Sequence record: PZ379547.1 | From: a phage | DNA length: 38,987 nucleotides | Reading direction: 5' to 3' (one strand) | Part shown: positions 1-38,987 of the stretch, in pieces | Numbering within the stretch: position 1 is the first letter of the stretch | Layout of the letters: each line of letters begins with the position of its first letter | Translations under genes and position numbers: made by a program | Notes under the pieces: model-generated | What the model saw: the letters and a program-made list of their open reading frames with translations, nothing else | Databases searched by the model: none | What the model was told of the DNA's origin: nothing

Positions 1-127
1 TCCACACTGAGTTCTGGGACAATGGGGTCCGGGTAACTCACGATACTGACGACGAGCTTGGACTAGGGTCCTACGTTACGTTCCACTAGCTGAATGAATA
101 ACTATAGGCGAAAACTGAATTAATAAG
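1..127 (+). repeat. Window-end duplication, copy 1 (identical to 38861-38987); includes last 89 nt of terminase large-subunit gene, stop TAG 87-89
   Basis: Exact 127-nt identity between window start and end, read directly; consistent with a circularised assembly of a terminally redundant phage genome. Confidence 0.95.
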
Positions 128-183
128 CAGTTAGTAACCTATAGTTACTACCAGCCTAACCTACTGTTTTATAAGGAGTTTGG

Positions 184-206
184 ACTTAACTATCACTATA
201 GGGAAG
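184..206 (+). promoter_or_regulatory. Phage RNAP promoter (position equivalent to T7 phiOR, upstream of gene 19.5)
   Basis: cttaactatcactatagggaaga matches the repeated promoter consensus; +1 G at 201. Confidence 0.8.
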
Positions 207-386
207 ACCCCCGGTTACTTATAGTATTACTGTAGTGAATATACATATGCAGACTTTATGCAAGACCTTAGGAGGCAGACTCCGAGTTCTTACCTAAGGC
301 TTGCACCGATGGAAGGAGGGTGATATTAATCATAATCCCTCCAATACAGATAGTCACCGACCATAGATACAGGAGGTATGTAGCAT

Positions 387-545
387 ATGGCAAAGACCAA
401 AGCTGTACTTAAAGCTCTGGCGACCAATCGAGCTACATACAGGTTTCTTGCTGCTGTTCTACTTGCTGCTGGCGTTACTGCTGGAAGTCAGTGGGTCGGG
501 TGGGTCGAGACTCTCGTATGTTCTCTGGTCTCTCAGTGTAATTAA
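387..545 (+). CDS. Small hydrophobic protein, positional equivalent of T7 gene 19.5 (52 aa)
   Basis: ATG 387 with AGGAGG 10 nt upstream; ORF MAKTKAVLKALATNRATYRFLAAVLLAAGV...; stop TAA 543-545; sits after terminase and the phiOR-like promoter. Confidence 0.55.
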   Translation: MAKTKAVLKALATNRATYRFLAAVLLAAGVTAGSQWVGWVETLVCSLVSQCN

Positions 546-580
546 CGCAATCATGGTAACGATTCATGAGCGGAAGACCT

Positions 581-619
581 AAGGTCAGTACGTGGATAAA
601 GACTCACTCTACTGACCTT
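581..619 (+). other. Stem-loop: perfect 10-bp inverted repeat (aaggtcagta / tactgacctt) with 19-nt loop, downstream of gene 19.5
   Basis: Inverted repeat read directly; no U-tract follows, so not a classic intrinsic terminator. Confidence 0.4.
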
Positions 620-674
620 AGCTACTGTAGTCAAGGACTTTAGGTAACACCTTAAGAGAAGCTCACTTAGGGTC

Positions 675-749
675 ATCCTACTTATTGGTCTATCCTAGTG
701 TCGCCTGACCTACGGTCCTTGACCTACAGTGGCTGTGGCCTACAGTAGT
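675..749 (+). repeat. Short direct-repeat array (CCTAC/CCTACRGT motifs, about 5-6 copies) on the right-end side of the predicted terminal repeat
   Basis: atCCTACttat, atCCTAGtgt, gaCCTACGGTcc, gaCCTACAGTgg, ggCCTACAGTag at irregular 14-17 bp spacing. Confidence 0.6.
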
Positions 750-784
750 GACGATGAGGTTTGGACCAAAAGTTTGAGACCACA

Positions 785-980
785 TCTCACACTTCAAGAA
801 CCTCAAGTCTCCCCATAGGCCCTCTTTAAGTCCAGACCAAAGGCCCTACCCCAGTCTATCATAAGGTCGTACCGATTGTCAAGACGTTAGGTCAACGATA
901 GGTCTAGGCTATGGCTTAGGGAAGGACGATAGGTAGGGACTATTGGTCTGCCTCTGAGTCCCTATCTGTATAGTGATATA
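785..980 (+). repeat. Predicted terminal-repeat region of the linear genome (single copy in this circularised representation)
   Basis: TCTCACACTTCAAGAACC...CCCCATAGG and ...GTCCCTATCTGT resemble the recalled T7 left-end sequence (TCTCACAGTG...CCCCCATAGG... and ...GTGTCCCTATCTGTTACAG); flanked by short-repeat arrays as in T7; boundaries are approximate. Confidence 0.4.
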
Positions 981-995
981 GTATAACATTACGTC

Positions 996-1096
996 CTACA
1001 CCTACAGTCTAACTAACCTACAGTCATTGACTCCTGCTGTACCTACAGTCACCGACCATCGGTAAAGCCATTACCTACAGTCAAAGACCTACAGTC
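996..1096 (+). repeat. Short direct-repeat array: five perfect CCTACAGTC copies (1001, 1017, 1042, 1074, 1088) on the left-end side of the predicted terminal repeat
   Basis: Exact 9-mer recurs 5 times at irregular spacing; analogous to the CCTAAAG-type arrays next to the T7 terminal repeat. Confidence 0.7.
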
Positions 1097-1349
1097 TAAC
1101 GACACAAAGCTATAGACTTAAGGTCTAATACATGTTAGTCAAAGACTATATCCTCTTAGTCACTATGGGGCCGACGATAGCTTAATCAATATTATTTAAG
1201 ATTACCTATTGACTACAGGTCCAGACTATGGCTTAATAGCTTCCGTCAACACGACACGGCAACAACCGGATAGTGAAGACGCCGGGTCATCCCGGTTAAG
1301 TAGACAGCCTGATAAGTCATACGAACAACAGGCAGATGACAGAAAGTAG

Positions 1350-1379
1350 TTGACAAGATGTACCGACTTAAAGTAGTAT
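1350..1379 (+). promoter_or_regulatory. Candidate host sigma70 early promoter (T7 A2-like)
   Basis: TTGACA (1350-1355), 18-nt spacer, TAGTAT (1374-1379), followed by gtaccaca as recalled downstream of the T7 A2 -10; lies between the predicted genome end and the first early gene. Confidence 0.4.
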
Positions 1380-1503
1380 GTACCACATCAACACGAAACA
1401 ACGGTGACGACCAACACTGAAACGGTCTACCTGAAGTCCTCTGACTGAAGGGAATGCTCTTTAACAATCTGGATAAACTCTTAATGTGCGCCGATAGCGA
1501 CTA

Positions 1504-1548
1504 ACTACAGGGTCTTTGAGTCTACATCTGAAGGCCCTGACTGATAGT
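1504..1548 (+). promoter_or_regulatory. Predicted RNase III-type processing hairpin (early mRNA, site A)
   Basis: actacagggtc ... ggccctgactgatagt form an imperfect stem with an internal bulge; same element recurs before the next early genes. Confidence 0.5.
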
Positions 1549-1571
1549 CACTAACTTAAAGGATGGACACT

Positions 1572-1817
1572 ATGAAACACTTAAGCACAATCACTAATAG
1601 CAATGAAGTATTCGTGAACACTAAAGGCTATGCGTGGATTCAGCTTAAAGAGATGACAGGAGCGCGTCACCGTGTGGTAGTGCGCAAGGTATCAAGCAAG
1701 CAGTTCAGCAACTACAGCGTCGATACTGTGCGTATAGACAACGAGACATACCTGATAGACTCGCAGATAACCGTGAGTCCTACAGTGGGCGTCTCAGCTC
1801 CTTATTTCGCTAACTGA
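1572..1817 (+). CDS. Hypothetical early protein (about 81 aa)
   Basis: ORF in six-frame track (1563..1817); second ATG at 1572 has better SD spacing (aagga 1559-1563); no recognisable motif. Confidence 0.55.
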   Translation: MKHLSTITNSNEVFVNTKGYAWIQLKEMTGARHRVVVRKVSSKQFSNYSVDTVRIDNETYLIDSQITVSPTVGVSAPYFAN

Positions 1818-1826
1818 GAGTGATTA

Positions 1827-1865
1827 ACTACAGGTCGTTAGACTGATAGCGGCCTGACTGATAGT
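1827..1865 (+). promoter_or_regulatory. Predicted RNase III-type processing hairpin (site B)
   Basis: actacaggtc ... ggcctgactgatagt; same architecture as site A. Confidence 0.5.
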
Positions 1866-1900
1866 CACTAACACATAATTAACTTTGAGAGGATATAACT

Positions 1901-2407
1901 ATGGAACGTAATGCTAACGCATACTATGAGCTGCTGGCTGCAACCGTTGAGGCATTTATCGAGCGTATTCAGTACGACCACCTGACTCAAGATGACGACT
2001 ACAGCGATGCGCTGCATGAGGTCGTAGACGGTCAGGTTCCTCACTATTACCACGAGATTTTTACGGTGATGGCTGCTGATGGTATAGACAACGAGTTCGA
2101 AGACTCTGGGATGATACCTGAAACCAAGGACGTAACGCGTATCCTACAAGCTCGCATCTATGAGGCACTTTATAACGACGTGTCTAATAGCTTGGATGTA
2201 GTCTGGTTTGAGGATGAAGAGGCAGACGAAGAGGATGAATATTGGGTAGTTGACGCTAAAACAGGCGCAATAATTGTGCAAGCTGTAGCTCTTGAGGTCG
2301 CTACTGCATGTGCCAAGGTTAACTATGCGGCAGGTCGCCACCTGAAGGTGGAAGACATCAATGATAACGTAGTGTTCGACCCTGCGGCTGAGGACTGCGA
2401 GCGATGA
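1901..2407 (+). CDS. ocr: Ocr-like DNA-mimic anti-restriction protein (T7 gene 0.3 homolog) with C-terminal extension, 168 aa
   Basis: [43 protein letters not shown] aligns with recalled T7 Ocr ([43 protein letters not shown]); acidic stretch; GAGAGGA SD 8 nt upstream of ATG. Confidence 0.85.
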
Positions 2408-2589
2408 GCAAGATATACGCAATATACCATGTCGTGCCTAACTCATGGGGAGATAACCACATCATGCAGGAGCCTTGTTATTATGACGAGGATGTGGCAA
2501 AACAGGCACTAGCGGAAGCCCAAGCGGTAGCCAAAGACCCTTGGTCTGGCGTGTACGAGGTCTGCATGGAGGTTATACAAGTTGTCTAA
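2404..2589 (+). CDS. Hypothetical early protein (61 aa)
   Basis: ATGA start/stop overlap with the ocr-like gene; ORF in track; no recognisable motif. Confidence 0.45.
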
Positions 2590-2736
2590 AACTTATGGCC
2601 TCTGCCAGCACCACGTCACTATCGCCCGGCTTATGGTCAAGACCGGGCAGTTAGACCACGATTGGGCTATGCGTCTCTTGAAAGTGGTCTACAGGAGACG
2701 CAAGCGTATGCACGACAGTTTACACGCTAAGTGACA

Positions 2737-2775
2737 GACTACAGGTCATCAATGCTGGTGGCCTGACTGATAGTC
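2737..2775 (+). promoter_or_regulatory. Predicted RNase III-type processing hairpin (site C)
   Basis: gactacaggtcatc ... ggtggcctgactgatagtc; inner stem AGGUCAU/GUGGCCU with G-U pairs. Confidence 0.5.
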
Positions 2776-2797
2776 ATTAACAACTGAGAGGGAAGAT

Positions 2798-3025
2798 ATG
2801 AACACAATCACTGGTGCCATAACCAAAGGTTTTCGAGCAATTTTCGGTGAAACGCAAGAAGTATGCACCAATCATAAATTCGTACTTTCTTGCGTAGCAG
2901 GTGACGAGTTTGACGGGTTCGATAAACTGGTGGTTTGCGACCATTGCGGACAAGAGGCTATCCAACACTCAAACGGTAAATTTGAATTAATAGACGATAG
3001 CCTTACAGAAGGAGACGGCGAGTAA
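2798..3025 (+). CDS. Hypothetical early protein with four Cys (possible zinc ribbon), 75 aa
   Basis: ORF with GAGAGGGA SD; Cys at C-x8-C ... C-x2-C (CTNHKFVLSC ... CDHC). Confidence 0.55.
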   Translation: MNTITGAITKGFRAIFGETQEVCTNHKFVLSCVAGDEFDGFDKLVVCDHCGQEAIQHSNGKFELIDDSLTEGDGE

Positions 3026-3099
3026 CCTAAATAAACAGGAGAGAACCAAATCATAGCTTGACCATAACACTGACGTGATGGTACTGAGTGATAGACGAG

Positions 3100-3123
3100 A
3101 GGTCATCGACTGATAGGTGGCCT
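3100..3123 (+). promoter_or_regulatory. Predicted RNase III-type hairpin (site D)
   Basis: AGGUCAU (3100-3106) pairs with GUGGCCU (3117-3123) via G-U wobbles. Confidence 0.4.
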
Positions 3124-3157
3124 CAAAGATTACCACTTACATTGATAGGAGTTAACT

Positions 3158-3262
3158 ATGAGCACTGCAATCATCTGGACTATCTCAGGCTTCGTAGCGT
3201 GGGGAATGTTTACTCTAGTCTGCAAACTACCGGTCCTTACTCAACTGTTATGGGGCTTATGA
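3158..3262 (+). CDS. Small hydrophobic peptide (34 aa), candidate early membrane protein
   Basis: ATG 3158 with AGGAG 6 nt upstream; MSTAIIWTISGFVAWGMFTLVCKLPVLTQLLWGL; stop TGA 3260-3262 overlaps next ATG (ATGA). Confidence 0.45.
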   Translation: MSTAIIWTISGFVAWGMFTLVCKLPVLTQLLWGL

Positions 3263-3462
3263 CTATGAGTATCGCACTATTGATAGCCATAGGCTATGGA
3301 CTTATCGCCTACGTGCTGGTGAGAGACATCAACAAAGCGCGTAAAGTCTACAAATTCAAATATGTACGTCTGGGTAGCTGGACTGTACGTCAACCTAACG
3401 GACGATTCATGCGCAACTTAGCGAACGTCTGGGATATAGCAACTCTTGGGAGCAAACTGTAA
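3259..3462 (+). CDS. Small membrane protein (67 aa; one predicted TM helix)
   Basis: ATG 3259 coupled to upstream stop; MTMSIALLIAIGYGLIAYVLV hydrophobic segment; the track ORF 3088..3462 starts at GTG inside hairpin D, so the shorter start is preferred. Confidence 0.45.
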   Translation: MTMSIALLIAIGYGLIAYVLVRDINKARKVYKFKYVRLGSWTVRQPNGRFMRNLANVWDIATLGSKL

Positions 3463-3788
3463 TGAACAAGTCATACGGGATTAATCTGGTACACTCTATG
3501 GACGCAGAAATGAACATGTTAAGCCTACTGGCTACCGGGTATCGTCACGGAACGTCAAGTCACACCGCACGTCAACAGCAGGAGCGGGACCGTGTACTAC
3601 AGGCGCGACTCCGGGCAGAGGGCCATAAGTCCGAACTGATGTGTCTGGCGTATGGTGGACGACCAATCACCGACGATGGTAAACTTTTAGTCTCAGGCTG
3701 GAAGGCGATAGACCAACGGTCAACCATCAAGCACACGACCAAAGGTGACTTCAGTCATCTCCACGCTAACCCGCTGATATGCAAGTAA
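3462..3788 (+). CDS. Hypothetical early protein (108 aa)
   Basis: ORF in track; ATG overlaps upstream TAA (TAATG); last gene before the RNA polymerase; not similar to the T7 0.7 kinase. Confidence 0.5.
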   Translation: MNKSYGINLVHSMDAEMNMLSLLATGYRHGTSSHTARQQQERDRVLQARLRAEGHKSELMCLAYGGRPITDDGKLLVSGWKAIDQRSTIKHTTKGDFSHLHANPLICK

Positions 3789-3793
3789 TTCTG

Positions 3794-3816
3794 ACTTAAC
3801 TATCACTATAGGACTC
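3794..3816 (+). promoter_or_regulatory. Phage RNAP promoter directly upstream of the RNA polymerase gene
   Basis: cttaactatcactataggactca matches the promoter consensus; +1 G at 3811, 75 nt before the gene 1 ATG. Confidence 0.7.
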
Positions 3817-3885
3817 AAGGTCTAAGACTCCAAGTGAAAGACCAAAGAGACTTTAAGTGAAAGACTAATAACAAGGACTTTAAGT

Positions 3886-6567
3886 ATGAGCGTCATCTCT
3901 ATTGACAAGCACGACTTCTCTGATGTGTCGAACGCCATTGAGCCGTTTAACCTGCTGGCTGACCACTACGGGCAAGACCTTGCAGTCAAACAGCTTCAGC
4001 TTGAGCATGAGGCATATACAGAAGGCGAGCGACGTTTCATCAAGAACCTTGAGCGGCAGACTGAGCGCGGGGAACTGGCAGACAATCAGGTCGCCAAGCC
4101 TTTGATGCAGACTCTGGTCCCTAAGATTGCGCAAGCCGTCAGGGAGTGGCACGAAGGCCTAGACGGGAAGCTGTCAACCTCGCGTCCTAGCGTAGCGTTC
4201 ACCATGTTGAGCACTGAAGAGAAGGCCGTAAAGGACCGCTCTATGCGCATCTCCTGTGAGTCCGCTGCGGTTATCATACTGAAGGTCGTACTCTCCAAGC
4301 TGGTCAAGCCTGAAGGGATACCGATTACACCGATGGCCTCCGCGATAGGTCGCACACTTGAGGACGAAATCCGCTTCGGTCGCATCCGTGACAAAGAGAA
4401 GGAGCACTTCAAGAAGGCGATAGCTGATAACCTGAACAAGCGAGCTGGGGCATCCTACAAGAAAGCCTACATGCAAGCGGTCGAGGCGTCCATGCTGGAG
4501 CAAGGCCAACTGGAAGATGCATGGGGTACTTGGAGTCCTACAGAGGCTGTACACGTTGGCATCAAGATGCTCGAGATTGTCATCCAGTCAACACAACTGG
4601 TCGAGCTTAAGCGGTACGGTGCTGGTAATGCAGCGGCTGACGTAGAGATGGTCCACCTGTCAGACTTCTGGGTCAAGAAGATGGCACAACGAGGATTCAG
4701 CCTTGCGGGTATCGCTCCAGTCTACCAGCCTTGCGTCGTTCCACCTAAGCCGTGGACTGGTGTCGTAGGTGGTGGGTACTGGGCCAAAGGTCGCAGACCG
4801 TTACCATTGATTCGCTTAGGGTCTAAGTCTGCGGTAGCACGTTATGAAGACGTATACATGCCTGAAGTCTATGACGCTGTGAACATCATTCAGAATACAC
4901 CTTGGAAAGTTAACAAGAAGGTATTGGACGTGGTGAACATGGTCGAGAAGCTGAACAACACGCCTATTAATGACATCCCTCAGATGGAACCGCTGAAGCC
5001 TGAGGACTATGCTGGTGAAACCGAGGAGGAACTCAAGGCATGGAAGAAGGCTGCTGCTGGTATCTATCGCCGCGAGAAGGCCAGACAGTCACGCAGATTG
5101 TCCATGAGTTTCATCGTATCACAGGCCAACAAGTTCTCACAGTTTAAGGCCATCTGGTTCCCGTACAACATGGATTGGCGAGGTCGTGTCTACGCTGTCC
5201 CGATGTTCAACCCTCAGGGTAACGACATGCAGAAGGGGCTCCTGACTCTGGCAGTCGGCAAGCCTATCGGGGCGGATGGTTTCAAATGGCTTAAAGTCCA
5301 CGGTGCAAACTGTGCGGGTGTCGATAAAGTCACCTTCGATGAGCGCATCAAGTGGGTGGAAGACAACCACGAAAACATCATGGCTGCTGCTAAGGCACCG
5401 ATGGATAGTATTGAGTGGTGGGGCAAGTTAGACTCTCCGTTCTGTTTCCTCGCGTTCTGCTTCGAGTATGCTGGCGTAATGCACCACGGCCTGTCTTACT
5501 CCTGCTCGCTGCCGATAGCGTTCGATGGGTCCTGCTCTGGTATTCAGCACTTCAGTGCGATGCTTCGTGACCACATCGGTGGACATGCAGTAAACCTGAC
5601 GCCATCCGGCATGGTACAAGACATCTACCGCATTGTGTCTGACCGCATTGAGGAGGAGCTTAAAGTCCTTCTGATTAACGGTACTGACAACGAGATGGTC
5701 ACTCACGAGGATAAGAAAACTGGTGAGATTACCGAACGTATCAAGCTGGGGACACGAGAGCTGGCCCGTCAGTGGCTGACATACGGTATGTCACGCAAGG
5801 TCACTAAGCGTTCAGTCATGACTCTGGCATACGGGTCGAAAGAGTACGGATTCGCAGACCAAGTTTACGAGGACATCGTGATGCCAGCGATTGACTCAGG
5901 GTCTGGCGCTATGTTCACTGAACCAAGCCAAGCGTCTCGCTTCATGGCAAAGATGATTTGGGAAGCTGTGAGTGTGACAGTAGTTGCTGCGGTTGACGCG
6001 ATGAAGTGGCTTCAAGGTGCTGCCAAGCTGCTGGCTGCTGAGGTGAAGGACAAGAAGACTGGGGAAATCCTGAAGCCTTGCCTTCCGGTACACTGGGTCA
6101 CACCTGATGGGTTCCCGGTCTGGCAGGAATACCGCAAGAAGGATAGCACTCGTCTGAACCTGATGTTCTTAGGGTCCTTCAACCTTCAACCTACGGTCAA
6201 CAAAGGTACGAAGAAAGAGCTGGACAAGCACAAGCAGGAGTCAGGCATTAGCCCTAACTTCGTCCACTCACAAGATGGTAGCCACCTGCGGAAGACTGTA
6301 GTCCACACTCACCGCAAGTATGGCGTGATGTCATTCGCAGTGATTCACGATAGCTTCGGGACCATCCCTGCTGACGCTGAGTATCTGTTCCGTGGTGTCC
6401 GTGAGACGATGGTCGAGACATACCGCGATAACGATGTGCTGCTTGACTTCTACGAGCAGTTTGAATACCAGCTTCATGAAAGCCAGCGCGACAAGTTGCC
6501 TGAGCTTCCGAAGAAAGGTAAACTGAATATCGAAGACATCTTGTCTTCAGACTTTGCATTCGCTTAA
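3886..6567 (+). CDS. gp1: Single-subunit DNA-directed RNA polymerase (T7 gene 1 homolog), 893 aa
   Basis: DGSCSGIQHFSAMLRD, RSVMTLAYGSKEYGF, VIHDSFGTIPADA and C-terminal ...SDFAFA match recalled T7 RNAP motifs. Confidence 0.97.
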   Translation: MSVISIDKHDFSDVSNAIEPFNLLADHYGQDLAVKQLQLEHEAYTEGERRFIKNLERQTERGELADNQVAKPLMQTLVPKIAQAVREWHEGLDGKLSTSRPSVAFTMLSTEEKAVKDRSMRISCESAAVIILKVVLSKLVKPEGIPITPMASAIGRTLEDEIRFGRIRDKEKEHFKKAIADNLNKRAGASYKKAYMQAVEASMLEQGQLEDAWGTWSPTEAVHVGIKMLEIVIQSTQLVELKRYGAGNAAADVEMVHLSDFWVKKMAQRGFSLAGIAPVYQPCVVPPKPWTGVVGGGYWAKGRRPLPLIRLGSKSAVARYEDVYMPEVYDAVNIIQNTPWKVNKKVLDVVNMVEKLNNTPINDIPQMEPLKPEDYAGETEEELKAWKKAAAGIYRREKARQSRRLSMSFIVSQANKFSQFKAIWFPYNMDWRGRVYAVPMFNPQGNDMQKGLLTLAVGKPIGADGFKWLKVHGANCAGVDKVTFDERIKWVEDNHENIMAAAKAPMDSIEWWGKLDSPFCFLAFCFEYAGVMHHGLSYSCSLPIAFDGSCSGIQHFSAMLRDHIGGHAVNLTPSGMVQDIYRIVSDRIEEELKVLLINGTDNEMVTHEDKKTGEITERIKLGTRELARQWLTYGMSRKVTKRSVMTLAYGSKEYGFADQVYEDIVMPAIDSGSGAMFTEPSQASRFMAKMIWEAVSVTVVAAVDAMKWLQGAAKLLAAEVKDKKTGEILKPCLPVHWVTPDGFPVWQEYRKKDSTRLNLMFLGSFNLQPTVNKGTKKELDKHKQESGISPNFVHSQDGSHLRKTVVHTHRKYGVMSFAVIHDSFGTIPADAEYLFRGVRETMVETYRDNDVLLDFYEQFEYQLHESQRDKLPELPKKGKLNIEDILSSDFAFA

Positions 6568-6582
6568 CAGGAGGAGAAGTAT

Positions 6583-6813
6583 ATGTCAATGAAACTTGTA
6601 GCACACAACAGGACATACAACGATGGGTCGGGACGTTGCCATGTAGAGCTGACTTATAGGGATTTAGTCATTCTCCGAGACAGATTACAAGCGGGTGTGA
6701 CTGGGTGGATTCAACCTAACGAGTACAACCTTATAGCTTCGATTGATGAAGTGCTTAACGCGTGGATGGAAGACGAGCGCACTCAGTATCCGTCATTCCC
6801 TATAATTAGATAA
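6583..6813 (+). CDS. Hypothetical protein (76 aa)
   Basis: ORF with strong SD (caggaggagaagtatATG); no recognisable motif. Confidence 0.55.
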   Translation: MSMKLVAHNRTYNDGSGRCHVELTYRDLVILRDRLQAGVTGWIQPNEYNLIASIDEVLNAWMEDERTQYPSFPIIR

Positions 6814-6823
6814 GGAGAGAGTT

Positions 6824-7039
6824 ATGAAATTTGCACACAAGCATGCTGGAGTTAAGGGCGGGACTCAAATCGTGACCGTAACAGAACACAACGGCAATGG
6901 TCTGGTGAAGACCACGGTCATTCCTACCGAAATGTCAAAGCAGCTTAACGTCCCATTCAAGACCCTCGTCTATCTTGTGGAATCCAGCCACGAGAAATAC
7001 CTGAAAGACGCAGTGACCAAGCTGGAGCAGACCAAATGA
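6824..7039 (+). CDS. Hypothetical protein (71 aa)
   Basis: ORF with strong SD (taaggagagagttATG); no recognisable motif. Confidence 0.55.
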   Translation: MKFAHKHAGVKGGTQIVTVTEHNGNGLVKTTVIPTEMSKQLNVPFKTLVYLVESSHEKYLKDAVTKLEQTK

Positions 7040-7113
7040 CAGACCTACAGTTACTGGCCTTGTGGCTGGGAGCACTCGCAGTATTCACTTTAATCCAAAG
7101 CAGAAGAGGTTAA

Positions 7114-7136
7114 CCTAAACTATCACTATAGGATTA
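7114..7136 (+). promoter_or_regulatory. Phage RNAP promoter (T7 phi1.1-like position)
   Basis: cctaaactatcactataggatta; +1 G at 7131. Confidence 0.85.
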
Positions 7137-7141
7137 GACTC

Positions 7142-7168
7142 AAGGTCATGACTCAAAGTCGTGGCCTT
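7142..7168 (+). promoter_or_regulatory. Predicted RNase III processing hairpin (T7 R1.1-like)
   Basis: AAGGUCAUGAC-ucaaa-GUCGUGGCCUU, 11-bp stem with G-U wobbles; preceded by the conserved agactcaagg motif. Confidence 0.6.
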
Positions 7169-7206
7169 CATGATTAACCCTAACTCATTCAATCAGGAGC
7201 TACACC

Positions 7207-7386
7207 ATGTATCAGAACACTATCAACTTCGAGCGAATCCGTGAACGTCAGCAGACTGAAGATTATATTCCGAAGGGACGCAAGCTGAACAAGACCAAGC
7301 GTGGTGGAGGTGTCAAGGGTGCTTTCCGTAACGCTGAAGGCAAAGACTCTATGGTCAACCAAGAGAAATACTTCGTAGGAGCGTAA
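7207..7386 (+). CDS. gp1.1: Gene 1.1-like small basic protein (59 aa)
   Basis: Below the track cut-off; ATG 7207 with AGGAG upstream; contains KGRKLNKTKRGGG as in recalled T7 gp1.1 (KGRKLNKTKR); stop TAA 7384-7386. Confidence 0.6.
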   Translation: MYQNTINFERIRERQQTEDYIPKGRKLNKTKRGGGVKGAFRNAEGKDSMVNQEKYFVGA

Positions 7387-7389
7387 GTC

Positions 7390-7650
7390 ATGAACCATTA
7401 CGAGCTTAAAGATTTCGCAAAGAGTCTTGGACTTGTGGTTGAGCACGACTGGTATGAGGACCTCCAGCGTAGACTTAAGGTAGAGCGAGTGTCCTTCAGG
7501 ACAGACTACAGGTACTCACCAAAGAACGGCTACGAGCGAGGGGACCTGATAGCGAGACTTGAGTTTAATGACTCAATGGGTCCAACAGAATACGCCGATG
7601 CCATCGGTCCGGCTTACAACGCACTTAAACAATTTGAACTGTGGAGATAA
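7390..7650 (+). CDS. Gene 1.2-like protein (86 aa) by position and size
   Basis: ORF directly between gene 1.1 and ligase, matching T7 order; sequence similarity not verified. Confidence 0.45.
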   Translation: MNHYELKDFAKSLGLVVEHDWYEDLQRRLKVERVSFRTDYRYSPKNGYERGDLIARLEFNDSMGPTEYADAIGPAYNALKQFELWR

Positions 7651-7654
7651 CACA

Positions 7655-8701
7655 ATGACAACTATCAAAACCAACCCGCATCGCGCTGTAGATTACTCTG
7701 AGTCAGGCGTTAAGAAAGCGCTTGAAGCTGCTGGGTCGCTGGAAGCCGAAGTGAAGTATGACGGTGTGCGGTTGAATATTCCGGTCTTCCCTACTGGTGA
7801 GACTCAATGGTTGAGCCGTGAGTCTAAACCTCTTCCAGCCTTGGAGTGGATGAACTCTGAGTTAGGTAATGCGTGGACCCAAGCTGACTGGCGATGGTTC
7901 CTGCGTCAAGCTGGCTACGAAGGCGTGGGCTTGATGATTGATGGCGAGGTAATGGTCAAAGGCGTGGACTTCAATACCTCCTCAGGTCTCATCCGAACGA
8001 AGTGGCTCAAGCCTAACAACGAGGAGTTCGCTGAATACTATTCGCCGGCGACTGGTGGAAAGAAGCTCCCGTTCTGGGGATCCCGGTCACGACTTCGGGT
8101 TGTGGTCTACGGTGTCATCGACATGACAACCATTGCTGACCCGAAAGCCGAAGGTCCTATCCATAGCGTCACACGCCTGAAGGCCGAAGCTATCGTCCCT
8201 CTCCTCCAGAAATACTTCCCGGAAATCGACTGGGTTCTGTCTGAGTCACACACGGTCTATGACCTTGAGTCGCTCAACTCCCTGTACGAACAGAAGCGTC
8301 TGGAAGGACACGAGGGTCTGGTAGTCAAGGACCCACTGGGTAAATATAAGCGTGGCAAGAAGTCAGGCATGTGGAAGATGAAGCCTGAGGAGACCATCGA
8401 CGGGACCGTGTGTGGTCTCGTGTGGGGGACTCAGGGTAAGGCTAACGAGGGCAAGGTCATCGGCTTCGAGGTTCTGCTTGAGGATGGCATGGTGGTTAAC
8501 GCCTGTGGTCTGACTGAAGAACAGAAGGCTGAGTTTACGGAAGCCTGTAACACTGATACATATATTCTCGGTGGAATCAATCCATACGAAGGCTGGCAAT
8601 GTGAAGTGCTATTCATGGAGCGGTTCCCTGATGGCTCTCTTCGTCACCCTAGCTTCAAGTGCTGGCGTGGAACGGAAGACAATCCAACCGTTAAGAGCTA
8701 A
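7655..8701 (+). CDS. gp1.3: ATP-dependent DNA ligase (T7 gene 1.3 homolog), 348 aa
   Basis: MTTIKTNP..., adenylation motif KYDGVR, MIDGEVMVKGVDFNTSSGLIRTKW, EGHEGLVVKDP, DGSLRHPSF match recalled T7 ligase; start moved from track 7559 to ATG 7655 (GGAG 10 nt upstream). Confidence 0.95.
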   Translation: MTTIKTNPHRAVDYSESGVKKALEAAGSLEAEVKYDGVRLNIPVFPTGETQWLSRESKPLPALEWMNSELGNAWTQADWRWFLRQAGYEGVGLMIDGEVMVKGVDFNTSSGLIRTKWLKPNNEEFAEYYSPATGGKKLPFWGSRSRLRVVVYGVIDMTTIADPKAEGPIHSVTRLKAEAIVPLLQKYFPEIDWVLSESHTVYDLESLNSLYEQKRLEGHEGLVVKDPLGKYKRGKKSGMWKMKPEETIDGTVCGLVWGTQGKANEGKVIGFEVLLEDGMVVNACGLTEEQKAEFTEACNTDTYILGGINPYEGWQCEVLFMERFPDGSLRHPSFKCWRGTEDNPTVKS

Positions 8702-8711
8702 CTAAATGTCA

Positions 8712-8744
8712 ACCCAGTGGTCTTCGGACTGCTGGGTTTCTTTG
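8712..8744 (+). terminator. Intrinsic terminator after ligase (T7 TE-like early terminator)
   Basis: ACCCAGUGGUC-UUCG-GACUGCUGGGU (11-bp stem, UUCG loop) followed by UUUCUUUG. Confidence 0.75.
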
Positions 8745-8765
8745 CGTCTAGGCCACCAGCTAGAC

Positions 8766-8788
8766 CCTAAGCTATCACTATAGGACAA
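8766..8788 (+). promoter_or_regulatory. Phage RNAP promoter, variant (G at -12)
   Basis: cctaagctatcactataggacaa; +1 G at 8783. Confidence 0.65.
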
Positions 8789-8812
8789 CCATCAACAACC
8801 TAAGGAGACTCT

Positions 8813-9073
8813 ATGTCTAATAACTTAATGTTCAACCGTTATTCCAATACCTTCCACCTGTCCAACAACCCGTTCGCTTGCATTAAGCGCAACGAGAAGC
8901 TGGGCTACTTCGGGAAGGCCGTGAAGTTATCACCTACAGTCTTCGCTCTGATTACTCCGGGTAAAGCTGAAGAGGCTCGCCAGAAGCGTGAGACCAACGT
9001 ACCTGTGGTCTACACTAAGTGGCCTCGCGTTCGTCTGTTTATTGAGTTCGTGAAGGAGGTGATCAATGGTTAA
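8813..9073 (+). CDS. Hypothetical protein (86 aa; T7 gene 1.4-1.6 region)
   Basis: ORF with SD taaggagact; no recognisable motif. Confidence 0.55.
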   Translation: MSNNLMFNRYSNTFHLSNNPFACIKRNEKLGYFGKAVKLSPTVFALITPGKAEEARQKRETNVPVVYTKWPRVRLFIEFVKEVING

Positions 9074-9509
9074 GGTTGGGGATACAGTTAACTATGTTGG
9101 ACCAGTTGGAGCGCACGCGGGACGCTCCTGTGGCAAGGTGATAGTGGTTAAGAATGAGCATGTAGCTGTTGTTAAGTGGCCCCGTTTATCTGAACCACTC
9201 ACTCACTCAATTAGTTCCTTAAGTATTACCAAGCAGGCGCAGTCCGAGCCGACAACCATAGGTCAGGAAGATAGCGTCCGTAAGCCATCTCACTATCAGG
9301 TCTTTGACGGCGTGGAGTCCATTGAGATTATCGCTCGGTCCATGACTGTCAGTGAGTTCCGTGGCTTCTGCATGGGTAACGTCCTTAAGTATCGACTCCG
9401 GGCTGGTAAGAAGTCAGAGCTGGCGACTATGGAGAAGGACCTGAACAAAGCAGCCTTCTATCAGGAGCTGTTCGACCTACATAAAGGTAAGTGCTATGCT
9501 TCCGAGTGA
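9066..9509 (+). CDS. DUF3310-like phage protein (147 aa), positional equivalent of T7 gene 1.7
   Basis: KPSHYQ ... GNVLKYRLRAGKK ... DLNKAAFY resembles my recollection of the DUF3310 signature; AAGGAGG SD 6 nt upstream. Confidence 0.55.
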   Translation: MVKVGDTVNYVGPVGAHAGRSCGKVIVVKNEHVAVVKWPRLSEPLTHSISSLSITKQAQSEPTTIGQEDSVRKPSHYQVFDGVESIEIIARSMTVSEFRGFCMGNVLKYRLRAGKKSELATMEKDLNKAAFYQELFDLHKGKCYASE

Positions 9510-9591
9510 GTGGTGCGAGCGTAAATTTGAGGAGACAGGTAACGTCGATTACCTTCAGCTCTACAACTTATGGAAGGAGCGTGGTCTATGA
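9496..9591 (+). CDS. Small ORF (31 aa), T7 gene 1.8-like position
   Basis: ATG 9496 overlaps the end of the upstream gene; stop TGA 9589-9591 overlaps the gene 2 ATG (ATGA). Confidence 0.3.
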
Positions 9592-9746
9592 CTGACGTAG
9601 AGAAGAAATACATCGTGGAGCTTGAGGGTCTCGTTCAGTCCTTCGAGGTTCCGGTGTACGCAAAGTCTCTTGAAGAGGCTACCATGAAGTCCCAAGAGTA
9701 TGAGGACGCTGGGTTTATGGTCGGACGGATTCGTCCTGAGACCTAA
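9588..9746 (+). CDS. gp2: Host RNA polymerase inhibitor Gp2 (52 aa)
   Basis: Below the track cut-off; [14 protein letters not shown]...[10 protein letters not shown] matches recalled T7 Gp2 (SFEVPIYAETLDEA...AGFEVTRVRP); AAGGAG SD. Confidence 0.8.
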
Positions 9747-9764
9747 ACTATCACTGTAGGACAG
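9742..9764 (+). promoter_or_regulatory. Phage RNAP promoter, variant (G at -3), upstream of SSB gene
   Basis: cctaaactatcactgtaggacag; overlaps gene 2 stop. Confidence 0.65.
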
Positions 9765-9804
9765 ACGTCCAGTTAGTAACTTTTAAATTAGGAGATTTAC
9801 ACCG

Positions 9805-10497
9805 ATGGCTAAAGAGCAATTGAAGACTTTCACCACTCCGGTAGCTGGTATCGTTGAGCCTTACGCATGGCTGAACAAAGCAGACACCAAGTTTAACGAG
9901 CGTGGTGAGCATAAGGTTAACCTGACGTTCGACCTGAGCGACCAGAAGGTCCGTAAGATGATTGATGTCTTACAGAAGATTCACGACGATGCGTATGCGA
10001 AAGCACTCGCAGACCACGAGAAGAACCCACCTCAGGTTCAGCGTGGCAAGAAGCCTATTGAACCACGTGAAGGCGACATGCCGTGGATTGAGAATGGTGA
10101 CGGTACTGTTACCCTTAAGTTTAAATGCTTTGCGTCTTACCTGAAAGACGGCAAGTCCGAGCCTATCGTATTACGGTTCTACGACACCGATGCTAAACTC
10201 ATCCGTGACGTCCCGAATATCTGCGCTGGGTCTAAGATGAAGGTCAAGTTTAAAGTCCTGCCGTTCAAGTGGAACGCTGCGACTGGTGCAAGCGTTAAGC
10301 TCCAGCTTGAGTCCTGCCTTCTGGTAGAACTGAAGGAGTGGAAAGGCGATGGTGGTGATGGTGGCTGGGGTGATGATGAAGACCTTGGTACTGGCTACAA
10401 AGCGCCAACCGATGGTGACTTCGGTGACGATGACTTCGGTGACGATGGTTCCGAAGGTGGTGACGACTCCAACTCTGGTGGCGATTACGACTTCTAA
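9805..10497 (+). CDS. gp2.5: Single-stranded DNA-binding protein (T7 gene 2.5 homolog), 230 aa
   Basis: EPYAWLNK, NPPQVQRGKKPIEPREGDMPW, GASVKLQLESCLLVEL and acidic Gly/Asp tail ending in F match recalled T7 gp2.5. Confidence 0.95.
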   Translation: MAKEQLKTFTTPVAGIVEPYAWLNKADTKFNERGEHKVNLTFDLSDQKVRKMIDVLQKIHDDAYAKALADHEKNPPQVQRGKKPIEPREGDMPWIENGDGTVTLKFKCFASYLKDGKSEPIVLRFYDTDAKLIRDVPNICAGSKMKVKFKVLPFKWNAATGASVKLQLESCLLVELKEWKGDGGDGGWGDDEDLGTGYKAPTDGDFGDDDFGDDGSEGGDDSNSGGDYDF

Positions 10498-10946
10498 TGG
10501 CTACAATAGAAAGCCTCAAGCAGCGACTCAGGGTTTCGGGTAGCTGCTGGCTTTTCACTGGCTGCGTTAACAACAATGGCTACGGTCAGATTAGGCATAA
10601 TGGGAAAACCATGCTTGCCCATCGTGTAGCCTACGAGCTGACTACAGGTGAAGAACCAAATGGTGTTCTACTACACACTTGTGACACTCCACTATGTTGT
10701 AACCCTGAGCATCTAACTGTAGGAACCCAAATGGATAACCTTCAGGACATGCGTAACAAGGGGCGCGGTGTAAACCCTCCTCATGTTCCGGGAGAGAAGT
10801 GCGGTATGTCTAAACTTACTGATACTAAAGTCAAGGAAATTAGGTCTTCTGACCTTACCCAGCGACAGCTCGCCACAATCTACGGAGTGTCTCAGCCAAC
10901 AATAGGTAAGATACTAAGGAGAGAAACATGGCGACACGTAGTATAA
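10497..10946 (+). CDS. HNH homing endonuclease with C-terminal helix-turn-helix (149 aa)
   Basis: CWLFTGCVNNNGYGQIRHNGKTMLAHRVAYEL ... HTCDTPLCCNPEHL (HNH_3-type) plus ...LATIYGVSQPTIGKILR; inserted between SSB and endonuclease I. Confidence 0.85.
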   Translation: MATIESLKQRLRVSGSCWLFTGCVNNNGYGQIRHNGKTMLAHRVAYELTTGEEPNGVLLHTCDTPLCCNPEHLTVGTQMDNLQDMRNKGRGVNPPHVPGEKCGMSKLTDTKVKEIRSSDLTQRQLATIYGVSQPTIGKILRRETWRHVV

Positions 10947-11383
10947 GCAGGGGGCATTCGGTAGGAATATATAGGTCTGGTCTTGAGGCAAAGAACCAAG
11001 AGTGGCTGGAGAAGAATGGCGTAAAGGCTGAATACGAGATGTATAAAATAGCATACACAATCCCTCAGTCTCTACACAGTTATTGTCCAGACTTTGTATT
11101 GCCCAATGGAATAATTGTGGAGACCAAAGGAATCTTCGCAGTGGAAGACCGTAAGAAGCACCTATTGATTAAAGAGCAGCACCCAGAGTTAGACATCCGG
11201 TTCGTGTTCTCAAGTTCCCGCTCCAAGTTATACAAAGGGTCTCCAACCACGTATGGCGCATGGTGCGAAAAGAACGGCTATAAGTATGCCGATAAGTTCA
11301 TCCCGGTTGAGTGGCTGCGAGAGGCGACTGTACGTCTGCCCTCAGGTATCCTCATCCCCAAGAAGAAAGGAGTTAAGTTATGA
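10928..11383 (+). CDS. gp3: Endonuclease I, Holliday-junction resolvase (T7 gene 3 homolog), 151 aa
   Basis: YRSGLEAK, PDFVLPNGIIVETKG, DRKKHLLIKEQHPELDIRFVFSSSRSKLYKGSPTTYG match recalled T7 gp3. Confidence 0.93.
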   Translation: MATRSISRGHSVGIYRSGLEAKNQEWLEKNGVKAEYEMYKIAYTIPQSLHSYCPDFVLPNGIIVETKGIFAVEDRKKHLLIKEQHPELDIRFVFSSSRSKLYKGSPTTYGAWCEKNGYKYADKFIPVEWLREATVRLPSGILIPKKKGVKL

Positions 11384-11604
11384 CTCAAGAAGTTAAGGTC
11401 GTTCGTAAGCGTCTGACCATTGATAAAATCCCGGTAGGCTATGCGTTTATCGTCCACGGTAAGCCGGGTGAAGTGTACGTGAAGATTAGTAACTCTCACG
11501 TCTTCAACCATAAGTTGCTCCAGATGCACACCACGGATGCTAACCGCTTCCAACGTCATCTGAACCTCGTAGCTGTAGAGCTGGTGGTGTATGATGGTGA
11601 GTAA
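11380..11604 (+). CDS. Hypothetical protein (74 aa) between endonuclease I and lysozyme
   Basis: ATGA overlap with gene 3 stop; AAGGAG SD 7 nt upstream; no recognisable motif. Confidence 0.5.
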   Translation: MTQEVKVVRKRLTIDKIPVGYAFIVHGKPGEVYVKISNSHVFNHKLLQMHTTDANRFQRHLNLVAVELVVYDGE

Positions 11605-12052
11605 GGTGCAATTCAACCCACGGTCCCGGACTGACGCTATCTTCGTTCACTGTTCGGCTACCAAGCCAGATATGGACATCGGGGTAGAGACCATCCGTAT
11701 GTGGCACAAGCAGCAAGGATGGCTGGACGTAGGCTACCACTTTATCATCAAACGTGATGGCACTGTGGAAGAGGGTCGCCCGGTCAATGTCGTAGGGTCA
11801 CACGTTAAGGACTGGAACTCCAAGTCCGTAGGCGTCTGCCTTGTAGGTGGAATTGACGCTAAGGGCAAGTTTGAAGCTAACTTCACTCCGGCCCAGATGA
11901 ACTCACTGCGCAACAAGCTGGCTGACCTGAAGGTCCTGTATCCTCAGGCAGAAATCAAAGCACACCATGACGTAGCACCTAAGGCGTGTCCAAGTTTTGA
12001 CTTGCAACGCTGGCTGTCTACCAATGAACTGGTCACTTCCGACCGTGGTTAA
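11591..12052 (+). CDS. gp3.5: Lysozyme / N-acetylmuramoyl-L-alanine amidase (T7 gene 3.5 homolog), 153 aa
   Basis: TDAIFVHCSATKP, WLDVGYHFIIKRDGTVEEGR, VGVCLVGGID, FTPAQM, HHDVAPKACPSFDL, ELVTSDRG match recalled T7 lysozyme. Confidence 0.95.
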   Translation: MMVSKVQFNPRSRTDAIFVHCSATKPDMDIGVETIRMWHKQQGWLDVGYHFIIKRDGTVEEGRPVNVVGSHVKDWNSKSVGVCLVGGIDAKGKFEANFTPAQMNSLRNKLADLKVLYPQAEIKAHHDVAPKACPSFDLQRWLSTNELVTSDRG

Positions 12053-12076
12053 TAAACTCTAAGGGAGAACAACCCA

Positions 12077-12292
12077 ATGATTAAACTTATCGAATTTCTT
12101 GGTCGTCTGGTGGTGCGTGGTTATCGTCGTGCTGCGGTACTGGAACGAAAGGTAGAAAAGAAGACTGCGGACGGTGCGGCTGATGCTGCTGCTCTGGCTG
12201 ACAAGCTGACCATCGCGTCACTGGAAGCTGGCATGAAGGCTCGTCAGGCTGATACCAAAGCTGACCAGTTGGCTCAGTTCTTCAAAGCCTAA
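12077..12292 (+). CDS. Hypothetical protein (71 aa), Ala/Lys-rich
   Basis: ORF with SD (taagggagaac); no recognisable motif. Confidence 0.5.
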   Translation: MIKLIEFLGRLVVRGYRRAAVLERKVEKKTADGAADAAALADKLTIASLEAGMKARQADTKADQLAQFFKA

Positions 12293-12310
12293 ACTATCAC
12301 CTTAGGGATG
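12288..12310 (+). promoter_or_regulatory. Phage RNAP promoter, variant (CTTA instead of TATA), upstream of primase-helicase
   Basis: cctaaactatcaccttagggatg; weaker match to consensus. Confidence 0.5.
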
Positions 12311-12357
12311 GGACCATGAGTCCTGTCCCTTTGTTCGCATTTGTGACTAAGGAGTGA

Positions 12358-14061
<1,704 letters not shown>

Positions 14062-14112
14062 ATGTCAATGCCCTGAGTGCGACTGGAAGTCACCATACGG
14101 AGGACACCATTA

Positions 14113-14277
14113 GTGTTTAAGAAACTTAAAGCTCGCTACCATCGGTTCATGTACAAATGGTGGAGTGATGAAGCAACCTGCCTGTCCAACATTCTTGGAG
14201 ACCAAAGGTTCGACTCTAAGGCATGGAAGAGAGCTAACCGGAAGTTTATGTATCACTTCTTGCGTACAGACTTCTAG
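14113..14277 (+). CDS. Hypothetical small protein (54 aa from GTG; T7 gene 4.3-4.7 region)
   Basis: Track ORF 14077..14277; GTG 14113 has GGAGG 9 nt upstream; start uncertain. Confidence 0.35.
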   Translation: MFKKLKARYHRFMYKWWSDEATCLSNILGDQRFDSKAWKRANRKFMYHFLRTDF

Positions 14278-14287
14278 GTCTAGACTC

Positions 14288-14312
14288 AAGGTCATTCACA
14301 TCGAGTGGCCTT
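14288..14312 (+). promoter_or_regulatory. Predicted RNase III processing hairpin (T7 R4.7-like position)
   Basis: AAGGUCAU-ucacaucga-GUGGCCUU with G-U wobbles; preceded by agactcaagg motif. Confidence 0.55.
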
Positions 14313-14340
14313 TATGATTAGACTAAACGGAGGATTAACC

Positions 14341-16512
14341 ATGTTTGACCTTAAGAGTATCTGGGGTTCTGACATCGAGACCAACGGTCTCCTTGATACA
14401 GTCTCCCAGTTTCACTGTGGGGTCCTGATTAACGCCGAGTCGAATGAGACCCTTAAGTATGGGGTAGCTCCGATGGTCGGTATCGTCGGTGGCTTCAAAG
14501 AGTATGTGCAGAAGGTGGAAGAGATTGCCGCATCACCTGATGGTATGCTGGTATTCCACAACGGTATCAACTATGACGTCCCGGCTATTGACAAGCTGAA
14601 GCGTCTGTACTTCGGGAAACGCTTTAACTTCCCGAAACACAAGATGATTGATACCTTGGTGCTGGGTCGCTTGATGTATCCCAACATTAAGTTCTCAGAC
14701 ATGGGCGCGGTGAAAGCTGGTCGTCTGCCTCCTAAGATGATGGGACGCCAGTCTCTTGAGGCTTGGGGTTATCGTCTCGGTGAGATGAAGGGTGAGTACA
14801 AACACGATTACGTTGCCAAGTGCAAGGCTGAAGGTATCGAATATAAGTCTGGGGACGAATGGTTGTTCCCATCTCAGGAGATGCTAGACTATAACGTTCA
14901 AGACGTTGTGGTCACACTGGCGTTGTTCAAGAAGTTCCTGACTGACAAGTATTACTTCCAGTCTGAACAGTTCGCTTTCGACCAGATTTATGCGTTGCGT
15001 CTGGAACATGATGCTGCGTGGACCTGTGCGAAGATGGAACGTAACGGCTATCCGATGAACACCGAGATGGTCGAAGGCTTATATCGTGAACTCACCGTCA
15101 AACGTGCAGAGTTGTTGGACAAGCTGCGTTCGACTTTCGGTAGCTGGTATGCACCAAAGGGAGGCAAGGAGTTCTTCAAGCACCCACGGACAGGCAAGGA
15201 CCTTCCGAAGTATCCGAGGGTCGTGTATCCTAAGGTCGGTGGTATCTTTAAGAAGCCGAAGAACAAAGCTCAACGCTTAGGTCTTGAACCTTGTGAACGA
15301 GATACGCGAGACACGATGGAAGGAGCACCATTCACGCCAATCACTTACGTTGAGTTTAATCCGGGAAGCGGAGACCACTTAGCGAAAGTCCTGATGGAGC
15401 GTGGCTGGGAGCCTGTTGACTTCACTGACACCGGGAAACCTGTAGTCGATGACGAGACGTTAGAACACGTTAAGTTGCCAGACGCAGAGGCTCAGGCTTG
15501 CGTAGAGCTGGTCCGTGAGTATCTGGTAGTCCAGAAGAGAATCGGGCAGGCTGCTGAAGGTAAGAACGCATGGTTGAAACTTGTAGGTCCAGACGGACGT
15601 ATGCACGGTTCAATCAACCCTTGTGGAGCAGTAACAGGACGTGCGACTCATAGTTCACCTAACATGGCTCAGGTCCCGGCTAACGGTGCTCCGTATGGTG
15701 AGATTTGCCGTGGTGCTTTCGGTGCAGCGTGGAACAAGAAGGACGGTAAGCCAGACCCTTGGATTCAAGTAGGTGTGGATGCCTCAGGTCTTGAGCTTCG
15801 TTGTCTGGGGAACCGAGCGGCTCCGTTTGATGGTGGCGACTATGCGAAGACTGTGGTCGAAGGGGACATCCACTGGGCCAACGCAGTCAACGCTGGGTTA
15901 GCACCTAACGTCCCACGCGATAAGACTAGCCACGACCATGATGCTTTCCGTAACAACGCTAAGACGTTCATCTATGCGTTCCTGTATGGTGCAGGGGCCG
16001 CTAAGATTGGACTGATAGTTGGCGGTGGTAAGAAGGAAGGTGCGGCCCTGATGAAGAAATTCATTGAGGGTACACCAGCCATCAAGGACCTCAGGGAAGC
16101 TGTGAGTAATACGTTAATCTCAGACTCTAAGTGGGTAGATGGTGAGAACATCGTTAAGTGGAAACGCCGCTGGTTGCGTGGACTTGATGGTCGCCGCATT
16201 CACATCAGGTCGCCACACTCAGCACTTAACGCATTACTTCAGGGTGACGGTGCTGTGGTCTGTAAGCACTGGATTGTCGAGACTGAGCGTATGCTCGAAG
16301 AGGCCGGGTATGTCCACGGCTGGGAAGGAGACTTTGCGTACATGGCATGGGTGCACGATGAGCTACAAATTGCGTGTAAAAACAATTACATAGCTGAACG
16401 TGTTGTACAGATTGCTCAACTTGCTATGCGTAAGGTGGGTGAGTTCTATAATTTTAAATGTGTCCTTGATACCGAAGGTAAGATTGGACCAACGTGGAAG
16501 GAGTGTCATTGA
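14341..16512 (+). CDS. gp5: DNA polymerase (T7 gene 5 homolog), 723 aa
   Basis: DIETNGLL...FHCGV (exo), VFHNG..YDVPA, GSWYAPKGG, NPCGAVTGRATHSSPNMAQVP, NAKTFIYAFLYGAG, FAYMAWVHDE match recalled T7 DNAP; start moved to ATG 14341 (GGAGG 8 nt upstream). Confidence 0.97.
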   Translation: MFDLKSIWGSDIETNGLLDTVSQFHCGVLINAESNETLKYGVAPMVGIVGGFKEYVQKVEEIAASPDGMLVFHNGINYDVPAIDKLKRLYFGKRFNFPKHKMIDTLVLGRLMYPNIKFSDMGAVKAGRLPPKMMGRQSLEAWGYRLGEMKGEYKHDYVAKCKAEGIEYKSGDEWLFPSQEMLDYNVQDVVVTLALFKKFLTDKYYFQSEQFAFDQIYALRLEHDAAWTCAKMERNGYPMNTEMVEGLYRELTVKRAELLDKLRSTFGSWYAPKGGKEFFKHPRTGKDLPKYPRVVYPKVGGIFKKPKNKAQRLGLEPCERDTRDTMEGAPFTPITYVEFNPGSGDHLAKVLMERGWEPVDFTDTGKPVVDDETLEHVKLPDAEAQACVELVREYLVVQKRIGQAAEGKNAWLKLVGPDGRMHGSINPCGAVTGRATHSSPNMAQVPANGAPYGEICRGAFGAAWNKKDGKPDPWIQVGVDASGLELRCLGNRAAPFDGGDYAKTVVEGDIHWANAVNAGLAPNVPRDKTSHDHDAFRNNAKTFIYAFLYGAGAAKIGLIVGGGKKEGAALMKKFIEGTPAIKDLREAVSNTLISDSKWVDGENIVKWKRRWLRGLDGRRIHIRSPHSALNALLQGDGAVVCKHWIVETERMLEEAGYVHGWEGDFAYMAWVHDELQIACKNNYIAERVVQIAQLAMRKVGEFYNFKCVLDTEGKIGPTWKECH

Positions 16513-16802
16513 TGTCTATTACCAAACGTATGCGAGTTTCGTTCTCGCTGGGTGCTGTACTGTCTACTGAAGAAGTTGAGAACTTCAAGAAGTCTCTCTG
16601 TGATTTGAGCCGTAAGGTTCTCAATGGTGAGAAGACCACTGGTTTTGAACGTAAGATGGTAGAGGTCGGTGTGACTGAAGGTCTTGAAGCTGTAGTCGAA
16701 CTGGTCATCAAGAAAGGTATCGTAGAGCGGCTGAAAGAAGACCTGAGCGATTACGATGACAGGCCGAGCTTTGGTAACTTCCGGGTGGAGTTCAAGCAAT
16801 GA
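16512..16802 (+). CDS. gp5.5: Gene 5.5-like protein (T7 gp5.5 binds host H-NS), 96 aa
   Basis: NGEKTTGFERKMVEVGVTEGLEAVVELVIKKGIVERL...DDRPSFGNFRVE resembles recalled T7 gp5.5; ATG overlaps DNAP stop (TGATG). Confidence 0.65.
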   Translation: MSITKRMRVSFSLGAVLSTEEVENFKKSLCDLSRKVLNGEKTTGFERKMVEVGVTEGLEAVVELVIKKGIVERLKEDLSDYDDRPSFGNFRVEFKQ

Positions 16803-17008
16803 GTGAATACTTACGGGTCCTAGCGGCCCTTAAGTCCTGCCCGAAGACCTTCCAGTCCAACTATGTGCGCAACAACGCTGCACTAGTGGCTGAGGCTGCG
16901 AGTCGTGGACATCTGAGCTGCCTGTCTATGGACGGGCGTAACAACGGTGCGTGGGAGATTACCGCTGCTGGCACCAAGTTCCTGAACCAACACGGAGGCT
17001 GTCTATGA
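16799..17008 (+). CDS. gp5.7: Gene 5.7-like protein (69 aa)
   Basis: MSEYLRVLAALKSCPKTFQSNYVRNNAALVAEAASRGH... closely matches recalled T7 gp5.7. Confidence 0.75.
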   Translation: MSEYLRVLAALKSCPKTFQSNYVRNNAALVAEAASRGHLSCLSMDGRNNGAWEITAAGTKFLNQHGGCL

Positions 17009-17871
17009 GCGAAAAGAAAATAGCTCTGGTTCTGGATGGTGACTATCTGGTCTTCTCTTCTATGGCTGCTGCCGAGGACGAGACAGACTGGGGAGATGAC
17101 ATCTGGACCCTTATCTGCGACCATGAGAAGGCTCGTCGTATCCTTGAGAACACCATAGCTGAAATCGTTAAGAAGCGTAAGGCGTGGAAAGACGCTAAGA
17201 TTGTGATGTGCTTTACTGACGATAACAACTGGCGTAAGGACGTTCTACCTACCTATAAGGCCAACCGTAAGGGTTCTCGCAAGCCTGTAGGTTACAAGAA
17301 GTTCGTAGCCGAAGTGATGGCTGACCCACGGTTCAACAGCTTCCTACGCCCTACGCTTGAGGGTGATGACTGTATGGGTATCATCGGGACCCGACCTCAG
17401 ATTGTCGGATGTGACCATGCGGTGCTGGTGTCCTGTGATAAGGACTTCAAGACCATCCCAAACTGTGAGTTCTTCTGGTTAACCACTGGTGAAATCCTGA
17501 GTCATACGACTGCAGAGGCAGACTACTGGCACATGGAGCAGACCATCAAGGGTGACACTACAGATGGCTACGGCGGTATTCCGGGGATGGGTGAGGACAC
17601 CACACGCGCGTTCCTTGACGAGCCGTACTACTTCGTACAGGAGAGCCGTGAGCTTAAGACTGGTAAGAACAAAGGCCAGATTAAGACTGAGTGGAAGAAG
17701 TATCCGAAGCGTGAAGGCATGACGCTGTGGGACTGCATGGTTACACTGGCTGCTAAGGCTGGTATGACCGAGGAGGAACTTCTGGTCCAAGCTCAGGTCG
17801 CTCGTATTTGTCGAGCATCTGACTATGACCCTAAGTCAAAGGAGGTCATCCTGTGGACACCATCCATGTAA
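17005..17871 (+). CDS. gp6: 5'-3' exonuclease (T7 gene 6 homolog), 288 aa
   Basis: FEN/5'-exonuclease fold features (IALVLDGDYLVF..., acidic clusters); position after DNAP/5.5/5.7; start moved to ATG 17005 (GGAGG 6 nt upstream, ATGA overlap with 5.7). Confidence 0.9.
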   Translation: MSEKKIALVLDGDYLVFSSMAAAEDETDWGDDIWTLICDHEKARRILENTIAEIVKKRKAWKDAKIVMCFTDDNNWRKDVLPTYKANRKGSRKPVGYKKFVAEVMADPRFNSFLRPTLEGDDCMGIIGTRPQIVGCDHAVLVSCDKDFKTIPNCEFFWLTTGEILSHTTAEADYWHMEQTIKGDTTDGYGGIPGMGEDTTRAFLDEPYYFVQESRELKTGKNKGQIKTEWKKYPKREGMTLWDCMVTLAAKAGMTEEELLVQAQVARICRASDYDPKSKEVILWTPSM

Positions 17872-17945
17872 TCTACTGGGCCGGACTTCTGGCCCTTTAC
17901 TGCATGTACAAGTGGTTCGGGTCGAACAACCGACCTAAACACTGA
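17853..17945 (+). CDS. Possible small hydrophobic ORF (30 aa, GTG start) overlapping the end of gene 6 (T7 gene 6.3-like position)
   Basis: AGGAGG 7 nt upstream of GTG 17853; product (V/M)DTIHVIYWAGLLALYCMYKWFGSNNRPKH; speculative. Confidence 0.25.
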   Translation: MDTIHVIYWAGLLALYCMYKWFGSNNRPKH

Positions 17946-17997
17946 GTCTAACCGATAGTCATATCCTATCAATCCAACAGTCATCCATAGGTGAAAC

Positions 17998-18020
17998 ACT
18001 AAACTATCACTATAGGGACT
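17998..18020 (+). promoter_or_regulatory. Phage RNAP promoter (T7 phi6.5-like position)
   Basis: actaaactatcactatagggact; +1 G at 18015. Confidence 0.85.
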
Positions 18021-18081
18021 TTAGGACCTAAGATATGACTATAAGATAGACTTTAGTCTTAACTTAAAGAGGAGATTCAAG

Positions 18082-18354
18082 ATGGCTATTAATGCTATTG
18101 AAAACGTTGTTAAGCAGTTACAGGAAGAAAGACTCGATGTCCCGAACATCTCCCAGTCTGCCATCCAGTTCCTGCACGTATTGTTCAACGCAAGCTACGC
18201 TGAGAAGATGGGAGCTATTAGTCTCCTCAAGCAGCAGGGCTACAGCGATGCGTTCATTGCCGGATTCATCAAGGGTCTCCAGTATTGCTCTGACACTCTC
18301 GACTCTGCGATTGCTATGCGTCGTGAGCTGAAAGATACCGTTCAGTTCGATTAA
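18082..18354 (+). CDS. Gene 6.5-like hypothetical protein (90 aa)
   Basis: ORF following the promoter with SD (aagaggag); assigned by position only. Confidence 0.5.
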   Translation: MAINAIENVVKQLQEERLDVPNISQSAIQFLHVLFNASYAEKMGAISLLKQQGYSDAFIAGFIKGLQYCSDTLDSAIAMRRELKDTVQFD

Positions 18355-18368
18355 CTGTAGGAGGGACT

Positions 18369-18593
18369 ATGTGTTTCAGTCCAAAGATTAGCACTCCGAA
18401 GCCTTCGGTCCAAGCACCTGAACCAGCACCCCTGAGTGAGGAAGTTGCGTCAGTTGACATCGGGGCTGAATCGGATGTGGACACCAACGAGACCAAAGGT
18501 ATCAAAGACCTGAAGGTCAAGAAGGAGTCTGCAACTAAAGATAAATCGTCAGTAAGTCGCGCTATGCGAGCCTCTGGCGTCAACATGGGGTAA
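18369..18593 (+). CDS. gp6.7: Gene 6.7-like virion protein (74 aa)
   Basis: N-terminus MCFSPKI.TPK and EPAPL match my partial recollection of T7 gp6.7; SD gtaggaggg. Confidence 0.7.
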   Translation: MCFSPKISTPKPSVQAPEPAPLSEEVASVDIGAESDVDTNETKGIKDLKVKKESATKDKSSVSRAMRASGVNMG

Positions 18594-18597
18594 GACA

Positions 18598-19020
18598 ATG
18601 CTACCATATATCAACTCACGCGAAGGTCGCCACATGTGCGCTTGTCGCCTCTGGGAAGACGGGCAGTCTAACTTCAAGTCATTCGAGGACTTCAAGGCTC
18701 ATACTTACCGTATGGCTGACGAGTTCGATGGTGAAGAGTACACAATCTACGATGTCTCAGGCCAACCAGTAGCGTATCTCTACATGCTGGCTACCACATC
18801 TTGGCACCGACCGACTCCCGGTCTTGACCTTTCAATCGTCGCTATTCGTCGTGACTCGCAGTCCTCCCGCAAGGTTCTTGAGACTGTCAGGTACATCATA
18901 GACGAAGAGTGCAAGCGTTGGGGTCTTGGCTGGTATTCTCGTGTCAAGCATGTTTCCGGGTCGGTAGACATCGTAACAACCAAGTGCGTTAGCACGAACA
19001 AGGAGATTAACCGTGGGTAA
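18598..19020 (+). CDS. Gene 7-like hypothetical protein (140 aa) by position
   Basis: ORF between 6.7 and 7.3; no recognisable motif. Confidence 0.45.
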   Translation: MLPYINSREGRHMCACRLWEDGQSNFKSFEDFKAHTYRMADEFDGEEYTIYDVSGQPVAYLYMLATTSWHRPTPGLDLSIVAIRRDSQSSRKVLETVRYIIDEECKRWGLGWYSRVKHVSGSVDIVTTKCVSTNKEINRG

Positions 19021-19261
19021 ATCAATCAGTAAGGCCTTCAGTAAAGTAGTAAAAGGTGCTTTAGGGACCGTTGGTCTTGGTTCTAACGATGCACCTAAGG
19101 TTGTTGAGGCTCAGACCCCAGCAGCGCCAGTGGAAGTACCGAACGACAAAGTGGAAGATGTGGATACCGAAGCGACTGCATCTGATGAGAAGAAAGTGAA
19201 GCGTTCCGGTAAGCGTAGCCTTCAGGTCTCTCGCACCTCTGGTGGCGGTATTTCTATTTAA
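19013..19261 (+). CDS. gp7.3: Gene 7.3-like tail/host-range protein (82 aa, GTG start)
   Basis: MGKSISKAFSKVVKG ... SGKRSLQVSRTSGGGISI resembles recalled T7 gp7.3 (... KKSLSVARSSGGGINI); GGAG 7 nt upstream of GTG. Confidence 0.75.
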   Translation: MGKSISKAFSKVVKGALGTVGLGSNDAPKVVEAQTPAAPVEVPNDKVEDVDTEATASDEKKVKRSGKRSLQVSRTSGGGISI

Positions 19262-19272
19262 GGAGGTGACGA

Positions 19273-20841
19273 ATGGCTGAACGTGAAGGGTTCGCTGCTG
19301 AAGGAGCCAAAGCGGTCTATGACCGACTGAAGAACGGTAGACAGCCATATGAGACACGCGCTCAGAACTGTGCTGCTGTCACTATCCCGTCACTGTTTCC
19401 TAAGGAGTCCGACAACTCGTCTACTGAGTACACAACTCCGTGGCAAGCTGTAGGTGCTCGCTGTTTGAACAACTTGGCTGCAAAGCTGATGTTGGCATTA
19501 TTCCCTCAGTCACCGTGGATGCGACTGACAGTCTCCGAATATGAGGCCAAGACCTTGAGTCAGGACTCAGAGGCAGCTGCTCGTGTTGACGAAGGGCTGG
19601 CTATGGTCGAGCGTGTGTTGATGGCCTACATGGAGACCAACAGTTTCCGTGTGCCATTGTTCGAAGCTCTGAAGCAGCTTATCGTCTCCGGTAACTGTCT
19701 GCTCTACATTCCAGAGCCTGAACAGGGAACCTACAGTCCTATGCGAATGTACCGCTTAGTGTCATACGTTGTTCAACGTGATGCGTTCGGTAACATCTTG
19801 CAGATTGTGACTCTCGACAAGGTAGCGTTTAGTGCTCTACCGGAGGACGTGAAGTCTCAACTCAACGCAGATGACTATGAGCCTGACACCGAGCTGGAAG
19901 TGTATACGCACATCTACCGTCAGGACGACGAGTATCTACGCTACGAGGAAGTGGAAGGCATTGAGGTAGCAGGGACCGATGGTTCTTACCCACTGACTGC
20001 CTGTCCATACATCCCGGTACGAATGGTTCGACTGGACGGTGAAGACTACGGTCGTTCTTACTGCGAGGAGTATCTGGGAGACCTTAACTCGCTGGAGACG
20101 ATTACAGAAGCTATCACCAAAATGGCTAAGGTAGCCTCCAAGGTGGTGGGCCTCGTTAACCCGAACGGTATCACGCAACCTCGTCGTCTGAACAAGGCGG
20201 CTACAGGTGAGTTCGTGGCTGGTCGCGTTGAGGACATCAACTTCCTGCAACTGACGAAAGGTCAGGACTTTACGATTGCCAAGTCGGTGGCTGACGCTAT
20301 CGAGCAACGTTTAGGCTGGGCCTTCCTTCTTAATAGTGCTGTTCAGCGTAATGCAGAGCGTGTCACTGCTGAAGAGATTCGTTATGTTGCTGGCGAACTG
20401 GAGGCGACCTTAGGTGGCGTGTACTCAGTACAGTCACAAGAGCTTCAGTTACCTATCGTCCGTGTGCTGATGAACCAACTTCAGTCTGCTGGCATGATTC
20501 CTGACCTTCCGAAAGAAGCAGTAGAGCCTACTGTCTCCACTGGTCTGGAAGCGTTAGGTCGTGGTCAGGACTTGGAGAAGCTGACTCAGGCGGTTAACAT
20601 GATGACTGGTCTTCAGCCGCTATCTCAGGACCCGGACATCAACTTGCCGACCCTTAAGCTACGACTCCTGAACGCTCTGGGTATCGACACCGCTGGCCTA
20701 CTCCTGACGCAAGACGAGAAGATTCAGCGCATGGCTGAGCAGTCGTCTCAACAGGCAGTTGTCCAAGGTGCTGGCGCTGCTGGTGCTAACATGGGCGCTG
20801 CTGTAGGTCAGGGAGCTGGTGAGGACATGGCTCAAGCCTAA
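19273..20841 (+). CDS. gp8: Portal (head-tail connector) protein (T7 gene 8 homolog), 522 aa
   Basis: YETRAQNCA..TIPSLFPK, TPWQAVGAR, RMYRLVSYVVQRDAFGN, RMVRLDGEDYGRSY, TAEEIRYVAGELE match recalled T7 gp8. Confidence 0.95.
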   Translation: MAEREGFAAEGAKAVYDRLKNGRQPYETRAQNCAAVTIPSLFPKESDNSSTEYTTPWQAVGARCLNNLAAKLMLALFPQSPWMRLTVSEYEAKTLSQDSEAAARVDEGLAMVERVLMAYMETNSFRVPLFEALKQLIVSGNCLLYIPEPEQGTYSPMRMYRLVSYVVQRDAFGNILQIVTLDKVAFSALPEDVKSQLNADDYEPDTELEVYTHIYRQDDEYLRYEEVEGIEVAGTDGSYPLTACPYIPVRMVRLDGEDYGRSYCEEYLGDLNSLETITEAITKMAKVASKVVGLVNPNGITQPRRLNKAATGEFVAGRVEDINFLQLTKGQDFTIAKSVADAIEQRLGWAFLLNSAVQRNAERVTAEEIRYVAGELEATLGGVYSVQSQELQLPIVRVLMNQLQSAGMIPDLPKEAVEPTVSTGLEALGRGQDLEKLTQAVNMMTGLQPLSQDPDINLPTLKLRLLNALGIDTAGLLLTQDEKIQRMAEQSSQQAVVQGAGAAGANMGAAVGQGAGEDMAQA

Positions 20842-20859
20842 ACTATCACTATAGGAACA
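20837..20859 (+). promoter_or_regulatory. Phage RNAP promoter (T7 phi9-like position)
   Basis: cctaaactatcactataggaaca; +1 G at 20854; overlaps portal stop. Confidence 0.8.
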
Positions 20860-20938
20860 ACACCGTAAGTCCAACTCTAGGGGAGTAAACTAGACGAGGC
20901 AGGTGTTGCCTATTAACGACTTAAAGGAGAATGACTCA

Positions 20939-21823
20939 ATGTCTCAATCAGTTTATGCCGAGTTCGGCGTTAGCTCTAATGCAATCACTGGTTCCGTTGA
21001 GGACCTGAACGAACACCAGAAGTCTATGCTTGAACAGGACGTATCGGTTCGTGATGGCGACGATGCTATTACCTTCAAGCAACTGGAAGCTGAAACCGAA
21101 GAGGCTACCGAAGAAGACGATAACGTCGACGAGACTGAAGGTGAAGAAGACCACGAGTCCGATGACGAAGAGTCTGAGACCGATGGTGAGCAGCCTGAGT
21201 TCATCGAACTGGGTGATGCACCAAAAGAGCTGACCGAAAGTGTCACCGCTCTGGATGAAAACGAAGCTGCATTCGACGACATGGTGTCTTCTGCTGTAGA
21301 AGCTGGCAAGGTCACTGCTGATGAAATTACCGCTATCAAGGCTGAATACGCCAAGGACGGTAAGCTGTCTGACGCATCCTACGCTAAGTTGCAGGAAGCA
21401 GGTTACACCAAGCGTTTCGTAGATTCGTTTGTCCGTGGTCAGGAAGCTCTTGCTGAACAGTATGCTGCTGGTGTGGTTCGCTACGCTGGTGGTGCTGAAC
21501 AGTTTAATCGCATCCTGTCACACCTTGAGTCCAACGACCCGTCAACTCGTGAAGCACTTGAAGCTGCTATCGTTCGTAAGGACATTGCGACTACCAAAGC
21601 TCTGCTGAATCTGGCTGGCAAGACACTTGGCAAAGCTGTTGGCGTTAAACCTCAGCGTACAATCACCACTCAGGCTAAACCTGTGGTAGCACCTAAGGCT
21701 CCTCAGACCGAAGCATTCAGCTCTAAGGCTGACATGATTAAGGCTATGAGTGACCCGCGATACCTGCGTGACGCTAAGTACACGATGGAAGTTCGCGCTA
21801 AGGTAGCTGCCTCAAGCCTGTAG
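20939..21823 (+). CDS. gp9: Capsid assembly (scaffolding) protein (T7 gene 9 homolog), 294 aa
   Basis: Highly acidic Glu/Asp-rich protein between portal and major capsid; start moved from GTG 20903 to ATG 20939 (AGGAG upstream). Confidence 0.8.
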   Translation: MSQSVYAEFGVSSNAITGSVEDLNEHQKSMLEQDVSVRDGDDAITFKQLEAETEEATEEDDNVDETEGEEDHESDDEESETDGEQPEFIELGDAPKELTESVTALDENEAAFDDMVSSAVEAGKVTADEITAIKAEYAKDGKLSDASYAKLQEAGYTKRFVDSFVRGQEALAEQYAAGVVRYAGGAEQFNRILSHLESNDPSTREALEAAIVRKDIATTKALLNLAGKTLGKAVGVKPQRTITTQAKPVVAPKAPQTEAFSSKADMIKAMSDPRYLRDAKYTMEVRAKVAASSL

Positions 21824-21824
21824 G

Positions 21825-21847
21825 ACTAAACTATCACTATAGGGAGA
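21825..21847 (+). promoter_or_regulatory. Phage RNAP promoter upstream of capsid gene (T7 phi10-like), with 5' leader hairpin
   Basis: actaaactatcactatagggaga; +1 G at 21842; leader GGGAGACC ... GGUUUCCC can pair, like the T7 phi10 leader. Confidence 0.9.
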
Positions 21848-21949
21848 CCAAGAGACAGACTCAAGGTTTCCCTATTACTTCAGTCCATACGGATTGGGCA
21901 TACAGTAAGTAATAAACTTTATCTTTCAATTGAATAGGAGAATTATCAT

Positions 21950-22999
21950 ATGGCAAAAGTTCCGGGTCAGAAAGTTGGTACAGACCAAGGTAAAGGCAAA
22001 TCTGGTTCCGACGCTCTGGCGTTGTTCCTGAAGGTCTTTGCTGGCGAAGTCCTGACAGCATTCACTCGCCGCTCTGTAACTGCTGACAAGCATATTGTCC
22101 GTACCATTCAGAACGGTAAGTCTGCTCAGTTCCCGGTCATGGGTCGCACCTCTGGTGTGTATCTGGCTCCGGGTGAGCGACTGTCCGATAAGCGTAAAGA
22201 TATCAAACATACCGAGAAAGTGATTACCATTGATGGTCTGCTGACTGCCGATGTGATGATTTTCGACATTGAAGACGCGATGAACCACTATGACGTGGCT
22301 GGCGAGTACTCCAACCAGTTGGGCGAAGCTCTGGCTATCGCTGCCGATGGTGCGGTACTGGCTGAGATGGCTATTCTGTGTAACCTACCGGCTGCATCTA
22401 ATGAAAACATCGCTGGTCTTGGCAAAGCGTCTGTGCTGGAAGTTGGTACTAAAGCAGGCCTGAACACTCCGGCTAAGCTGGGTGAAGCAATCATCGGTCA
22501 ACTGACCATTGCTCGTGCGAAGCTGACATCCAACTACGTTCCTGCTGGCGACCGTTACTTCTACACCACGCCGGACAACTACTCTGCAATCCTCGCGGCT
22601 CTGATGCCGAACGCTGCTAACTATGCTGCGCTGATTGACCCAGAGACTGGTAACATCCGTAACGTAATGGGCTTCGTGGTTGTTGAAGTTCCACACTTGA
22701 CTCAGGGTGGTGCTGGGGAAACTCGTGGTGCCGATGGTATCACTATTGCGACTGGTCAGAAGCACGCCTTCCCAGCTACTGCTACTGGTGATGTTAAAGT
22801 TGCTCTGGACAACGTTGTGGGCCTGTTCTCTCACCGTTCTGCTGTGGGTACTGTGAAGCTTCGTGACTTGGCGCTGGAACGTGACCGTGACGTCGATGCT
22901 CAGGGCGACCTGATTGTTGGTAAATACGCTATGGGTCACGGTGGTCTGCGTCCTGAAGCGGCTGGCGCACTGGTTTTCAGTCCAGCAGCAGCGGGTTAA
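21950..22999 (+). CDS. gp10A: Major capsid protein 10A (T7 gene 10A homolog), 349 aa
   Basis: LALFLKVF.GEVLTAF, KRKDIKHTEKVITIDGLLTADV, LMPNAANYAALIDPE, VGTVKLRDLALER, AMGHGGLRPEAAG match recalled T7 gp10A; strong SD (taggag). Confidence 0.97.
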   Translation: MAKVPGQKVGTDQGKGKSGSDALALFLKVFAGEVLTAFTRRSVTADKHIVRTIQNGKSAQFPVMGRTSGVYLAPGERLSDKRKDIKHTEKVITIDGLLTADVMIFDIEDAMNHYDVAGEYSNQLGEALAIAADGAVLAEMAILCNLPAASNENIAGLGKASVLEVGTKAGLNTPAKLGEAIIGQLTIARAKLTSNYVPAGDRYFYTTPDNYSAILAALMPNAANYAALIDPETGNIRNVMGFVVVEVPHLTQGGAGETRGADGITIATGQKHAFPATATGDVKVALDNVVGLFSHRSAVGTVKLRDLALERDRDVDAQGDLIVGKYAMGHGGLRPEAAGALVFSPAAAG

Positions 23000-23262
23000 T
23001 GACCTTCAGGACTCTCTCTACTGAGGGTCCTACCTTGGAAACCTTGGAGTCCTCAGTGGGTGTCAGTATTAAGGTTGACTTCCCTGAGCTGGCAGATGTG
23101 ACCGACTGGTCTCTGCTGGATGTAACCATGCCGGATGGTGTGAGCTACTCTCGTAGAACTTCAAGTCTCTACTTCAAGGCCACCGATGCTGTGACAGGTC
23201 TTGTAACTGTTGGATATGACGGGTCTACCGTTAGGTCATTCAACGTTTCGTTCACAAACTAA
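21950..23262 (+). CDS. gp10B: Minor capsid protein 10B, predicted -1 frameshift product (shift at G GTT TTC, 22972-22978, into the 22999..23262 frame)
   Basis: Heptamer GGTTTTC lies 6 codons before the 10A stop; the -1 frame stays open for about 94 more codons to TAA 23260-23262; same arrangement as T7 10A/10B. Confidence 0.65.
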
Positions 23263-23268
23263 TTGAAA

Positions 23269-23304
23269 CCCCTTGGGTGCCTTCGGGTGCTTGAGGGGTT
23301 TTTT
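23269..23304 (+). terminator. Strong intrinsic terminator after capsid gene (T7 Tphi-like)
   Basis: CCCCUUGGGUGCC-UUCG-GGUGCUUGAGGGG (13-bp stem with G-U pairs, UUCG tetraloop) followed by UUUUUU. Confidence 0.9.
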
Positions 23305-23319
23305 GCTTAAGGAGGGCCT

Positions 23320-23886
23320 ATGGCTCAATACATTCCACTGAACGCTAACGATGACTTAGATGCCATCAACGATATGTTAGCTGCTATAGGTGAACCAGCA
23401 GTCCTACAGCTTGACGAGGGTAACGCTGACGTCTCTAACGCTCAACGTATCCTACATCGTGTCAATCGTCAGGTCCAAGCTAAAGGCTGGAACTTTAACA
23501 TCAACGAAGCTGCTGTCCTGACACCTGATGTCCAAGACAATAGGATTCGATTCTTGCCGTCATACCTTCGTGTAATGACCGCTGGGGCCACCAGCTACTA
23601 CAGCAACATGGGTGGATACCTGTACGACCTGTCCACTCAGTCGACCACTTTCACCGACCCTATCACGGTAGAGCTTGTGGAGATGAAGCCATTCTCAGAG
23701 ATGCCTGTGGTCTTCAGGGACTACATCGTTACCAAGGCCAGCCGTGAGTTCAACGCTAAGTTCTTCGGTAGCCCAGAGTCTGAACTGTACCTTCGTGAGC
23801 AGGAAGCAGAACTCTATCAGCAGGTCATGGAATACGAGATGGATACTGGTCGCTACAACATGATGTCCGACATAGGGAGAGACTAA
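23320..23886 (+). CDS. gp11: Tail tubular protein A (T7 gene 11 homolog), 188 aa
   Basis: INDMLAAIGEPAV, NAQRILHRVNRQVQAKGWNFNI, FRDYIVTKASREFNAKFFGSPE, MEYEMD match recalled T7 gp11. Confidence 0.92.
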   Translation: MAQYIPLNANDDLDAINDMLAAIGEPAVLQLDEGNADVSNAQRILHRVNRQVQAKGWNFNINEAAVLTPDVQDNRIRFLPSYLRVMTAGATSYYSNMGGYLYDLSTQSTTFTDPITVELVEMKPFSEMPVVFRDYIVTKASREFNAKFFGSPESELYLREQEAELYQQVMEYEMDTGRYNMMSDIGRD

Positions 23887-24113
23887 TGGCTAGTCACAAC
23901 CTGAAGATTCACCGCCAGCACTTTGGTCCGGTACAACTAGGTCTAAAGACAGCAGAGCTGAGACTTAACGACAGGGACTTTAAGGTTGGCGATTGGCTTA
24001 TCCTGAATGAGTGGGACAACGGGTATACTGGACAACAGGTAGCACGTAAGGTTGTCCACATTGCTGACGTTGGTGACATCGCTGAGGGATACGTCCTAAT
24101 GAGTATGATCTAA
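23886..24113 (+). CDS. ASCH/DUF3850-like small protein (75 aa) inserted between tail tubular genes 11 and 12
   Basis: LKIHRQHFGPVQLGLKTAELRLNDRDFKVGDWLILNEWD...GYVL fits the G-x-K-T-x-E-x-R ... NDR.F.VGD pattern I recall for ASCH/DUF3850; ATG overlaps gp11 stop. Confidence 0.6.
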   Translation: MASHNLKIHRQHFGPVQLGLKTAELRLNDRDFKVGDWLILNEWDNGYTGQQVARKVVHIADVGDIAEGYVLMSMI

Positions 24114-24122
24114 GGAGGGCCT

Positions 24123-26480
24123 ATGCCACTTATCACACAAAGCATAAAAAATCTTAAAGGTGGAATTAGCCAGCAGCCTGACATACTGAGGTTCTCAGAC
24201 CAAGGCGAGGCGCAGGTTAACTGCTGGTCATCAGAGAGTGATGGCCTCCAGAAGCGTCCACCTACAGTCTTCAAGCGACGTCTTAACATCGACGTTGGGA
24301 GCAACCCTAAGTTCCACCTGATTAACCGTGATGAGCAGGAGCAGTATTACATCGTGTTCAACGGGTCCAACATTCAGGTAGTTGACTTGAGCGGTAATCA
24401 ATACTCAGTTTCCGGTGAGGTAGACTACGTTAAGTCGTCCAACCCGCGAGATGACATCCGTGTCGTTACTGTTGCAGACTATACGTTCGTCGTTAACCGT
24501 AAGGTTGTCGTTAAAGGTGGAAGCGATAAGTCACACTCTGGTTATAATCGTAAAGCACGCGCTTTAATTAACCTGCGCGGTGGACAGTATGGTCGCACCC
24601 TTAAGGTAGGAATCAACGGTGGAGTTAAGGTCTCGCATAAGCTGCCAGCAGGTAATGATGCCGAGAATGACCCACCTAAGGTGGACGCTCAAGCCATTGG
24701 TGCAGCTCTGAGAGACCTTCTTGTTGCTGCCTATCCTACCTTCACGTTCGACCTTGGGTCTGGCTTCCTGCTAATCACAGCTCCTTCAGGGACCGACATT
24801 AACTCAGTGGAGACTGAGGATGGATACGCTAACCAGCTAATCAGCCCAGTCCTCGACACGGTGCAAACAATCTCTAAGTTGCCTCTTGCGGCTCCAAATG
24901 GGTACATCATTAAGATTCAAGGTGAGACCAACAGTAGCGCCGATGAATATTACGTGATGTACGACTCCAACACTAAGACGTGGAAGGAGACAGTAGAGCC
25001 GGGAGTGGTCACTGGGTTCGATAACACCACAATGCCACATGCTCTGGTGAGACAATCTGACGGCTCCTTTGAGTTCAAGACTCTGGACTGGTCCAAGCGT
25101 GGTGCTGGTAATGATGACACAAACCCTATGCCTAGCTTCGTGGATGCCACGATTAACGATGTGTTCTTCTACAGGAACAGGCTGGGGTTCTTGTCAGGTG
25201 AGAACGTAATCATGAGCCGTTCAGCCAGCTACTTTGCGTTCTTCCCTAAGAGTGTGGCTACACTGAGTGATGATGATCCTATTGACGTAGCTGTAAGTCA
25301 TCCTAGAATCTCAATCCTTAAGTATGCCGTTCCGTTTAGCGAGCAGCTACTACTTTGGTCGGATGAGGTGCAGTTCGTGATGACAAGCTCTGGGGTCCTT
25401 ACCTCGAAGTCTATCCAGCTTGATGTAGGCTCAGAGTTTGCTTTAGGAGATAATGCCAGACCGTTCGCTGTAGGACGCTCAGTCTTCTTCTCAGCTCCTC
25501 GTGGGTCATTCACCAGCATTAAGCGATACTTCGCTGTAGCTGATGTGTCTGATGTGAAGGATGCTGATGATACAACCGGTCACGTATTGTCCTACATCCC
25601 TAACGGGGTGTTTGACATTCAGGGGACAGGGACTGAGAACTACATCTGCGTCAACTCTACAGGTGCATACAACCGAATCTACCTCTACAAGTTCTTGTTT
25701 AAGGACGGCGTACAGCTTCAAGCCTCTTGGTCGCACTGGGAGTTCCCTAAAGCTGATAAGATTCTGGCGTCTGCGTCGATTGGCTCTACCATGTTCATTG
25801 TTCGTCAGCACCAAGGCGGCGTGGACCTTGAGCACCTTAAGTTCATCAAGGAGGCAACTGACTTTCCGTTAGAGCCATATAGACTCCACGTTGACTCCAA
25901 GGTGTCTATGGTCATCCCAATTGGCTCGTTTAATGCTGACACATATAAGACTACGGTTGACATTGGTGCTGCTTATGGTGGTAATGCTCCGTCTCCCGGT
26001 CGGTACTATCTGATTGACAGTCAGGGTGCTTATTTGGACCTTGGTGAATTGACCGACATCTCAACTGTGGCTGTACTCAATGGTGATTGGTCAGGACGTA
26101 CAGTGTTCATCGGACGGTCTTATCTGATGTCCTACAAGTTCTCACGGTTCCTGATTAAGATTGAAGACGAGAGTGGCACTCAGTCTGAAGACACTGGTCG
26201 TCTACAGCTTCGTCGTGCTTGGGTAAACTACAAGGACACTGGCGCTCTTAGACTCATTGTCAGAAACGGTGAGCGGGAGTTCGTGAACACCTTTAATGGG
26301 TACACCCTTGGTCAGCAAACCATAGGTACTACCAACATTGGGGATGGTCAGTATCGATTCGCTATGAATGGCAACGCATTAACCACGAGTCTAACCTTAG
26401 AGTCCGACTATCCTACCCCGGTATCCATCGTTGGGTGTGGCTGGGAGGCGTCATACGCTAAGAAAGCTCGTTCCGTCTAA
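24123..26480 (+). CDS. gp12: Tail tubular protein B (T7 gene 12 homolog), 785 aa
   Basis: SQSIKNLKGGISQQPDILR, GLQKRPP, VTVADYTFVVNR, NRLGFLSGEN, DDDPIDVAVS, RLQLRRAWVNY, GCGWE match recalled T7 gp12. Confidence 0.95.
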   Translation: MPLITQSIKNLKGGISQQPDILRFSDQGEAQVNCWSSESDGLQKRPPTVFKRRLNIDVGSNPKFHLINRDEQEQYYIVFNGSNIQVVDLSGNQYSVSGEVDYVKSSNPRDDIRVVTVADYTFVVNRKVVVKGGSDKSHSGYNRKARALINLRGGQYGRTLKVGINGGVKVSHKLPAGNDAENDPPKVDAQAIGAALRDLLVAAYPTFTFDLGSGFLLITAPSGTDINSVETEDGYANQLISPVLDTVQTISKLPLAAPNGYIIKIQGETNSSADEYYVMYDSNTKTWKETVEPGVVTGFDNTTMPHALVRQSDGSFEFKTLDWSKRGAGNDDTNPMPSFVDATINDVFFYRNRLGFLSGENVIMSRSASYFAFFPKSVATLSDDDPIDVAVSHPRISILKYAVPFSEQLLLWSDEVQFVMTSSGVLTSKSIQLDVGSEFALGDNARPFAVGRSVFFSAPRGSFTSIKRYFAVADVSDVKDADDTTGHVLSYIPNGVFDIQGTGTENYICVNSTGAYNRIYLYKFLFKDGVQLQASWSHWEFPKADKILASASIGSTMFIVRQHQGGVDLEHLKFIKEATDFPLEPYRLHVDSKVSMVIPIGSFNADTYKTTVDIGAAYGGNAPSPGRYYLIDSQGAYLDLGELTDISTVAVLNGDWSGRTVFIGRSYLMSYKFSRFLIKIEDESGTQSEDTGRLQLRRAWVNYKDTGALRLIVRNGEREFVNTFNGYTLGQQTIGTTNIGDGQYRFAMNGNALTTSLTLESDYPTPVSIVGCGWEASYAKKARSV

Positions 26481-26487
26481 CTTATTG

Positions 26488-26537
26488 AAGGGCCTATAGA
26501 TTTACCTTAACTATCACTATAGGGACTATAGGCCCTT
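26488..26537 (+). repeat. Perfect 12-bp inverted repeat (aagggcctatag / ctataggccctt) bracketing the gene 13 promoter
   Basis: Arms at 26488-26499 and 26526-26537, read directly. Confidence 0.8.
26505..26527 (+). promoter_or_regulatory. Phage RNAP promoter (T7 phi13-like position)
   Basis: ccttaactatcactatagggact; +1 G at 26522. Confidence 0.85.
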
Positions 26538-26556
26538 AAGGTTATAAGGAGACTTT

Positions 26557-27027
26557 ATGTATATTCGCAAGGCTACGGAACAGGATGTCCACTACTTTCT
26601 GTGGCATCTTTCAGCAGATGATGTTAATGAGTGCAAAGCAAACTACGGGTCAACCGTTGGTCTCTCTGAAAGACTGCTTAAGCACCTATCTCCGTCATCT
26701 GTGGTTTTAACGAACGGTGTAGGCGAAGTGTTTGCCTATGGTGGAAACCAAGGGGATAACGTATGGTTCTTGACTTCCGGTCTTGTCCATAAGCTGAGAC
26801 CTAAAGAGAAGCGGGAGTTCATAAAGCGTATCTCTGAGTACAGGGACTTAATGTTAGACCAATACGGGACCATCTGGAACTACGTGTGGTCAGGCAATAA
26901 GTCTCACATTAAATTCTTGAAGTTGCTTGGGGCTAAATTCCATGATGATTGGACTATAAGCCCAGTAACTGGTGAGCGTTTTCAACTATTCACTATCTCT
27001 AAGGAGGACGTATGTGCGAGCCAGTAA
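26557..27027 (+). CDS. Internal virion protein (T7 gene 13 positional equivalent), 156 aa
   Basis: ORF between gp12 and gp14 with SD (taaggag); assigned by synteny. Confidence 0.55.
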   Translation: MYIRKATEQDVHYFLWHLSADDVNECKANYGSTVGLSERLLKHLSPSSVVLTNGVGEVFAYGGNQGDNVWFLTSGLVHKLRPKEKREFIKRISEYRDLMLDQYGTIWNYVWSGNKSHIKFLKLLGAKFHDDWTISPVTGERFQLFTISKEDVCASQ

Positions 27028-27599
27028 GTATCGGCATGGGAATTATGACTGTAGCTGGTGCCACTATGTCCGCATCTCAACAGGCAAAGGCTGAGGGTGC
27101 TGCTATCGACGCTCAGAACCGGCAGGCTCAGGAGATGATTAAACAGATGAACTACTCTGACGCCAACCTGAGGATGCAGGAGCGAGACCTTAAGGAGCAA
27201 CAGGTCGCTGAACTGACTGAGACAACTCTGAATGGTGTTCGCAATCAGGGTATGGTCCGAGCTGCGGTGGCTGAGTCCGGTCTGGAAGGTAACTCTATTG
27301 ACAGGATTGAACGTCAGGTCGAAGGAGATACAGTCAAGGAGCGAGCAGGGATTACAGAAAGTTACAACCGCGACTATGCGGCTATCTTCGGGAACCGTAT
27401 CGCCAACATTGAGAACACCAAGTCTGCTATCCGTGGTCAAGGTAAGATCATCAAGACCAGTCCGCTGGCCCATGCACTTAATGTTGCAAGCGCCGGGATG
27501 CAGGGGTACGCTGCTGGTAAGTCAATCTCTGGGGCATCAAGCTCTGGTGGTGCTGCACCGATTAGTGCTGCTAAAGGCACACCTACAGGTCATAGCTAA
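27012..27599 (+). CDS. gp14: Internal virion protein B (T7 gene 14 homolog), 195 aa
   Basis: MC...SQQAKAEGAAIDAQNRQAQEM, ESGLEGNSIDRI, ITESYNRDYAAIF resemble recalled T7 gp14. Confidence 0.85.
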   Translation: MCEPVSIGMGIMTVAGATMSASQQAKAEGAAIDAQNRQAQEMIKQMNYSDANLRMQERDLKEQQVAELTETTLNGVRNQGMVRAAVAESGLEGNSIDRIERQVEGDTVKERAGITESYNRDYAAIFGNRIANIENTKSAIRGQGKIIKTSPLAHALNVASAGMQGYAAGKSISGASSSGGAAPISAAKGTPTGHS

Positions 27600-27610
27600 G
27601 AGGAGGACTA

Positions 27611-29893
27611 ATGGCTAGTAATATTGAATCAGCTCTGGCTAATCGGACTATGGGTCGCGGCAGAGCGCCGGGTAAAACTATCGCCGTCAACTATCAAGCA
27701 GCCAACGTTCAGGCTCCGACTGGGGACTCCGGTCTGGCTCGTGCGTTAACCAACTTCGTTGAGTCTGGGACTGGATTGTACAAGCAGTTCAAGGACGAGG
27801 AGAAGACCAGAGCTGACGAGCGGTCTAACGAGATTATCCGTAAACTGACACCTCAGCAAAGACGTGAGGCTATCCAGAACGGCACATTGCTGTATCAGGA
27901 TGACCCTTACGCTATGGAAGCACTTCGAGTCAAGACTGGTCGTAATGCTGCCTTTGCTGTAGACGACGAGATTAACGTTAAGATTCAGAACGGTGAGTTC
28001 CGTACACGTCAGGACATGGAAGAGTATCGCCACCAGCGACTTCAGGACGCCGCTAAGTCCTATGCTGAAGAGGCGGGTATTAACCCTACAGACGAGTTCT
28101 TCCAGCGTGGGTTCAACGATAACATCACAGACCGCAACATCGCTATCTATGGGTCTTTCAATAAGTATTTCAGCAAGCAGTCTGAAGAGACAGCAATGTT
28201 GAACACCCGTATTGAGATGAACTCATTCCTGAACGATGGCGACCTGATGCGTTCACCTGAGTCTGGCAAGACCTTCATGGCCTACCTTCGGGATGGACTA
28301 ACGACTGCTGCTATCCCCTCGGACCAGCGAGCGCGGGAGGTCATTGCCCAGACGGTCCGTGACGCAATCCAGAAGTCAGGCGGCTCAAACTTCCTACAGC
28401 AAGTACGAGGCGAGCGAATCACCCTTAACGGCGTGGATGCTACAGTCGAAGAGATTGTAGGACCTGATGTCTTCAACGCTGCTATTGTTGAGGCACAAGG
28501 AACTGAGTACAAGCTGGTGGCTAAGTATCAGGAAGACTTATCGTTAGGCGTTCAGTCTGCGATTCTTCAGGACGACCCAACCATCGGTCTGGCCCAGATT
28601 CAGAAACTCAAGGAGCAGAACAACCTGCTTCAGCCGGGTGAAGAACTCACGCCTCAGCGTCAGATGCTTATTAATGCCGAAGCCAGCTTACTGGAAGCGG
28701 TCAAGCGTAAGTCTGCTGAACAGGCGAAGGAGAACACTAAGTTAATCCAGACCCAGAACAAGCAGCTAGTCATAGACCAAGTGTATCAGCGACGTCTGGC
28801 TGGAGACAACGTGTCCACCAACTATGAGGACCTTCCGGTCTCTGAATCCACAGGAGAGTTCAAGCGTTCAGACATGAACAACTATGCGTCTGCTAAGCTA
28901 CAGCAGATTGACCAGATGGACATCCCTGAGGCTGCTAAGGACGCACAGAAGGTTGCATTATTAAGAGCTGACACTAACAACGGTCCGTTCCGTAATGCCT
29001 TCCAAACGCTTACTCAGGACGCTGCTGGTGAGTGGCAAGCTGCCGTCATCCGTGGACAGTACGACCCAGACAAGATGCAACGCTTCGAGTCTCTTCGTCG
29101 TGCCTACACTCAGGACCCTTCAAGTTTCGCTGCTCTGTATCCTGACCAAGCTCAGTTGTTCTCTACGTTCGACCAGATGGACAAGATGGGTCTGGACCCT
29201 CAGACGATGATTGAAGCTGATAAGCAAGCTGCAAGTCAAAGCCGTGAGATGCGCATGGAGTCAGACAAGGCGTGGCAGGAGTTGAAGAATGACTCTCGGA
29301 ATAAGGACCTTTCGCGTCTTCCTACGTCTCTGGACGCAAGTGCTCGTAAGGTCTGGGACTCATGGTACTATCGTACAGGTAACGCTGACGCTGCAACGCA
29401 GCAGACTCAACGCTGGCTGAATGAGAACACCGTAACGTTCCAGTCTGAAGGTTCTGACGGTAAGTCCCTCGGCATGGTGTCCAAGCACCAGCTTATGGTC
29501 GGGGATAACCCAGAGTCGTGGCAGGTTGGTCGAGACATTATCGACACCGCTCGTAAGCAGCTCATTAAGGCCAACCCTTGGGTAGTGAACTCTCAGTTGT
29601 CCGTTGTTGAACAGAACGGCTCTATCTTCCTCCAAGACGCTACAGGGACTATTCGTATTCGGTACGATAAAGAACTTGTAGGTAAACTCTACCGCGAACA
29701 ACAGCAGAAGGCACAAGATGCCGCATACGCTCAGGCAGAACGTGACGCTAACAAGCGAGCGCGTATAGTCGGTACTAAAGCTGCTGGTGACAAACGTCGA
29801 GCTGACCGAGAGGCCAACATCGAGAAGCGCGGTGGGATGTATAATGACGTCTCACTGGAGGGTATCGCAAACGTACTAATTGGTAAGGAGTAA
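27611..29893 (+). CDS. gp15: Internal virion (core) protein C (T7 gene 15 homolog), 760 aa
   Basis: ADERSNEIIRKLTPQQRREAIQNGTLLYQDDPYAMEALRVKTGRNAA, TGEFKRSDMNNYA, ALYPDQAQLF, IRIRYDKEL match recalled T7 gp15. Confidence 0.93.
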   Translation: MASNIESALANRTMGRGRAPGKTIAVNYQAANVQAPTGDSGLARALTNFVESGTGLYKQFKDEEKTRADERSNEIIRKLTPQQRREAIQNGTLLYQDDPYAMEALRVKTGRNAAFAVDDEINVKIQNGEFRTRQDMEEYRHQRLQDAAKSYAEEAGINPTDEFFQRGFNDNITDRNIAIYGSFNKYFSKQSEETAMLNTRIEMNSFLNDGDLMRSPESGKTFMAYLRDGLTTAAIPSDQRAREVIAQTVRDAIQKSGGSNFLQQVRGERITLNGVDATVEEIVGPDVFNAAIVEAQGTEYKLVAKYQEDLSLGVQSAILQDDPTIGLAQIQKLKEQNNLLQPGEELTPQRQMLINAEASLLEAVKRKSAEQAKENTKLIQTQNKQLVIDQVYQRRLAGDNVSTNYEDLPVSESTGEFKRSDMNNYASAKLQQIDQMDIPEAAKDAQKVALLRADTNNGPFRNAFQTLTQDAAGEWQAAVIRGQYDPDKMQRFESLRRAYTQDPSSFAALYPDQAQLFSTFDQMDKMGLDPQTMIEADKQAASQSREMRMESDKAWQELKNDSRNKDLSRLPTSLDASARKVWDSWYYRTGNADAATQQTQRWLNENTVTFQSEGSDGKSLGMVSKHQLMVGDNPESWQVGRDIIDTARKQLIKANPWVVNSQLSVVEQNGSIFLQDATGTIRIRYDKELVGKLYREQQQKAQDAAYAQAERDANKRARIVGTKAAGDKRRADREANIEKRGGMYNDVSLEGIANVLIGKE

Positions 29894-29897
29894 CATA

Positions 29898-32800
29898 ATG
29901 GCGACTCGTGGTATTCGCAATAACAATCCGGGTAACATCCGGGTAAGTAAGGACCAATGGGAAGGAATGACTGGAGATGATGGCGCATTCGTCACCTTCG
30001 ATAGTCCAGAGTCTGGCGTCCGAGCTTTAGGTAAAAACCTGCTGTCCTACGGTCGCCAAGGCTATGACTCCATCGAGAAGATTATCAACCGATGGGCACC
30101 TCCTAACGAGAACGACACTAAGGCTTATATCGACTCAGTGGTGGCTGCAACTGGTATTCCAGCTACCCAGAGTCTCGACCTATCGAACCCGGACACCCTG
30201 TCTGCTCTGGCGCAAGCTATCAGCTTCCATGAGACAGGCTCCCGGTACGACCCTGAAGTCTATCAGAAGGGAGTCGCACGAGCACTCAATGGCATTAGCC
30301 CAAAGACTCCACCAGTAAGCGCTAACGTATTTGACGCACTCACGGAAGGACTCAAGGCTAAACCTAAAGTAGCTCTTGGCGAGAACCTTCCGAACGCTGC
30401 TGGTCTGAACATTGAGGGTCAAGCATCTGAAGCTCCCAACGAATCGTTCGGTGAAATGTTCTATAAGGCTACCGGCGATACCATGCAGGAACGAGAGGAC
30501 CGCTCTACGTGGTTCGGCTTCGGGGTGGCTACAAAAGCTGAAGTGAAGAACTCTATGATCGGCGTGGCTATCCGCGCTGGTCAGACAGAGGACTCACTTG
30601 ATGTAATTGGCGATGTGTTCAACCCGACCCGTTGGAACAACCATAAGTGGACTCGTGAGGAGCTGGACCAGATTCGTAACGCTGGGGTCCTGCCTCAGTA
30701 TTACGGGGTCATTACTGGTGGCTCCCCTCAGAACCTGACCGAGCTTATTAACTTGGCGCTTGAGAACCAGAAGTTGGACCAAGAGAAGGCCAAGGCTGGG
30801 ACTGGTGCTCAGGTAGCTGCTGGTGTGATTGGCGCTGGTGTAGACCCTCTGACATACGTTCCTATCGCTGGACAGGTTGGTAAAGGCGCTAAGCTGGTCA
30901 ATAAGATGTTCACCGTGGCTGCTCAATCTGGAGCACTGGCTGGTGTGTCAGAGATGGCCCGTACCTCAGTGGCTGGTGGTGATGCTCATGTGGCTGAAGC
31001 TATCCTTGGTGGTGCTCTCTTCGGTGGTGGTATGACTGCTATCGCTGATGGGTTAGGCAGAGCCTTAGGTCGCAACACTAATGAGTTTGCTGGCCCAGCT
31101 ACACGTCTGGAAGCTCGTGAGACCGCTCGTAACGTTGATGGTCAGGACCTGTCTCGTCTCCCTATTCAGGAAGGTGAGCAGACCTTTAGTCATCAAGGAG
31201 TTAAGTTCGCTGACGTTCCGAATGAGCCGGGTAGTGTACGACTTGAAGATGGTTCAATCCTGATTGGTGAGAACCCTCTGAACCCTAAGACACGTAAGGT
31301 CTTTGACGAAGTGATTGAGCCTGAACGTGCCGCTGCTGGTGTGAACCTTGGTGGGCTAACTGAGATTGGCCTGAAGCTGCTTCGGTCCGAGAACCCTGAG
31401 ATTCGTGGAGTCGCTTCCGACTTAGTGCGTTCACCGACTGGTATGCAGTCAGGGGCCTCAGGTAAAATCGGGACCACTGCGTCAGACGTATTCGAGAGAC
31501 TTCGTGCTGTGGACCATCGGTTCTACAATGACATCGACGATGCGGTTACTGAGGCACTAAAGGACCCGTACTTCCAGACAGCATTCTGGCGAGACTCTGG
31601 CGCATTCCGTCAAGACATCTATCAGCGCGTGTCTATGGCTATCGAAGATGGTAGCGGAAACCTGAAGGCTGAATTGACTCCGGGAGAACTGAAAGTCTAT
31701 GACCTGCTGAAGAACCAGTTTGACGCCAAGCGTGAGATGATGGAGAACCCGGCGATGTTTGGTCGCCCAGACGCTCAGTCTATCTTTCCGGGTAGCCGCT
31801 TCAAGGGAACATACGTCCCGCATGTGTATAGCAACCAGATGAAGGAGCTGTACATCAAGGAGCTTGGGAGTCCAGAGGCACTACAGGAGGCCATCAAGAA
31901 GTCATGGTTGACCAGCTATGCGTCTCGACCTGAAGTCAAGAAACGTGTGGACGAGGCACTCTTAGAGGCTGACCCTACGTTGACTCCAGAAGGACTTGCG
32001 GCTGCGGTCGATAAGTACGCCAACGATAAGGCTTATGGTATCTCTCACACCGAGCAGTTCGAGCGTTCATCCGTAATGGAAGAGAACATCAATGGTCTGG
32101 TGGGTCTGGAGAACAACAGCTTCCTTGAGGCTCGTAACCTGTTCGATAGCGACATGTCAATCGTCCTACCTAACGGTCAGACCTTCAGTGTCAACAACCT
32201 GCGTGAGTGGGACATGGACAAGATTGTCCCGGCCTACAACCGTCGAGTTAATGGCGATATTGCTATCATGGCTGGTACAGGCAAGACCACGAAGGACATG
32301 AAGGACTTGGTTGAGACCCTGATGAACAAGGCTGGGGATGACGGTAAGTTGAAAGGTGAAGTATCTACCTTACGTGACACTTTGAAGATTCTAACTGGTC
32401 GTGCTCGACGTGATGGTGCTGATGATGCGGCCTTCGCTACCGTGATGCGCACAATGACAGACCTATCGTTCTTCGCTAAGAATGCCTACATGGGTGTTCA
32501 GAACTTAACGGAGATTGGTGGTATGCTGGCTCGTGGTAACGTTCGTGCAATGCTTCATGGAGTCCCAATTTTCCGTGACCTAGCCTTCCGTAACAAGAAG
32601 GTTGGGGCCTCAGAGATTAAGGACCTGCACAATGTTATCTTCGGTAAGGAACTGGATGACTCAATCCGTCCGTCTAAACAGGATGTCATTGACCGTCTGA
32701 GATCTTACAGTGACCTCGGTCGTGGTACAGCTACAGCTCTGGGGACTGCCAAGTATTACACTGGCGAACTTGCAGTACGCTATCCGTTCACTAAAGTCCT

Positions 32801-33785
32801 CAACGGTACGACCAACTACCTGTTAGATGCTGGACGTCAGGGCTTCCTGTCTGACATCGTGGAGCATAGCCTGACTGGTAGTAAGCGTAAGTTCGATGAC
32901 CGCTGGCTGAAGACCGCTGGTATCTCTGACGAGCAGTGGAAGGGCATTAAGTCCCTAATCCGTGAGTCAGTGACTCGTGGTCCAGACGGGAAGTATACCA
33001 TCAAGGATAAGAAGGCGTTCAGTCAGGACCCAAGGGCTATGGACCTGTGGCGTATGGGTGACACCATCGCTGACGAGACATTGCTTCGTCCACACAAGCT
33101 GAGCAACATGGACGCCAAGGCTTATGGTCCTCTGGCTAAGACTGTCCTTCAGTTTAAGAACTTCGTCATCAAGTCCATCAATGGGCGTACCATGCGAACC
33201 TTCTATAACGCCACGAAGAACAACCGAGCGATGGATGCTGCTCTGTCCACCGTGATGTCTATGGGTCTTGCTGGTATCTACTACATGGCTCAGGCACACA
33301 TAAAGGCTTACGCTATGCAGGACGGTCGTGACCGAGAGTATCTGAAGCAAGCCCTTAACCCAACAATGATTGGCTATGCGGCGCTGTCCCGTAGCTCCCA
33401 CTTAGGTGGTCCTCTTGGGGTCGCCCACATTCTGGGTGGAATCGCTGGGTATGAGGACACTAAGATGCTCCGCTCGTCAATCCTTCCGCGCTCACCTACC
33501 GAGAAGACGGAGAAGCCAATCGCCTTTGGTGCTGCTTCCAGTGGTCCGGTAATGAATGTGGTCGGCAACTTCCTTGAGCAGGTCCCGGCTTTCGGCTATG
33601 CTGCTAACGTTGGTGCTACGGCTTACAACTTGGCGGGATACCTCAAGGCTGATACCCGTGTCAACGAGCGAGACTACATGACCGGGATGTATAACACGTT
33701 CCGTGAACTTGTACCGAATGACCCGATTACCCAGAAGTTGCTGCTTGGAACGTTTGAGGAGCAGGGCATCCACATCAAGGACTAA
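29898..33785 (+). CDS. gp16: Internal virion (core/ejection) protein D (T7 gene 16 homolog), 1295 aa; N-terminal about 130 aa differ from the T7 transglycosylase module
   Basis: From about residue 200 strongly T7 gp16-like (RWNNHKWTREELDQIR, VITGGSPQNLTELINLA, RLEARETARN, RSPTGMQSGASGK, NPAMFGRP, GTYVPHVY, EARNLFDSD, NGTTNYLLDA, DPRAMDLWR); start moved to ATG 29898 (AAGGAG 7 nt upstream). Confidence 0.93.
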   Translation: MATRGIRNNNPGNIRVSKDQWEGMTGDDGAFVTFDSPESGVRALGKNLLSYGRQGYDSIEKIINRWAPPNENDTKAYIDSVVAATGIPATQSLDLSNPDTLSALAQAISFHETGSRYDPEVYQKGVARALNGISPKTPPVSANVFDALTEGLKAKPKVALGENLPNAAGLNIEGQASEAPNESFGEMFYKATGDTMQEREDRSTWFGFGVATKAEVKNSMIGVAIRAGQTEDSLDVIGDVFNPTRWNNHKWTREELDQIRNAGVLPQYYGVITGGSPQNLTELINLALENQKLDQEKAKAGTGAQVAAGVIGAGVDPLTYVPIAGQVGKGAKLVNKMFTVAAQSGALAGVSEMARTSVAGGDAHVAEAILGGALFGGGMTAIADGLGRALGRNTNEFAGPATRLEARETARNVDGQDLSRLPIQEGEQTFSHQGVKFADVPNEPGSVRLEDGSILIGENPLNPKTRKVFDEVIEPERAAAGVNLGGLTEIGLKLLRSENPEIRGVASDLVRSPTGMQSGASGKIGTTASDVFERLRAVDHRFYNDIDDAVTEALKDPYFQTAFWRDSGAFRQDIYQRVSMAIEDGSGNLKAELTPGELKVYDLLKNQFDAKREMMENPAMFGRPDAQSIFPGSRFKGTYVPHVYSNQMKELYIKELGSPEALQEAIKKSWLTSYASRPEVKKRVDEALLEADPTLTPEGLAAAVDKYANDKAYGISHTEQFERSSVMEENINGLVGLENNSFLEARNLFDSDMSIVLPNGQTFSVNNLREWDMDKIVPAYNRRVNGDIAIMAGTGKTTKDMKDLVETLMNKAGDDGKLKGEVSTLRDTLKILTGRARRDGADDAAFATVMRTMTDLSFFAKNAYMGVQNLTEIGGMLARGNVRAMLHGVPIFRDLAFRNKKVGASEIKDLHNVIFGKELDDSIRPSKQDVIDRLRSYSDLGRGTATALGTAKYYTGELAVRYPFTKVLNGTTNYLLDAGRQGFLSDIVEHSLTGSKRKFDDRWLKTAGISDEQWKGIKSLIRESVTRGPDGKYTIKDKKAFSQDPRAMDLWRMGDTIADETLLRPHKLSNMDAKAYGPLAKTVLQFKNFVIKSINGRTMRTFYNATKNNRAMDAALSTVMSMGLAGIYYMAQAHIKAYAMQDGRDREYLKQALNPTMIGYAALSRSSHLGGPLGVAHILGGIAGYEDTKMLRSSILPRSPTEKTEKPIAFGAASSGPVMNVVGNFLEQVPAFGYAANVGATAYNLAGYLKADTRVNERDYMTGMYNTFRELVPNDPITQKLLLGTFEEQGIHIKD

Positions 33786-33803
33786 ACTATCACTACAGGA
33801 AAC
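33781..33803 (+). promoter_or_regulatory. Phage RNAP promoter, variant (C at -2), upstream of tail fibre gene (T7 phi17-like)
   Basis: actaaactatcactacaggaaac; overlaps gp16 stop. Confidence 0.6.
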
Positions 33804-33849
33804 TGGAGGCGCTACCATAGGTCTCCGTTTAAATCACAAAGGAGGCATA

Positions 33850-36030
33850 ATGTCCACGATTACACAATTCCCTTCAGGAAACACTCAGTACAGGATAGAG
33901 TTCGACTACCTAGCCAGAACGTTTGTTGTTGTTACGCTGGTGAATAGCTCTAACCCTACCCTGAACCGTGTACTGGAAGTTGGTCGAGATTACCGATTCC
34001 TTAATCCAACGATGATTGAGATGTTGGCTGACCAATCAGGTTTCGACATCGTTCGTATTCACCGTCAGACTGGAACTGACTTAGTGGTAGACTTCAGGAA
34101 TGGCTCAGTGTTGACAGCTAGTGACCTGACCAATTCAGAGCTTCAGGCTATCCATATTGCAGAAGAAGGTCGAGACCAAACGGTTGACTTAGCGAAGGAA
34201 TATGCCGATGCTGCTGGTAGCTCTGCTGGCAATGCTAAGGATAGCGAGGACGAAGCACGCCGAATCGCTGCGAGTATCAAGGCAGCTGGTAAAATTGGCT
34301 ATATTACCAGCCGATCATTCGAGAAAGGCTTCAACGTTACAAAATGGAACGAGGTCCTGCTATGGGAAGAGGATGGTGATTATTACCGCTGGGATGGTAC
34401 GCTTCCAAAGAACGTTCCGGCTGGTTCAACTCCTGAATCATCTGGTGGTATTGGGCTGGGTGCGTGGGTTAGTGTTGGCGATGCGTCACTTAGAGCAAGC
34501 CTGTCTGATAGCGATGGCACTAAATACATAGGCAGTGGAGAAAGGACATTACTTGAGCACAACAATGATGTTTTGCACTCAAAAGACTTTCCAACACTGC
34601 AGGCAGCTATAGATGCATCTTTGCAAAAAAATGATCTACTGGTGTCTCCTGGCAATTATACTGAAAAAGTTACTATTGGAAACGCGCAGTTAAAAGGTGT
34701 TGGCGGGGCCACGGTACTAAAAACTCCGGCAGACTTTACAAACACTGTTCAGGTTAATTTAGCTACACCTCATTGGCAATTCCGCCATAGTGGTGGTTTT
34801 GCTATAGATGGTTACGGGACAACCGGGGCCGTAGGTATTAGTTTTGACCCGTCAGACCAATATTCCGGACGTCATAATTTTAGTGATGTATACATCCACA
34901 ACATCAACAAGGCCATTCAGAAGCCTTCCGGGAACATCGGCAATACTTGGAGAAATATTGGGATATCTACGTGTGATTGGGGGTATTACGCGATTAGTGG
35001 CTCAGAGATGCATTGCGGGGCCGATACCCTCTACAATATCCACTTCGATGGCATCTCCACCTATGCAGTCTATCTAGACGGCACTGTCGATAATGGCGGG
35101 GTGGGCGCATGGTGGCTTAAAGACTCCATTATTGAGGCTTCCGGAGGTGGCGGGATATACTTAAAAAGTAAATCGGGCGACTGTCCTACATCTCCATGCG
35201 GGGTATCCAATATATGGATGGAAGCGATCGCAACATCACCGGCTGTTCAGGTAGACGGCGTGCCGCAAAAACCGCGAGTTCTCAAGTTGGTAGACACAGC
35301 GATATTCTTTGCTGAGTATTCTTATCTCAACAACATCGAGCTATCCAACTCCAACTTAGTAACTTATGGTTGCCGTTTTGACAACGCTGATGGCAATCAG
35401 GATATTGTCGTGGATGCACAAAGTACCATTGTAGCCCATGACGTGTATTTAAACGGCAGTTCTGGAAAGGACGTTATTGTGGAGTCCGTAGCATCGCAAT
35501 CTGCAACGATAGCTGCCACAAACTTATCTCTGAGGGGCAACTTAACAAGGGGGAGAGTATTTAATACGCCGACAGGGAATAAATTAATGGCTATCACATT
35601 TGACTCAGGTAGCCATAATTTTTCTGGCAGCGCCACCGTTAACGGTTCGACTGTATCTGACGGACTTCACGCCGCTACATGTACCGAATTTTCATTCCCC
35701 GGAGCCGGTTTATATGAAATGGTAGCGACAAGAACAACCATTACATCCGGTAGATGGTACGTGTGGGGAGTTAACTCACGCCTACAATCTGGCTCGGCGG
35801 ATATTAGTATAACGTTAGGTATTACCATTGGTAGTGTTTACACAAAGCCGGGGGAGTGGATTAGCACTTTCGGTGTAGGAAAGGCATCTACCACTGGCAC
35901 TGTAGCGCTATACGTTTCCACAGGAGGAGGTTCGGGAGCTACGGTCAGATTCAGTGACTTTTTCATCGCTGAGTTTACGACGCAAGCTCAGGCTTTAGCT
36001 TTCGCCAATTCAAGGATGTCGTTATCATAA
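33850..36030 (+). CDS. gp17: Tail fibre/tailspike protein (T7 gene 17 homolog at N-terminus; divergent beta-helix-like C-terminal module), 726 aa
   Basis: N-terminus FDYLARTFVVVTL, DYRF, LVVDFRNGSVLTASDL, AIHIAEEGRD matches recalled T7 gp17 adaptor domain; C-terminal part is Gly/Asn/Ser-rich with repetitive short strands and is AT-richer than the rest; start moved to ATG 33850 (GGAGG upstream). Confidence 0.85.
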   Translation: MSTITQFPSGNTQYRIEFDYLARTFVVVTLVNSSNPTLNRVLEVGRDYRFLNPTMIEMLADQSGFDIVRIHRQTGTDLVVDFRNGSVLTASDLTNSELQAIHIAEEGRDQTVDLAKEYADAAGSSAGNAKDSEDEARRIAASIKAAGKIGYITSRSFEKGFNVTKWNEVLLWEEDGDYYRWDGTLPKNVPAGSTPESSGGIGLGAWVSVGDASLRASLSDSDGTKYIGSGERTLLEHNNDVLHSKDFPTLQAAIDASLQKNDLLVSPGNYTEKVTIGNAQLKGVGGATVLKTPADFTNTVQVNLATPHWQFRHSGGFAIDGYGTTGAVGISFDPSDQYSGRHNFSDVYIHNINKAIQKPSGNIGNTWRNIGISTCDWGYYAISGSEMHCGADTLYNIHFDGISTYAVYLDGTVDNGGVGAWWLKDSIIEASGGGGIYLKSKSGDCPTSPCGVSNIWMEAIATSPAVQVDGVPQKPRVLKLVDTAIFFAEYSYLNNIELSNSNLVTYGCRFDNADGNQDIVVDAQSTIVAHDVYLNGSSGKDVIVESVASQSATIAATNLSLRGNLTRGRVFNTPTGNKLMAITFDSGSHNFSGSATVNGSTVSDGLHAATCTEFSFPGAGLYEMVATRTTITSGRWYVWGVNSRLQSGSADISITLGITIGSVYTKPGEWISTFGVGKASTTGTVALYVSTGGGSGATVRFSDFFIAEFTTQAQALAFANSRMSLS

Positions 36031-36174
36031 AAACAACCTCAGCCGAATCGGGTTATTTATCATCAGAACGGTATTGAATCATCGAAGGTTGTGGAGGTAG
36101 AGGCTAACTACACGTTGACCAACGTATGATAACAACTTTGGGTCACGGACGACCCGCTTTAAACTGGAGGTTTT

Positions 36175-36369
36175 ATGATTGAGTTAGACTTCAAGAATGA
36201 GGTCCTCAAAGCCTCGCCTATCGTCGGGACCGCTGCGGCTGATGGTGCCAGTCGGTTCTTCTTTGGGCTAACGCTCAACGAATGGTTCTACGTCGCTGCT
36301 ATCGCGTACACCGTGGTGCAGATTGGCGTCCTAATTTACAAGACGATTAAGAGCGGAGGTAAGACATGA
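36175..36369 (+). CDS. gp17.5: Holin (T7 gene 17.5 homolog), 64 aa
   Basis: LDFKNEVLKASPIVGT...FFGLTLNEWFYVAAIAYTVVQIG matches recalled T7 gp17.5. Confidence 0.9.
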   Translation: MIELDFKNEVLKASPIVGTAAADGASRFFFGLTLNEWFYVAAIAYTVVQIGVLIYKTIKSGGKT

Positions 36370-36629
36370 CGCAGATGGACTTAGAGAAGTTCCTGTTAAT
36401 GCTGGACACAGAACGTGCTAGACTAATGCTGCAAGACCTGCGGGATGACTCTAAGCGTTCGCCCCAGCTCTACAACGCCATTGAGAAGCTACTGGCTCGT
36501 CACAACTTCGTGCTAAGCAAGGTGTCTGTTGACGAGAAGACGCTCGCTGATATGGAGGCCCTGAACGCAGAGTACGATAAGGTGCTCTCCGCTACGGAAG
36601 ATAATGACACTGGATATGGAGTGCAGTAA
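36366..36629 (+). CDS. gp18: Terminase small subunit (T7 gene 18 homolog), 87 aa
   Basis: LMLDTERARLMLQDL, RSPQLYNAIEKLLARHNF resemble recalled T7 gp18; ATGA overlap with holin stop. Confidence 0.85.
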   Translation: MTQMDLEKFLLMLDTERARLMLQDLRDDSKRSPQLYNAIEKLLARHNFVLSKVSVDEKTLADMEALNAEYDKVLSATEDNDTGYGVQ

Positions 36630-36649
36630 ATCTCTTAAGTGTTAGACTC

Positions 36650-36676
36650 AAGGTCATTACTGTATGTAGTGGCCTT
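36650..36676 (+). promoter_or_regulatory. Predicted RNase III processing hairpin (T7 R18.5-like)
   Basis: AAGGUCAUUAC-uguau-GUAGUGGCCUU, 11-bp stem with G-U wobbles; preceded by agactcaagg motif. Confidence 0.6.
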
Positions 36677-36739
36677 TATGGTTAACACTAACTAGTGGAG
36701 GAGACTCTACGTGAAATCTGATAAACCGGGAGGGCAACT

Positions 36740-37189
36740 ATGCTCGAATTTTTAAAGAGAGCGGCTCCGTGGTTACTTGCAGCAGTGATGTTTGCTGGTG
36801 GCTACCACACCGCTAACAATAAGTGGGAGGTTAAGGTCAATGCAGAATACACCTCGAATCTTAAGGCATCGGAAGATACAAGGCTTGCTGTCCAAGCTGA
36901 AGTCAACAAAGTGTCCAAACGGTTTCAGGACGAAATGTCCTCGCTGGAAGGCAGCACTGATAGGATTATTGCTGACCTTCAGTCTGACAATAAGCGGTTG
37001 CGCATCCGAGTCAAACCAACGAGTGGAACCACGCAAAGTGACGGTCGATGCTTCATTGATGGTTACGCCGAACTTGACGAACGAGATGCTAAACGTCTTA
37101 TCGCCATCGGAGTGAAAGGAGACAAGTGGATTAAGGCCCTTCAAGACACTGTGAGAGCCTTACAGCAAGAGAAGGAGGTGACGCATTGA
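36740..37189 (+). CDS. gp18.5: Rz-like i-spanin (T7 gene 18.5 homolog), 149 aa
   Basis: [13 protein letters not shown] (N-terminal TM), [49 protein letters not shown] match recalled T7 gp18.5. Confidence 0.88.
36840..37115 (+). CDS. gp18.7: Rz1-like o-spanin lipoprotein embedded in the +1 frame of gene 18.5 (T7 gene 18.7 homolog), about 91 aa
   Basis: [24 protein letters not shown] (signal plus lipobox) and C-terminal [15 protein letters not shown] resemble recalled T7 gp18.7; ATG 36840 with GGGAGG upstream. Confidence 0.7.
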   Translation: MQNTPRILRHRKIQGLLSKLKSTKCPNGFRTKCPRWKAALIGLLLTFSLTISGCASESNQRVEPRKVTVDASLMVTPNLTNEMLNVLSPSE

Positions 37190-38949
37190 GTAAAGACTTA
37201 GTGGCGCGTCAGGCGCTAATGACTGCACGTATGAAGTCAGACTTCGTGTTCTTCCTGTTCGTCCTGTGGAAAGCTCTGTCGCTCCCAGTCCCTACTCGCT
37301 GTCAGATTGACATGGCGAAGAAACTATCGGCTGGGGACAACAGGCGCTTCATCCTACAAGCGTTCCGTGGTATAGGGAAGTCCTTCATTACGTGTGCCTT
37401 CGTTGTCTGGAAGCTATGGAACAACCCAGACTTGAAGTTCATGATTGTGTCGGCCTCAAAGGAACGAGCCGATGCTAACTCCATCTTCATCAAGCGAATC
37501 ATCGACCTCATGCCTCAGCTTCAGGAACTCAAACCTAAGCAGGGTCAGCGAGATGCGGTTATCAGCTTCGACGTTGGACCGGCTAAGCCAGACCACTCAC
37601 CTTCGGTTAAGTCCGTTGGTATCACTGGTCAGTTGACTGGTAGTCGTGCTGACATCCTGATTGCCGATGACGTGGAGGTTCCGAACAACTCAGCGACTCA
37701 GGCTGCACGAGACCGTCTATCAGAGCTTGTGAAAGAGTTCGACGCTATCCTGAAGCCGGGAGGTACGATCATCTATCTGGGTACTCCTCAGAACGAGATG
37801 ACACTGTATCGTGAGCTGGAAGGTCGTGGGTACACCACTACTATCTGGCCCGCTCGTTATCCACGCGACAGGAAGGACTGGCAGTCTTACGGTGACCGTC
37901 TGGCACCGATGCTTCAGGCAGAGCTTGAAGAGGACCCTGAGTCCTTCTACTGGCGTCCGACTGATGAAGTACGCTTCGATGATACGGACCTGAAGGAGCG
38001 TGAGCTGTCCTACGGTAAAGCTGGCTTCGCTCTACAGTTCATGCTTAACCCGAACCTGAGTGATGCTGAGAAGTATCCTCTTAAGCTCCGTGACCTTATC
38101 GTAGCCGACTTGGACCCAGCGTCCAGCCCAATGGTCTACCAATGGTTGCCAAACCCTCAGAACAAGCGTGAGGACGTTCCTAACGTGGGACTCATGGGTG
38201 ACTCGTACCACACGTATCAGACTGTAGGTTCTGCCTTCAGCTCATACACCCAGAAGATTCTGGTCATTGACCCTAGTGGTCGTGGTAAGGATGAAACTGG
38301 CTATGCGGTACTGTACCAGCTCAACGGCTACATCTTCGCTATGGAAGTTGGTGGTATGCGTGGTGGCTATGAAGACTCTACGCTGGAAGCATTGGCTAAG
38401 ATTGGTCGTAAGTGGAAGGTCAACGAATACGTCATTGAGGGTAACTTCGGCGATGGTATGTACCTTGAGCTATTCAAGCCTGTAGCGGCCCGTATTCATC
38501 CTGCTGCTGTAACTGAAGTGAAGAGTAAGGGTCAGAAGGAACTCCGCATCTGTGACGTTCTGGAGCCTATCATGGGGTCTCACCGACTTATCGTTAACGC
38601 TGCTGCTATCGTCCAAGACTACCAGACAGCCTCTGACAAGGATGGCGTGCGTAACCCTATCTACTCTCTCTTCTATCAGATGACCCGTATCTCTCGTGAA
38701 CGTGGAGCCTTGGCACACGATGACCGACTTGATGCGCTGGCTATCGGTGTACAGTTCTTCGTTGAGTCTATGGCGAAGGATGCCAACAAAGGCGAACGTG
38801 AAGTCACTGAGGAGTGGCTGGAGGAACAGATGGAGAACCCACGGAAAGGCTTCGAGTCCATCCACACTGAGTTCTGGGACAATGGGGTCCGGGTAACTCA
38901 CGATACTGACGACGAGCTTGGACTAGGGTCCTACGTTACGTTCCACTAG
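37186..38949 (+). CDS. gp19: Terminase large subunit (T7 gene 19 homolog), 587 aa, probable TTG start
   Basis: [111 protein letters not shown] match recalled T7 gp19; AAGGAGG 8 nt before TTG 37186. Confidence 0.96.
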
Positions 38950-38987
38950 CTGAATGAATAACTATAGGCGAAAACTGAATTAATAAG
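38861..38987 (+). repeat. Window-end duplication, copy 2 (identical to 1-127)
   Basis: Exact identity with window start, read directly. Confidence 0.95.

Follow-up and report, generated by a model that had tools for sequence, protein, structure and literature searches.

Genome organization and the repeated element

The analyzed DNA, referred to as the window, comprises 38,987 nucleotides of sequence record PZ379547.1 and represents the circularly assembled, permuted genome of a Kayfunavirus (K1F-like, T7 group; Studiervirinae). Its first 25 kb showed 94 to 96% nucleotide identity over 89 to 94% to many Kayfunavirus records. The window was collinear with K1F apart from a few modules, and the C-terminus of its tail fibre is unrelated to the K1F endosialidase. 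Gene 1 encodes a T7-like RNA polymerase (RNAP) that aligned with T7 RNAP structures over its full length (E = 0), with 98% identity to K1F RNAP and 94% to Ro45lw RNAP; at the nucleotide level the gene was 99.6% identical to that of phages LS3, ECG4, and LS2. A 23-bp element recurs 11 times, always on the plus strand and co-oriented with the genes, and 10 of the 11 copies lie 30 to 108 nt 5' of a gene start. The copies, given as the frame from −17 to +6, the corresponding sites of phage EcoDS1, and the features of the polymerase gene and of a terminator are as follows.

184..206, plus strand: phiOR equivalent, ACTTAACTATCACTATAGGGAAG; +1 G at 201, after terminase gene 19; counterparts K1F 38852-38874, Dev2 38200-38222, annotated EcoDS1 phiOR 38500-38522
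3794..3816, plus strand: promoter before gene 1 (RNAP); +1 at 3811, 75 nt 5' of the gene; EcoDS1 'phi' 2244-2266
3886..6567, plus strand: gene 1, single-subunit DNA-dependent RNA polymerase, 893 aa
6145..6198, plus strand: codons of the specificity β-hairpin, STRLNLMFLGSFNLQPTV; window aa 754-771, equivalent to T7 Q744-I761
6199..6228, plus strand: codons of NKGTKKELDK (T7 762-771, NTNKDSEIDA); outside the grafted hairpin segment
7114..7136, plus strand: phi1.1 equivalent; +1 at 7131; annotated EcoDS1 promoter 6034-6056
8766..8788, plus strand: phi1.6 equivalent with G at −12; +1 at 8783, before gene 1.6 (8813-9073); EcoDS1 phi1.6 7725-7747
9742..9764, plus strand: phi2.5 equivalent, CACTGTAGG variant; +1 at 9759, before gene 2.5 for the ssDNA-binding protein (9805-10497); EcoDS1 phi2.5 8719-8741
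12288..12310, plus strand: promoter before gene 4, CACCTTAGGG variant; +1 at 12305; primase/helicase gene 4 at 12361-14061; EcoDS1 promoter 11107-11129
17998..18020, plus strand: phi6.5 equivalent, first late (class III-type) promoter; +1 at 18015; EcoDS1 phi6.5 16991-17013
20837..20859, plus strand: phi9 equivalent; +1 at 20854, before scaffold gene 9; EcoDS1 phi9 19813-19835
21825..21847, plus strand: phi10 equivalent, ACTAAACTATCACTATAGGGAGA; +1 at 21842, before the major capsid gene (21950-22999); EcoDS1 promoter 20819-20841
23280..23307, plus strand: Tphi-like intrinsic terminator, CCTTCGGGTGCTTGAGGG then GTTTTTTGCT, between genes 10 and 11
26505..26527, plus strand: phi13 equivalent; +1 at 26522, before gene 13 (26557-27027); EcoDS1 phi13 25367-25389
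33781..33803, plus strand: phi17 equivalent, CACTACAGG variant; +1 at 33798; EcoDS1 phi17 33040-33062

The phi1.1 equivalent is followed 76 nt further 3' by a 59-aa open reading frame (ORF; 7207-7386), a 1.2-like ORF, and the ligase gene. The phi17 equivalent and the end of gene 16 overlap, and tail-fibre gene 17 (ATG at 33850) begins 52 nt further 3'. Because the copy at 184 comes after the terminase gene in the permuted window and precedes a 52-aa gene 19.5 analogue (387-545) by 186 nt, it was assigned as the phiOR equivalent.

Sequence, conservation, and layout of the promoter family

All copies conform to (A/C)CT(A/T)AACTATCACTATAGG(G/A)A. When three or fewer mismatches to TAAACTATCACTATAGGGA were allowed, there were exactly 11 matches, on the plus strand only (starts at 186, 3796, 7116, 8768, 9744, 12290, 18000, 20839, 21827, 26507, and 33783), compared to a chance expectation of 0.00 from 100 dinucleotide-preserving shuffles, confirming the 11 copies and coordinates of the sequence-only reading. 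Positions C−16, T−15, A−13, C−11, T−10, A−9, T−8, C−7, A−6, C−5, A−1, G+1, and G+2 were invariant in all copies, and the total information between −17 and +4 was about 36 bits without sample-size correction. The core CACTATAG was exact in eight copies, the other three being the single- or double-substitution variants CACTGTAG, CACCTTAG, or CACTACAG. The element contains the initiation core of the T7 group, TCACTATAG, with G at +1, and at −12 to −8 it carries the K1F-subfamily sequence ACTAT in 10 copies and GCTAT in one. The copies scored 30.6 to 37.2 bits with a position-weight matrix; a scan of the window with this matrix gave no 12th strong copy, the next best site (18027-18049) reaching 15.2 bits. 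Allowing up to three mismatches, no T7-consensus site was found in the window, and the T7 genome scanned with the window matrix had no site of 10 bits or more.

For every site there is an orthologue at the corresponding position in K1F, Dev2, and EcoDS1, and the phage promoters annotated in the EcoDS1 record (NC_011042) are exactly these 11, in the order before gene 1, phi1.1, 1.6, 2.5, 4, 6.5, 9, 10, 13, 17, and OR, together with TE and a Tphi-type terminator. EcoDS1 represents another Kayfunavirus isolate or species, and its flanks and gene content deviate from those of the window in minor ways. The sequence variants are kept across genomes site by site, namely, AAGCTATCAC at phi1.6, CACTGTAGG at phi2.5, and CACCTTAGG at phi4; in EcoDS1 the first two recur at phi1.6 and phi2.5 and the CACCTTAGGG variant at the promoter corresponding to that before gene 4. 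In K1F, 10 of the 11 sequences are identical to the window copies or 1 nt off, and phiOR is three positions off. The copy that precedes gene 1 in Ro45lw has the sequence CACTAAAGG. Identity to Dev2 was 95.7% in the promoter cores versus 74.0% in the 60-nt flanks.

The layout mirrors that of T7. The genes 3' of the promoters agree with the T7 map, the positions of phi1.1, 1.6, 2.5, 6.5, 9, 10, 13, 17, and OR are common to both phages, and so is the 23-bp architecture. In comparison to the 17 promoters of T7, the window has 11, lacking phiOL, 1.3, 4c, 4.3, and 4.7 and possessing an additional one just 5' of gene 1; no phage promoter immediately 5' of gene 1 is present in the T7, T3, or K11 annotations. 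At the sequence level, the phi10 equivalent is identical to T7 phi10 from −8 to +6 (TCACTATAGGGAGA), and 8 of the 9 positions between −17 and −9 differ. The common core between −7 and +1 proposed in the sequence-only reading therefore held and actually spans −8 to +6, while the difference placed at −12 to −8 had to be redrawn as −12 to −9 (ACTA versus CGAC) and extended to −17 to −14.

RNase III hairpins are also found among the dispersed intergenic repeats of T7-like genomes, and several adjoin the sites of the window, so the elements might alternatively represent an RNase III processing signal, a replication or recombination signal, or a selfish repeat. This explanation is barely credible, since the 23-bp element lacks the symmetry of a hairpin, shares its −8 to +6 initiation region with T7 promoters, and occupies T7 promoter positions, and the RNase III-like hairpins form a distinct family located downstream. 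Moreover, purified Ro45lw RNAP, 94% identical to the window enzyme, initiates in vitro at the +1 G from the minimal promoter ACTTAACTATCACTATAGGGA (Takatsuki et al. 2025, PMC12272871), a sequence identical to the first 21 nt of the copy at 184 (184-204). The EcoDS1 annotation and this in vitro activity both bear out the claim that the elements are promoters of the phage RNAP.

The RNA polymerase and its specificity hairpin

In the β-hairpin, the window RNAP departs from T7 by Q754→S, R756→N, and I761→V and retains R746, N748, and Q758, in line with the expectation that its specificity hairpin differs from that of T7. It is identical to the K1F hairpin, TRLNLMFLGSFNLQPTV, from the T7-745 to the T7-761 equivalent; the T7-744 equivalent is S in the window and T in K1F. 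The RNAP of Ro45lw, a phage of the same genus, has 56 amino-acid differences from the window enzyme, including M→L at the T7-750 equivalent, and both enzymes carry R/N/N/Q at T7 746/748/756/758. According to structure 1CEZ, the base-contacting residues of T7 are R746, N748, R756, and Q758 (PMC11880802), only one of which is changed in the window (R756N). N748 is kept although −11 and −10 differ from T7, and a one-residue/one-base reading thus falls short of a full explanation.

The sequence-only reading had singled out the residues just before the conserved HKQESGI, in peptide QPTVNKGTKKELDKHKQESGI (encoded at 6187-6249), as the part of the RNAP that corresponds to the promoter difference. The segment concerned, NKGTKKELDK, is strongly unlike T7 NTNKDSEIDA, is conserved in K1F and Ro45lw, and falls within the 'specificity loop' in its broad sense (739-770). 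It nevertheless corresponds to T7 762-771, outside the T7 Q744-I761 segment that alone was replaced in the K1F graft (Temme et al. 2012, PMC3458549). This graft, with 754S, 756N, and 761V, is enough to make the enzyme active on ACTAT and to let it discriminate against the promoters of T7 and T3, and none of the four base-contacting residues lies in 762-771 (PMC11880802). That NKGTKKELDK rather than the hairpin strands sets the difference from T7 is therefore very unlikely, and the assignment was abandoned in favor of the hairpin.

A further divergence was observed in the N-terminal AT-rich recognition loop, where T7 93-101 KAKRGKRPT is replaced by DGKLSTSRPSV followed by an 11-aa insertion.

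Orthogonality and the proposed transcription program

Synthetic biology and in vitro transcription make good use of orthogonal pairs of a single-subunit RNAP and its promoter, and a genuinely new specificity would therefore be of practical value. The earlier interpretation was right in kind, but the pair is not new: it is the K1F/Kayfunavirus pair, annotated in NC_011042, exploited as an orthogonal expression tool since 2012, and characterized biochemically with the native Ro45lw enzyme in 2025. With the window, one further isolate joins a well-sampled genus, whose more than 200 sequenced relatives carry essentially the same hairpin. The engineered T7(K1F) RNAP/PK1F pair was described by Temme et al. 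2012 (PMC3458549) and Segall-Shapiro et al. 2014 (PMC4299498), and T7 RNAP 754S/756N/761V is paired with ACTAT as its cognate sequence (PMC11880802, Table 2), exactly the pairing at −12 to −8 found in the window. The synthetic components differ from the native ones in that PK1F has the T7 sequence at −17 to −13, where the native sites read (A/C)CT(A/T)A, and T7(K1F) is built on the T7 scaffold, whereas the native enzyme has a different N-terminal loop.

On its own promoter, T7(K1F) gave 17-fold induction and was orthogonal to T7, T3, and 'N4' (PMC3458549). The predicted orthogonality thus stands toward T7 and T3 in the T7 scaffold (PMC3458549, PMC11880802), but its degree is only moderate, with a minimum cognate/non-cognate ratio of 8 in the graft set (PMC11880802). 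In the literature searched, no SP6 or K11 test of the pair and no cross-reactivity of the native enzyme on T7, T3, SP6, or K11 promoters were found. Substantial cross-use between the native RNAP and T7-type promoters, or between T7 RNAP and the window promoters, would make the pair not meaningfully orthogonal. The identity to T7 from −8 to +6, the ratio of 8 together with non-cognate pairs that 'still showed relatively high activity' (PMC11880802), and a variable background put down to cross-reactivity of T7 RNAP with the test promoters (PMC12272871) all point in that direction. Against it, each grafted RNAP was rated highly orthogonal by Temme et al. (PMC3458549), the 8 differing positions between −17 and −9 separate the promoters, and the diverged N-terminal loop should add discrimination; such cross-use was considered improbable.

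The 11 elements almost certainly make up the complete set of promoters read by the T7-like single-subunit RNAP (3886-6567) that this K1F-type phage itself encodes. In the proposed program, host RNAP would transcribe the early region including gene 1, and the phage enzyme would then bind each 23-bp element, with the β-hairpin (window aa 754-771) occupying the major groove over about −12 to −7, melt the TATA segment, and start at the G at +1. Initiation at this G by the cognate RNAP is predicted here and was seen by others on the near-identical parts of Ro45lw; likewise, the switch of specificity by a hairpin graft was demonstrated by others on near-identical parts in the T7 scaffold. R756N, with Q754S and I761V, would go with ACTAT replacing CGACT at −12 to −8, setting the specificity apart from T7 and T3. 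We infer that each site is active in this phage, with strengths and timing that would follow the example of T7. Deviant, presumably weaker sites (before genes 1, 1.1, 1.6, 2.5, and 4) would drive the DNA-metabolism genes, and mostly consensus sites would drive virion genes 6.5, 9, 10, 13, and 17 (phi17 with the CACTACAG variant), in addition to phiOR near the right end.

The invariant C−16 and T−15 of the window promoters, compared to A and A in T7, raise the possibility that the N-terminal loop of the native enzyme reads −17 to −13 as a second specificity determinant, untransferred by the graft. Separately, the RNAP might exert positive autoregulation via the conserved gene 1 promoter. Both suggestions are tentative and rather doubtful. 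Should the loop read −17 to −13 in a sequence-specific manner, the separation of the native pair from T7 would considerably exceed the 8-fold value of the graft, and the loop itself could be transferred as a second module; the gene 1 promoter, for its part, would mean autoregulation by a promoter placed unlike any in T7, T3, or K11.

The Tphi-like terminator (23280-23307) occupies the position of T7 Tphi and of the annotated EcoDS1 terminator 22122-22157 and would end or attenuate the phi9 and phi10 transcripts. As a side observation, the RNase III-like hairpins of the window make up a repeat family of their own 3' of the promoter sites, several of them adjoining a site.

Phage-RNAP promoters in a K1F-type genome

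The search for TAAACTATCACTATAGGGA with up to three mismatches gave exactly 11 matches, all on the plus strand, at positions 186, 3796, 7116, 8768, 9744, 12290, 18000, 20839, 21827, 26507, and 33783, compared to 0 matches in 100 dinucleotide-preserving shuffles. Across the 11 aligned copies, positions C−16, T−15, A−13, C−11, T−10, A−9, T−8, C−7, A−6, C−5, A−1, G+1, and G+2 were invariant, the information over −17 to +4 summed to approximately 36 bits, uncorrected for sample size, and the exact CACTATAG core was present in 8 copies. The eleven elements reached weight-matrix scores of 30.6 to 37.2 bits, followed by a runner-up at 15.2 bits, and the scan of both strands of the window revealed no extra or minus-strand copy above this value. 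The eleven-copy repeat described in the sequence-only reading, whose coordinates mark where the 23-bp frame (−17 to +6) begins, was confirmed by the motif search, the shuffles, and the weight matrix.

At the sequence level, the family was separated from that of T7. In the window, nothing came within three mismatches of the T7 consensus, and no site of at least 10 bits was found in the T7 genome with the window matrix. The promoters of gene 10 (phi10; ACTAAACTATCACTATAGGGAGA in the window) are identical in the two phages from −8 to +6, whereas between −17 and −9 they differ at 8 of 9 positions.

A one-to-one promoter set was found with the same weight matrix in phage K1F and in Cronobacter phage Dev2, the latter having one additional site before gene 5, where the weight-matrix scan detected no copy in the window. 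The RefSeq K1F record is without promoter features, and the record of the related phage EcoDS1 was used for annotated promoters. This GenBank record (NC_011042) annotates 11 phage promoters, and the motif search found the element at exactly these features:

EcoDS1 promoters (NC_011042): before gene 1, before 1.1, phi1.6, phi2.5, before gene 4, phi6.5, phi9, before gene 10, phi13, phi17, and phiOR

The deviations AAGCTATCAC (phi1.6), CACTGTAGG (phi2.5), and CACCTTAGG (before gene 4) recurred in EcoDS1 at the equivalent sites. Compared with Dev2, the window's 23-bp cores were 95.7% identical and its 60-nt flanks 74.0%, a pattern that would fit purifying selection acting on the element. The genes downstream of the promoters, as assigned by PHROG match, included those for ligase, 1.6, the 2.5 ssDNA-binding protein, primase/helicase, 6.5, scaffold, capsid, gene 13, and tail fibre. 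A Tphi-like terminator was located 3′ of gene 10 (23280-23307); the sigma-70 and terminator consensus scans, whose matches were not enriched over shuffles, were used solely to locate this hairpin.

Bases 1-127 recur exactly at 38861-38987, which is typical of assembler overlap on a circularised contig, and the K1F direct terminal repeat maps to a single copy at 785-960. The record is therefore a permuted, collapsed form of a linear genome of approximately 39.0 kb with its physical left end near 785. Because of this permutation and its flanks, just 3′ of the terminase gene 19 and 186 nt upstream of the 52-aa gene 19.5 analogue, the copy at 184 is the phiOR equivalent and does not open a large gene block.

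The RNA polymerase and its specificity hairpin

The 893-aa ORF at 3886-6567 aligned over its whole length with T7 RNA polymerase (RNAP) structures (E = 0) and shared 98% identity with K1F RNAP and 94% with the RNAP of Kayfunavirus Ro45lw. At the DNA level, the gene shared 99.6% identity with the RNAP genes of Escherichia phages LS3, ECG4, and LS2, and >95% with those of dozens of Kayfunavirus isolates.

The specificity β-hairpin (codons 6145-6198, equivalent to T7 Q744-I761) reads STRLNLMFLGSFNLQPTV versus QTRLNLMFLGQFRLQPTI in T7, with the changes Q754→S, R756→N, and I761→V, and with R746, N748, and Q758 kept. In the complex of T7 RNAP with its promoter, bases are contacted by R746, N748, R756, and Q758 (cited in PMC11880802). 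Specificity probably rests on a combination of residues rather than on single contacts, because N748 is unchanged although promoter positions −11 and −10 differ from T7. The segment that the sequence-only reading had singled out (QPTVNKGTKKELDKHKQESGI, encoded at 6187-6249) is real and differs from T7 just ahead of HKQESGI (NKGTKKELDK versus NTNKDSEIDA, T7 762-771), but these differing residues lie outside those shown to carry specificity, the functional graft being Q744-I761. At ≥90% identity, the hairpin region was present in 206 records of the phage collection; the best match to its 55 aa was 98.2%, and no record reached 100%. RNAP residue 754 (6145-6147), the equivalent of T7 Q744, is S in the window, whereas K1F and Ro45lw have T; the substitution is minor, specific to this isolate, and at the hairpin edge.

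A second, strongly divergent region was found at RNAP residues 92-120 (4159-4245), where DGKLSTSRPSV replaces KAKRGKRPT of T7 and precedes an insertion of 11 aa that T7 and T3 lack; K11 RNAP carries a still longer insertion at the equivalent N-terminal spot. We take T7 RNAP residues 93-101 to be the AT-rich recognition loop. The promoters of the window have (A/C)CT(A/T) at −17 to −14 versus TAAT in T7, and the divergence of the N-terminal loop parallels these differences.

T7-like RNAPs have been sorted into hairpin subfamilies, each with its own promoter binding-region consensus, and the K1F hairpin was put in place of T7 Q744-I761 with the T7 promoter positions −12 to −7 exchanged for the K1F consensus (Temme et al. 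2012, PMC3458549). The resulting T7(K1F) RNAP and its engineered promoter PK1F were active, with 17-fold induction, and were called orthogonal to the T7, T3, and ‘N4’-type pairs (PMC3458549). The K1F loop was re-used in split polymerases (Segall-Shapiro et al. 2014). The T7(K1F) variant has since been listed as 632S, 754S, 756N, and 761V with the cognate ACTAT, in a four-pair set with an orthogonality of 8, the minimum cognate/non-cognate ratio (PMC11880802 Table 2), and K1F names one of nine main clusters in the specificity network (PMC11880802). Native Ro45lw RNAP was purified, its minimal promoter defined as ACTTAACTATCACTATAGGGA (Takatsuki et al. 2025, PMC12272871), and +1 mapped to G by sequencing of transcript 5′ ends (PMC12272871); this minimal promoter is identical to window 184-204. 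Repeats of CTWAACTATCACTATAGG in another Kayfunavirus were described as promoters in a 2026 genome report.

The prediction of promoters with non-T7 specificity paired with a variant hairpin was correct in kind. The pair is not new, being the well-known K1F/Kayfunavirus pair, and its proposed orthogonality was both tested and exploited earlier, at least against T7 and T3 in a T7 scaffold.

Proposed transcription program and the promoter before gene 1

The sequence, arrangement, and orthology of the promoter/RNAP pair and the identity of its hairpin were observed directly, and others have shown initiation and the specificity switch on near-identical parts. The following course would be expected. 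The early region, with its RNase III-like hairpins, is presumably read by the host RNAP, which would thereby yield the phage RNAP. It would bind the 23-bp elements via the hairpin (−12 to −7) and the N-terminal loop (−17 to −13), melt the TATA segment, and initiate at the +1 G. Deviant sites lie 5′ of the early and middle genes 1, 1.1, 1.6, 2.5, and 4, and the virion genes are preceded by consensus or near-consensus sites, phi17 being a CACTACAG variant; T7 shows a similar split between class II and class III. How strong each of these sites is in this phage, and when it acts, is inferred.

The phage promoter at 3794-3816 is located 75 nt 5′ of the RNAP gene (gene 1 ATG at 3886), whereas the T7, T3, and K11 annotations near that spot have only host promoters and RNase III sites. 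K1F and EcoDS1 share this site (annotated ‘phi’ in EcoDS1), and Dev2 and Ro45lw have it in a variant form, CACTAAAGG. This promoter may provide positive feedback on RNAP synthesis.

Genome modules and neighbouring repeats

The first 25 kb matched many Kayfunavirus genomes with 94-96% identity over approximately 90% of its length, and the window was collinear with K1F (NC_007456) save for a few modules. The C-terminal two-thirds of the tail fibre (34484-36084; gene 17 at 33850-36030) lacks nucleotide similarity to the K1F endosialidase gene, and gene 17 matched a different full-length tail-fibre PHROG, 27367. The receptor-binding module has thus been swapped, and the phage is therefore probably not K1-capsule specific. 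The DNA polymerase gene (14305-16512) is uninterrupted, in contrast to that of K1F, in which an insertion of approximately 600 bp (K1F 14935-15535; corresponding site at ~16355-16357) contains an HNH endonuclease ORF.

A degenerate promoter-like element, CCTAAGATATGACTATAAGATAG, was found at 18027-18049 (15.2 bits), 29 bp downstream of phi6.5, with the offset kept in K1F and Dev2 and no unusual RNA fold around it (z = −0.07). It may represent a tandem promoter that has decayed, or a regulatory site.

No Rfam family reached its gathering threshold anywhere in the window. The eleven elements were rejected as RNase III sites, the RNase III-like hairpins forming a distinct neighbouring repeat family. 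Its copies share GACTCAAGGTCAT…GGCCTT (7134-7180, 14277-14325, and 36642-36688), fold as stable hairpins with an internal loop (z = −2.3 to −3.8), and sit where T7 has its RNase III sites R1.1, R4.7, and R18.5; a decayed promoter-like stretch, ATCTCTTAAGTG, precedes the family copy at 36630. The early region carries a 30-nt repeat, GGCCTGACTGATAGTCACTAAC, in three copies (1527-1556, 1844-1873, and 2753-2782), each just 5′ of an early ORF and each forming the 3′ half of a bulged hairpin (z = −2.0 to −3.7). RNase III probably processes the early transcript at these copies.

Follow-up and report, generated by a model that had tools for sequence, protein, structure and literature searches.

A probable T7-type concatemer junction with a predicted 179-bp terminal repeat and flanking CCTACAG arrays in a K1F-like phage

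Results

We analysed a stretch of phage DNA of 38,987 nucleotides (hereafter the window) and found that its positions 560-1260 very probably represent a concatemer junction, visible because the assembly closed a linear genome into a circle and collapsed the two copies of its direct terminal repeat. By homology to the ends of related phages, we predict a direct terminal repeat of 179 bp at 785-963 (+ strand), which would be present only once in the window because the assembly collapsed the two copies. The predicted repeat is bracketed by two arrays of a short CCTACAG unit. A junction of this kind is an ordinary, already documented feature of Kayfunavirus and is not new for the K1F group. Two small comparative points seem to us worth recording: the heptamers to the left and right of the repeat match within each lineage, and the motif that follows the repeat has the variant form ATCTGTA.

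The window begins and ends with the same 127 nt (1-127 and 38861-38987). It is thus a circularly closed assembly of 38,860 unique bases, and the identity is an overlap left by the circularising assembly. Because of this overlap, the last 69 nt of gene 19 are also found at 1-69, with the stop codon at 67-69. Gene 19 itself, encoding the large terminase subunit, lies at 37186-38949 (+ strand; Pfam Terminase-T7_RNaseH-like, E 6e-38), and its product is 80% identical to gp19 of phage CR8 and 64% identical to T7 gp19. Gene 0.3, which encodes an ocr-like anti-restriction protein and is the first recognisable early gene of the left end, lies at 1901-2407 (+ strand; Pfam ocr, E 7e-29). The junction is the meeting point of these two genome ends, gene 19 marking the right end and gene 0.3 the left. 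A Pfam search further revealed that the window encodes T7-type machinery, comprising an RNA polymerase (3886-6567), endonuclease I and a primase-helicase in addition to the large terminase. An open reading frame with an HNH endonuclease domain (Pfam HNH_3; 10497-10946) lies directly upstream of the endonuclease I gene and overlaps it; this is probably a homing endonuclease insertion.

Region 500-1600 matched 388 phage records, mostly K1F-group coliphages. The best matches, at 87-97.5% identity over the junction region alone rather than the whole genome, were Kayfunavirus records, and two of them, Kayfunavirus LI10P1 (97.5%) and Escherichia phage PSK1 (96.8%), are nearer to the window than K1F is. 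Judged by these matches and by the encoded machinery, the source phage is predicted to be a Kayfunavirus, a K1F-like relative of T7.

The left end of the genome was placed by homology. The records of K1F (NC_007456), YZ1, Penshu1, SH3 and SH4 all start at the base homologous to position 785 (TCTCAC...), the KM02 record starts one base away from it, and those of Emlis and Midid, which are in reverse orientation, end at it. In seven IMG/VR Kayfunavirus contigs the left end falls within the first three contig bases, and position 785 aligns with base 1 of T7 and T3 as well. The left cut site is abutted by a block, GATGAG.TTTGGACCAAAAGTTTGAGACCACA, that is nearly invariant among relatives.

For the right end of the repeat, we compared records in which its extent could be read (a slash marks the boundary here and below). 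In Penshu1 (179 bp), Emlis (179 bp, repeated exactly at both record ends) and SH4 (191 bp), the repeat ends in ...GAGTCYCT, directly before ATCTGTAT. The K1F record carries the repeat at both ends with a length of 178 bp, ending one base earlier, and the literature quotes 179 bp for it (PMC4925675). SH3, with a repeat of 183/184 bp that ends 4 nt past the motif boundary, is the exception among the relatives. The published boundaries of relatives, then, scatter by a few bases (178 or 179 in K1F, plus 4 nt in SH3). Outside the genus as well as in K1F, the exact repeat of the record ends within 1 nt of ...CT/ATCTGT, as seen in T7, T3, EamP-L1 and FE44. Some of these ends have been characterised by other means: the Penshu1 repeat (1-179) was predicted with PhageTerm (PMC6753287), and for SH3, SH4 and SH5, run-off sequencing on virion DNA located the ends and gave repeats of 183-190 bp (PMC4925675). 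One SH3 primer from the latter study matches window positions 842-861.

In the window, the same boundary, GAGTCCCT/ATCTGTAT, is found at 963/964. Since the mapped ends of relatives are homologous to 785 and 963/964, the repeat is predicted to occupy 785-963, and with its end at 963, positions 964-980 become unique left-end sequence. An earlier note on this DNA had proposed a T7-like terminal repeat at 785-980 that marks the physical genome ends between short-repeat arrays. Homology to relatives with determined ends supports this proposal and its left edge; the right edge did not hold, as the boundaries of relatives place it 17 nt short of 980. That both edges resemble those of T7, as also suggested in the earlier note, was borne out by alignment: T7 1-38 aligns with window 785-822 (TCTCAC...CCCCATAGG), and GTCCCTATCTGT is identical in the two phages (window 958-969, T7 153-164). 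Virion DNA is accordingly predicted to start at 785 (5'-TCTCACAC...) and to end with a second copy of 785-963 (...GAGTCCCT), for a virion genome of about 39,039 bp. Members of the genus show almost no variation in the blocks that flank the two cut sites.

Two deposited records have an unusual arrangement of this region. Providencia phage EPr2 (OM256482.1) and PP328844.1 carry the terminal repeat region four times, and the EPr2 annotation places repeats at both 1-179 and 501-679. This fourfold presence looks like an assembly artefact at the junction.

The array to the right of the repeat (995-1096, + strand), an analogue of the SRR, consists of CCTACAC at 995 followed by five perfect copies of (A)CCTACAGTC, with the nonamers starting at 1001, 1017, 1042, 1074 and 1088. 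Across the whole window CCTACAGTC occurs nine times against 0.49 expected, a count that was reached in none of 100 shuffles. The left array (677-745, + strand), an analogue of the SRL, contains CCTAC at 677, 709, 723 and 739 and CCTAG at 694; two of the four CCTAC copies, at 723 and 739, extend to CCTACAG. When the + strand of the 38.9-kb genome was searched for at least three CCTAC within 75 nt, only the two junction arrays were found, and none of 100 first-order Markov simulations produced a maximum of four or more. An unbiased k-mer scan of 560-1260 returned (A)CCTACAGT(C) as the most over-represented word. All unit copies at the junction are on the + strand. Their spacing is irregular (16, 25, 32 and 14 nt in the right array), and the arrays are dispersed repeats, not strict tandem repeats; because of the irregular spacing, Tandem Repeats Finder calls neither of them. 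We found no unit copies inside the terminal repeat of the window, and a motif search of 560-1260 for CCTAAAG was negative. Thus, the five perfect copies at 1001-1096 and the degenerate CCTAC array to the left, both described in the earlier note, proved real by count and by density, and its suggestion that this phage uses a repeat unit unlike that of T7 was also correct: the unit is CCTACAG(TC), and this is a property of the genus and one instance of a wider pattern among lineages.

Both arrays are conserved among relatives. The left array is nearly identical in K1F and in five of six other aligned relatives, and Cronobacter phage CtuP_B1 differs in the left part of it. We extracted 26 distinct Kayfunavirus right arrays, comprising 118 units, in which the core A-CCTACAG-T-C is kept and the neighbouring positions are degenerate. 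The heptamer is preceded by A in 92% of units and followed by T in 97% and then by C in 84%, and each position of the 10-nt core is conserved at 84-100%. Copy number in these right arrays ranges from 2 to 7, whole units having been gained or lost between close relatives, and CCATARGTC variants occur. The unit spacings fall mainly at 14-16 and 25-32 nt, suggesting an underlying period of about 15 nt. A scan of IMG/VR for pairs of CCTACAGTC gave 60 matches, of which 21 were Kayfunavirus-like, one was CR8 and 38 were neither. The majority of these 38 appear to have matched by chance, although the short fragments L046 and L064 do carry 5-7 copies of CCTACAGTC.

We identified other lineages by scanning viral contigs for the shared boundary TGTGTCCCTATCTGT. 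The heptamer flanking the repeat is CCTAAAG in T7 and T3, CCTACAG in Kayfunavirus and CR8, ACCTGAG in Klebsiella Przondovirus (for example IME205), CCTAATG in Erwinia phage EamP-L1 and Elunavirus, and CCTTATG in FE44 and Berlinvirus-like relatives. Within each of six lineages, the left and right flanks of the repeat carry the same heptamer, which is almost absent from the rest of the DNA that was compared.

Direct comparison with K1F revealed close agreement at the junction. The first base of the genome and its first 7 nt are alike, the block to the left of the cut site (...TTTGGACCAAAAGTTTGAGACCACA/) is identical, and the right boundary GAGTCYCT/ATCTGTAT is common to both phages, as are the repeat length (179 bp, or 178 in the K1F record), the left array and the presence of CCTACAGTC units to the right. 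The repeats differ by point substitutions, and the right array of the window consists of five perfect nonamers, without the extra CCATARGTC-type units that K1F has directly after ATCTGTAT.

T7 and the window have in common the order gene 19, phiOR, gene 19.5, left array, repeat, ATCTGT, right array, (phiOL), A promoters and gene 0.3. Both genomes start with TCTCAC, both repeats end in ...GTCCCT/ATCTGT, and both are flanked on each side by short repeats on one strand. The earlier note had described such a layout for T7, and we confirmed it in the T7 record, where CCTAAAG-type units lie 78-157 nt to the left and 15-172 nt to the right of the repeat. The CCTACAG arrays of the window (677-745 and 995-1096) are the counterparts of these T7 arrays. 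They differ in the unit (CCTACAG(TC) versus CCTAAAG), in basic spacing (about 15 nt and irregular versus 13 nt), in the number of right-hand copies (5-6 versus about 12) and in copies inside the repeat, of which the window has none and T7 has three. The motif after the repeat is ATCTGTA in the window and ATCTGTT in T7, and the repeats themselves, 179 bp and 160 bp, have interiors that are largely unalignable. Every testable feature of short direct terminal repeat ends of the T7 type was found in the window, the CCTAAAG unit being the sole array feature that was missing.

CR8, a Caroctavirus, resembles the window in a different respect. In both, the ACCTACAGTC unit lies to the right of ...GTCCCT/ATCTGTA, and the CR8 record itself annotates '(acctacagtcaac)3'. 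While the large terminases are 80% identical, the gp18 proteins are only 45% identical. The interior of the CR8 repeat is unrelated to that of the window and carries a 21-bp tandem array. In the deposited record (HG818824.1), the annotated repeat (1-189) ends inside this tandem array, and the conserved ...GTCCCT/ATCTGT boundary lies at 322. A CR8 repeat deposited too short, or a mis-assembled tandem array, could account for this.

Directly after the repeat of the window stands ATCTGTA (964-970, + strand), a candidate class II-type pause or termination motif for the phage RNA polymerase. Its first six bases match the class II pause signal of T7 RNA polymerase at the concatemer junction. ATCTGTA was invariant in all Kayfunavirus sequences examined, among them K1F, SH3, SH4, Penshu1 and 18 IMG/VR loci with the boundary motif, and it is also found in CR8. 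At the matching position T7 and T3 have ATCTGTT, with T instead of A as the seventh base. With T7 polymerase, class II termination is reportedly lost upon any base change (bioRxiv 10.1101/2021.01.11.426313). Given this seventh base, pausing by the polymerase of our phage is an assumption.

Several further elements surround the junction. A phage RNA polymerase promoter pointing rightward to the junction (184-206, + strand; predicted +1 at G201) matches the window's own promoter consensus cTaAACTATCACTATAGGga, which is seen at at least ten sites. It is placed as phiOR is in T7 and T3, between genes 19 and 19.5, and a terminator scan found no intrinsic terminator between it and the junction. The gene 19.5-like open reading frame (387-545, + strand; 52 aa) is 33% identical to T7 gp19.5 across 33 aa (pairwise E 2e-5) and is annotated as a CDS at the matching place in relatives. 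Just after it, centred 185 nt to the left of the terminal repeat, lies an inverted repeat with perfect 12-bp arms and a 19-nt loop (579-621). The arms are conserved in eight genomes, the loop has two alleles, and the predicted RNA fold has a free energy of -26.3 kcal/mol (z = -3.2). T7 has an imperfect palindrome about 190 nt to the left of its terminal repeat. The 579-621 hairpin, which lies at a similar distance from the repeat, may correspond to the 'hairpin end' intermediate that Chung, Nardone and Hinkle (1990) reportedly observed in T7.

Within the terminal repeat, we found a leftward sigma-70-like promoter (853-882, - strand) composed of TTGACA, an 18-nt spacer and a TG-extended TAGACT, with 10 of 12 consensus matches. 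A leftward A0 promoter is annotated inside the terminal repeat of T3, and on the basis of its consensus match the window's element is a possible A0 analogue. Most relatives have TTGACC at the -35 position of the matching promoter. To the right of the junction, a degenerate phage-promoter-like site (1151-1173, + strand) contains CACTATGGG at 1161-1169, one mismatch from the promoter core. This site is poorly conserved among relatives and is possibly, on weak grounds, a remnant of phiOL. The early promoter region for host polymerase (1206-1379, + strand) comprises an A1-like element at about 1206-1234 and an A2/A3-like element at 1350-1379, where a promoter scan detected TTGACA-18-TAGTAT; alignment with T7 470-880 and T3 425-800 revealed invariant blocks in this region.

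Between the early promoters and the ocr-like gene lies a conserved open reading frame of 84 aa (1563-1817) that is annotated in all relatives and gave no Pfam match. An Rfam search of 1-2500 gave no match, even at E up to 1. Related GenBank records carry many 'hypothetical proteins' of 25-70 aa, on both strands, over the arrays and the repeat (window 552-1470). Variation over these positions has an indel-rich, non-coding pattern, and these short open reading frame calls are therefore probably spurious.

Discussion

Much of what these elements may do can be framed by T7. There, the complex of phage RNA polymerase and lysozyme pauses at the junction, interacts with gp18 and gp19 and starts maturation (PMC3276506). 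It is for T7 alone that maturation is known to require this pause (PMC3276506; bioRxiv 10.1101/2021.01.11.426313). Models for duplication of the T7 repeat invoke nicking, with synthesis that proceeds by strand displacement or is started by primase; a hairpin intermediate has been seen in T7 (PMC4281155). By analogy, replication of the phage studied here would yield head-to-tail concatemers in which one repeat copy is shared at each junction. Late transcription by the phage RNA polymerase would then run from the phiOR-like promoter at 184-206 through gene 19.5 and into the repeat, and the polymerase would pause at ATCTGTA (964-970), directly after it. The paused polymerase-lysozyme complex might recruit the terminase (gp18/gp19) and the prohead, the junction would be cut, and DNA synthesis would duplicate the repeat, leaving a copy at both ends of each packaged genome. 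We infer all of these steps in this phage from T7; what the sequence comparison shows directly is the homology of the ends, the boundary motif, and the existence, conservation and strand bias of the arrays.

Insertion mapping in T7 indicates which parts of the genome ends matter. Most sites there are non-essential, with the exception of positions 142 and 162, located where the left repeat ends on its right side (PMC11482910). In agreement with this, the boundary between the repeat and ATCTGT is the best-conserved element in the sequences that we compared.

The same mapping bears on the arrays. A role of the arrays in concatemer processing, as the earlier note presented it, is an assumption and not an established fact, and because most insertion sites at the T7 genome ends are non-essential (PMC11482910), a required role is not supported, and these data speak against any single site being indispensable. 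A search of the literature on T7 short-repeat arrays, by name or by CCTAAAG, yielded nothing useful. We also considered the GTC that closes each unit as a possible primase recognition site, but CAGTC is not known to be among the preferred T7 primase sites. Most likely, the arrays would serve as redundant, lineage-specific sites for protein recognition or for DNA architecture that help to position the maturation complex.

A more specific proposal, which we put forward tentatively, is that the arrays are putative binding sites of gp18, the small terminase, which co-evolve with it and set the packaging specificity of each lineage, much as small-terminase sites occur in repeated form beside the cos or pac cleavage sites of other phages. 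Each lineage has its own flanking heptamer, which matches on both sides of the repeat, every copy is on one strand, and a conserved core is separated by variable spacers, all of which speaks for this proposal. Furthermore, T7 and T3, which have a common unit, have gp18 proteins that are 92% identical, whereas phages with other units are at 31-76%. However, the window and CR8 have a common unit and yet their gp18 proteins have only the 45% identity noted above. The relation of gp18 and gp19 identity to unit type, although consistent with co-variation, is inseparable from plain phylogeny, and most sites near the ends of T7 withstand insertions (PMC11482910).

The five units (CCTAAAG, CCTACAG, CCTGAG, CCTAATG and CCTTATG) may alternatively be viewed as a lineage-specific 'address' that is read by gp18 or by a complex of polymerase and terminase, with selection keeping both sides identical, so that a change of unit would help to make co-infecting T7-like phages incompatible in packaging. 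We consider this extended proposal unlikely.

It is similarly doubtful that the arrays lack a sequence-specific function and arose through slippage or unequal recombination, with gene conversion between the two sides of the junction, only about 250 bp apart in a concatemer, keeping them homogeneous. In favour of this reading, copy number (2-7) and spacers vary freely among close relatives, and the T7 genome ends tolerate insertions (PMC11482910). But arrays of the CCTNNNG type persist at both places in six lineages even though the unit changes, every position of the 10-nt core is 84-100% conserved against degenerate flanks, and the strand bias is strict. An absence of function fits these three observations poorly. 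Finally, it is very improbable that the virion ends lie elsewhere than at 785 and 963 (through headful packaging, permuted ends or a shifted cut) and that the region is a relic of a T7-type junction, given that the large terminase is of the T7 type, the junction is 97.5% identical to deposited Kayfunaviruses, the blocks flanking the cut sites hardly vary within the genus, and several relatives that were characterised independently have their ends at the corresponding positions.

Two comparative rules emerge from this work: in each of six lineages a matching, lineage-specific heptamer flanks the repeat on either side, and in five genera no more than 1 nt separates the repeat end from ATCTGT. 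Both could guide the prediction of genome ends and experiments on packaging specificity. For annotation, the circularised contig can be opened at 785 as position 1 and a second copy of 785-963 appended at the right end, so that the opened genome with both repeat copies measures about 39,039 bp. The comparison also brought up two records named for other hosts: Acinetobacter phage vB_Aba_01KA (PV615262.1) and Enterococcus phage EFA-1 (MT350292.1) are about 92% identical to coliphage Kayfunaviruses over the region, and their host labels look doubtful.

Follow-up and report, generated by a model that had tools for sequence, protein, structure and literature searches.

Seven related hairpins between genes

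Seven short segments of related sequence lie in gaps between genes on the + strand of the window (the whole 38,987-nt stretch of phage DNA in record PZ379547.1), and the question they raise is whether they are sites at which RNase III would cut the phage's transcripts, as a first-pass annotation had proposed. Sequence comparison leaves us confident that these hairpins, s1–s7, are T7-group-type RNase III processing signals of a K1F-like (Kayfunavirus) coliphage; the hairpin class is well known and is ordinary for the T7-like (K1F-type) phage group. Its classic examples are in T7 and T3, where the host enzyme cleaves long transcripts to give stable mRNAs. All seven were found where the annotation had placed them; for s4–s7 its coordinates took in the upper stem only, and the full elements are longer (Table 1).

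In the consensus of the seven, a lower stem of 8 bp is separated by an asymmetric internal loop of 4 + 5 nt from an upper stem of about 11 bp. When each site was folded against its own shuffles, the check that the annotation itself had suggested, every one fell well below them (z –3.1 to –4.9), although s3, if folded in isolation, has a weak lower stem. There are 2–4 G·U pairs in each of the seven, and at all seven the + strand folds better than the – strand, by 2.6–12 kcal/mol. The core described for the family is present as AGGUCAU/GUGGCCU, with U·G wobbles, in s2–s7 and as the variant AGGGUC/GGCCCU in s1. The ACUACAGG/CCUGACUGAUAGU arms that had been assigned to all four early sites hold for s1–s3 but not for s4, which has ACGAGAGG/CCUCAAAGAUUAC, and the bulged lower stem noted in those four is real but not confined to them, since all seven sites have a lower stem and internal loop. 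The agactcaagg motif, thought to precede the structure, is actually inside it, running from the last part of the lower stem through the 5' loop strand into the first part of the upper stem.

Three exact copies of the 14-mer AGACTCAAGGTCAT are present in the window (at 7136, 14282 and 36644), and GGCCTGACTGATAGTCA has three copies with no more than one mismatch, the expectation being 0.12 matches at up to three mismatches. Over both strands of the window and with filters off, a covariance model of the seven returned exactly these sites (60–73 bits), the next best match scoring 10 bits. Rfam 15 gave no match at or above the gathering score anywhere in the whole window.

Table 1. Hairpins and transcription signals in the window; cut positions are predictions
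Feature	Coordinates	Strand	Fold z	Model score (bits)	Predicted cut after	Description
s1	1496–1552	+	–4.3	60.3	U1542	First early hairpin
s2	1819–1869	+	–4.7	72.3	U1859	Positionally R0.3
s3	2730–2778	+	–3.1	68.7	U2768	Early hairpin
s4	3085–3139	+	–4.0	62.9	A3127	Early hairpin
s5	7129–7182	+	–3.8	69.2	U7171	R1.1 homologue
s6	14277–14324	+	–3.8	65.2	U14315	R4.7 homologue
s7	36638–36689	+	–4.9	73.5	U36679	R18.5 homologue
Sigma-70-type promoter	1350–1379	+				TTGACA-18-TAGTAT; starts the early transcript with s1–s4
TE-like intrinsic terminator	8711–8745	+				GC-rich hairpin, then UUUCUUUG; after the ligase gene
R3.8-like candidate	12304–12330	+	–3.3			Simple hairpin
R6.5-like candidate	17941–18057	+	–4.4			Long interrupted duplex, about 22 bp
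R13-like candidate	26488–26537	+	–3.4			Hairpin GGGCCUAUAG/CUAUAGGCCC

Genomic positions and further candidates

Sites s1–s4 lie in the host-transcribed early region, between the sigma-70-type promoter, which is homologous to a region annotated in EcoDS1 as a promoter for host RNAP, and the TE-like terminator, which is the end of the early unit and stands where TE is annotated in EcoDS1. The first hairpin is about 117 nt downstream of the promoter and upstream of a gene of 81 or 84 aa (1563/1572–1817); s2 is upstream of an ocr-like gene 0.3 (1901–2407; ocr-like by PHROG 2568), s3 of a 75-aa gene (2798–3025), and s4, which has a variant internal loop (ACGAG/CAAAGA) and flanks nearest those of T7 R0.5 (by alignment with T7 1424–1487), of a 34-aa ORF (3158–3262). 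Site s5 begins at about +1 of a phi1.1-type phage promoter (7119–7132), upstream of gene 1.1 (7207–7386), which is the layout of R1.1 in T7 and T3. Site s6 overlaps the stop codon of the ORF at 14077–14277 and lies 17 nt before the DNA polymerase ATG at 14341, the position that R4.7 has relative to gene 5 in T3, and s7 lies between gene 18 (36366–36629) and the Rz-like gene 18.5 (36740–37189). Sites s1–s6 are placed 26–42 nt upstream of a start codon.

The list of seven was incomplete, omitting three non-canonical candidates. The promoter at 12293 gives a transcript whose 5' end contains the R3.8-like hairpin, ahead of the primase/helicase gene, and both the position of this hairpin and its ...CCCUUUGUUCG tail are those of the annotated T3 R3.8. 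The R6.5-like duplex encloses the phage promoter at 18003 and can form in read-through transcripts only; it is kept in 15 Kayfunavirus loci, which offer no informative covariation, and R6.5 of T3, T7 and phiYeO3-12 also encloses phi6.5. The R13-like hairpin, upstream of gene 13, encloses the phage promoter at 26510 in the layout of T3 R13, and is kept in 24 loci, among them L174, where the arm sequences are different and the hairpin is retained.

Known RNase III sites recovered from related phages

When a covariance model derived solely from the seven hairpins of the window was searched against T7, T3 (AJ318471) and phiYeO3-12 (NC_001271), it selected known sites in these relatives. In T3, its best eight matches were all stem_loops annotated 'RNase III recognition site', of which that record has ten (matched: R0.3, R0.5, R1, R1.1, R1.3, R4.7, R6.5 and R18.5); likewise, eight of ten annotated RNase III sites in phiYeO3-12 were recovered as top matches. 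Eight loci were matched in T7 (849–908, 1424–1487, 3097–3156, 5844–5903, 6403–6461, 13850–13911, 18498–18578 and 36813–36871), which we take to be, in order, R0.3, R0.5, R1, R1.1, R1.3, R4.7, R6.5 and R18.5; these names and positions are reportedly those of Dunn and Studier in 1983, and the T7 records that we examined omit RNase III features. There were no stray matches at E < 0.5 in any of the three genomes. The proposed correspondence of the hairpins to the T7 early sites, R1.1, R4.7 and R18.5 is supported, synteny and covariance-model matches being in agreement.

Covariation and RNase III determinants

Among the seven paralogues, compensatory changes occur at 11 of the 19 consensus pairs. 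For 36 distinct R18.5 orthologues, 95.6% of cells were paired (33–54% in a slide control with the partner shifted) and 15 of the 19 pairs had compensatory changes, while the hairpin family across six genomes and a set of seventy Kayfunavirus sites were each 93.4% paired, all of these percentages being inflated by the fitting of the alignments to the model. Across the three alignments of relatives, both sides had changed at 12–15 of the 19 pairs, and slide controls were far lower.

A G-C pair at proximal-box position 2 abolishes RNase III binding, and the minimum reactive length of the upper stem is about 11 bp (PMC1540722); the determinants of reactivity are the lack of G-C at that position, a distal-box U·G and no fewer than 11 bp above the cut (PMC1540722). 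We placed the hairpins on the numbering of the minimal R1.1 substrate (uR1.1) by our own alignment, the positions themselves being experimentally defined (PMC1540722). Proximal-box position 2 is invariantly A-U (7/7, 35/35 and 65/65 sequences), and the upper stems of s1–s7, at about 11 bp, are at the minimum reactive length. The distal-box U·G is found in six of the seven window sites, the exception being s2 with U-A. Proximal-box position 3 is C-G in s1–s3, as also in T7 R1, and G-C in s4; T7 R1.1 has A-U. Given the recovery of known sites, the conservation of pairing and the conserved RNase III base pairs, the reading of s1–s7 as early sites, R1.1, R4.7 and R18.5 is supported.

A proposed model for transcript processing

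In the + strand transcript each site would fold into about two helical turns of RNA, with 4 nt on the 5' side and 5 nt on the 3' side of the internal loop. Host RNase III would bind via the proximal-box and distal-box base pairs of the upper stem and, because of the internal loop, would be expected to cut the 3' strand only, at a bond inside the loop predicted by alignment with T7 R1.1 (...GGCCUUUAU^GA...). A cut at that position would therefore leave a protective 3' hairpin at the end of the upstream mRNA, and the 5' end of the downstream mRNA would lie 26–42 nt before its start codon. By homology we infer cleavage, its positions and its dependence on RNase III, and effects of s1–s7 on mRNA stability and translation would be expected to follow.

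Sites s1–s4 would divide the early transcript made by the host polymerase into mRNAs that are mono- or oligocistronic, whereas s5 (R1.1), s6 (R4.7) and s7 (R18.5) would process phage-polymerase transcripts. In T7, five sites are cut in the early precursor, and R1.1 is cut at a single bond (PMC4858673). The early region of the window holds no ORF of the size of the gp0.7 kinase, which makes it probable that this phage lacks the stimulation of RNase III that T7 has.

Early hairpins at cassette junctions

In K1F-like phages the early hairpins coincide exactly with the junctions of gene cassettes that have been swapped. A cassette at about 1553–1852 is absent from EcoDS1, where a single hairpin has the left flank of s1 on one side and the right flank of s2 on the other, the crossover falling within the shared 3' arm; another, at about 2731–3083, is absent from K1F, where a single hairpin connects s4 with the left flank of s3. 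Neither K1F nor EcoDS1 has a copy of s3, and the gene of this second cassette (2778–3051), which begins exactly at the 3' edge of s3, has 87% nucleotide identity to Kagunavirus siphophages. Early regions are variable, with 1–4 hairpins and many flank combinations: in 23 Kayfunavirus genomes, 14 types of left flank and 15 types of right flank occur in 30 combinations around 61 early hairpins, while control points 220–300 nt away show only 1–3 combinations above the larger type count. Ends of homology blocks are also enriched at hairpins.

Taken furthest, these patterns would make the hairpins primarily DNA-level repeats, for recombination or at module boundaries, by which early cassettes are exchanged, with RNA processing secondary or absent. 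We consider this very unlikely: the late sites s5–s7 are at fixed syntenic positions common to T7 and T3, the G·U pairs and strand asymmetry point to selection on RNA, and the RNase III determinants are conserved. Moreover, the hairpins fill nearly all sizeable early intergenic gaps, and the enrichment may come simply from junctions lying between genes; the 75-aa gene, which is foreign, came without hairpins. Nor is recombination truly exclusive of processing, as RNase III sites could also act as recombination junctions. We tentatively suggest, while thinking it somewhat doubtful, that the early RNase III hairpins of Kayfunavirus have a second purpose as junctions of a cassette system, in which a conserved element of about 50 nt may flank interchangeable small early genes. 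Variable early regions would then result from homologous recombination through the hairpins or from selection for each newly gained gene to have processing sites on both sides, and the junction pattern suggests a route by which T7-like phages insert foreign early genes into a processed operon.

Two explanations that dispense with RNase III fare worse. Stable hairpins directly upstream of ribosome-binding sites, and a non-canonical 5' stem-loop in the phi10 leader (21840–21874), could suggest RNase III-independent mRNA elements, either 3' or 5' stem-loops with a stabilising effect or translational operators working through folding only, but such a role is highly improbable, explaining neither the conserved asymmetric internal loop and invariant proximal-box pairs nor the sequence kinship to RNase III targets annotated in T3 and phiYeO3-12 and established in T7. 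The hairpins are almost certainly not intrinsic terminators or attenuators between genes, despite containing GC pairs at intergenic positions, in that none of the seven is followed by a T-run, a terminator scan of 780–9000 reported none at s1–s5, expression of the genes downstream of each site requires read-through, and the true TE-like terminator differs in appearance.

Significance and comparison with known systems

RNase III hairpins of this class have been textbook knowledge since the work on T7, and for that reason the discovery is minor. The sites permit a correct transcript map for K1F-like phages, showing the limits of the mRNAs, the hairpins predicted to protect their 3' ends and their 5' UTRs. 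These phages are in use for phage therapy and engineering, and any early-region refactoring or gene insertion should keep or reuse the hairpins. The palindromes are relevant at the DNA level too, given that a T7 RNase III-site palindrome triggers the DdmABC/Lamassu defence system (PMC11707656).

The PeSL elements of T4 and the module-boundary sequences of lambdoid phages offer a comparison, limited to the cassette-junction reading. Both are short conserved intergenic stem-loop or boundary elements that flank interchangeable small early genes, as the window hairpins do, but they are unrelated to these in sequence and involve different enzymes. The window repeats differ further in having what appears, from sequence comparison, to be a well-supported role in RNA processing, the recombination role being suggested by junction positions only.

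With T7 the window shares the bipartite hairpin with its asymmetric internal loop and the frame ACUCAAGGUC...GGCCUUUAUGAUU, common by alignment to the window sites and T7 R0.5, R1.1 and R18.5, as well as the strand and the intergenic, syntenic positions of R1.1, R4.7 and R18.5; the window-built model detects the sites of both reciprocally. Of the window's four early sites three have ACUACAGG/CCUGACUGAUAGU arms, a type that T7 has only in R1. Unlike T7, the window has a phage promoter rather than a site before gene 1, no equivalent of R1.3, non-canonical equivalents of R6.5 and R13, an R4.7 equivalent that abuts gene 5 (as in T3) and no evident 0.7 kinase.

T3 and phiYeO3-12 resemble the window in having R4.7 directly before gene 5, and R13 and R6.5 that enclose promoters, as do the extra candidates described above. 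They belong to another genus (Teetrevirus), however, with other promoter sequences and an early region of three sites (R0.3, R0.5 or R0.45, and R1) plus the 0.7 kinase.

The Kayfunavirus reference records, K1F and EcoDS1, leave the hairpins unannotated, and an annotated EcoDS1 ORF (1493–1636) overlaps one of them. Orthologous hairpins are nonetheless present at six positions in K1F and five in EcoDS1 (51–74 bits), the early copies numbering three in K1F, two in EcoDS1 and four in the window.

Seven hairpins share one RNA architecture

All seven hairpin sequences reported in the first-pass annotation (s1-s7, numbered 5' to 3', with s1-s4 early and s5-s7 late) were found at their coordinates, and every site folded below its dinucleotide shuffles (z -3.1 to -4.9). 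The RNAalifold consensus of the seven, in which the U.G wobbles described earlier are present, has 19 pairs, of which 11 have both partners changed, with pairing kept, in at least one paralogue. Its shape is common to all sites: stems of ~8 bp (lower) and ~11 bp (upper) are separated by an asymmetric internal loop with 4 nt in its 5' strand and 5 nt in its 3' strand. The bulged lower stem is thus not confined to the early four, as had been proposed; the flanking arms ascribed to those four occur in s1-s3 (ACUACAGG/CCUGACUGAUAGU) but not in s4, which has ACGAGAGG/CCUCAAAGAUUAC. The agactcaagg motif noted at the late sites is indeed there, not as a separate upstream element but as the end of the lower stem, the 5' loop strand and the first upper-stem pairs. 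The coordinates originally assigned to s4-s7 spanned the upper stem only, and full extents are tabulated below.

An exact 14-mer, AGACTCAAGGTCAT, is common to the three late sites, and GGCCTGACTGATAGTCA to three early sites with at most one mismatch (expectation 0.12 matches when up to 3 mismatches are allowed). Elsewhere the 14-mer was matched with 3 mismatches only within genes or on the minus strand; these matches scored at most 10 bits by the model described next and were taken as chance. A covariance model made from the seven hairpins (model R1), run on both strands with filters off, picked exactly these seven in the window at 60-73 bits, the next best scoring 10 bits. An Rfam scan of the whole window gave zero family matches. 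All seven sites occupy intergenic gaps and are on the + strand, which at every one folds 2.6-12 kcal/mol better than the - strand; G.U pairs number 2-4 per site.

Hairpins, candidate sites and neighbouring features in the window (cuts predicted by alignment with R1.1)
Feature	Coordinates	Strand	Predicted cut after	z	Context
s1, full extent	1496-1552	+	1542		
s2, full extent	1819-1869	+	1859		
s3, full extent	2730-2778	+	2768		
s4, full extent	3085-3139	+	3127		
s5, full extent	7129-7182	+	7171		
s6, full extent	14277-14324	+	14315		
s7, full extent	36638-36689	+	36679		
R3.8-like candidate hairpin	12304-12330			-3.3	5' end of transcript from promoter 12293
R6.5-like candidate, interrupted duplex of ~22 bp	17941-18057			-4.4	encloses promoter 18003, as R6.5 does
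R13-like candidate hairpin	26488-26537			-3.4	encloses promoter 26510, as R13 does
sigma-70-type promoter	1350-1379				upstream of s1-s4
TE-like terminator	8711-8745				after ligase gene, downstream of s1-s4
phiOR-like promoter	189				right-end region 1-790
gene 19.5-like ORF	387-545				right-end region 1-790

Correspondence to known RNase III sites

Model R1 was derived from the window alone and afterwards run on other genomes. In T3 (AJ318471) its eight best matches all fell on stem_loops annotated 'RNase III recognition site', of which there are ten; the eight are R0.5, R4.7, R0.3, R1.1, R6.5, R18.5, R1 and R1.3, and 8 of the 10 annotated sites of phiYeO3-12 were likewise recovered. The T7 matches were 849-908, 1424-1487, 3097-3156, 5844-5903, 6403-6461 (weak), 13850-13911, 18498-18578 and 36813-36871; no match with E<0.5 was found elsewhere in T7, T3 or phiYeO3-12. 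These eight T7 matches contain what we take to be the cut positions of R0.3, R0.5, R1, R1.1, R1.3, R4.7, R6.5 and R18.5 (Dunn & Studier 1983). Because RNase III sites are missing from the feature lists of T7 records NC_001604 and V01146, the T7 site names follow the T7 literature together with the T3 and phiYeO3-12 annotations.

The sequences align in a single frame: lower stem, ACUCA, AGGUC..., loop, ...GGCCU, UUAUGA, lower stem. The flanks of T7 R0.5 are nearly identical to those of s4, and T7 R1 has the ACAGG/CCUGA variant found in s1-s3. Recovery of annotated sites and agreement in synteny (below) both support the earlier interpretation of the hairpins as RNase III sites, and support their placement within a very well known class of element, to which they add new orthologues and paralogues. 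Kayfunavirus reference records leave these sites unannotated, and our literature search found no paper joining 'Kayfunavirus' and 'RNase III'; any T7 specialist would expect them.

R1.1 is cut at one bond, giving 47-nt and 13-nt products (PMC4858673). These sizes fit a cut at ...GGCCUUUAU^GAUUG. The 13-nt product is also consistent with a cut at T7 nucleotide 5887, which we presume to be the R1.1 position. The cuts predicted for s1-s6 precede the next start codon by 26-42 nt. Following the T7 model of PMC4858673, we infer that s1-s4 would be cut co-transcriptionally in the early transcript of the host polymerase and s5-s7 in transcripts of the phage polymerase, the upstream RNA retaining a 3' stem-loop that would protect it from exonucleases and the downstream RNA receiving a short defined leader. 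The early region (window 1400-3886) contains no ORF matching the T7 0.7 protein kinase in size, and PHROG gave no kinase match for the early ORFs; the stimulation of RNase III by phosphorylation known from T7 is therefore probably absent from this phage.

Covariation, RNase III determinants and other readings

A survey of R18.5, the counterpart of s7, across 80 loci, each anchored on a gene 18 homologue, found 67 matches just downstream of gene 18. Among the 36 distinct sequences, standard pairs filled 95.6% of cells, both-side changes occurred in 15 of the 19 pairs and the covariation score was 0.52; moving the 3' partner by 1-3 columns left 33-54% of cells paired and scores of 0.04-0.16. A six-genome family alignment and an alignment of 70 sites from 20 further Kayfunavirus early regions were each 93.4% paired, absolute percentages that, like that for R18.5, lean towards structure since the alignments were fitted to the model. 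Despite this fitting, the compensatory changes and slide controls convincingly support the pairing.

Reactivity requires at minimum an 11-bp helix above the cut and a U.G pair in the distal box, while proximal-box position 2 must be neither G-C nor C-G for binding to occur, and internal loops limit cleavage to one strand so that a protective 3' hairpin remains (Pertzev & Nicholson, PMC1540722). The box columns were assigned through our own alignment of the window sites with R1.1. Proximal-box position 2 is A-U in all sequences (7/7 window, 35/35 family, 65/65 Kayfunavirus) and position 1 is G-C in all but one (7/7, 35/35 and 64/65, respectively); the distal-box U.G pair is present in six of the seven window sites, s2 having U-A.

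A purely DNA-level element (cruciform, origin or recombination site) would leave the G.U pairs, the strand asymmetry and these conserved determinants unexplained. A secondary DNA-level role is possible, and the palindrome of a T7 RNase III site triggers DdmABC/Lamassu defence (PMC11707656). Stabilising elements independent of RNase III would account neither for the conserved internal loop nor for homology to established sites. Terminators are excluded, as no U-run follows any of the seven and expression of the downstream genes needs read-through. From the + strand intergenic placement, the absence of T-runs, the G.U pairs and the strand asymmetry in folding, it follows that selection acts on RNA of the coding strand.

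Genomic placement

Many Kayfunavirus (K1F-like, T7-group) coliphages are 94-96% identical to the first 8 kb of the window, which has the T7 gene order (RNA polymerase at 3886-6567, ligase, primase/helicase, DNA polymerase, capsid, tail, terminase) and 11 + strand copies of the phage-polymerase promoter consensus ACTATCACTATAGG. It is a nearly complete, circularly permuted genome; relatives deposited from the physical left end begin at about window 785-793, so that window 1-790 is the right end.

Gene neighbours agree with the mapping of s5, s6 and s7 to R1.1, R4.7 and R18.5 made in the first-pass annotation. Site s5, which begins at about +1 of the phage promoter 7119-7132, has the gene at 7207 downstream of it, the layout of R1.1 in T7 and T3; s6 overlaps the stop codon of a small ORF, with the DNA polymerase start 17 nt further on, and T3 R4.7 is placed likewise before that gene; s7 separates gene 18 from the Rz-like gene 18.5. 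Since s1-s4 lie between a sigma-70-type promoter and a TE-like terminator, they belong to the host-transcribed early unit. The ocr-like gene 0.3 follows s2.

Other features were noted in passing. Directly after s4, a hydrophobic 34-aa ORF (3158-3262, MSTAIIWTISGFVAWGMFTLVCKLPVLTQLLWGL) with a good ribosome-binding site and no PHROG match may encode a small membrane peptide. The reference genome EcoDS1 (L004) has a CDS of 'unknown product' (1493-1636) whose 5' part overlaps an s4-type hairpin (1487-1550); its call or start may be wrong. A strong hairpin at 579-623 (CCUAAGGUCAGUAC...GUACUGACCUUAGC-like; the stretch 560-640 has z -3.2) comes right after the small gene 387-545, near the genome right end and ahead of the terminal region. 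Near the left end, upstream of the early promoters, ACCTACAGTC occurs in five exact copies within 97 nt (1000-1096), with related copies at 708-731; the array resembles short repeat arrays adjoining the T7 terminal repeat, and the motif resembles the ACUACAGGUC 5' arm of the early hairpins. A stable stem-loop at 21840-21874 (GGGAGACC...GGUUUCCC; z -4.4 for the stretch tested) lies at the extreme 5' end of the RNA made from the promoter that precedes the major capsid gene. It contains AGACUCAAGG, is similar to the stabilising 5' leader stem-loop of T7 phi10 and does not qualify as a canonical RNase III site; a AGACTCAAGG-like motif at 21857 within it was rejected accordingly.

Early hairpins at cassette junctions

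The early hairpins number three in K1F, two in EcoDS1 and one to four in 20 other Kayfunavirus genomes, with very variable spacers. The first EcoDS1 hairpin is s1 with its left flank, switching to the s2 right flank inside the common CCTGACTGATAGTCAC arm, and EcoDS1 therefore lacks the 84-aa gene cassette; the third K1F hairpin has the s3 left flank followed by the s4 hairpin and right flank, and K1F is therefore without s3 and the 75-aa gene. The latter (2798-3025, with CxxC-type motifs) encodes a protein 90-93% identical to that of Kagunavirus siphophages, e.g., vB_EcoS_XY1 and Bas70. Nucleotide homology (87%, window 2778-3051; counterpart 680-954 in L180 and L181) begins exactly at the s3 3' edge, stops 33 nt before s4 and takes in what remains of the ribosome-binding site of the siphophage's next gene; hairpins are absent from the siphophage. 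The gene looks horizontally acquired, and now sits between two processing hairpins.

We surveyed flanks over window 1400-3900 (loci L121-L140, L002 and L004). The 61 early hairpins of 23 genomes fell into 14 types by left flank and 15 by right flank, which were combined in 30 ways; control points 220-300 nt off had only 1-3 more combinations than the larger type count. Ends of homology blocks were enriched at hairpins (68 of the 176, vs. 13% expected), a count inflated by paralogous cross-matches and in which 'at hairpins' is confounded with 'between genes', as hairpins fill almost every sizeable early intergenic gap. As judged from these comparisons the pattern is real, early hairpins marking junctions of a mosaic of early-gene cassettes, and it is the sole part of this work slightly beyond textbook knowledge. 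The hairpins may promote recombination, or they may simply be retained or duplicated so that each early gene is bracketed by processing sites.

Comparison with the T7 and T3 site complement

T7 and T3 have an R1-type hairpin before the RNA polymerase gene (gene 1), whereas we looked for one there in the window and found none; a AGACTCAAGG-like motif at 3811 had no significant structure (z -0.3 to -1.2). The gap right before the gene (window 3799-3885) is filled by a consensus phage-polymerase promoter, which suggests possible positive feedback; EcoDS1 is annotated with a phage promoter at the same place. No equivalent of R1.3 was found by model R1, and genes 1.2 and 1.3 abut.

Three further elements, unlisted in the first-pass annotation, are located at the positions that non-canonical RNase III sites have in the T3 and phiYeO3-12 annotations. 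The R3.8-like hairpin has a ...CCCUUUGUUCG tail in common with R3.8 of T3 and T7. The R6.5-like element is conserved (15 loci nearly identical, too invariant for covariation), and the R13-like hairpin is retained in 24 related loci, with arm sequences differing in one. With these three counted, as candidates only, the phage would have ten sites, as do T7 and T3.

Follow-up and report, generated by a model that had tools for sequence, protein, structure and literature searches.

Patchy single-gene cassettes and RNase III-type hairpins in the early region of an LM33_P1-like Kayfunavirus

The early regions of T7-family phages have been a repeated source of host-directed inhibitors, including Ocr, gp0.4, gp0.6 and the gp0.7 kinase. 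The gp0.4 protein of phage T7 is an inhibitor of FtsZ and its gp0.6A an inhibitor of MreB. Of the class I genes of T7, all except gene 1 can be dispensed with for growth in laboratory hosts. In phages of the T4 type, small early accessory genes are flanked by repeated stem-loops, the promoter-early stem-loops (PeSL), which mark swap points. Kayfunaviruses of the LM33_P1 type are T7-family phages that have been used against pandemic and K1 E. coli.

The window analysed here is the whole 38,987 nucleotide stretch of sequence record PZ379547.1. It is ~98% identical to phage LM33_P1 and to vB_EcoP-101136BS1 and, as judged from this similarity, is a Kayfunavirus, a K1F-like coliphage of the T7 family. 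An earlier note, made from the sequence alone, placed a cluster of small genes between the genome end and the RNA polymerase gene. The cluster does precede the polymerase gene, but the genome end is located inside the first ~1.1 kb and not at base 1, because the window is a circular permutation whose first base directly follows the terminase gene. Coding sequence on the + strand makes up 87.5% of positions 1572 to 3788. The features of this region and its borders are as follows.

1350..1379, + strand: candidate sigma-70 early promoter, TTGACA-18-TAGTAT, the best upstream + strand match to the consensus (10/12)
1495..1553, + strand: RNase III-type hairpin 1, before gene A; -22.9 kcal/mol, z -2.9
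1572..1817, + strand: gene A, 81 aa, basic (pI 9.4); K1F gp0.2 family, phrog_10124; mobile cassette
1815..1873, + strand: RNase III-type hairpin 2, before ocr; -23.8 kcal/mol, z -4.5; repeat families D1/D3
1901..2407, + strand: ocr (gp0.3), 168 aa; Ocr domain and a ~55-aa C-terminal extension
2404..2589, + strand: gene B, 61 aa, acidic (pI 4.4); CR8 gp0.31 family; rare indel gene
2582..2734, + strand: gene C, 50 aa, basic (pI 10.7), TTG start; K1F gp0.35, phrog_5058; distant T7 gp0.4 homologue
2730..2778, + strand: RNase III-type hairpin 3, before gene D; -19.3 kcal/mol, z -2.0
2778..3051, + strand: gene D cassette, CDS 2798-3025, 75 aa, acidic (pI 4.5); phrog_32657
3085..3139, + strand: RNase III-type hairpin 4, before gene E; -19.8 kcal/mol, z -2.6
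3158..3262, + strand: gene E, 34 aa, hydrophobic; CR8 gp0.705, CR44b gp0.41
3259..3462, + strand: gene F, 67 aa, predicted N-terminal TM helix and basic tail; T3 gp0.6, K1F gp0.37/0.6, CR8 gp0.71 family
3462..3788, + strand: gene G, 108 aa, basic; K1F/CR8 'gp0.38' family, phrog_7066; core early gene
3796..3812, + strand: phage RNA polymerase promoter TTAACTATCACTATAGG, immediately preceding gene 1; marks the right border of the cluster
3886: start of the RNA polymerase gene (gene 1)

The cluster contains eight small genes including ocr. Two of them have relatives among the known early proteins of T7/T3, and five have no known function. Ocr matches Pfam PF08684 over residues 8–94 (E 7.3e-29), with 80% identity to K1F gp0.3 and 48% to T7 Ocr. 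The gene order of ocr, gp0.4-like gene, membrane peptides and gene 1 is syntenic with T7, T3, K1F and CR8, in agreement with the T7-like early position that the earlier note had proposed. The comparison supports 1572–3788 as the early region of a T7-family phage, which host RNA polymerase would transcribe. Exact copies of TTAACTATCACTATAGG are found at 3796–3812, 186–202 and 26507–26523, and 11 copies are found when up to 3 mismatches are allowed, against 0.04 expected; the CR8 annotation has a promoter at the position matching 3796–3812. The scan for σ70 promoters returned 7 sites where 5.9 are expected in shuffled sequences. This is not above chance, therefore promoters are not assignable by consensus alone and 1350–1379 is a candidate only.

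Hairpin 1 has a lower stem, an internal loop and an upper stem of ~10 bp. Hairpin 2 is a direct repeat of hairpins 1 and 3, with hairpin 3 being 87% identical to its 3' arm (repeat family D3), and hairpin 4 is kept in Pipis and K1F as the sole hairpin after gene C. The z scores listed above are from folding against shuffled sequences. All four hairpins align with the annotated R0.3, R0.5 and R1 sites of T3, with AGTGA..AACT.CAGGTC...GGCCT...TGAT..TCACT as the common consensus, and they resemble R0.3, R0.5 and R1 of T7 and T3 in length, in having two stems with an internal loop and in their location between genes. Unlike the T7 and T3 sites, the four are packed into 1.7 kb, three of them repeat one another closely in direct orientation (77–87% identical) and two fall on junctions of gene gain or loss. 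An Rfam search of positions 1–4200 returned no family. On their homology to the T3 sites the hairpins are of the RNase III type, and by analogy with T7 and T3 they would be cleaved and the region expressed early. Following the same analogy, host RNA polymerase would transcribe the operon as soon as the left genome end has entered the cell, and the transcript would then be cut at the four hairpins into units carrying A, ocr-B-C, D and E-F-G. Each start in the cluster has a purine-rich SD sequence 8–10 nt to its 5' side, and ATGA, TAATG or overlapping-TTG junctions are visible inside each unit, coupling the translation of its genes.

The six small ORFs reported in the earlier note are all present on the + strand at the positions given, and their homologues and dN/dS values indicate that all six are real. 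A seventh, the 50 aa gene C at 2582–2734, had been overlooked because of its TTG start. Across the ORFs of the cluster, dN/dS (Nei-Gojobori, divergent pairs) is 0.05–0.57; these genes are under purifying selection and are conserved in relatives. The small ORFs have already been annotated as hypothetical proteins in LM33_P1, K1F (gp0.2, gp0.35 and gp0.37) and CR8 (gp0.31, gp0.705, gp0.71 and gp0.38). When homologues were sought among 50,697 phage records, gene G was found in 224, F in 223, C in 159, A in 119, D in 57, E in 34 and B in 6. Homologues of A, B, E and G with the same gene order include K1F gp0.2 and gp0.38 and CR8 gp0.31, gp0.705 and gp0.38. As these are themselves uncharacterised, the matches provide names only.

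The statement that no ORF carries a recognised motif missed two relationships, that of gene C to gp0.4 and that of gene F to T3 gp0.6. Gene C matches phrog_5058, a 49-aa PHROG, from end to end (1.8e-23) and phrog_7202 at 8e-4. Conversely, T7 gp0.4 matches phrog_7202 (4.6e-33) and phrog_5058 (9e-5), and CR8 gp0.4 matches phrog_5058 (1.1e-4); all of the cross-matches between C and gp0.4 are end to end. By BLASTP against a small database, gene C and T7 gp0.4 share 35% identity over 37 aa (E 0.04). The profile match is weak, at E 1e-4 to 1e-3, but reciprocal, and indicates that gene C is a distant homologue of T7 gp0.4, which bears out the expectation in the earlier note that this position holds host-directed inhibitors such as gp0.4. 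T7 gp0.4 (51 aa, phrog_7202) and gene C are alike in being ~50 aa, in lying downstream of ocr and in having a coupled start, and the CR44b annotation names the gene C orthologue '0.4'. In relatives without gene B, the ATG of gene C overlaps the ocr stop codon exactly as in T7 0.4. In this phage gene B has been placed in front, hence the TTG start, for which the SD is a GGAGG 9 nt upstream within the 3' end of gene B. Gene C is unlike T7 gp0.4 in having its own PHROG (5058), in having gene B interposed after ocr and in being strongly basic, whereas T7 gp0.4 has few basic residues. From this homology, gene C would most likely bind FtsZ and block division. Infection by K1F is reported to mislocalise FtsZ (PMC9372555).

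Genes E and F are predicted to be small inner-membrane proteins, with Kyte-Doolittle 19-residue maxima of 1.82 for E and 2.35, at residue 1, for F. The start of gene F overlaps the stop of gene E (ATGA), and alternative in-frame starts at 3250 and 3265 would give proteins of 70 and 65 aa. Gene F has a pI of 10.8, matches phrog_2385 (E 1.9e-32) and is 92% identical to K1F gp0.6 and 38% identical to T3 gp0.6 (E 3e-9). On these matches it is placed in the membrane-protein family of T3 gp0.6, K1F gp0.6/gp0.37 and CR8 gp0.71, which it resembles in length, TM helix, basic C-terminus and a location before the last early gene. It is not T7 gp0.6A, a phrog_8393 rather than phrog_2385 protein with a BLAST E of 0.09 over 20 aa; T7 gp0.6A has no significant BLAST match to any ORF of the window. 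The start of gene G overlaps the stop of gene F (TAATG). Gene G matches phrog_7066 (E 5.7e-46), is 88% identical to its K1F and 45% to its CR8 counterpart, has dN/dS of 0.22–0.33 and is present in 151 clusters, every one on contigs of ~39–40 kb. Its core is formed by residues ~28–108, with a variable N-terminus and an optional N-terminal insert of ~30 aa. An AlphaFold2 model from 48 sequences is all-helical, but with a pLDDT of 62.9 and a pTM of 0.28 it is unusable for fold searches.

Genes F and G belong to the core of the genus rather than to its variable accessory genes, and may therefore serve the phage's own programme instead of attacking the host; gene G, being conserved across the genus like F, is part of the basic early programme. 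The proposal that the whole cluster holds inhibitor candidates is narrowed by this to A, B and D, which are patchy, cross-family and cassette-like. A wider form of this reading, in which the conserved genes (F and G above all, possibly C and E) act in the phage programme and not in defence inhibition, is considered unlikely. The presence of F and G in ~223 related records, always directly before gene 1, the almost invariant C-terminal half of gene G and the membrane character of E and F are in its favour. The corresponding T7 and T3 early genes are, however, dispensable in laboratory hosts, gene G is missing from T7 and T3, and the conserved genes have no homology to replication, transcription or morphogenesis proteins. 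Possible roles of this kind are control of genome entry, a transcription switch, membrane events and exclusion of other phages.

Genes A, B and D are patchy single-gene cassettes, and their distribution supports the comparison with accessory and counter-defence genes, of which it is typical. Comparison of 30 early regions shows a mosaic architecture with hairpins at the module borders. In HC13 and phiHAO1-1 the gene A junction is within the shared 3' arm of the hairpin; gene D is missing in Pipis and K1F, where the junction is within the shared 5' arm. Such junctions indicate that recombination within the hairpin repeats has added or removed A and D. As optional cassettes, genes A, B and D move between phages of the same hosts, in part, as the junctions show for A and D, through recombination in the ~55 nt hairpin repeats that flank them. 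This resembles the PeSL of T4-type phages, a likeness resting on four junctions and the 30-genome map; the PeSL combines a promoter with a terminator-like stem-loop, whereas the repeat here is an RNA-processing hairpin.

Gene A is 95% identical to K1F gp0.2, and the ATG upstream of its start, at 1563, is without usable SD spacing. Its homologues include those of N4-like, Phapecoctavirus and Klebsiella phages, and the beta-rich protein is spread over four phage families. The membrane-embedded protein noted in the Pipis record is not supported, the Kyte-Doolittle 19-residue maximum being only 0.75. Fold searches with gene A gave no characterised match.

The four cysteines of the 75 aa gene D product, pointed out in the earlier note, are at positions 23, 32, 47 and 50. 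They form a C-x8-C-x14-C-x2-C pattern that is invariant in 6/6 cluster representatives, and the C-terminal Glu is also invariant. Of the two pairs, the first is a non-classic C-x8-C and the second has the classic CxxCG knuckle form; the product would be a small acidic zinc-knuckle protein. Only 6 clusters are found among 5.8 billion proteins, and about half of the phage records with gene D are Kagunavirus siphoviruses of ~45 kb. The block at 2778–3051 (~270 bp) has 87–89% nucleotide identity to the Kagunavirus phages XY1 and Bas73, and the shared sequence takes in the SD and a relic downstream SD. Against the siphovirus copies, gene D has dN/dS of 0.05–0.08. In CR8 and six IMG/VR relatives the slot of gene D holds a gp0.7-type kinase. 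The kinase, which in these phages lies in the same inter-hairpin slot, has no sequence relationship to gene D, and it is now reported as a broad anti-defence factor (PMC13645617). One GenBank TPA record names a gene D homologue LysW. With hhalign, the family matched T. thermophilus LysW at 50% probability over 17 columns only, at the V-C-x-x-C-G knuckle, and a second LysW (8%) scored like an unrelated rubredoxin (9.6%). Gene D has no Pfam or NCBIfam LysW match, it ends in GDGE as against the EDWGE of LysW, and no ATP-grasp ligase, such as the LysX/ArgX that accompanies LysW, was matched in the searches made. The name was therefore rejected.

It has to be considered whether A and D act on the host surface or on superinfection, through O-antigen or capsule synthesis, as is reported for the small accessory proteins called 'gnarl'. 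Both genes are almost confined to phages whose receptors are capsule or O-antigen (PMC11990801), namely Kayfunavirus, Kagunavirus, Gamaleyavirus and Klebsiella podoviruses, and there are reports of small phage proteins of 40–90 aa with an effect on O-antigen (bioRxiv 10.1101/2023.04.06.535777). Co-infection of shared hosts would, however, account for this distribution just as well, A and D have no sequence match in the supplements of the O-antigen study, and neither has a membrane segment or signal peptide. A surface role is considered improbable.

Gene B is a 181 nt segment that is missing in most relatives and has an ATGA overlap with ocr. It is 57% identical to CR8 gp0.31, has one other representative at 50% identity among 1.84 billion and no match in PHROG, Pfam or PDB. 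A dN/dS of 2.3 against HC13 was rejected as evidence of positive selection, being based on 1 synonymous and 9 non-synonymous changes, which are too few. Another possibility is that some of the small ORFs, mainly E, C and B, are non-genic open frames in early leader or spacer RNA. All three are very short, no PHROG family contains E or B, and several GenBank records omit C or E or fuse E with F. Against this, gene E is 47% identical to CR8 gp0.705, which has the same length of 34 aa, and has dN/dS of 0.07–0.25 (0.07 against phiHAO1-1); gene B has dN/dS of 0.18–0.20 against phiHAO1-1 and CR8 (dS 0.3–1.9); gene C has dN/dS of 0.44–0.57 in addition to its end-to-end PHROG match; and all three have an SD and coupled starts. 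It is very unlikely that they are not genes. Equally improbable is that gene G is a remnant or stand-in of the gp0.7 kinase/shut-off protein: like gp0.7 in T7 and T3, it closes the early region ahead of gene 1, a kinase is absent from the window (no match at E<=1 when T7 and CR8 gp0.7 were run by tblastn over the whole of it) and the C-terminus of gene G, KGDFSHLHANPLI, resembles the T7 gp0.7 glycine loop NGHFSAAYSHPLL, but hhalign probabilities are below 1% (0.2% against T7 and 0.15% against T3 gp0.7) with alignments mutually out of register, kinase and G coexist in CR8 and six IMG/VR relatives, and purifying selection acts on G in its present form.

For genes A, B, D, E and G, no characterised relative was obtained from Pfam, NCBIfam, PADLOC or the PHROG functional categories, nor from sequence and profile searches of the PDB. 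Matches to Ninjurin, DUF7864 and Geo26A in the PADLOC, NCBIfam and Pfam searches were all far below cut-offs. None of the cluster peptides is present in the supplements of the accessory-gene screen of Silas et al., and no functional study was found in the literature on K1F/Kayfunavirus early genes, gp0.38/gp0.31 and the PHROG numbers. [quoted passage not shown] The PHROG, Pfam and NCBIfam profiles likewise show no clear homology of the ORFs to phage housekeeping proteins, which would have spoken against the proposal of the earlier note. An anti-defence or host-takeover role of genes A, B, D, E and G would fit their position and mobility.

Overall, we regard it as likely that 1572–3788 is the class I operon of an LM33_P1-like Kayfunavirus, divided by hairpins, with A, B and D as optional cassettes encoding inhibitors of host proteins. 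On their position, size, charge and mobility, A, B and D would most likely be stoichiometric binders or inhibitors of host proteins of defence or physiology. More tentatively, at least one of the three may found a new family of phage inhibitors, with the RNase III hairpins doubling as recombination joints; this combination is possible but somewhat doubtful. The target in that case could be a defence system, or a host pathway, of the kind found in natural E. coli that carry a capsule or O-antigen, and the hairpins of T7-family early operons could let genes swap as hairpin-plus-gene units.

As an early accessory region this one is standard for the T7 family; its candidates are good, but novelty is not demonstrated. 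Among its seven small genes the search is narrowed: F and G belong to the genus core, and A, B and D are real accessory cassettes. Strong purifying selection has kept genes A and D after their transfer between unrelated families that share hosts, and they are therefore the best-justified inhibitor candidates, while gene C is the candidate for action on FtsZ. If hairpin-bounded cassettes are general, accessory genes in T7-like genomes could be located by a simple rule, and the cassettes would provide natural insertion points for the engineering of therapeutic phages.

The interval 1572-3788 has the usual makeup of an early accessory region in the T7 family. Bases 1400-3900 of the window are 98% identical to the Escherichia phages vB_EcoP-101136BS1 and LM33_P1 (Kayfunavirus LM33P1), 239 phage records have a match to these bases, and GenBank already lists the small ORFs as hypothetical proteins. 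The sequence is circularly permuted: base 1 of the window lies just past the terminase gene. The early gene order agrees with that of K1F, CR8, T7, and T3, running from gp0.2 through ocr, a 0.4-like gene, membrane peptides, and gp0.38 to a phage promoter and gene 1, the RNA polymerase gene. No gp0.7 kinase was found in the entire window. The features of the region are:

1350-1379, candidate sigma-70 promoter, consensus-like, the number of such matches here being not above chance
1495-1553, hairpin 1, intergenic
1572-1817, + strand, gene A, 81 aa
1815-1873, hairpin 2, intergenic
1901-2407, + strand, ocr, 168 aa
2404-2589, + strand, gene B, 61 aa
2582-2734, + strand, gene C, 50 aa, TTG start, with GGAGG 9 nt before it inside the 3' end of B
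2730-2778, hairpin 3, intergenic
2798-3025, + strand, gene D, 75 aa, Cys at 23, 32, 47, and 50
3085-3139, hairpin 4, intergenic
3158-3262, + strand, gene E, 34 aa
3259-3462, + strand, gene F, 67 aa, alternative in-frame starts at 3250 and 3265
3462-3788, + strand, gene G, 108 aa
3796-3812, phage promoter TTAACTATCACTATAGG, the right-hand limit of the early region, immediately before the RNA polymerase gene
3886, start of the RNA polymerase gene

Plus-strand coding sequence occupies 87.5% of the interval 1572-3788, and a purine-rich SD sequence lies ahead of every early-gene start. The small ORFs are genes, rather than chance frames, since each has homologues in other phages and divergent pairs have dN/dS values of 0.07-0.57 (Nei-Gojobori). 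For gene D against its siphovirus copies the value is 0.05-0.08, the changes being mainly synonymous. The six small ORFs that an earlier note had proposed as host-takeover or anti-defence candidates were all found on the + strand where it placed them. Its list was incomplete, having overlooked gene C with its TTG start.

Four RNase III-type hairpins, located before A, ocr, D, and E, share a shape of lower stem, internal loop, and upper stem of ~10 bp. They are more stable than shuffled sequences (z -2.0 to -4.5) and can be aligned to R0.3, R0.5, and R1, the annotated RNase III sites of T3. Three of them are close direct repeats, 77-87% identical. The units set off by the hairpins are A, ocr-B-C, D, and E-F-G. 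Within this operon layout the genes are coupled, through a common ATGA for ocr/B and for E/F, a common TAATG for F/G, and the position of the TTG of C inside the end of B. By analogy with T7 and T3, host polymerase would transcribe the region early and RNase III would process the transcript. Rfam has no family matching the hairpins, the promoters, or the rest of the early region.

The window has 11 copies of the phage promoter where 0.04 would be expected, and the copy at 3796-3812 would let the RNA polymerase raise its own synthesis. There is another exact copy of TTAACTATCACTATAGG at 186-202, near the genome end, as is T7 phiOL. Both lie in a 52-nt repeat (151-202 and 3761-3812, 77% identical), and nine more copies of the phage promoter are found farther downstream. 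Two tandem 21-nt repeats, AGACTCCAAGTGAAAGACCAA and AGACTTTAAGTGAAAGACTAA, are located between the promoter and the start of gene 1 (3825-3868), in a leader that folds no better than shuffled sequences. Short ACCTACAGT-type repeats (families D2, D8, and D9) are clustered at 700-1100, in non-coding DNA that precedes the early promoters, like the arrays near T7-family genome ends.

Core and accessory genes can be told apart by their record counts. Among 50,697 phage records, G is present in 224, F in 223, C in 159, A in 119, D in 57, E in 34, and B in 6. In an early-region map of 30 loci (the window, 7 from GenBank, and 22 from IMG/VR), F-G-gene 1 forms a constant right anchor and the left part is a mosaic whose modules are bordered by hairpins. 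The cassette junctions are within the hairpins. HC13 and phiHAO1-1 are without A and one hairpin, the junction being inside the common 3' arm CCTGACTGATAGTCACTAAC. Likewise, Pipis and K1F are without D, with the junction inside the common 5' arm, and in these gene C leads directly into the hairpin that precedes E/F in the window.

A 270-bp block containing D and its SD (2778-3051) has 87-89% nucleotide identity to the Kagunavirus siphoviruses XY1 and Bas73. The stop codon of D is followed by CCTAAATAAACAGGAGA (3026-3051), which in Kagunavirus serves the following gene as its ribosome-binding site; here no gene is behind it. This relic SD hints that D was transferred from a Kagunavirus-type genome. 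In other genomes the D slot either is empty or encodes K1F gp03 (hydrophobic, 55 aa), an HTH-like protein of 115 aa, or a gp0.7-type kinase.

Four IMG/VR relatives (L014, L015, L017, and L018) are without ocr in the first slot, having instead ~600-800 nt of other sequence from the first hairpin to the gp0.4-like gene. The absence of ocr from several close relatives means that the anti-restriction slot is itself exchangeable. In the 168 aa Ocr of the window, residues 8-94 form the Pfam Ocr domain; an acidic linker comes next, and then an additional C-terminal segment of ~55 aa (residues ~113-168). K1F Ocr (80% identity) also has a C-terminal extension, whereas those of T7 (117 aa), CR8, and phiHAO1-1 (111 aa) do not; long and short Ocr alternate between close relatives in the 30-genome map. 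A 129-aa protein (P0006) from a 1867 bp E. coli TPA contig has Ocr residues ~1-103 naturally fused to the last 24 residues of D, which implies a deletion variant that has lost the Ocr extension together with gene C and the greater part of D.

Gene C (pI 10.7) is K1F gp0.35, phrog_5058. It cross-matches the T7 gp0.4 PHROG (7202) at 8e-4 and, in reverse, T7 gp0.4 and CR8 gp0.4 match phrog_5058 end to end at ~1e-4. These matches and the conserved place after ocr identify C, at the level of sequence, as a distant homologue of gp0.4, the T7 FtsZ inhibitor. FtsZ is reported to be mislocalised during K1F infection (PMC9372555). By analogy with T7/T3 biology, C would inhibit FtsZ. A gp0.4-like gene in phiHAO1-1 (1181-1330) is unannotated, probably in error.

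Gene E is hydrophobic, with 47% identity to the 34-aa CR8 gp0.705. Gene F (phrog_2385) has an N-terminal TM helix and is related to K1F gp0.6/0.37 (92%), CR8 gp0.71 (80%), and T3 gp0.6 (38%, E 3e-9). Its sequence similarity supports homology to the T3 gp0.6 family; membership of the T7 gp0.6A family was rejected. In HC13 the E/F region is joined as a single 106-aa TTG-start ORF (2031-2351), a probable annotation error.

Gene G (pI 9.5; phrog_7066) is the counterpart of CR8 'gp0.38', and all of its records are T7-like genomes of ~39-40 kb. Its core is residues ~28-108; the N-terminus varies, with an optional insert of ~30 aa. This additional N-terminal module, FTDKNGVEWKYVGTDSRGRNYWEKTG, is present in many homologues of 130-139 aa (proteins P0081, P0088, P0096, and others) and absent from the window copy, and the shortest forms (83-86 aa) are the conserved core alone. 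The AF2 model of G is unusable, and no relationship to gp0.7 was detectable. One K1F record (NC_007456) has an unannotated G homologue at 2262-2465, probably an error.

Gene A (pI 9.4) is K1F gp0.2, phrog_10124. Outside Kayfunavirus it is found in Klebsiella T7-likes (~70%), Phapecoctavirus (70%), and N4-like Gamaleyavirus (35-50%), its homologues always sitting with small early genes. An AF2 model of moderate confidence (pLDDT 74.8, pTM 0.63) has six beta strands and matches only uncharacterised phage proteins in BFVD.

Gene B (pI 4.4) is in a 181-nt segment missing from most relatives. CR8 gp0.31 (57%), whose annotation (CR8 1463-1651) is probably in error, the likely start being the upstream ATG at 1463, is among its six phage records, and 1.84 billion proteins contain a single other 50%-identity representative. 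Between B and the HC13 copy (1293-1475), 9 of the changes are non-synonymous and 1 is synonymous, with flanking DNA that is ~97% identical, an odd pattern in which the counts are too small for positive selection to be called.

Gene D (pI 4.5) has four invariant Cys, as C-x8-C-x14-C-x2-C-G, and an acidic, invariant tail ending in Glu. Its family is tiny, with six clusters in 5.8 billion proteins. One homologue is named 'LysW', but in hhalign only a zinc-knuckle of 17 columns matches; a second LysW and rubredoxin give similar scores, and LysW models have no match.

Searches of Pfam, NCBIfam, PADLOC, and PDB (sequence/profile) gave no match for A, B, D, E, or G, and these small proteins are absent from the screen of Silas et al. 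No paper found in the K1F/Kayfunavirus early-gene literature gives a function for any of them. From their position, size, charge, and mobility, A, B, and D may be stoichiometric binders of host proteins involved in defence or physiology. A counter-defence position is plausible for the D slot, because the gp0.7-type kinase that relatives carry there is now credited with broad anti-defence activity (PMC13645617), an indication for the slot and not directly for D. A and D could instead have a surface-related role, like 'gnarl' proteins, being common to glycan-dependent phage groups (PMC11990801), although this distribution could equally reflect simply a shared host.

The view that the small early genes are inhibitor candidates is partly supported. 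Two of the genes have known relatives, two are genus-core, and three (A, B, and D) are true mobile cassettes in which a search for inhibitors makes sense. The early region contains nothing demonstrated to be of a new kind; its most useful new points are the organisation into cassettes bounded by hairpins and the exchange of D between podoviruses and siphoviruses.

Follow-up and report, generated by a model that had tools for sequence, protein, structure and literature searches.

We analysed a stretch of 38,987 nucleotides of phage DNA (PZ379547.1; hereafter the window) and found that the Ocr protein that it encodes exhibits, in addition to the DNA-mimic domain known from T7, a small C-terminal domain (CTD) of its own. 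From its sequence and predicted models, the long form of Ocr appears to consist of the Ocr domain, a poly-acidic linker of variable length, a compact and nearly neutral CTD, and an acidic tail. The extension is under purifying selection and evolves faster than the mimic domain. Ocr is the textbook DNA-mimic anti-restriction protein, and the gene described here is already known: phage K1F and dozens of its sequenced relatives carry it as their normal gene 0.3, annotated as Ocr-like. We found no description or test of the extra Ocr domain in the full-text literature searched. Within that literature, the discrete, family-less nature of the CTD, its division into three subtypes, its occurrence on Ocr alone and its recurrent loss appear to be undescribed.

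The ocr gene and its Ocr-type module

The window is the T7-like genome of a coliphage of the genus Kayfunavirus (K1F-like). Its ocr ORF, read from the sequence and the ORF list, extends from an ATG start to a TGA stop at positions 1901 to 2407 (+ strand) and encodes 168 aa. A Shine-Dalgarno sequence, GAGAGGA (1887-1893, +), was likewise read from the sequence, 7 nt 5' of the ATG, and the TGA shares bases with the start codon of the ORF that follows (ATGA). The gene is the first substantial early gene 5' of the phage RNA polymerase gene (3886-6567), and its position matches that of K1F gene 0.3. Its nucleotide sequence is 100% identical to that of Escherichia phage vB_EcoP-22664BS1 (MZ234009) and 97-99% identical to those of many other Kayfunavirus phages. 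The window gene is one allele of the known long-form Kayfunavirus ocr, from which nothing essential distinguishes it: K1F (67% identity over the CTD), LM33_P1, CLB_P1, SH3 and vB_EcoP-22664BS1 possess the same two-module Ocr, annotated as 'ocr-like anti-restriction'.

An earlier note, made from the letters of the window alone, had described this ORF as an Ocr homolog of which about the first 115 residues resemble T7 Ocr and which continues in a C-terminal extension of about 50 aa. Database searches bear out this description. The Pfam family ocr (PF08684) matches residues 8 to 94 with an E-value of 7.3e-29 (100.7 bits, against a cutoff of 25), and PHROG 2568 ('ocr-like anti-restriction') matches the protein with an E-value of 8.5e-53. 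In a phmmer search, the window Ocr matched PDB entry 1S7Z and 9 others; residues 11 to 116 of T7 Ocr (117 aa) were aligned with window residues 11 to 113 (E-value = 1.3e-24), and all the motifs that the note had quoted are inside this alignment. The two proteins are 59% identical over residues 17 to 94. Since the T7 alignment stops at residue 113, the window residues 114 to 168 (55 aa) are extra; the string quoted earlier for the extension corresponds to residues 116 to 168.

The Ocr DNA-mimic domain (residues 1-103; positions 1901-2209, +), delimited by the matches to Pfam and PDB 1S7Z, carries a net charge of -17. Residues 1 to 113 together amount to -26 and the full window Ocr to -30, compared with -28 for T7 Ocr, which is likewise strongly acidic and encoded at the same genomic position. 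AlphaFold2 places the helices of this domain at residues 5-25, 35-68 and 75-95. Direct reading of the alignment reveals that the two dimer-interface residues F54 and A58 are identical in the window Ocr and T7 Ocr, with the same residue numbering (window I53-F54-T55-V56-M57-A58 aligned to T7 I53-F54-S55-V56-M57-A58). In T7 Ocr, the F54D/A58E mutant is monomeric, and the substitution F54V escapes the defence system PARIS (PMC7261183, PMC9122126). Also identical in the two proteins are D36, D43, D63, D77 and R80, the residues that form salt bridges to PglX in the T7 Ocr complex (PMC11341690; the numbering of that paper is one lower). The family profile, the T7 alignment, the acidity and the early position all fit, and residues 1 to 113 are, judged in this way, a genuine Ocr. 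Homology to T7 Ocr strongly suggests that this module (the domain with its linker, residues 104-113) blocks type I restriction-modification (R-M) and BREX. It would form an acidic helical dimer mimicking bent B-form DNA, and would in this form occupy the DNA-binding sites of the type I R-M and BREX methyltransferases.

Structure of the C-terminal extension

T7 Ocr (gp0.3; PDB 1S7Z, 2Y7C, 8Q56 and others) ends in a short disordered acidic tail. In the window Ocr, by contrast, this tail is interrupted by a folded, nearly neutral domain of 48 aa. The counterpart of the T7 acidic tail is a poly-acidic linker (residues 104-113; positions 2210-2239, +) with a net charge of -9. It is followed by the CTD proper (residues 114-161; positions 2240-2383, +; net charge -2), for which AlphaFold2 predicts a beta-beta-alpha-beta-beta arrangement, and by an acidic tail, AAEDCER (residues 162-168; positions 2384-2407 including the TGA stop, +), again with a net charge of -2.

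Structure prediction of the full protein and of the extension alone had been proposed beforehand as a check on the extension, and with AlphaFold2 it returned a separate, confidently folded domain. The mean pLDDT of the CTD modelled alone is 89.6 (pTM 0.72), and its pLDDT within the full-length model is 82-86. The predicted strands comprise residues 114-118, 124-129, 148-152 and 157-159, and the single helix residues 131-143. The buried face of this helix is conserved (L131, A134, A138, Y142) and its exposed face is variable, while hardly any variation is seen among 121 sequences in the hairpin formed by the third and fourth strands, H147..V-E-D-x-N-D-x-V-V-F-D-P.

No part of the protein varies more than the linker: homologs differ in its length, from about 0 to 25 residues, its column entropy (0.90 bits) is the highest of all, and its AlphaFold2 pLDDT falls below 50 at residues 107 to 110. 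The full-length AlphaFold2 model has a low pTM (0.46), though each domain is individually confident. The low full-length pTM, the variable length and the low pLDDT of the linker together fit a flexible tether, and we infer that the CTD is not docked onto the mimic. Nor does the CTD extend the DNA-mimic surface, because it is nearly uncharged. Two putative functional sites in the CTD were considered and rejected. The residues of a possible metal site (C137/H147/C166) are not conserved in other subtypes or in divergent K1F-type members, and an EF-hand-like DxNxN loop is not conserved across subtypes.

Conservation and selection of the extension

A tblastn search with the extension alone found it in frame, within the Ocr coding sequence, in 72 phage records and at identities down to 65%; thus defined, the K1F-type CTD is present in 72 of the 574 phage records in which an Ocr domain was found. 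The long form is the normal gene 0.3 of the type phage K1F (169 aa) and of about 70 other sequenced phages. Among 5.8 billion proteins searched, the two-module architecture recurs in at least 120 clusters (defined at 90% identity; 162-179 aa). We computed dN/dS by the method of Nei and Gojobori for the 45 pairs formed by 10 diverged long-form genes. The ratio for the extension was below 1 in every pair (45/45; median 0.29, maximum 0.79). The Ocr domain, with a median of 0.14, is more constrained, and dN is about 3-fold higher in the extension (0.143) than in the Ocr domain (0.046).

These data bear on the trivial explanation of the extension, also foreseen in the earlier note, that a normal 117-aa ocr gene has been lengthened by a frameshift from sequencing or assembly or by loss of its stop codon. 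Frameshifted versions of ocr do occur in some metagenome assemblies (e.g. P0123). Yet 72 independent phage genomes and at least 120 clusters, at identities as low as about 65%, preserve this reading frame, dN/dS is below 1, and the predicted fold is confident. In-frame conservation and purifying selection exclude such an error, and we give this explanation practically no credence.

Divergent subtypes of the CTD

Two more CTD subtypes were identified at the same place, that is, after W-[FY]-E and an acidic linker. The IME15-type subtype (170-174 aa, 25-30% identity to the window CTD, 9 records) is found in Stenotrophomonas phage IME15, Escherichia phage Ebrios and several Aeromonas phages. The other is that of Kosakonia phage Kc166A (183 aa), which matches the K1F-type profile with an hhalign E-value of 0.002. 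The long Ocr proteins of IME15, Ebrios, Aeromonas phage PZL-Ah1 and Kc166A exhibit the same architecture as the window Ocr and a colinear motif, with a CTD identity of 25-33%. The motif common to the three subtypes, which share 28-33% identity, is W.V..D..G...(S/F)(L/F)E.A...Y..G..VED...V.(F/Y).P. Altogether, the CTD is retained in phages of Escherichia, Salmonella, Citrobacter, Hafnia, Kosakonia, Aeromonas and Stenotrophomonas.

Phages of the IME15/Ebrios type possess a SAM hydrolase, a long Ocr and a gp0.7 kinase together, whereas the window phage has neither the hydrolase nor the kinase. The idea that the CTD stands in for the absent gp0.7 kinase was rejected, as IME15-type phages have both.

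Loss and exchange of the CTD

Short Ocr proteins also occur in Kayfunavirus, with 110 aa (e.g. Vec13) or 114 aa (L014-L018). They correspond to the long form minus the linker end and the CTD, with junctions located in GAGGA repeats, and their ...EEDCE end is common to the long form. In the window, two micro-repeat copies bracket the linker end and the CTD: GAGGAT on the upstream side (2231-2236, +) and GAGGAC on the downstream side (2390-2395, +). The short proteins are 84-88% identical to the long-form N-domain (90-96% in DNA). An in-silico deletion of positions 2236 to 2394 yields a protein of 115 aa that equals the natural short form of L016 (114 aa) except for the final R; the long and short alleles are separated by one clean in-frame deletion.

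Deletion junctions of at least three types were found, and the nearest N-domain relative of every short form is a long form. The presence or absence of the CTD is therefore polyphyletic, and recent deletions best explain both this interleaving and the micro-homology. The original event could have been either an insertion into the ancestral acidic tail or repeated deletion. As a truncated Ocr occurs in viable sister phages, the CTD is dispensable for phage viability as such, and an appendage that is nearly neutral would account for its recurrent loss equally well. Recombination likewise moves the 3' module, as indicated by the near-identical CTDs of K1F and TH20 on diverged N-domains (dS of 0.034 for the CTD and 0.34 for the N-domain). 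In Salmonella phage PRF-SP3, whose Ocr has 127 aa, only the last strand and the tail of the CTD are left (VVFDHAAAEDCE; profile E-value = 0.005).

Several loci exhibit rearranged versions of the gene. The PRF-SP3 Ocr (L005, 504-887) has a main helix with a T7-like end, together with the final strand and the tail of the CTD (SVVFDHAAAEDCE), and is either a mosaic or a deletion remnant. A 57-aa ORF at 2001-2174 of the metagenome locus L091 (P0125; also in L092 and L093) joins MERNTNAYYDL to the latter half of a Kc166A-type CTD. Here, an internal deletion, in frame, has taken out almost all of Ocr; the ORF was seen at the ocr position, 5' of the gp0.4 homolog, in three sequencing samples that are independent of one another. 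In L084 (2167-2680; also L085 and L086; P0123), a frameshift splits a 117-aa Ocr from a 59-aa CTD ORF; the samples are three related ones, and the frameshift may be an assembly error. A deletion in P0099 joins the CTD to the C-terminal end of the gp0.4 homolog. Finally, L056 (906-1328) encodes a 140-aa Ocr in which the acidic tail is replaced by a non-acidic C-terminus; this may be a natural deletion fusion akin to the T7 0.3-0.7 fusion discussed below.

Search for relatives of the CTD

The CTD exhibits no family match in Pfam (E-value up to 10), PHROGs or NCBIfam. The sub-cutoff matches to HTH_64 (E-value = 0.042), DUF6172 (0.18) and LEA_3b (0.022) are far below the cutoff and were dismissed as noise. 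A CTD profile did not match any of the PDB sequences, and Foldseek searches with the predicted CTD against PDB and BFVD gave nothing at an E-value of 0.001 or below. In BFVD, free-standing small phage proteins with a CTD-like topology were found at TM-scores of 0.6-0.78 and E-values of at least 0.02. These could be unrecognised relatives. We treated such fold-level matches as a likeness of simple alpha/beta topology and not as homology. Fold-level scores of the CTD against ClpS and the ribosomal L7/L12 C-terminal domain, T4 Dmd and AcrIF9 are marginal, and a Foldseek search of PDB gave nothing at an E-value below 0.7. A ClpS-like adaptor fold was rejected, there being no sequence relation (hhalign probability of 0.06%); the window CTD is also devoid of the two ClpS helices that form the N-degron pocket.

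When 1.84 billion representative proteins were searched exhaustively by HMMER with the CTD profile, two matches were returned (P0121 and P0122). Both are false positives, long repeat proteins that match only a short VED..D..GYDP-like motif. The profile has 58 positions, and distant free-standing relatives would escape billion-sequence searches. No intact CTD was found outside an Ocr ORF among the six-frame ORFs of 90 loci and the window by a local profile search, nor apart from Ocr in plasmids, phages and IMG/VR, nor in 185,579 species-representative bacterial and archaeal genomes. Word-indexed searches with sequences or alignments of the CTD yielded fragments only; as candidate free-standing CTDs, these were rejected, P0123 being a frameshift split, P0124 a truncated ORF and P0125 an internal deletion. 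The short CTD-like metagenome ORFs are debris of long ocr genes. The exclusive linkage of CTD and Ocr could reflect a young, narrowly distributed domain and not a functional dependence.

Neighbouring genes and early-region elements

Stem-loops precede three early genes of the window, at positions 1496-1556, 1819-1873 and 2730-2782, with the arms AGTGAnTAACTACAGG ... CCTGACTGATAGTCACT (repeat families D1/D3). The second lies just 5' of ocr in the early transcript (1819-1873, +) and has a folding energy of -23.8 kcal/mol (z -4.5, with 0/200 shuffles as stable). By analogy with T7, these elements are probably RNase III processing sites.

Downstream of ocr, a 61-aa ORF (2404-2589, +) corresponds to a rare insertion, about 181 bp long, that separates ocr from the gp0.4 homolog. 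The insertion is present in 2 of 77 related phage records, namely ZCEC02 (99.8%) and HC13 (92.9%), and is absent from MZ234009; in L043, a copy with 55% identity is located behind a short ocr. This ORF has no family match in Pfam, PHROGs or NCBIfam. A link between the CTD and the 61-aa ORF was rejected, the ORF being missing beside an identical ocr and present, at another locus, behind a short one. The end of the 61-aa ORF is overlapped by an ORF of 50 aa that starts with TTG (2582-2734, +) and is a homolog of K1F gp0.35 (PHROG 5058, E-value = 1.8e-23). Its metagenome relatives carry the Pfam label PF26807 (Phage_T7_GP04); gp0.4 of T7 is an inhibitor of FtsZ.

No gp0.7-type protein kinase was found between ocr and the RNA polymerase gene (window 2407-3886), an interval that exhibits only small ORFs of 50-124 aa, assigned to PHROGs of unknown function. 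A 52-nt direct repeat ending in CTTAACTATCACTATAGG (family D4) is present at 151-202 and 3761-3812, the second copy just 5' of the RNA polymerase gene, and looks like a phage RNA polymerase promoter. Short direct repeats (families D2, D10 and D12) form a cluster of the ACCTACAGT type in the leftmost non-coding region (700-1100) and, immediately 5' of the RNA polymerase gene, a pair in tandem, AGACTCCAAGTGAAAGACCAA / AGACTTTAAGTGAAAGACTAA (3825-3868).

Possible roles of the CTD

The earlier note had put forward, as a hypothesis, that the added domain might alter the range of targets or counteract a defence that senses Ocr. A known variant of T7 Ocr provides a comparison. In the 0.3-0.7 fusion (the Studier H1 deletion), as in the long Ocr, a foreign C-terminal domain is attached to Ocr and is gained or lost via short direct repeats. 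The fusion consists of 110 aa of Ocr and 121 aa of gp0.7 and arises spontaneously by slippage between short repeats. It fully keeps its anti-EcoKI activity, its anti-BREX activity is about 10-fold weaker, and growth on BREX+ cells selects variants with a short Ocr restored (PMC7261183). A C-terminal cargo can thus change the potency of Ocr target by target. The last seven residues of T7 Ocr are themselves dispensable for both anti-EcoKI and anti-BREX activity (PMC7261183). The likeness has its limits: the fusion is a laboratory deletion that carries the shut-off domain of gp0.7 and is counter-selected on BREX hosts, whereas the CTD is unrelated in sequence to the gp0.7 part and is kept by selection in nature. 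It has also been reported that PARIS senses Ocr, and that point mutants of Ocr escape PARIS yet block EcoKI (PMC9122126).

By analogy with the fusion, we put at about even the chance that the CTD is an accessory, Ocr-dependent module tuning which defences the mimic blocks or triggers. We favour this interpretation because the CTD is selected, faster-evolving at exposed positions, tethered, exclusive to Ocr and repeatedly discarded. In the mechanism that we propose, the CTD (residues 114-161) would be a second module, inserted in the acidic tail of Ocr on a flexible poly-acidic tether. The C-terminus of T7 Ocr lies far from the dimer interface, so that the CTDs would presumably be located at the two distal tips of the dimer. 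Here, the CTD would act as a protein-interaction module, dependent on Ocr, that changes which host complexes accept or sense the mimic. It may shield Ocr from those abortive-infection sensors that Ocr triggers, PARIS being an example, or may add contacts to a particular target. It would be costly against other targets, as the T7 fusion is against BREX, and this proposed cost would be the reason for its repeated deletion. Taken in a narrower sense, as a counter-counter-defence module at the dimer tips that hides Ocr from PARIS-like sensors or neutralises a further defence, the proposal becomes considerably more tentative.

The CTD may also be an autonomous second inhibitor, directed at another defence or a host function and merely co-translated with Ocr, so that one polypeptide would have two independent activities against the host. 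A domain of this kind should turn up by itself now and then. No collection searched contained an intact CTD that was alone or fused to a non-Ocr protein, and the short ORFs are frameshift or deletion debris only; we find such an inhibitor rather doubtful. Somewhat less probable still is a CTD with no target of its own, serving as a stabilising, solubilising or oligomerising cap or carried as a nearly neutral passenger. Viable sister phages do without the CTD, the last residues of T7 Ocr are dispensable against EcoKI and BREX (PMC7261183), and neither a functional motif nor a family match was found for the CTD, all of which would suit a domain of this sort. Such a domain is harder to reconcile with purifying selection in 45/45 pairs, with a beta3-beta4 hairpin almost invariant across about 120 clusters, and with the retention of the CTD in three divergent subtypes across phages of seven host genera. 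As to a cap, the conservation of F54 and A58 makes an extra oligomerisation device seem unnecessary.

It is very improbable that the CTD lengthens the DNA mimic, although it is attached at the end of the mimic and Ocr is reported not to be long enough to extend into the hinge groove of PglX (PMC11341690). Its net charge is only -2, against -17 for the mimic and -9 for the linker, its predicted fold is globular alpha/beta and not an acidic helical rod, and the linker between the two is disordered and variable in length.

Implications

A naturally occurring, selected domain of Ocr that is repeatedly gained or lost amounts to a ready-made evolutionary experiment on how an anti-defence protein is tuned against sensors and multiple targets. 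The question is directly testable, since T7 without gene 0.3 and EcoKI, BREX and PARIS test strains exist. The role of gene 0.3 is also of practical value, as K1F-like phages serve therapy-oriented work on K1/ExPEC E. coli. Should the CTD prove inert, the finding would shrink to the correct annotation of a known gene. If, on the other hand, the CTD shields Ocr or acts on an extra defence, the long Ocr would be a two-layer anti-immunity protein, and the gain and loss of its CTD would track the defence repertoire of the hosts.

Follow-up and report, generated by a model that had tools for sequence, protein, structure and literature searches.

The idea that a phage RNA polymerase may transcribe its own gene has been put forward for natural as well as engineered systems. 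In the engineered T7 autogene, the T7 polymerase gene is under the control of a T7 promoter; it needs a trigger and then amplifies autocatalytically (PMC1500874). The Pseudomonas phage LUZ100 has a phage-specific promoter, phi1, immediately before its polymerase gene, and a mapped transcript start coincides with phi1. It was proposed that read-through by the host polymerase provides the trigger and that self-amplification follows; in the same proposal, repression of phi1 by a MarR-like protein belongs to the lysis/lysogeny decision (PMC10134795). For the Vibrio phage phiA318, the authors predicted a cognate promoter ahead of the polymerase gene and interpreted it in terms of autoregulation (PMC4099482).

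Closer relatives of the genome studied here already carry the annotation of such a site. In the Kayfunavirus CR44b (NC_023576), whose segment is about 98% identical to that of PZ379547.1, the orthologous 23-bp site is annotated as "predicted promoter" at 1814-1836, and gene 1 begins at 1906, 69 nt after the end of the site. In CR8 (genus Caroctavirus, HG818824), the corresponding site is annotated as a predicted promoter at 3356-3378, with gene 1 at 3460. These promoters before gene 1 go undiscussed in the genome announcement (PMC4038870). In another Kayfunavirus, a repeat CTWAACTATCACTATAGG was reported, with which the promoter consensus of PZ379547.1 agrees, and one copy of this repeat is located at the end of the gene preceding the polymerase gene (PMC13298934).

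In the T7 record, the E. coli promoter C (3113) is the only promoter between gene 0.7 and gene 1, and phiOL is located 2.7 kb upstream. The spacer before gene 1 also contains the RNase III site R1. An earlier note on PZ379547.1 had taken T7 gene 1 to be made only from promoters of the host RNA polymerase. This holds for the spacer, where promoter C stands alone, but has to be qualified by the presence of phiOL, since T7 gene 1 is thereby not strictly beyond the reach of the T7 polymerase.

Here, we describe the region preceding the polymerase gene in PZ379547.1, the window being the whole stretch of 38,987 nucleotides. The site at 3794-3816 is very probably a working promoter of the phage's own T7-type RNA polymerase, conserved in Kayfunavirus genomes. 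We discuss its conservation, its relationship with the specificity of the polymerase, a candidate RNA hairpin that overlaps it, and the regulatory circuit in which it may take part.

The genome and the gene 1 locus

PZ379547.1 is a Kayfunavirus (K1F-like) genome and a T7 relative. Indeed, many Kayfunavirus (K1F-like) genomes, among them ST1749, LM33_P1, and HC12, match its segment 3000-7000 with 95-97% identity. Bases 1-127 recur exactly at 38861-38987; the record thus corresponds to the whole genome, of about 38.9 kb, in a circular-looking assembly. The length of exactly 127 nt points to an overlap left by the assembler (k = 127) when the contig was circularised, rather than to the true terminal repeat, which measures 182-190 bp in CR44b, CR8, and Ro45lw. 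Hence, base 1 of PZ379547.1 is probably not a physical genome end.

The features of the locus and of the early region are collected in Table 1. Gene 1 is separated from the preceding early ORF by a spacer of 97 nt. The gene 1 region contains no integrase or repressor. A gp0.7 kinase homologue is absent from PZ379547.1, and the 168-aa ORF at 1901-2407 corresponds to an Ocr homologue. In the record of LM33_P1 (LT594300), the Ocr homologue is labelled "phage protein kinase" and gene 1 is split into two CDS, 2925-4892 and 4920-5606; the kinase label and the split are probably annotation or sequencing errors. Gene 1 is likewise in many fragments in OP272493.

Three other observations concern the organization of these genomes. 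An ORF of 149 aa resembling HNH homing endonucleases (10497-10946) is located between the gp2.5 and gp3 homologues and is likely a mobile insertion. Near the left end, five copies of ACCTACAGTC are found within about 100 nt (1000-1096); other Kayfunavirus loci have similar repeats of this type, and the CR8 record carries a repeat annotation for them. Finally, a T7-like contig (L042) carries, at about 200-410 and upstream of the early genes, 11 tandem copies of a 21-nt unit (AGGAACCACTGAG...).

Table 1. Features of PZ379547.1 related to transcription and translation of gene 1
Feature	Position	Strand	Characteristics
phiOL-like promoter, +1 at 201	184..206	+	Only other cognate promoter upstream of gene 1; same as gene 1 site from -17 to +2
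Best sigma-70-like early promoter (TTGACA, 18 nt, TAGTAT)	1350..1379	+	10/12 consensus matches; candidate host trigger
Upstream early ORF, 108 aa, phrog_7066	3462..3788	+	Function unknown; stop codon 5 nt before promoter
Phage-polymerase promoter before gene 1 (-17 to +6), ACTTAACTATCACTATAGGACTC	3794..3816	+	Predicted; consensus match
Candidate hairpin of read-through RNA, about 21 bp, irregular	3800..3863	+	Folding, z -2.3
Predicted transcription start, +1 G	3811..3811	+	Register with the T7-group consensus CACTATA/GG
Leader, 75 nt	3811..3885	+	37% G+C vs. 50% for the genome; made of GACTYYAAGT-type words
Imperfect 21-nt direct repeat	3825..3868 (3825-3845, 3848-3868)	+	86% identical; holds both exact AAGTGAAAGAC copies
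Shine-Dalgarno sequence AAGGA	3873..3877	+	8 nt before ATG; context AGGACTTTAAGTATG same as T7 gene 1.1
Gene 1, single-subunit RNA polymerase, 893 aa	3886..6567	+	98% identical to K1F gp1, 64% to T7 gp1
phi1.1-like promoter, +1 at 7131	7114..7136	+	Matrix site; next cognate promoter downstream of gene 1, followed by R1.1-like hairpin
R1.1-like hairpin	7137-7178	+	After the 7131 promoter; z -2.3
Intrinsic terminator-like hairpin after the ligase gene	8711..8738	+	12-bp stem, UUCG loop, then UUUCUUUG; z -5.0
gp2 homologue (T7 gp2: inhibitor of host RNA polymerase)	9570..9746	+	phrog_1307, E 2.6e-23
gp3.5 homologue, amidase (lysozyme)	11591..12052	+	phrog_822, E 7e-81

A promoter for the phage polymerase before gene 1

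The core CTATCACTATAGG is present in eight exact copies in PZ379547.1, all of them on the + strand. A weight matrix was built from the exact-core sites, and sites scoring 25 or more were considered as strong. The scan gave 11 strong sites, again all on the + strand, with +1 at 201, 3811, 7131, 8783, 9759, 12305, 18015, 20854, 21842, 26522, and 33798. The next best site scores 15 and the best site on the - strand 5.7. The match that the earlier note had pointed out before gene 1 is one of these 11 sites and fully agrees with the phage's own consensus; the core CACTATAGG is exact, with a G at +1. With a leave-one-out matrix made from the other 10 sites, 3794-3816 scores 31.5 bits, as compared to 25-36 for the other promoters and 15.7 for the best non-promoter sequence. 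No other match to the whole 23-mer ACTTAACTATCACTATAGGACTC is found in PZ379547.1 at up to three mismatches, and none is expected in shuffled sequences.

The site is intergenic, between the stop codon at 3788 and the ATG codon at 3886, and has the same orientation as the surrounding genes. The distance of 75 bp given in the earlier note for promoter and start codon proves correct when counted from the predicted start site, G3811, and corresponds to the length of the leader. A transcript starting there would begin with GGACTC, vs. GGGAGA at the promoter with +1 at 21842. The GGA start resembles that of T7 class II promoters, and the promoter is probably of moderate strength. A GGA start in place of GGGAGA suggests a weaker promoter, and the feedback on gene 1 could therefore be small.

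The phiOL-like promoter at 201 could already allow the phage polymerase to read through into gene 1. Thus, 3794-3816 is not the only possible route for self-transcription. A conserved 52-aa ORF (387-545; phrog_2193, "gp0.1 of K1F" in the LM33_P1 record) is located downstream of the 201 promoter. The candidate host promoter at 1350-1379 is located beyond this ORF, whose expression may thus depend entirely on the phage polymerase. Another particular case is the promoter at 26505-26527, which is directly followed by a second partial core (CACTATAGGGACTATAGG, within 26515-26532), through a tandem duplication of ACTATAGG at the start site.

Conservation of the site and co-evolution with the polymerase

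The promoter is conserved in the genus. K1F, which lacks most of the upstream ORF, nevertheless has the identical site (2480-2492), at a distance of 74 nt from gene 1. Using the polymerase as a query, 80 loci were collected from IMG/VR. In all Kayfunavirus-like loci (polymerase identity 87-99%), a cognate promoter is found 75-81 nt before the ATG codon. In the Citrobacter phage CR8, where the polymerase is 78% identical, the cognate promoter is located 87 nt before gene 1. A second IMG/VR scan, with a ribosome-site pattern, gave the same 22 contigs and no others. The 141-nt segment made up of promoter and leader is present in 221 phage records, the hosts being Escherichia, Salmonella, Enterobacter, Citrobacter, Shigella, Cronobacter, and Klebsiella. 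Sequence alignment shows that the core CACTA(T/A)AGG is invariant and that the bases immediately upstream of the promoter vary. The L013/Ro45lw group has an A at position -2 of the gene 1 site (CACTAAAGG), and the list of six promoters given by the authors of Ro45lw omits the gene 1 site, which is this -2 A variant in that phage.

The specificity of the site was considered by comparing promoter bases -12 to -8 with the specificity loop of the polymerase (T7 residues 746-758). PZ379547.1, K1F, the L013 group, and IME278 have promoters of the type AACTATCACTATAGG, with ACTAT at -12 to -8, and a loop RLNL..FNLQ (N/N). L019 and L045, which are relatives of Ro103C3lw and GW1, share with EcpYZU01 promoters of the type AAACCCTCACT(A/G)TAGG, with ACCCT, and a loop RLDL..FRLQ (D/R). 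The loop residues of this second type are those of phage T3 at the same positions, and ACCCT is common to T3-type promoters. Finally, CR8 has promoters of the type AAGGAAGGTACACTATAGG, with AGGTA, and yet another loop. In each lineage, the gene 1 site carries the specificity bases of its own lineage, making three promoter types for three loop types.

Hence, the gene 1 site switches in step with the polymerase, which argues that it is kept for recognition by the phage polymerase; other causes would not predict such switching. We consider this co-evolution of promoter and loop as the strongest evidence for use of the gene 1 site, indirect but good. The reading of 3794-3816 as a phage-polymerase promoter, already made in the earlier note, is thus borne out by its match to the consensus, its intergenic and co-oriented position, its conservation across the genus, and the switch of its specificity with that of the polymerase in three lineages.

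Other T7 relatives

The arrangement was also searched for in more distant branches. In T7-like (62-65% polymerase identity), T3-like, and K11-like (59%) loci, no cognate promoter is found within 600 nt upstream of gene 1, and an R1-type hairpin is present in the spacer before the gene. Further upstream, the first cognate promoter is reached after 629 nt in one T3-like locus and after 985 nt in one other; the rest have none or have it at more than 1.3 kb. In SP6, no match to the phage's own promoter is found upstream of the polymerase gene. Its absence from the T7, T3, K11, and SP6 types makes the arrangement a trait of the Kayfunavirus and Caroctavirus branch. More distant phages with a similar arrangement are LUZ100 (PMC10134795) and phiA318 (PMC4099482).

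The two nearest cases, L043 (T3-like, 629 nt) and L047 (985 nt), correspond to an 11-mer resembling the cognate promoter within the early region. In other lineages, transcription by the phage polymerase may therefore enter gene 1 from further away.

The leader and the ribosome-binding site

The leader is rich in repeated words. The earlier note had reported a repeated motif, and the repetition is real, even if its extent has to be corrected: the 12-mer taagtgaaagac is present once, and the duplicated word is the 11-mer AAGTGAAAGAC, at 3832 and 3855. In addition, GACTTTAAGT occurs twice in the leader (3849, 3876) and nowhere else in PZ379547.1, for an expected number of 0.07. Of the 20 GACTYYAAGT-like words on the + strand of the genome, four fall within the 75 nt of the leader.

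Folding of the 75-nt leader alone gives no significant structure (z +0.68 and -0.28). The two copies of GACUUUAAGU were considered as possible masks of the ribosome site in the shorter, promoter-initiated RNA only. This candidate was rejected: in eight phages, the probability that the ribosome-binding region is unpaired is equal in read-through and promoter-initiated mRNAs (0.43-0.65), so that the two are not predicted to be translated differently.

A candidate hairpin overlapping the promoter

In RNA made from upstream promoters, the sequence of the promoter may itself be engaged in a secondary structure. In the predicted hairpin (Table 1), the promoter core contributes UCACU and AGG, whose partners AGUGA and CUU belong to the second repeat of the leader, and the partner of GGUCU is AGACC, in the first repeat. 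Its z-score equals that of the R1.1-like hairpin that follows the 7131 promoter (-2.3 in both cases) and ranges from -2.1 to -3.9 in relatives. The sequence ACTCAAGGTC is common to this hairpin, to the 5' arm of the T7 R1.1 region, and to the hairpin after the 7131 promoter. A perfect 11-bp helix results in the L013 group from three changes, namely T to A at promoter position -2 and, within the 3' arm, the loss of one base and the replacement of an A by a U.

EcpYZU01 and CR8 have the promoter and do not keep the hairpin. RNAalifold applied to 12 sequences gives a weak consensus, with no compensated pair and no covariation, and a search of Rfam with the segment 3500-4200, at a permissive threshold, gives no match.

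These data leave room for a tentative idea, which we regard as possible though doubtful, in which the promoter would have a dual use: it would be a start site as DNA and, as RNA, one strand of the lower stem of an RNase III-type hairpin of roughly 64 nt that replaces T7 R1. With about the same reserve, the partners of the core in RNA from upstream promoters would be the AAGTGA and CTTTAAG words that recur in the leader. The leader repeats would be explained if the promoter did overlap an RNase III-type site. In that case, host-made and phage-made gene 1 mRNAs would acquire 5' ends that resemble each other, and neither the promoter nor the leader could evolve independently of the other, a constraint at which the helix-lengthening changes in the L013 group hint.

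Alternative roles for the conserved site

Three other explanations for the conservation of 3794-3816 have to be weighed against a promoter selected for transcription of gene 1. The promoter may be functional but selected for something other than amplification of the polymerase, self-transcription of gene 1 being a by-product. We find this improbable, and hold the same opinion of the roles that it would imply: transcription into genes 1.05-1.3 and beyond, pulling in or opening of the DNA, or priming of replication in the manner of T7 phi1.1A/B and phiOL. Host terminators are read through by T7-type polymerases, so that starts at 3811 would also transcribe everything downstream, and the next promoter is 3.3 kb away, at 7131. 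T7 origin regions are A+T-rich, and the leader, with its 37% G+C, is similar in this respect. However, the site stays at 75-87 nt from the ATG codon of gene 1 across lineages in which the upstream genes differ or are deleted, as in K1F, where it has outlived most of the upstream ORF. Moreover, the leader contains a conserved ribosome-binding context for gene 1, and the small ORFs after gene 1 are reached by early transcripts anyway.

The sequence could also be kept mainly as RNA, as the 5' arm of a processing hairpin analogous to T7 R1 in the early host-made transcript, with promoter likeness being secondary. The pairing of UCACU/AGG with AGUGA/CUU (z -2.1 to -3.9), the perfect 11-bp helix reached in the L013 group through three changes that include -2 T to A in the promoter, the presence of ACTCAAGGTC in the 5' arm of T7 R1.1 and in the hairpin after the 7131 promoter, and the R1-type hairpin at the same position in T7-like phages all speak for a role as RNA. 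Nevertheless, bases -12 to -8 change together with the polymerase (ACTAT, ACCCT, AGGTA), most of these bases being at the margin of the helix or beyond it. EcpYZU01 and CR8 are without the hairpin yet have the promoter, neither covariation by RNAalifold nor a match in Rfam is found, and the two roles can coexist; an RNA function as the main cause of conservation is thus very unlikely. Still less credible is a chance or vestigial promoter-like sequence devoid of function. Such matches are not expected by chance (0 expected), the core is invariant across the genus while neighboring bases vary, and the re-tuning of the site to the polymerase of each lineage contradicts this view. A promoter recognized by the phage polymerase and directed at gene 1 is the most likely explanation.

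A putative circuit for gene 1 expression

That transcription starts at 3811 in vivo, how strong the promoter is, the feedback on gene 1, and its damping are all inferred from the sequence. In the circuit that would result, the host RNA polymerase would start at sigma-70 early promoters of the left end, the candidate being that at 1350-1379. It would then read through the early genes and gene 1 up to the terminator after the ligase gene, giving the first molecules of phage polymerase. The new polymerase would also start at G3811 and produce a gene 1 mRNA with a 75-nt leader, continuing into the downstream genes. Gene 1 would thereby enter the regulon of its own polymerase, creating a positive feedback, and synthesis of the polymerase could persist once the gp2 homologue has shut off the host enzyme. 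Given the class II-like start GGACTC, the loop would probably be moderate, and later damped by the gp3.5 amidase homologue.

Several features of the locus bear on these steps. Matches to the sigma-70-like consensus are no commoner in PZ379547.1 than in shuffled sequence, and the scan finds no sigma-70 promoter in the spacer before gene 1 comparable to T7 promoter C. The hairpin at 8711-8738 is, by its position, the likely counterpart of the T7 early terminator TE. In a simple terminator scan, 8711-8738 was listed for the opposite strand alone. From the early promoter through 3794-3816 to gene 1, the prediction gives no terminator-like site. Since none separates +1 from gene 1, polymerase molecules that initiate at 3811 would go on to transcribe the gene encoding them, which amounts to positive feedback. 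The positive autoregulation of gene 1 suggested in the earlier note is supported to this extent, and positive feedback on gene 1 is the best reading.

T7 lysozyme limits class II promoters. As GGACTC resembles the start of these promoters, the loop is probably moderate and damped by the gp3.5 homologue in the way of class II promoters in T7; a role for this homologue in the control of the polymerase would follow from analogy with T7. A class II pause or termination signal inside gene 1 was also considered and rejected. The sequence ATCTGTT at 6383 is without a T-run, and its two copies in 39 kb are about what chance would give.

Comparison with known systems

The gene 1 promoter is already known as a sequence feature, in CR44b and CR8, and as an idea, in phiA318 and LUZ100. 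An earlier explicit statement on this promoter for K1F may exist. Because the site is annotated in relatives and the idea has been published for other phages, the gain is confirmation rather than discovery. What is added here is the argument from co-evolution, the restriction of the arrangement to one branch of the T7 relatives, and the possible overlap with an RNA processing hairpin. More generally, the textbook T7 rule, according to which the polymerase gene is a purely host-transcribed early gene, would fail throughout a genus that comprises common coliphages as well as phages of Salmonella. This is relevant to models of infection timing in T7-like phages and to engineering with K1F-type polymerase/promoter pairs.

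The features of CR44b and CR8 are the closest counterparts of the site. They are sequence predictions in database records that state no regulatory consequence; the CR8 feature has the same position as the site in PZ379547.1 but consists of CR8's own promoter sequence. LUZ100 also has a phage-specific promoter directly upstream of its polymerase gene. However, it is a distant relative with temperate features, and its start was mapped, whereas that of PZ379547.1 is predicted from the sequence. In phiA318, the promoter precedes the kinase and polymerase genes together; in PZ379547.1, which has no kinase gene, it directly precedes gene 1.

T7 shares the general plan of PZ379547.1, in which candidate sigma-70 early promoters at the left end precede gene 1, and a promoter with an R1.1-type hairpin behind it, the ligase gene, a putative early terminator, and homologues of gp2 and gp3.5 come after it. 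It differs in the spacer before gene 1, which holds the weak E. coli promoter C and no T7 promoter, the nearest one upstream being phiOL, at 2.7 kb. Finally, the T7 autogene has the same wiring as gene 1 of PZ379547.1, a cognate promoter driving the polymerase gene. The autogene is synthetic and usually has a strong class III-type promoter, whereas the arrangement in PZ379547.1 occurs naturally; its promoter has a class II-like start, and the gp3.5 homologue probably acts as an inbuilt brake. Such a natural and tolerated autogene, with its class II-like promoter, could serve as a design template.

Follow-up and report, generated by a model that had tools for sequence, protein, structure and literature searches.

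RESULTS

The capsid gene and the −1 frame at its 3' end

[quoted passage not shown]

21950 to 22999, plus strand: gene 10A, major capsid protein, zero frame (349 aa, 36.3 kDa; open reading frame [ORF] and Pfam)
22957 to 22999, plus strand: overlap zone of the two frames, where a −1 shift could be productive (a TGA at 22954 to 22956 closes the −1 frame upstream)
22972 to 22978, plus strand: slippery heptamer G GTT TTC (Val342-Phe343), in the register X XXY YYZ, proposed −1 shift site
22978 to 23262, plus strand: 10B-specific −1 extension (94 codons plus TAA)

The gene 10 region was 99.6% identical to that of Escherichia phage vB_Eco_ZCEC02 and ~94% identical to that of many Kayfunavirus genomes, identities that assign the phage to the T7-like coliphages of the genus Kayfunavirus. 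The 10A product matched the Gp10A-like family PF21703 in Pfam (E 2.6e-105), which identifies it as a T7-family major capsid protein, and matched the solved T7-like capsid structures 9vvq, 7y23, and 2xvr (T7 10A, E 2e-147). Identity to Escherichia phage Peacock was 98 to 100% over 10A and 75 to 81% from ~22950 on, where the extension allele diverges. The 3' end of 10A reads GCA CTG GTT TTC AGT CCA GCA GCA GCG GGT TAA, with the TAA at 22997 to 22999. An earlier note on this DNA had placed the heptamer six codons before the 10A stop, with a −1 frame that stays open for about 94 more codons. Both statements were borne out: by direct reading, six sense codons lie between the heptamer and the TAA, and 94 sense codons (22978 to 23259) precede the −1 stop, TAA, at 23260 to 23262. 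Within the 43-nucleotide overlap, the heptamer was the sole run allowing re-pairing of the A-site tRNA. The predicted fused protein, 10B, comprises 437 aa (45.9 kDa, versus 36.3 kDa for 10A), and the shift would give Val-Phe-Gln within the predicted 10A/10B junction peptide, YAMGHGGLRPEAAGALVFQSSSSGLMTFR.

GGTTTTC was found 3 times in the window, versus 3.86 copies expected, and was thus not rarer than chance; when the same 282 nucleotides were shuffled, 1.2% of the shuffles had a 94-codon open frame. Taken without further evidence, the heptamer and the open frame are only mildly unusual, near chance, and significance therefore comes from the comparison with relatives. Long −1 frames past stop codons were also seen in other genes of the window because the next gene overlaps.

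Co-occurrence of the slippery site and the extension

A tblastn search with the −1 peptide returned 454 phage records, in which the match always lay directly behind the capsid gene and always in the −1 frame. The extension was found in Kayfunavirus, Caroctavirus (CR8), Przondovirus (K11 and KP32), Pektosvirus (PP47), and others, with identity down to ~40%. Among loci from IMG/VR that encode the extension domain, 56 of 56 had it in the −1 frame of the capsid gene, and all 56 had N GTT TTC in register on Val-Phe codons, 3 to 6 codons before the zero-frame stop. The upstream stop in the −1 frame was always 5' of the heptamer, both in the relatives and in the IMG/VR loci.

For codon usage at the site, 72 unique 3' ends of T7-like capsid genes were compared; the peptide RPEAAGALVF is encoded by most of them. 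A recognizable conserved extension was present in 33 of the 35 ends with GTT TTY (21 of the window type, 9 of the T7 type, and 3 with Big_2) and in 0 of the 25 ends with GTC, GTA, or GTG TTC and without A AAG. The in-register A AAG, the T3-type lysine slip site, was found in 12 of the 72 capsid ends, almost all of them with Big_2 extensions. Two loci in this comparison (L023 and L058) had GTT TTC with an extension that was damaged or truncated. Fisher's test gave a P value of 7e-15 for the association between codon and extension, a value that is illustrative only, as the sequences are related and phylogeny is uncorrected. GTTTTC was invariant in all loci bearing the window-type extension, with adjacent synonymous positions varying freely. 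That slippery codons are kept only together with an extension shows that the slip site is itself under selection.

The same joined frames, and the same 10B, would result if the phage RNA polymerase added an extra U in the run of four T residues. Insertion of one base in GTTTTC indeed encodes an identical Val-Phe-Gln junction, and the GenBank record of Citrobacter phage CR8 marks "tttt" as the site. RNA polymerases slip appreciably on homopolymer runs of roughly 7 to 9 residues or more, however, and four T residues fall far below the length needed. What is conserved is, moreover, the heptamer in its codon register, beyond a mere T run, and reviews treat T7 gene 10 as a ribosomal case with tandem re-pairing on G_GU U_UUC (PMC5009743). 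We therefore regard such transcriptional slippage as highly improbable.

Purifying selection and start codons in the −1 frame

Past the 10A stop, a comparison of the window with Peacock-like alleles gave dN/dS values of 0.14 to 0.19 in the −1 frame and values of >1 in both other frames. Changes at third positions of the −1 frame accounted for 35 to 47 of the 58 to 72 differences between these alleles. Extension codons 9 to 26, just past the 10A stop, had dN/dS values of 0.21 to 0.30, so that the predicted linker (see below) is under purifying selection as well. These ratios indicate purifying selection in the −1 frame that sets in at the 10A stop.

A candidate start codon for a protein separate from 10A is present in the window.

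22999 to 23001, plus strand: ATG overlapping the 10A stop (TAATG, 22997 to 23001), start of an 87-aa public "hypothetical protein"

Re-initiation at this ATG would yield a free 87-aa protein without any frameshift. The overlap of the ATG with the 10A stop and the annotation of the ORF as its own hypothetical protein in most public records are in line with such a separate gene. The ATG was, however, confined to the window and PE3-1 alleles, and Peacock-like phages have ACG at this position. In the other clades, the first possible start lay late, at extension codons 9 to 33, with no Shine-Dalgarno sequence before any candidate start of the −1 ORF; in two loci, the only possible start, TTG at codon 31 (L020) or GTG at codon 33 (L006), lay within the folded domain. 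Across the relatives compared, no ATG, GTG, TTG, or Shine-Dalgarno sequence was conserved in the −1 ORF. Gene callers disagree on the start accordingly, reporting 87-, 84-, 76-, 68-, 64-, 63-, and 54-aa versions, fragments that arise because the −1 ORF is without a conserved start. In addition, purifying selection on the −1 frame extends upstream of all conserved starts, the upstream −1 stop invariably precedes the heptamer, and an Ig-like domain made as a free protein would be without a capsid anchor. A separate gene is thus very unlikely. Re-initiation at ATG 22999 may contribute a small amount of the free 87-aa protein in this lineage; it cannot explain the conserved arrangement.

The near-chance heptamer count and the 1.2% of shuffles with an equally long open frame would also fit an untranslated relic or a coincidence. 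Against this stand a dN/dS of ~0.15 with the correct codon periodicity, conservation of the protein to ~40% identity over four genera, a confident fold model (see below), and the presence of site and extension together in 56 of 56 loci. Of the readings considered, a relic has the least to recommend it, and the probability we assign to it is minimal. Selection, the co-occurrence of site and extension, and the lack of a conserved start together are the reason that both the separate gene and the relic were rejected.

A predicted linker and Ig-like domain

The extension matched phrog_7473, a family of unknown function (E 1.4e-35), and had no Pfam match at an E value of ≤1. Two parts were distinguished in an AlphaFold2 model built from a 20-sequence alignment (mean pLDDT, 81.7), in which residues 1 to 19 were disordered and residues 20 to 94 were confident.

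22978 to 23034, plus strand: predicted flexible linker, extension residues 1 to 19 (AlphaFold2 pLDDT of <50 for residues 1 to 6 and 8 to 18)
23035 to 23259, plus strand: predicted Ig-like seven-strand beta-sandwich, extension residues 20 to 94 (75 residues; AlphaFold2)

The best PDB match of the model in Foldseek was the C-terminal Ig-like domain of the lambda tail tube protein gpV (TM score, 0.55; E 1.5e-3), and the best match among viral models was the "minor capsid protein" of Pectobacterium phage PP81, a member of the same extension family. Sequence and profile searches found no solved structure of any relative of the extension. On the strength of the model, the added C-terminal module is confidently predicted to be an Ig-like beta-sandwich. 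Exemplar predicted peptides of the extension are VDFPELADVTDWSLLDVTMPDGVSYSR, TLSTEGPTLETLESSVGVSIK, and ATDAVTGLVTVGYDGSTVR.

Kinship of the phrog_7473 domain with Big_2 (PF02368) was rejected: none of 9 family members had a Big_2 hit at an E value of ≤10, and hhalign of the domain against Big_2-type extensions gave a probability of 0.4%. A BACON-repeat protein (P0043) was matched with an E value of 5.8e-12, summed over 5 stretches. The similarity was weak when the extension family was aligned with the P0043 repeats by hhalign (43.5% probability; E 2.4e-4; 69 collinear columns), and the family had no direct Pfam hit to BACON or viral BACON (PF13004 or PF19190). We regard this weak similarity to BACON repeats as a possible lead, not as a finding. 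Long hits in the representative library were rejected as whole-domain homologues, being mostly repeat proteins that share a short "..ALYF..DG" or BACON-like motif.

RNA elements around the proposed shift site

No RNA structure was predicted at the canonical spacing of 5 to 9 nucleotides 3' of the heptamer. The 122 nucleotides 3' of the site folded no better than shuffles (z −0.88), and RNAalifold found no clade-wide structure 3' of the site among 14 diverse relatives (−1.8 kcal/mol). Direct reading of 22940 to 22971 revealed no Shine-Dalgarno-like stimulator 5' of the heptamer. An Rfam scan of 22850 to 23330 (E ≤ 1) returned only a chance match to NsiR1, on the terminator. As a canonical stimulator is absent from the sequence, the efficiency of the shift could be low. 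Two other elements lie downstream.

23008 to 23031, plus strand: local RNA hairpin of 9 bp with a 6-nucleotide loop, candidate RNA element (starts 30 nucleotides 3' of the heptamer)
23265 to 23305, plus strand: Tphi-type intrinsic terminator, immediately following the 10B stop (stem of 17 bp; −25.2 kcal/mol; z −4.4)

The hairpin was the second most stable 36-nucleotide fold within ±250 nucleotides. It was kept in Kayfunavirus relatives, with 91% of cells paired; the changes were one-sided only, and no two-sided covariation was found in the hairpin of the window lineage. Five divergent phage groups with this extension had their strongest or second-strongest local hairpin at +20 to +57. The equivalent hairpin in K11-like phages comprised 18 bp, which were 98.7% paired among 31 sequences (35 to 52% in shifted-register controls). 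Two of its pairs had two-sided changes, from A-U to G-C (11 sequences) and from C-G to U-A (9 sequences), a covariation that arises partly via amino acid substitutions (Thr to Val and Ser to Pro). No comparable hairpin was found in PP47 and K1F. The hairpin lies farther from the site than a conventional stimulator would; it may act as a frameshift signal, in mRNA stability, or in pausing.

The terminator has a CCCC at 23269 to 23272, 291 nucleotides 3' of the shift site, and its motif, AACCCCTTGGG...GAGGGGTTTTTT, is common to T7, K1F, K11, CR8, and PP47. The CCCC of this terminator has been reported to be involved in frameshifting in T7 (PMC5009743). Pairing of the CCCC with GGGUU at 22993 to 22997 was considered and rejected, as the CR8, K11, and PP47 clades do not keep the G run. 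Queuing of ribosomes behind a terminating ribosome was likewise rejected; the distance from site to stop, a variable 3 to 6 codons, is too short for a collision.

Comparison with known gene 10 frameshift systems

In T7, tandem slippage at G_GU U_UUC yields ~10% 10B (PMC5009743; PMC1635266). The T7 gene 10 has a homologous capsid product and carries the identical heptamer on the homologous Val-Phe pair, a few codons short of the 10A stop; as in the window, its −1 ORF runs to a Tphi terminator with the 5' arm AACCCCTTGGG, and a canonically spaced stimulator is lacking. CCCC lies 180 nucleotides from the site in T7 and 291 nucleotides from it in the window. The extensions, in contrast, are unrelated: that of T7 comprises ~53 aa, is rich in Ala, Glu, and Lys, and has no Pfam match, whereas that of the window comprises 94 aa and is predicted to fold as an Ig-like domain. 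No homology was found between the window extension and the ~50-aa tail of T7 and K1F (…AARTRAAN…), and the motif classes are separate. Thus, of the suggestion in the earlier note that there is a 10B with a C-terminal extension as in T7, the extension stands, giving a predicted protein of 437 aa, but it belongs to a family unrelated to the T7 tail. K1F, of the type species of Kayfunavirus, shares genus, heptamer, and position with the window and has a short extension of the T7 type (~48 codons; ...QQKAARTRAANRA...) that is not Ig-like. A fusion of K1F g10b to gfp gave stable fluorescent virions, an experiment in which a −1 product both tolerated GFP and was built into the particle (PMC6277420).

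Joined 10B proteins with the same heptamer, the same −1 join, and an extension of the same family are annotated in two relatives. That of Escherichia phage Peacock (MK903279) has an extension 78% identical to that of the window; unlike Peacock, the window has an ATG overlapping the stop and a divergent extension. The extension of Citrobacter phage CR8 (HG818824) is ~44 to 47% identical. For the joined 10B of CR8, the GenBank record carries the remark "matches in mass spectrometry analysis"; the text of the CR8 genome announcement mentions neither 10B nor mass spectrometry, so that the statement stands in the GenBank note only. In the closest records (ZCEC02, PE3-1, and HC12), the extension is a separate hypothetical protein. 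A protein identical to the full 437-aa 10B predicted for the window was not found in the protein collection, in which the 87-aa 3' part of this 10B is deposited as a hypothetical protein (PE3-1, HC12, and others).

Peptides of the Kvp1 10B were identified by mass spectrometry, with the shift at TTTTCA, a site that was contrasted with those of T3 and phiYeO3-12, which lie at lysine codons (PMC2579914). In T3 and phiYeO3-12, a −1 frameshift adds an Ig-like fold of ~90 aa that ends before Tphi (PMC5009743). T3 differs from the window in its slip site, C CCA AAG/A AAG (lysine) versus G GTT TTC (PMC2579914), and in its domain family, which is Pfam Big_2 in T3; the window domain has no Big_2 match. 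On the basis of the modeled fold, the phage is grouped functionally with phages carrying frameshift-displayed Ig-like modules (PMC5009743), although its site is of the T7 type and its domain is from a family of its own.

DISCUSSION

The sequence-level predictions of a T7-type gene 10 frameshift, as proposed in the earlier note, all hold at this locus, namely, those for the site, the −1 ORF, the terminator, selection, starts, and co-occurrence. From sequence comparison, we consider a −1 ribosomal frameshift at 22972 to 22978 the highly probable source of 10B. Most ribosomes on the late gene 10 mRNA would end at the TAA at 22997 to 22999 and release 10A. By analogy with T7, a minority would slip by −1 with tRNA-Val and tRNA-Phe on the GUU UUC of G GUU UUC, upon which tRNA-Phe would move from UUC to UUU with perfect re-pairing and tRNA-Val from GUU to GGU with partial re-pairing. 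Slipped ribosomes would then read 94 codons in the −1 frame up to the TAA at 23260 to 23262. The resulting 10B would consist of 10A residues 1 to 343, a linker of ~19 residues, and the 75-residue Ig-like domain and, as in T7, would be expected to co-assemble with 10A as a minor component of the shell, with the domain on the capsid surface. The displayed domain would probably serve in weak adhesion to surface or mucus glycans, again by analogy.

These results leave the known frameshift mechanism unchanged. What is gained is that the annotation is corrected and that a widespread family of 10B extensions is assigned a fold. The extension has been deposited as a free hypothetical protein of 64 to 87 aa in ZCEC02, PE3-1, HC12, LS2, and many others; its annotation should be merged with gene 10 to give 10B. 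The choice between GTT TTC and GTC TTC, which tracks the extension, constitutes a clean natural experiment on slip-site selection. For low-copy display or for fusing a reporter in a coliphage of the therapeutic type, the natural places, with T7 and K1F as precedents, are the linker and the end of 10B (23259).

The modules found behind the site comprise the T7-type tail, the phrog_7473 Ig-like (possibly BACON-like) domain, Big_2, and a 475-aa extension of Big_2 plus an unknown part. A speculative idea, to which we give a low probability, is that the conserved G GTT TTC is a fixed "socket" for unrelated capsid-display modules swapped by recombination and that the hairpin recurring 20 to 30 nucleotides 3' of it (23008 to 23031 in the window) is an unrecognized, noncanonically spaced part of the frameshift signal. 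If this were true, the hairpin could shed light on how frameshifting in T7 gene 10 is stimulated from a distance, which has long lacked an explanation. As an Ig-like capsid module that evolves and recombines independently of the shell, the extension is a candidate determinant of adhesion to mucus or cell surface glycans.

Apparent exchange of the extension allele at the slip site

Comparison of window positions 22950 to 23262 with the capsid loci of Peacock (L001) and vB_EcoP-U8 (L002) revealed an abrupt mosaic breakpoint where the slip site lies. Gene 10A was 98 to 100% identical between the window and these two phages, whereas identity from approximately position 22950 to the stop codon of 10B, the proposed −1 frameshift product, was only 75 to 81%. 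These sequences indicate that exchange of the extension allele has been independent of the shell gene. K1F, of the same genus, carries a heptamer identical to that of the window, but the extension behind it is wholly different and of the T7 type.

In two relatives, GGTTTTC was retained despite a damaged extension. In L023, the domain sequence gives way after ...DVTDWSLLEVTTPE to an unrelated hydrophobic sequence, and in L058 (K1F-like) a stop is reached in the −1 frame after 15 codons; decay, insertions, or assembly errors may account for both. Four environmental T7-like contigs (L029, L033, L047, and L069) had nonslippery capsid codons (GTC TTC or ATC TTC) and a −1 frame open for 216 to 224 codons. 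This frame is so long because it meets no stop and continues into gene 11 (tail tubular protein A), which looks like a coincidence of frames and not an extension.

Annotation and expression signals around gene 10

Two features of the window concern the annotation and probable transcription of the locus:
21825-21847, promoter-like sequence ACTAAACTATCACTATAGGGAGA, approximately 100 nt upstream of gene 10, found by direct reading
22997-23001, TAATG, the 10A stop codon overlapping an ATG in the −1 frame

The upstream sequence is similar to the promoter consensus of T7-family phage RNA polymerases (...CACTATAGGGAGA) and is probably a phi10-type late promoter for the 10A/10B mRNA. The overlapping ATG, which was confined to the allele shared by the window and PE3-1, is the reason that an 87-aa "hypothetical protein" is called in many records. 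One member of this open reading frame (ORF) cluster is listed as [quoted passage not shown] on a 39,989-bp contig. A Staphylococcus host label was unexpected for a Kayfunavirus-type capsid extension, and the entry may be a mislabeled record.

A hairpin 3′ of the heptamer was present in K11-like phages (Przondovirus):
L106-L146, alignment A5 columns 27-69 (+20 to +62 after the heptamer), 18-bp hairpin

Across 31 distinct sequences, this hairpin was 98.7% paired, with covariation at 2 base pairs (AU/GC and CG/UA); the covarying changes included nonsynonymous ones, in the 10B linker. Hairpins differing in sequence from the K11-like one were found at the equivalent position in CR8-like phages (with a UUCG loop) and in Kayfunavirus.

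Domains carried by the extensions

The 10B domain (23035-23259) had no direct Pfam hit and showed weak collinear profile similarity (hhalign probability 43.5%, E = 2.4e-4) to BACON and viral BACON repeats, which are of a carbohydrate-binding type.

A much longer extension was found in two IMG/VR genomes (UViG_3300034127_000003 and 3300034349_000001):
L045:964-2397, and also L049, long −1 extension locus

The capsid 3′ end at these loci is T7-like (...ALVFTPAA*), and the homologous site reads G GTT TTT A, followed by a 475-codon −1 ORF ending just 5′ of a Tphi-like terminator and of the ribosome-binding site for gene 11. Extension residues 1 to 83 matched Pfam Big_2 (E = 1.5e-10); the remainder had no Pfam match and contained GTNN...DGTH motifs recalling SGNH hydrolases. 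The extension of L045 and L049 may be a frameshift-made enzyme displayed on the capsid.
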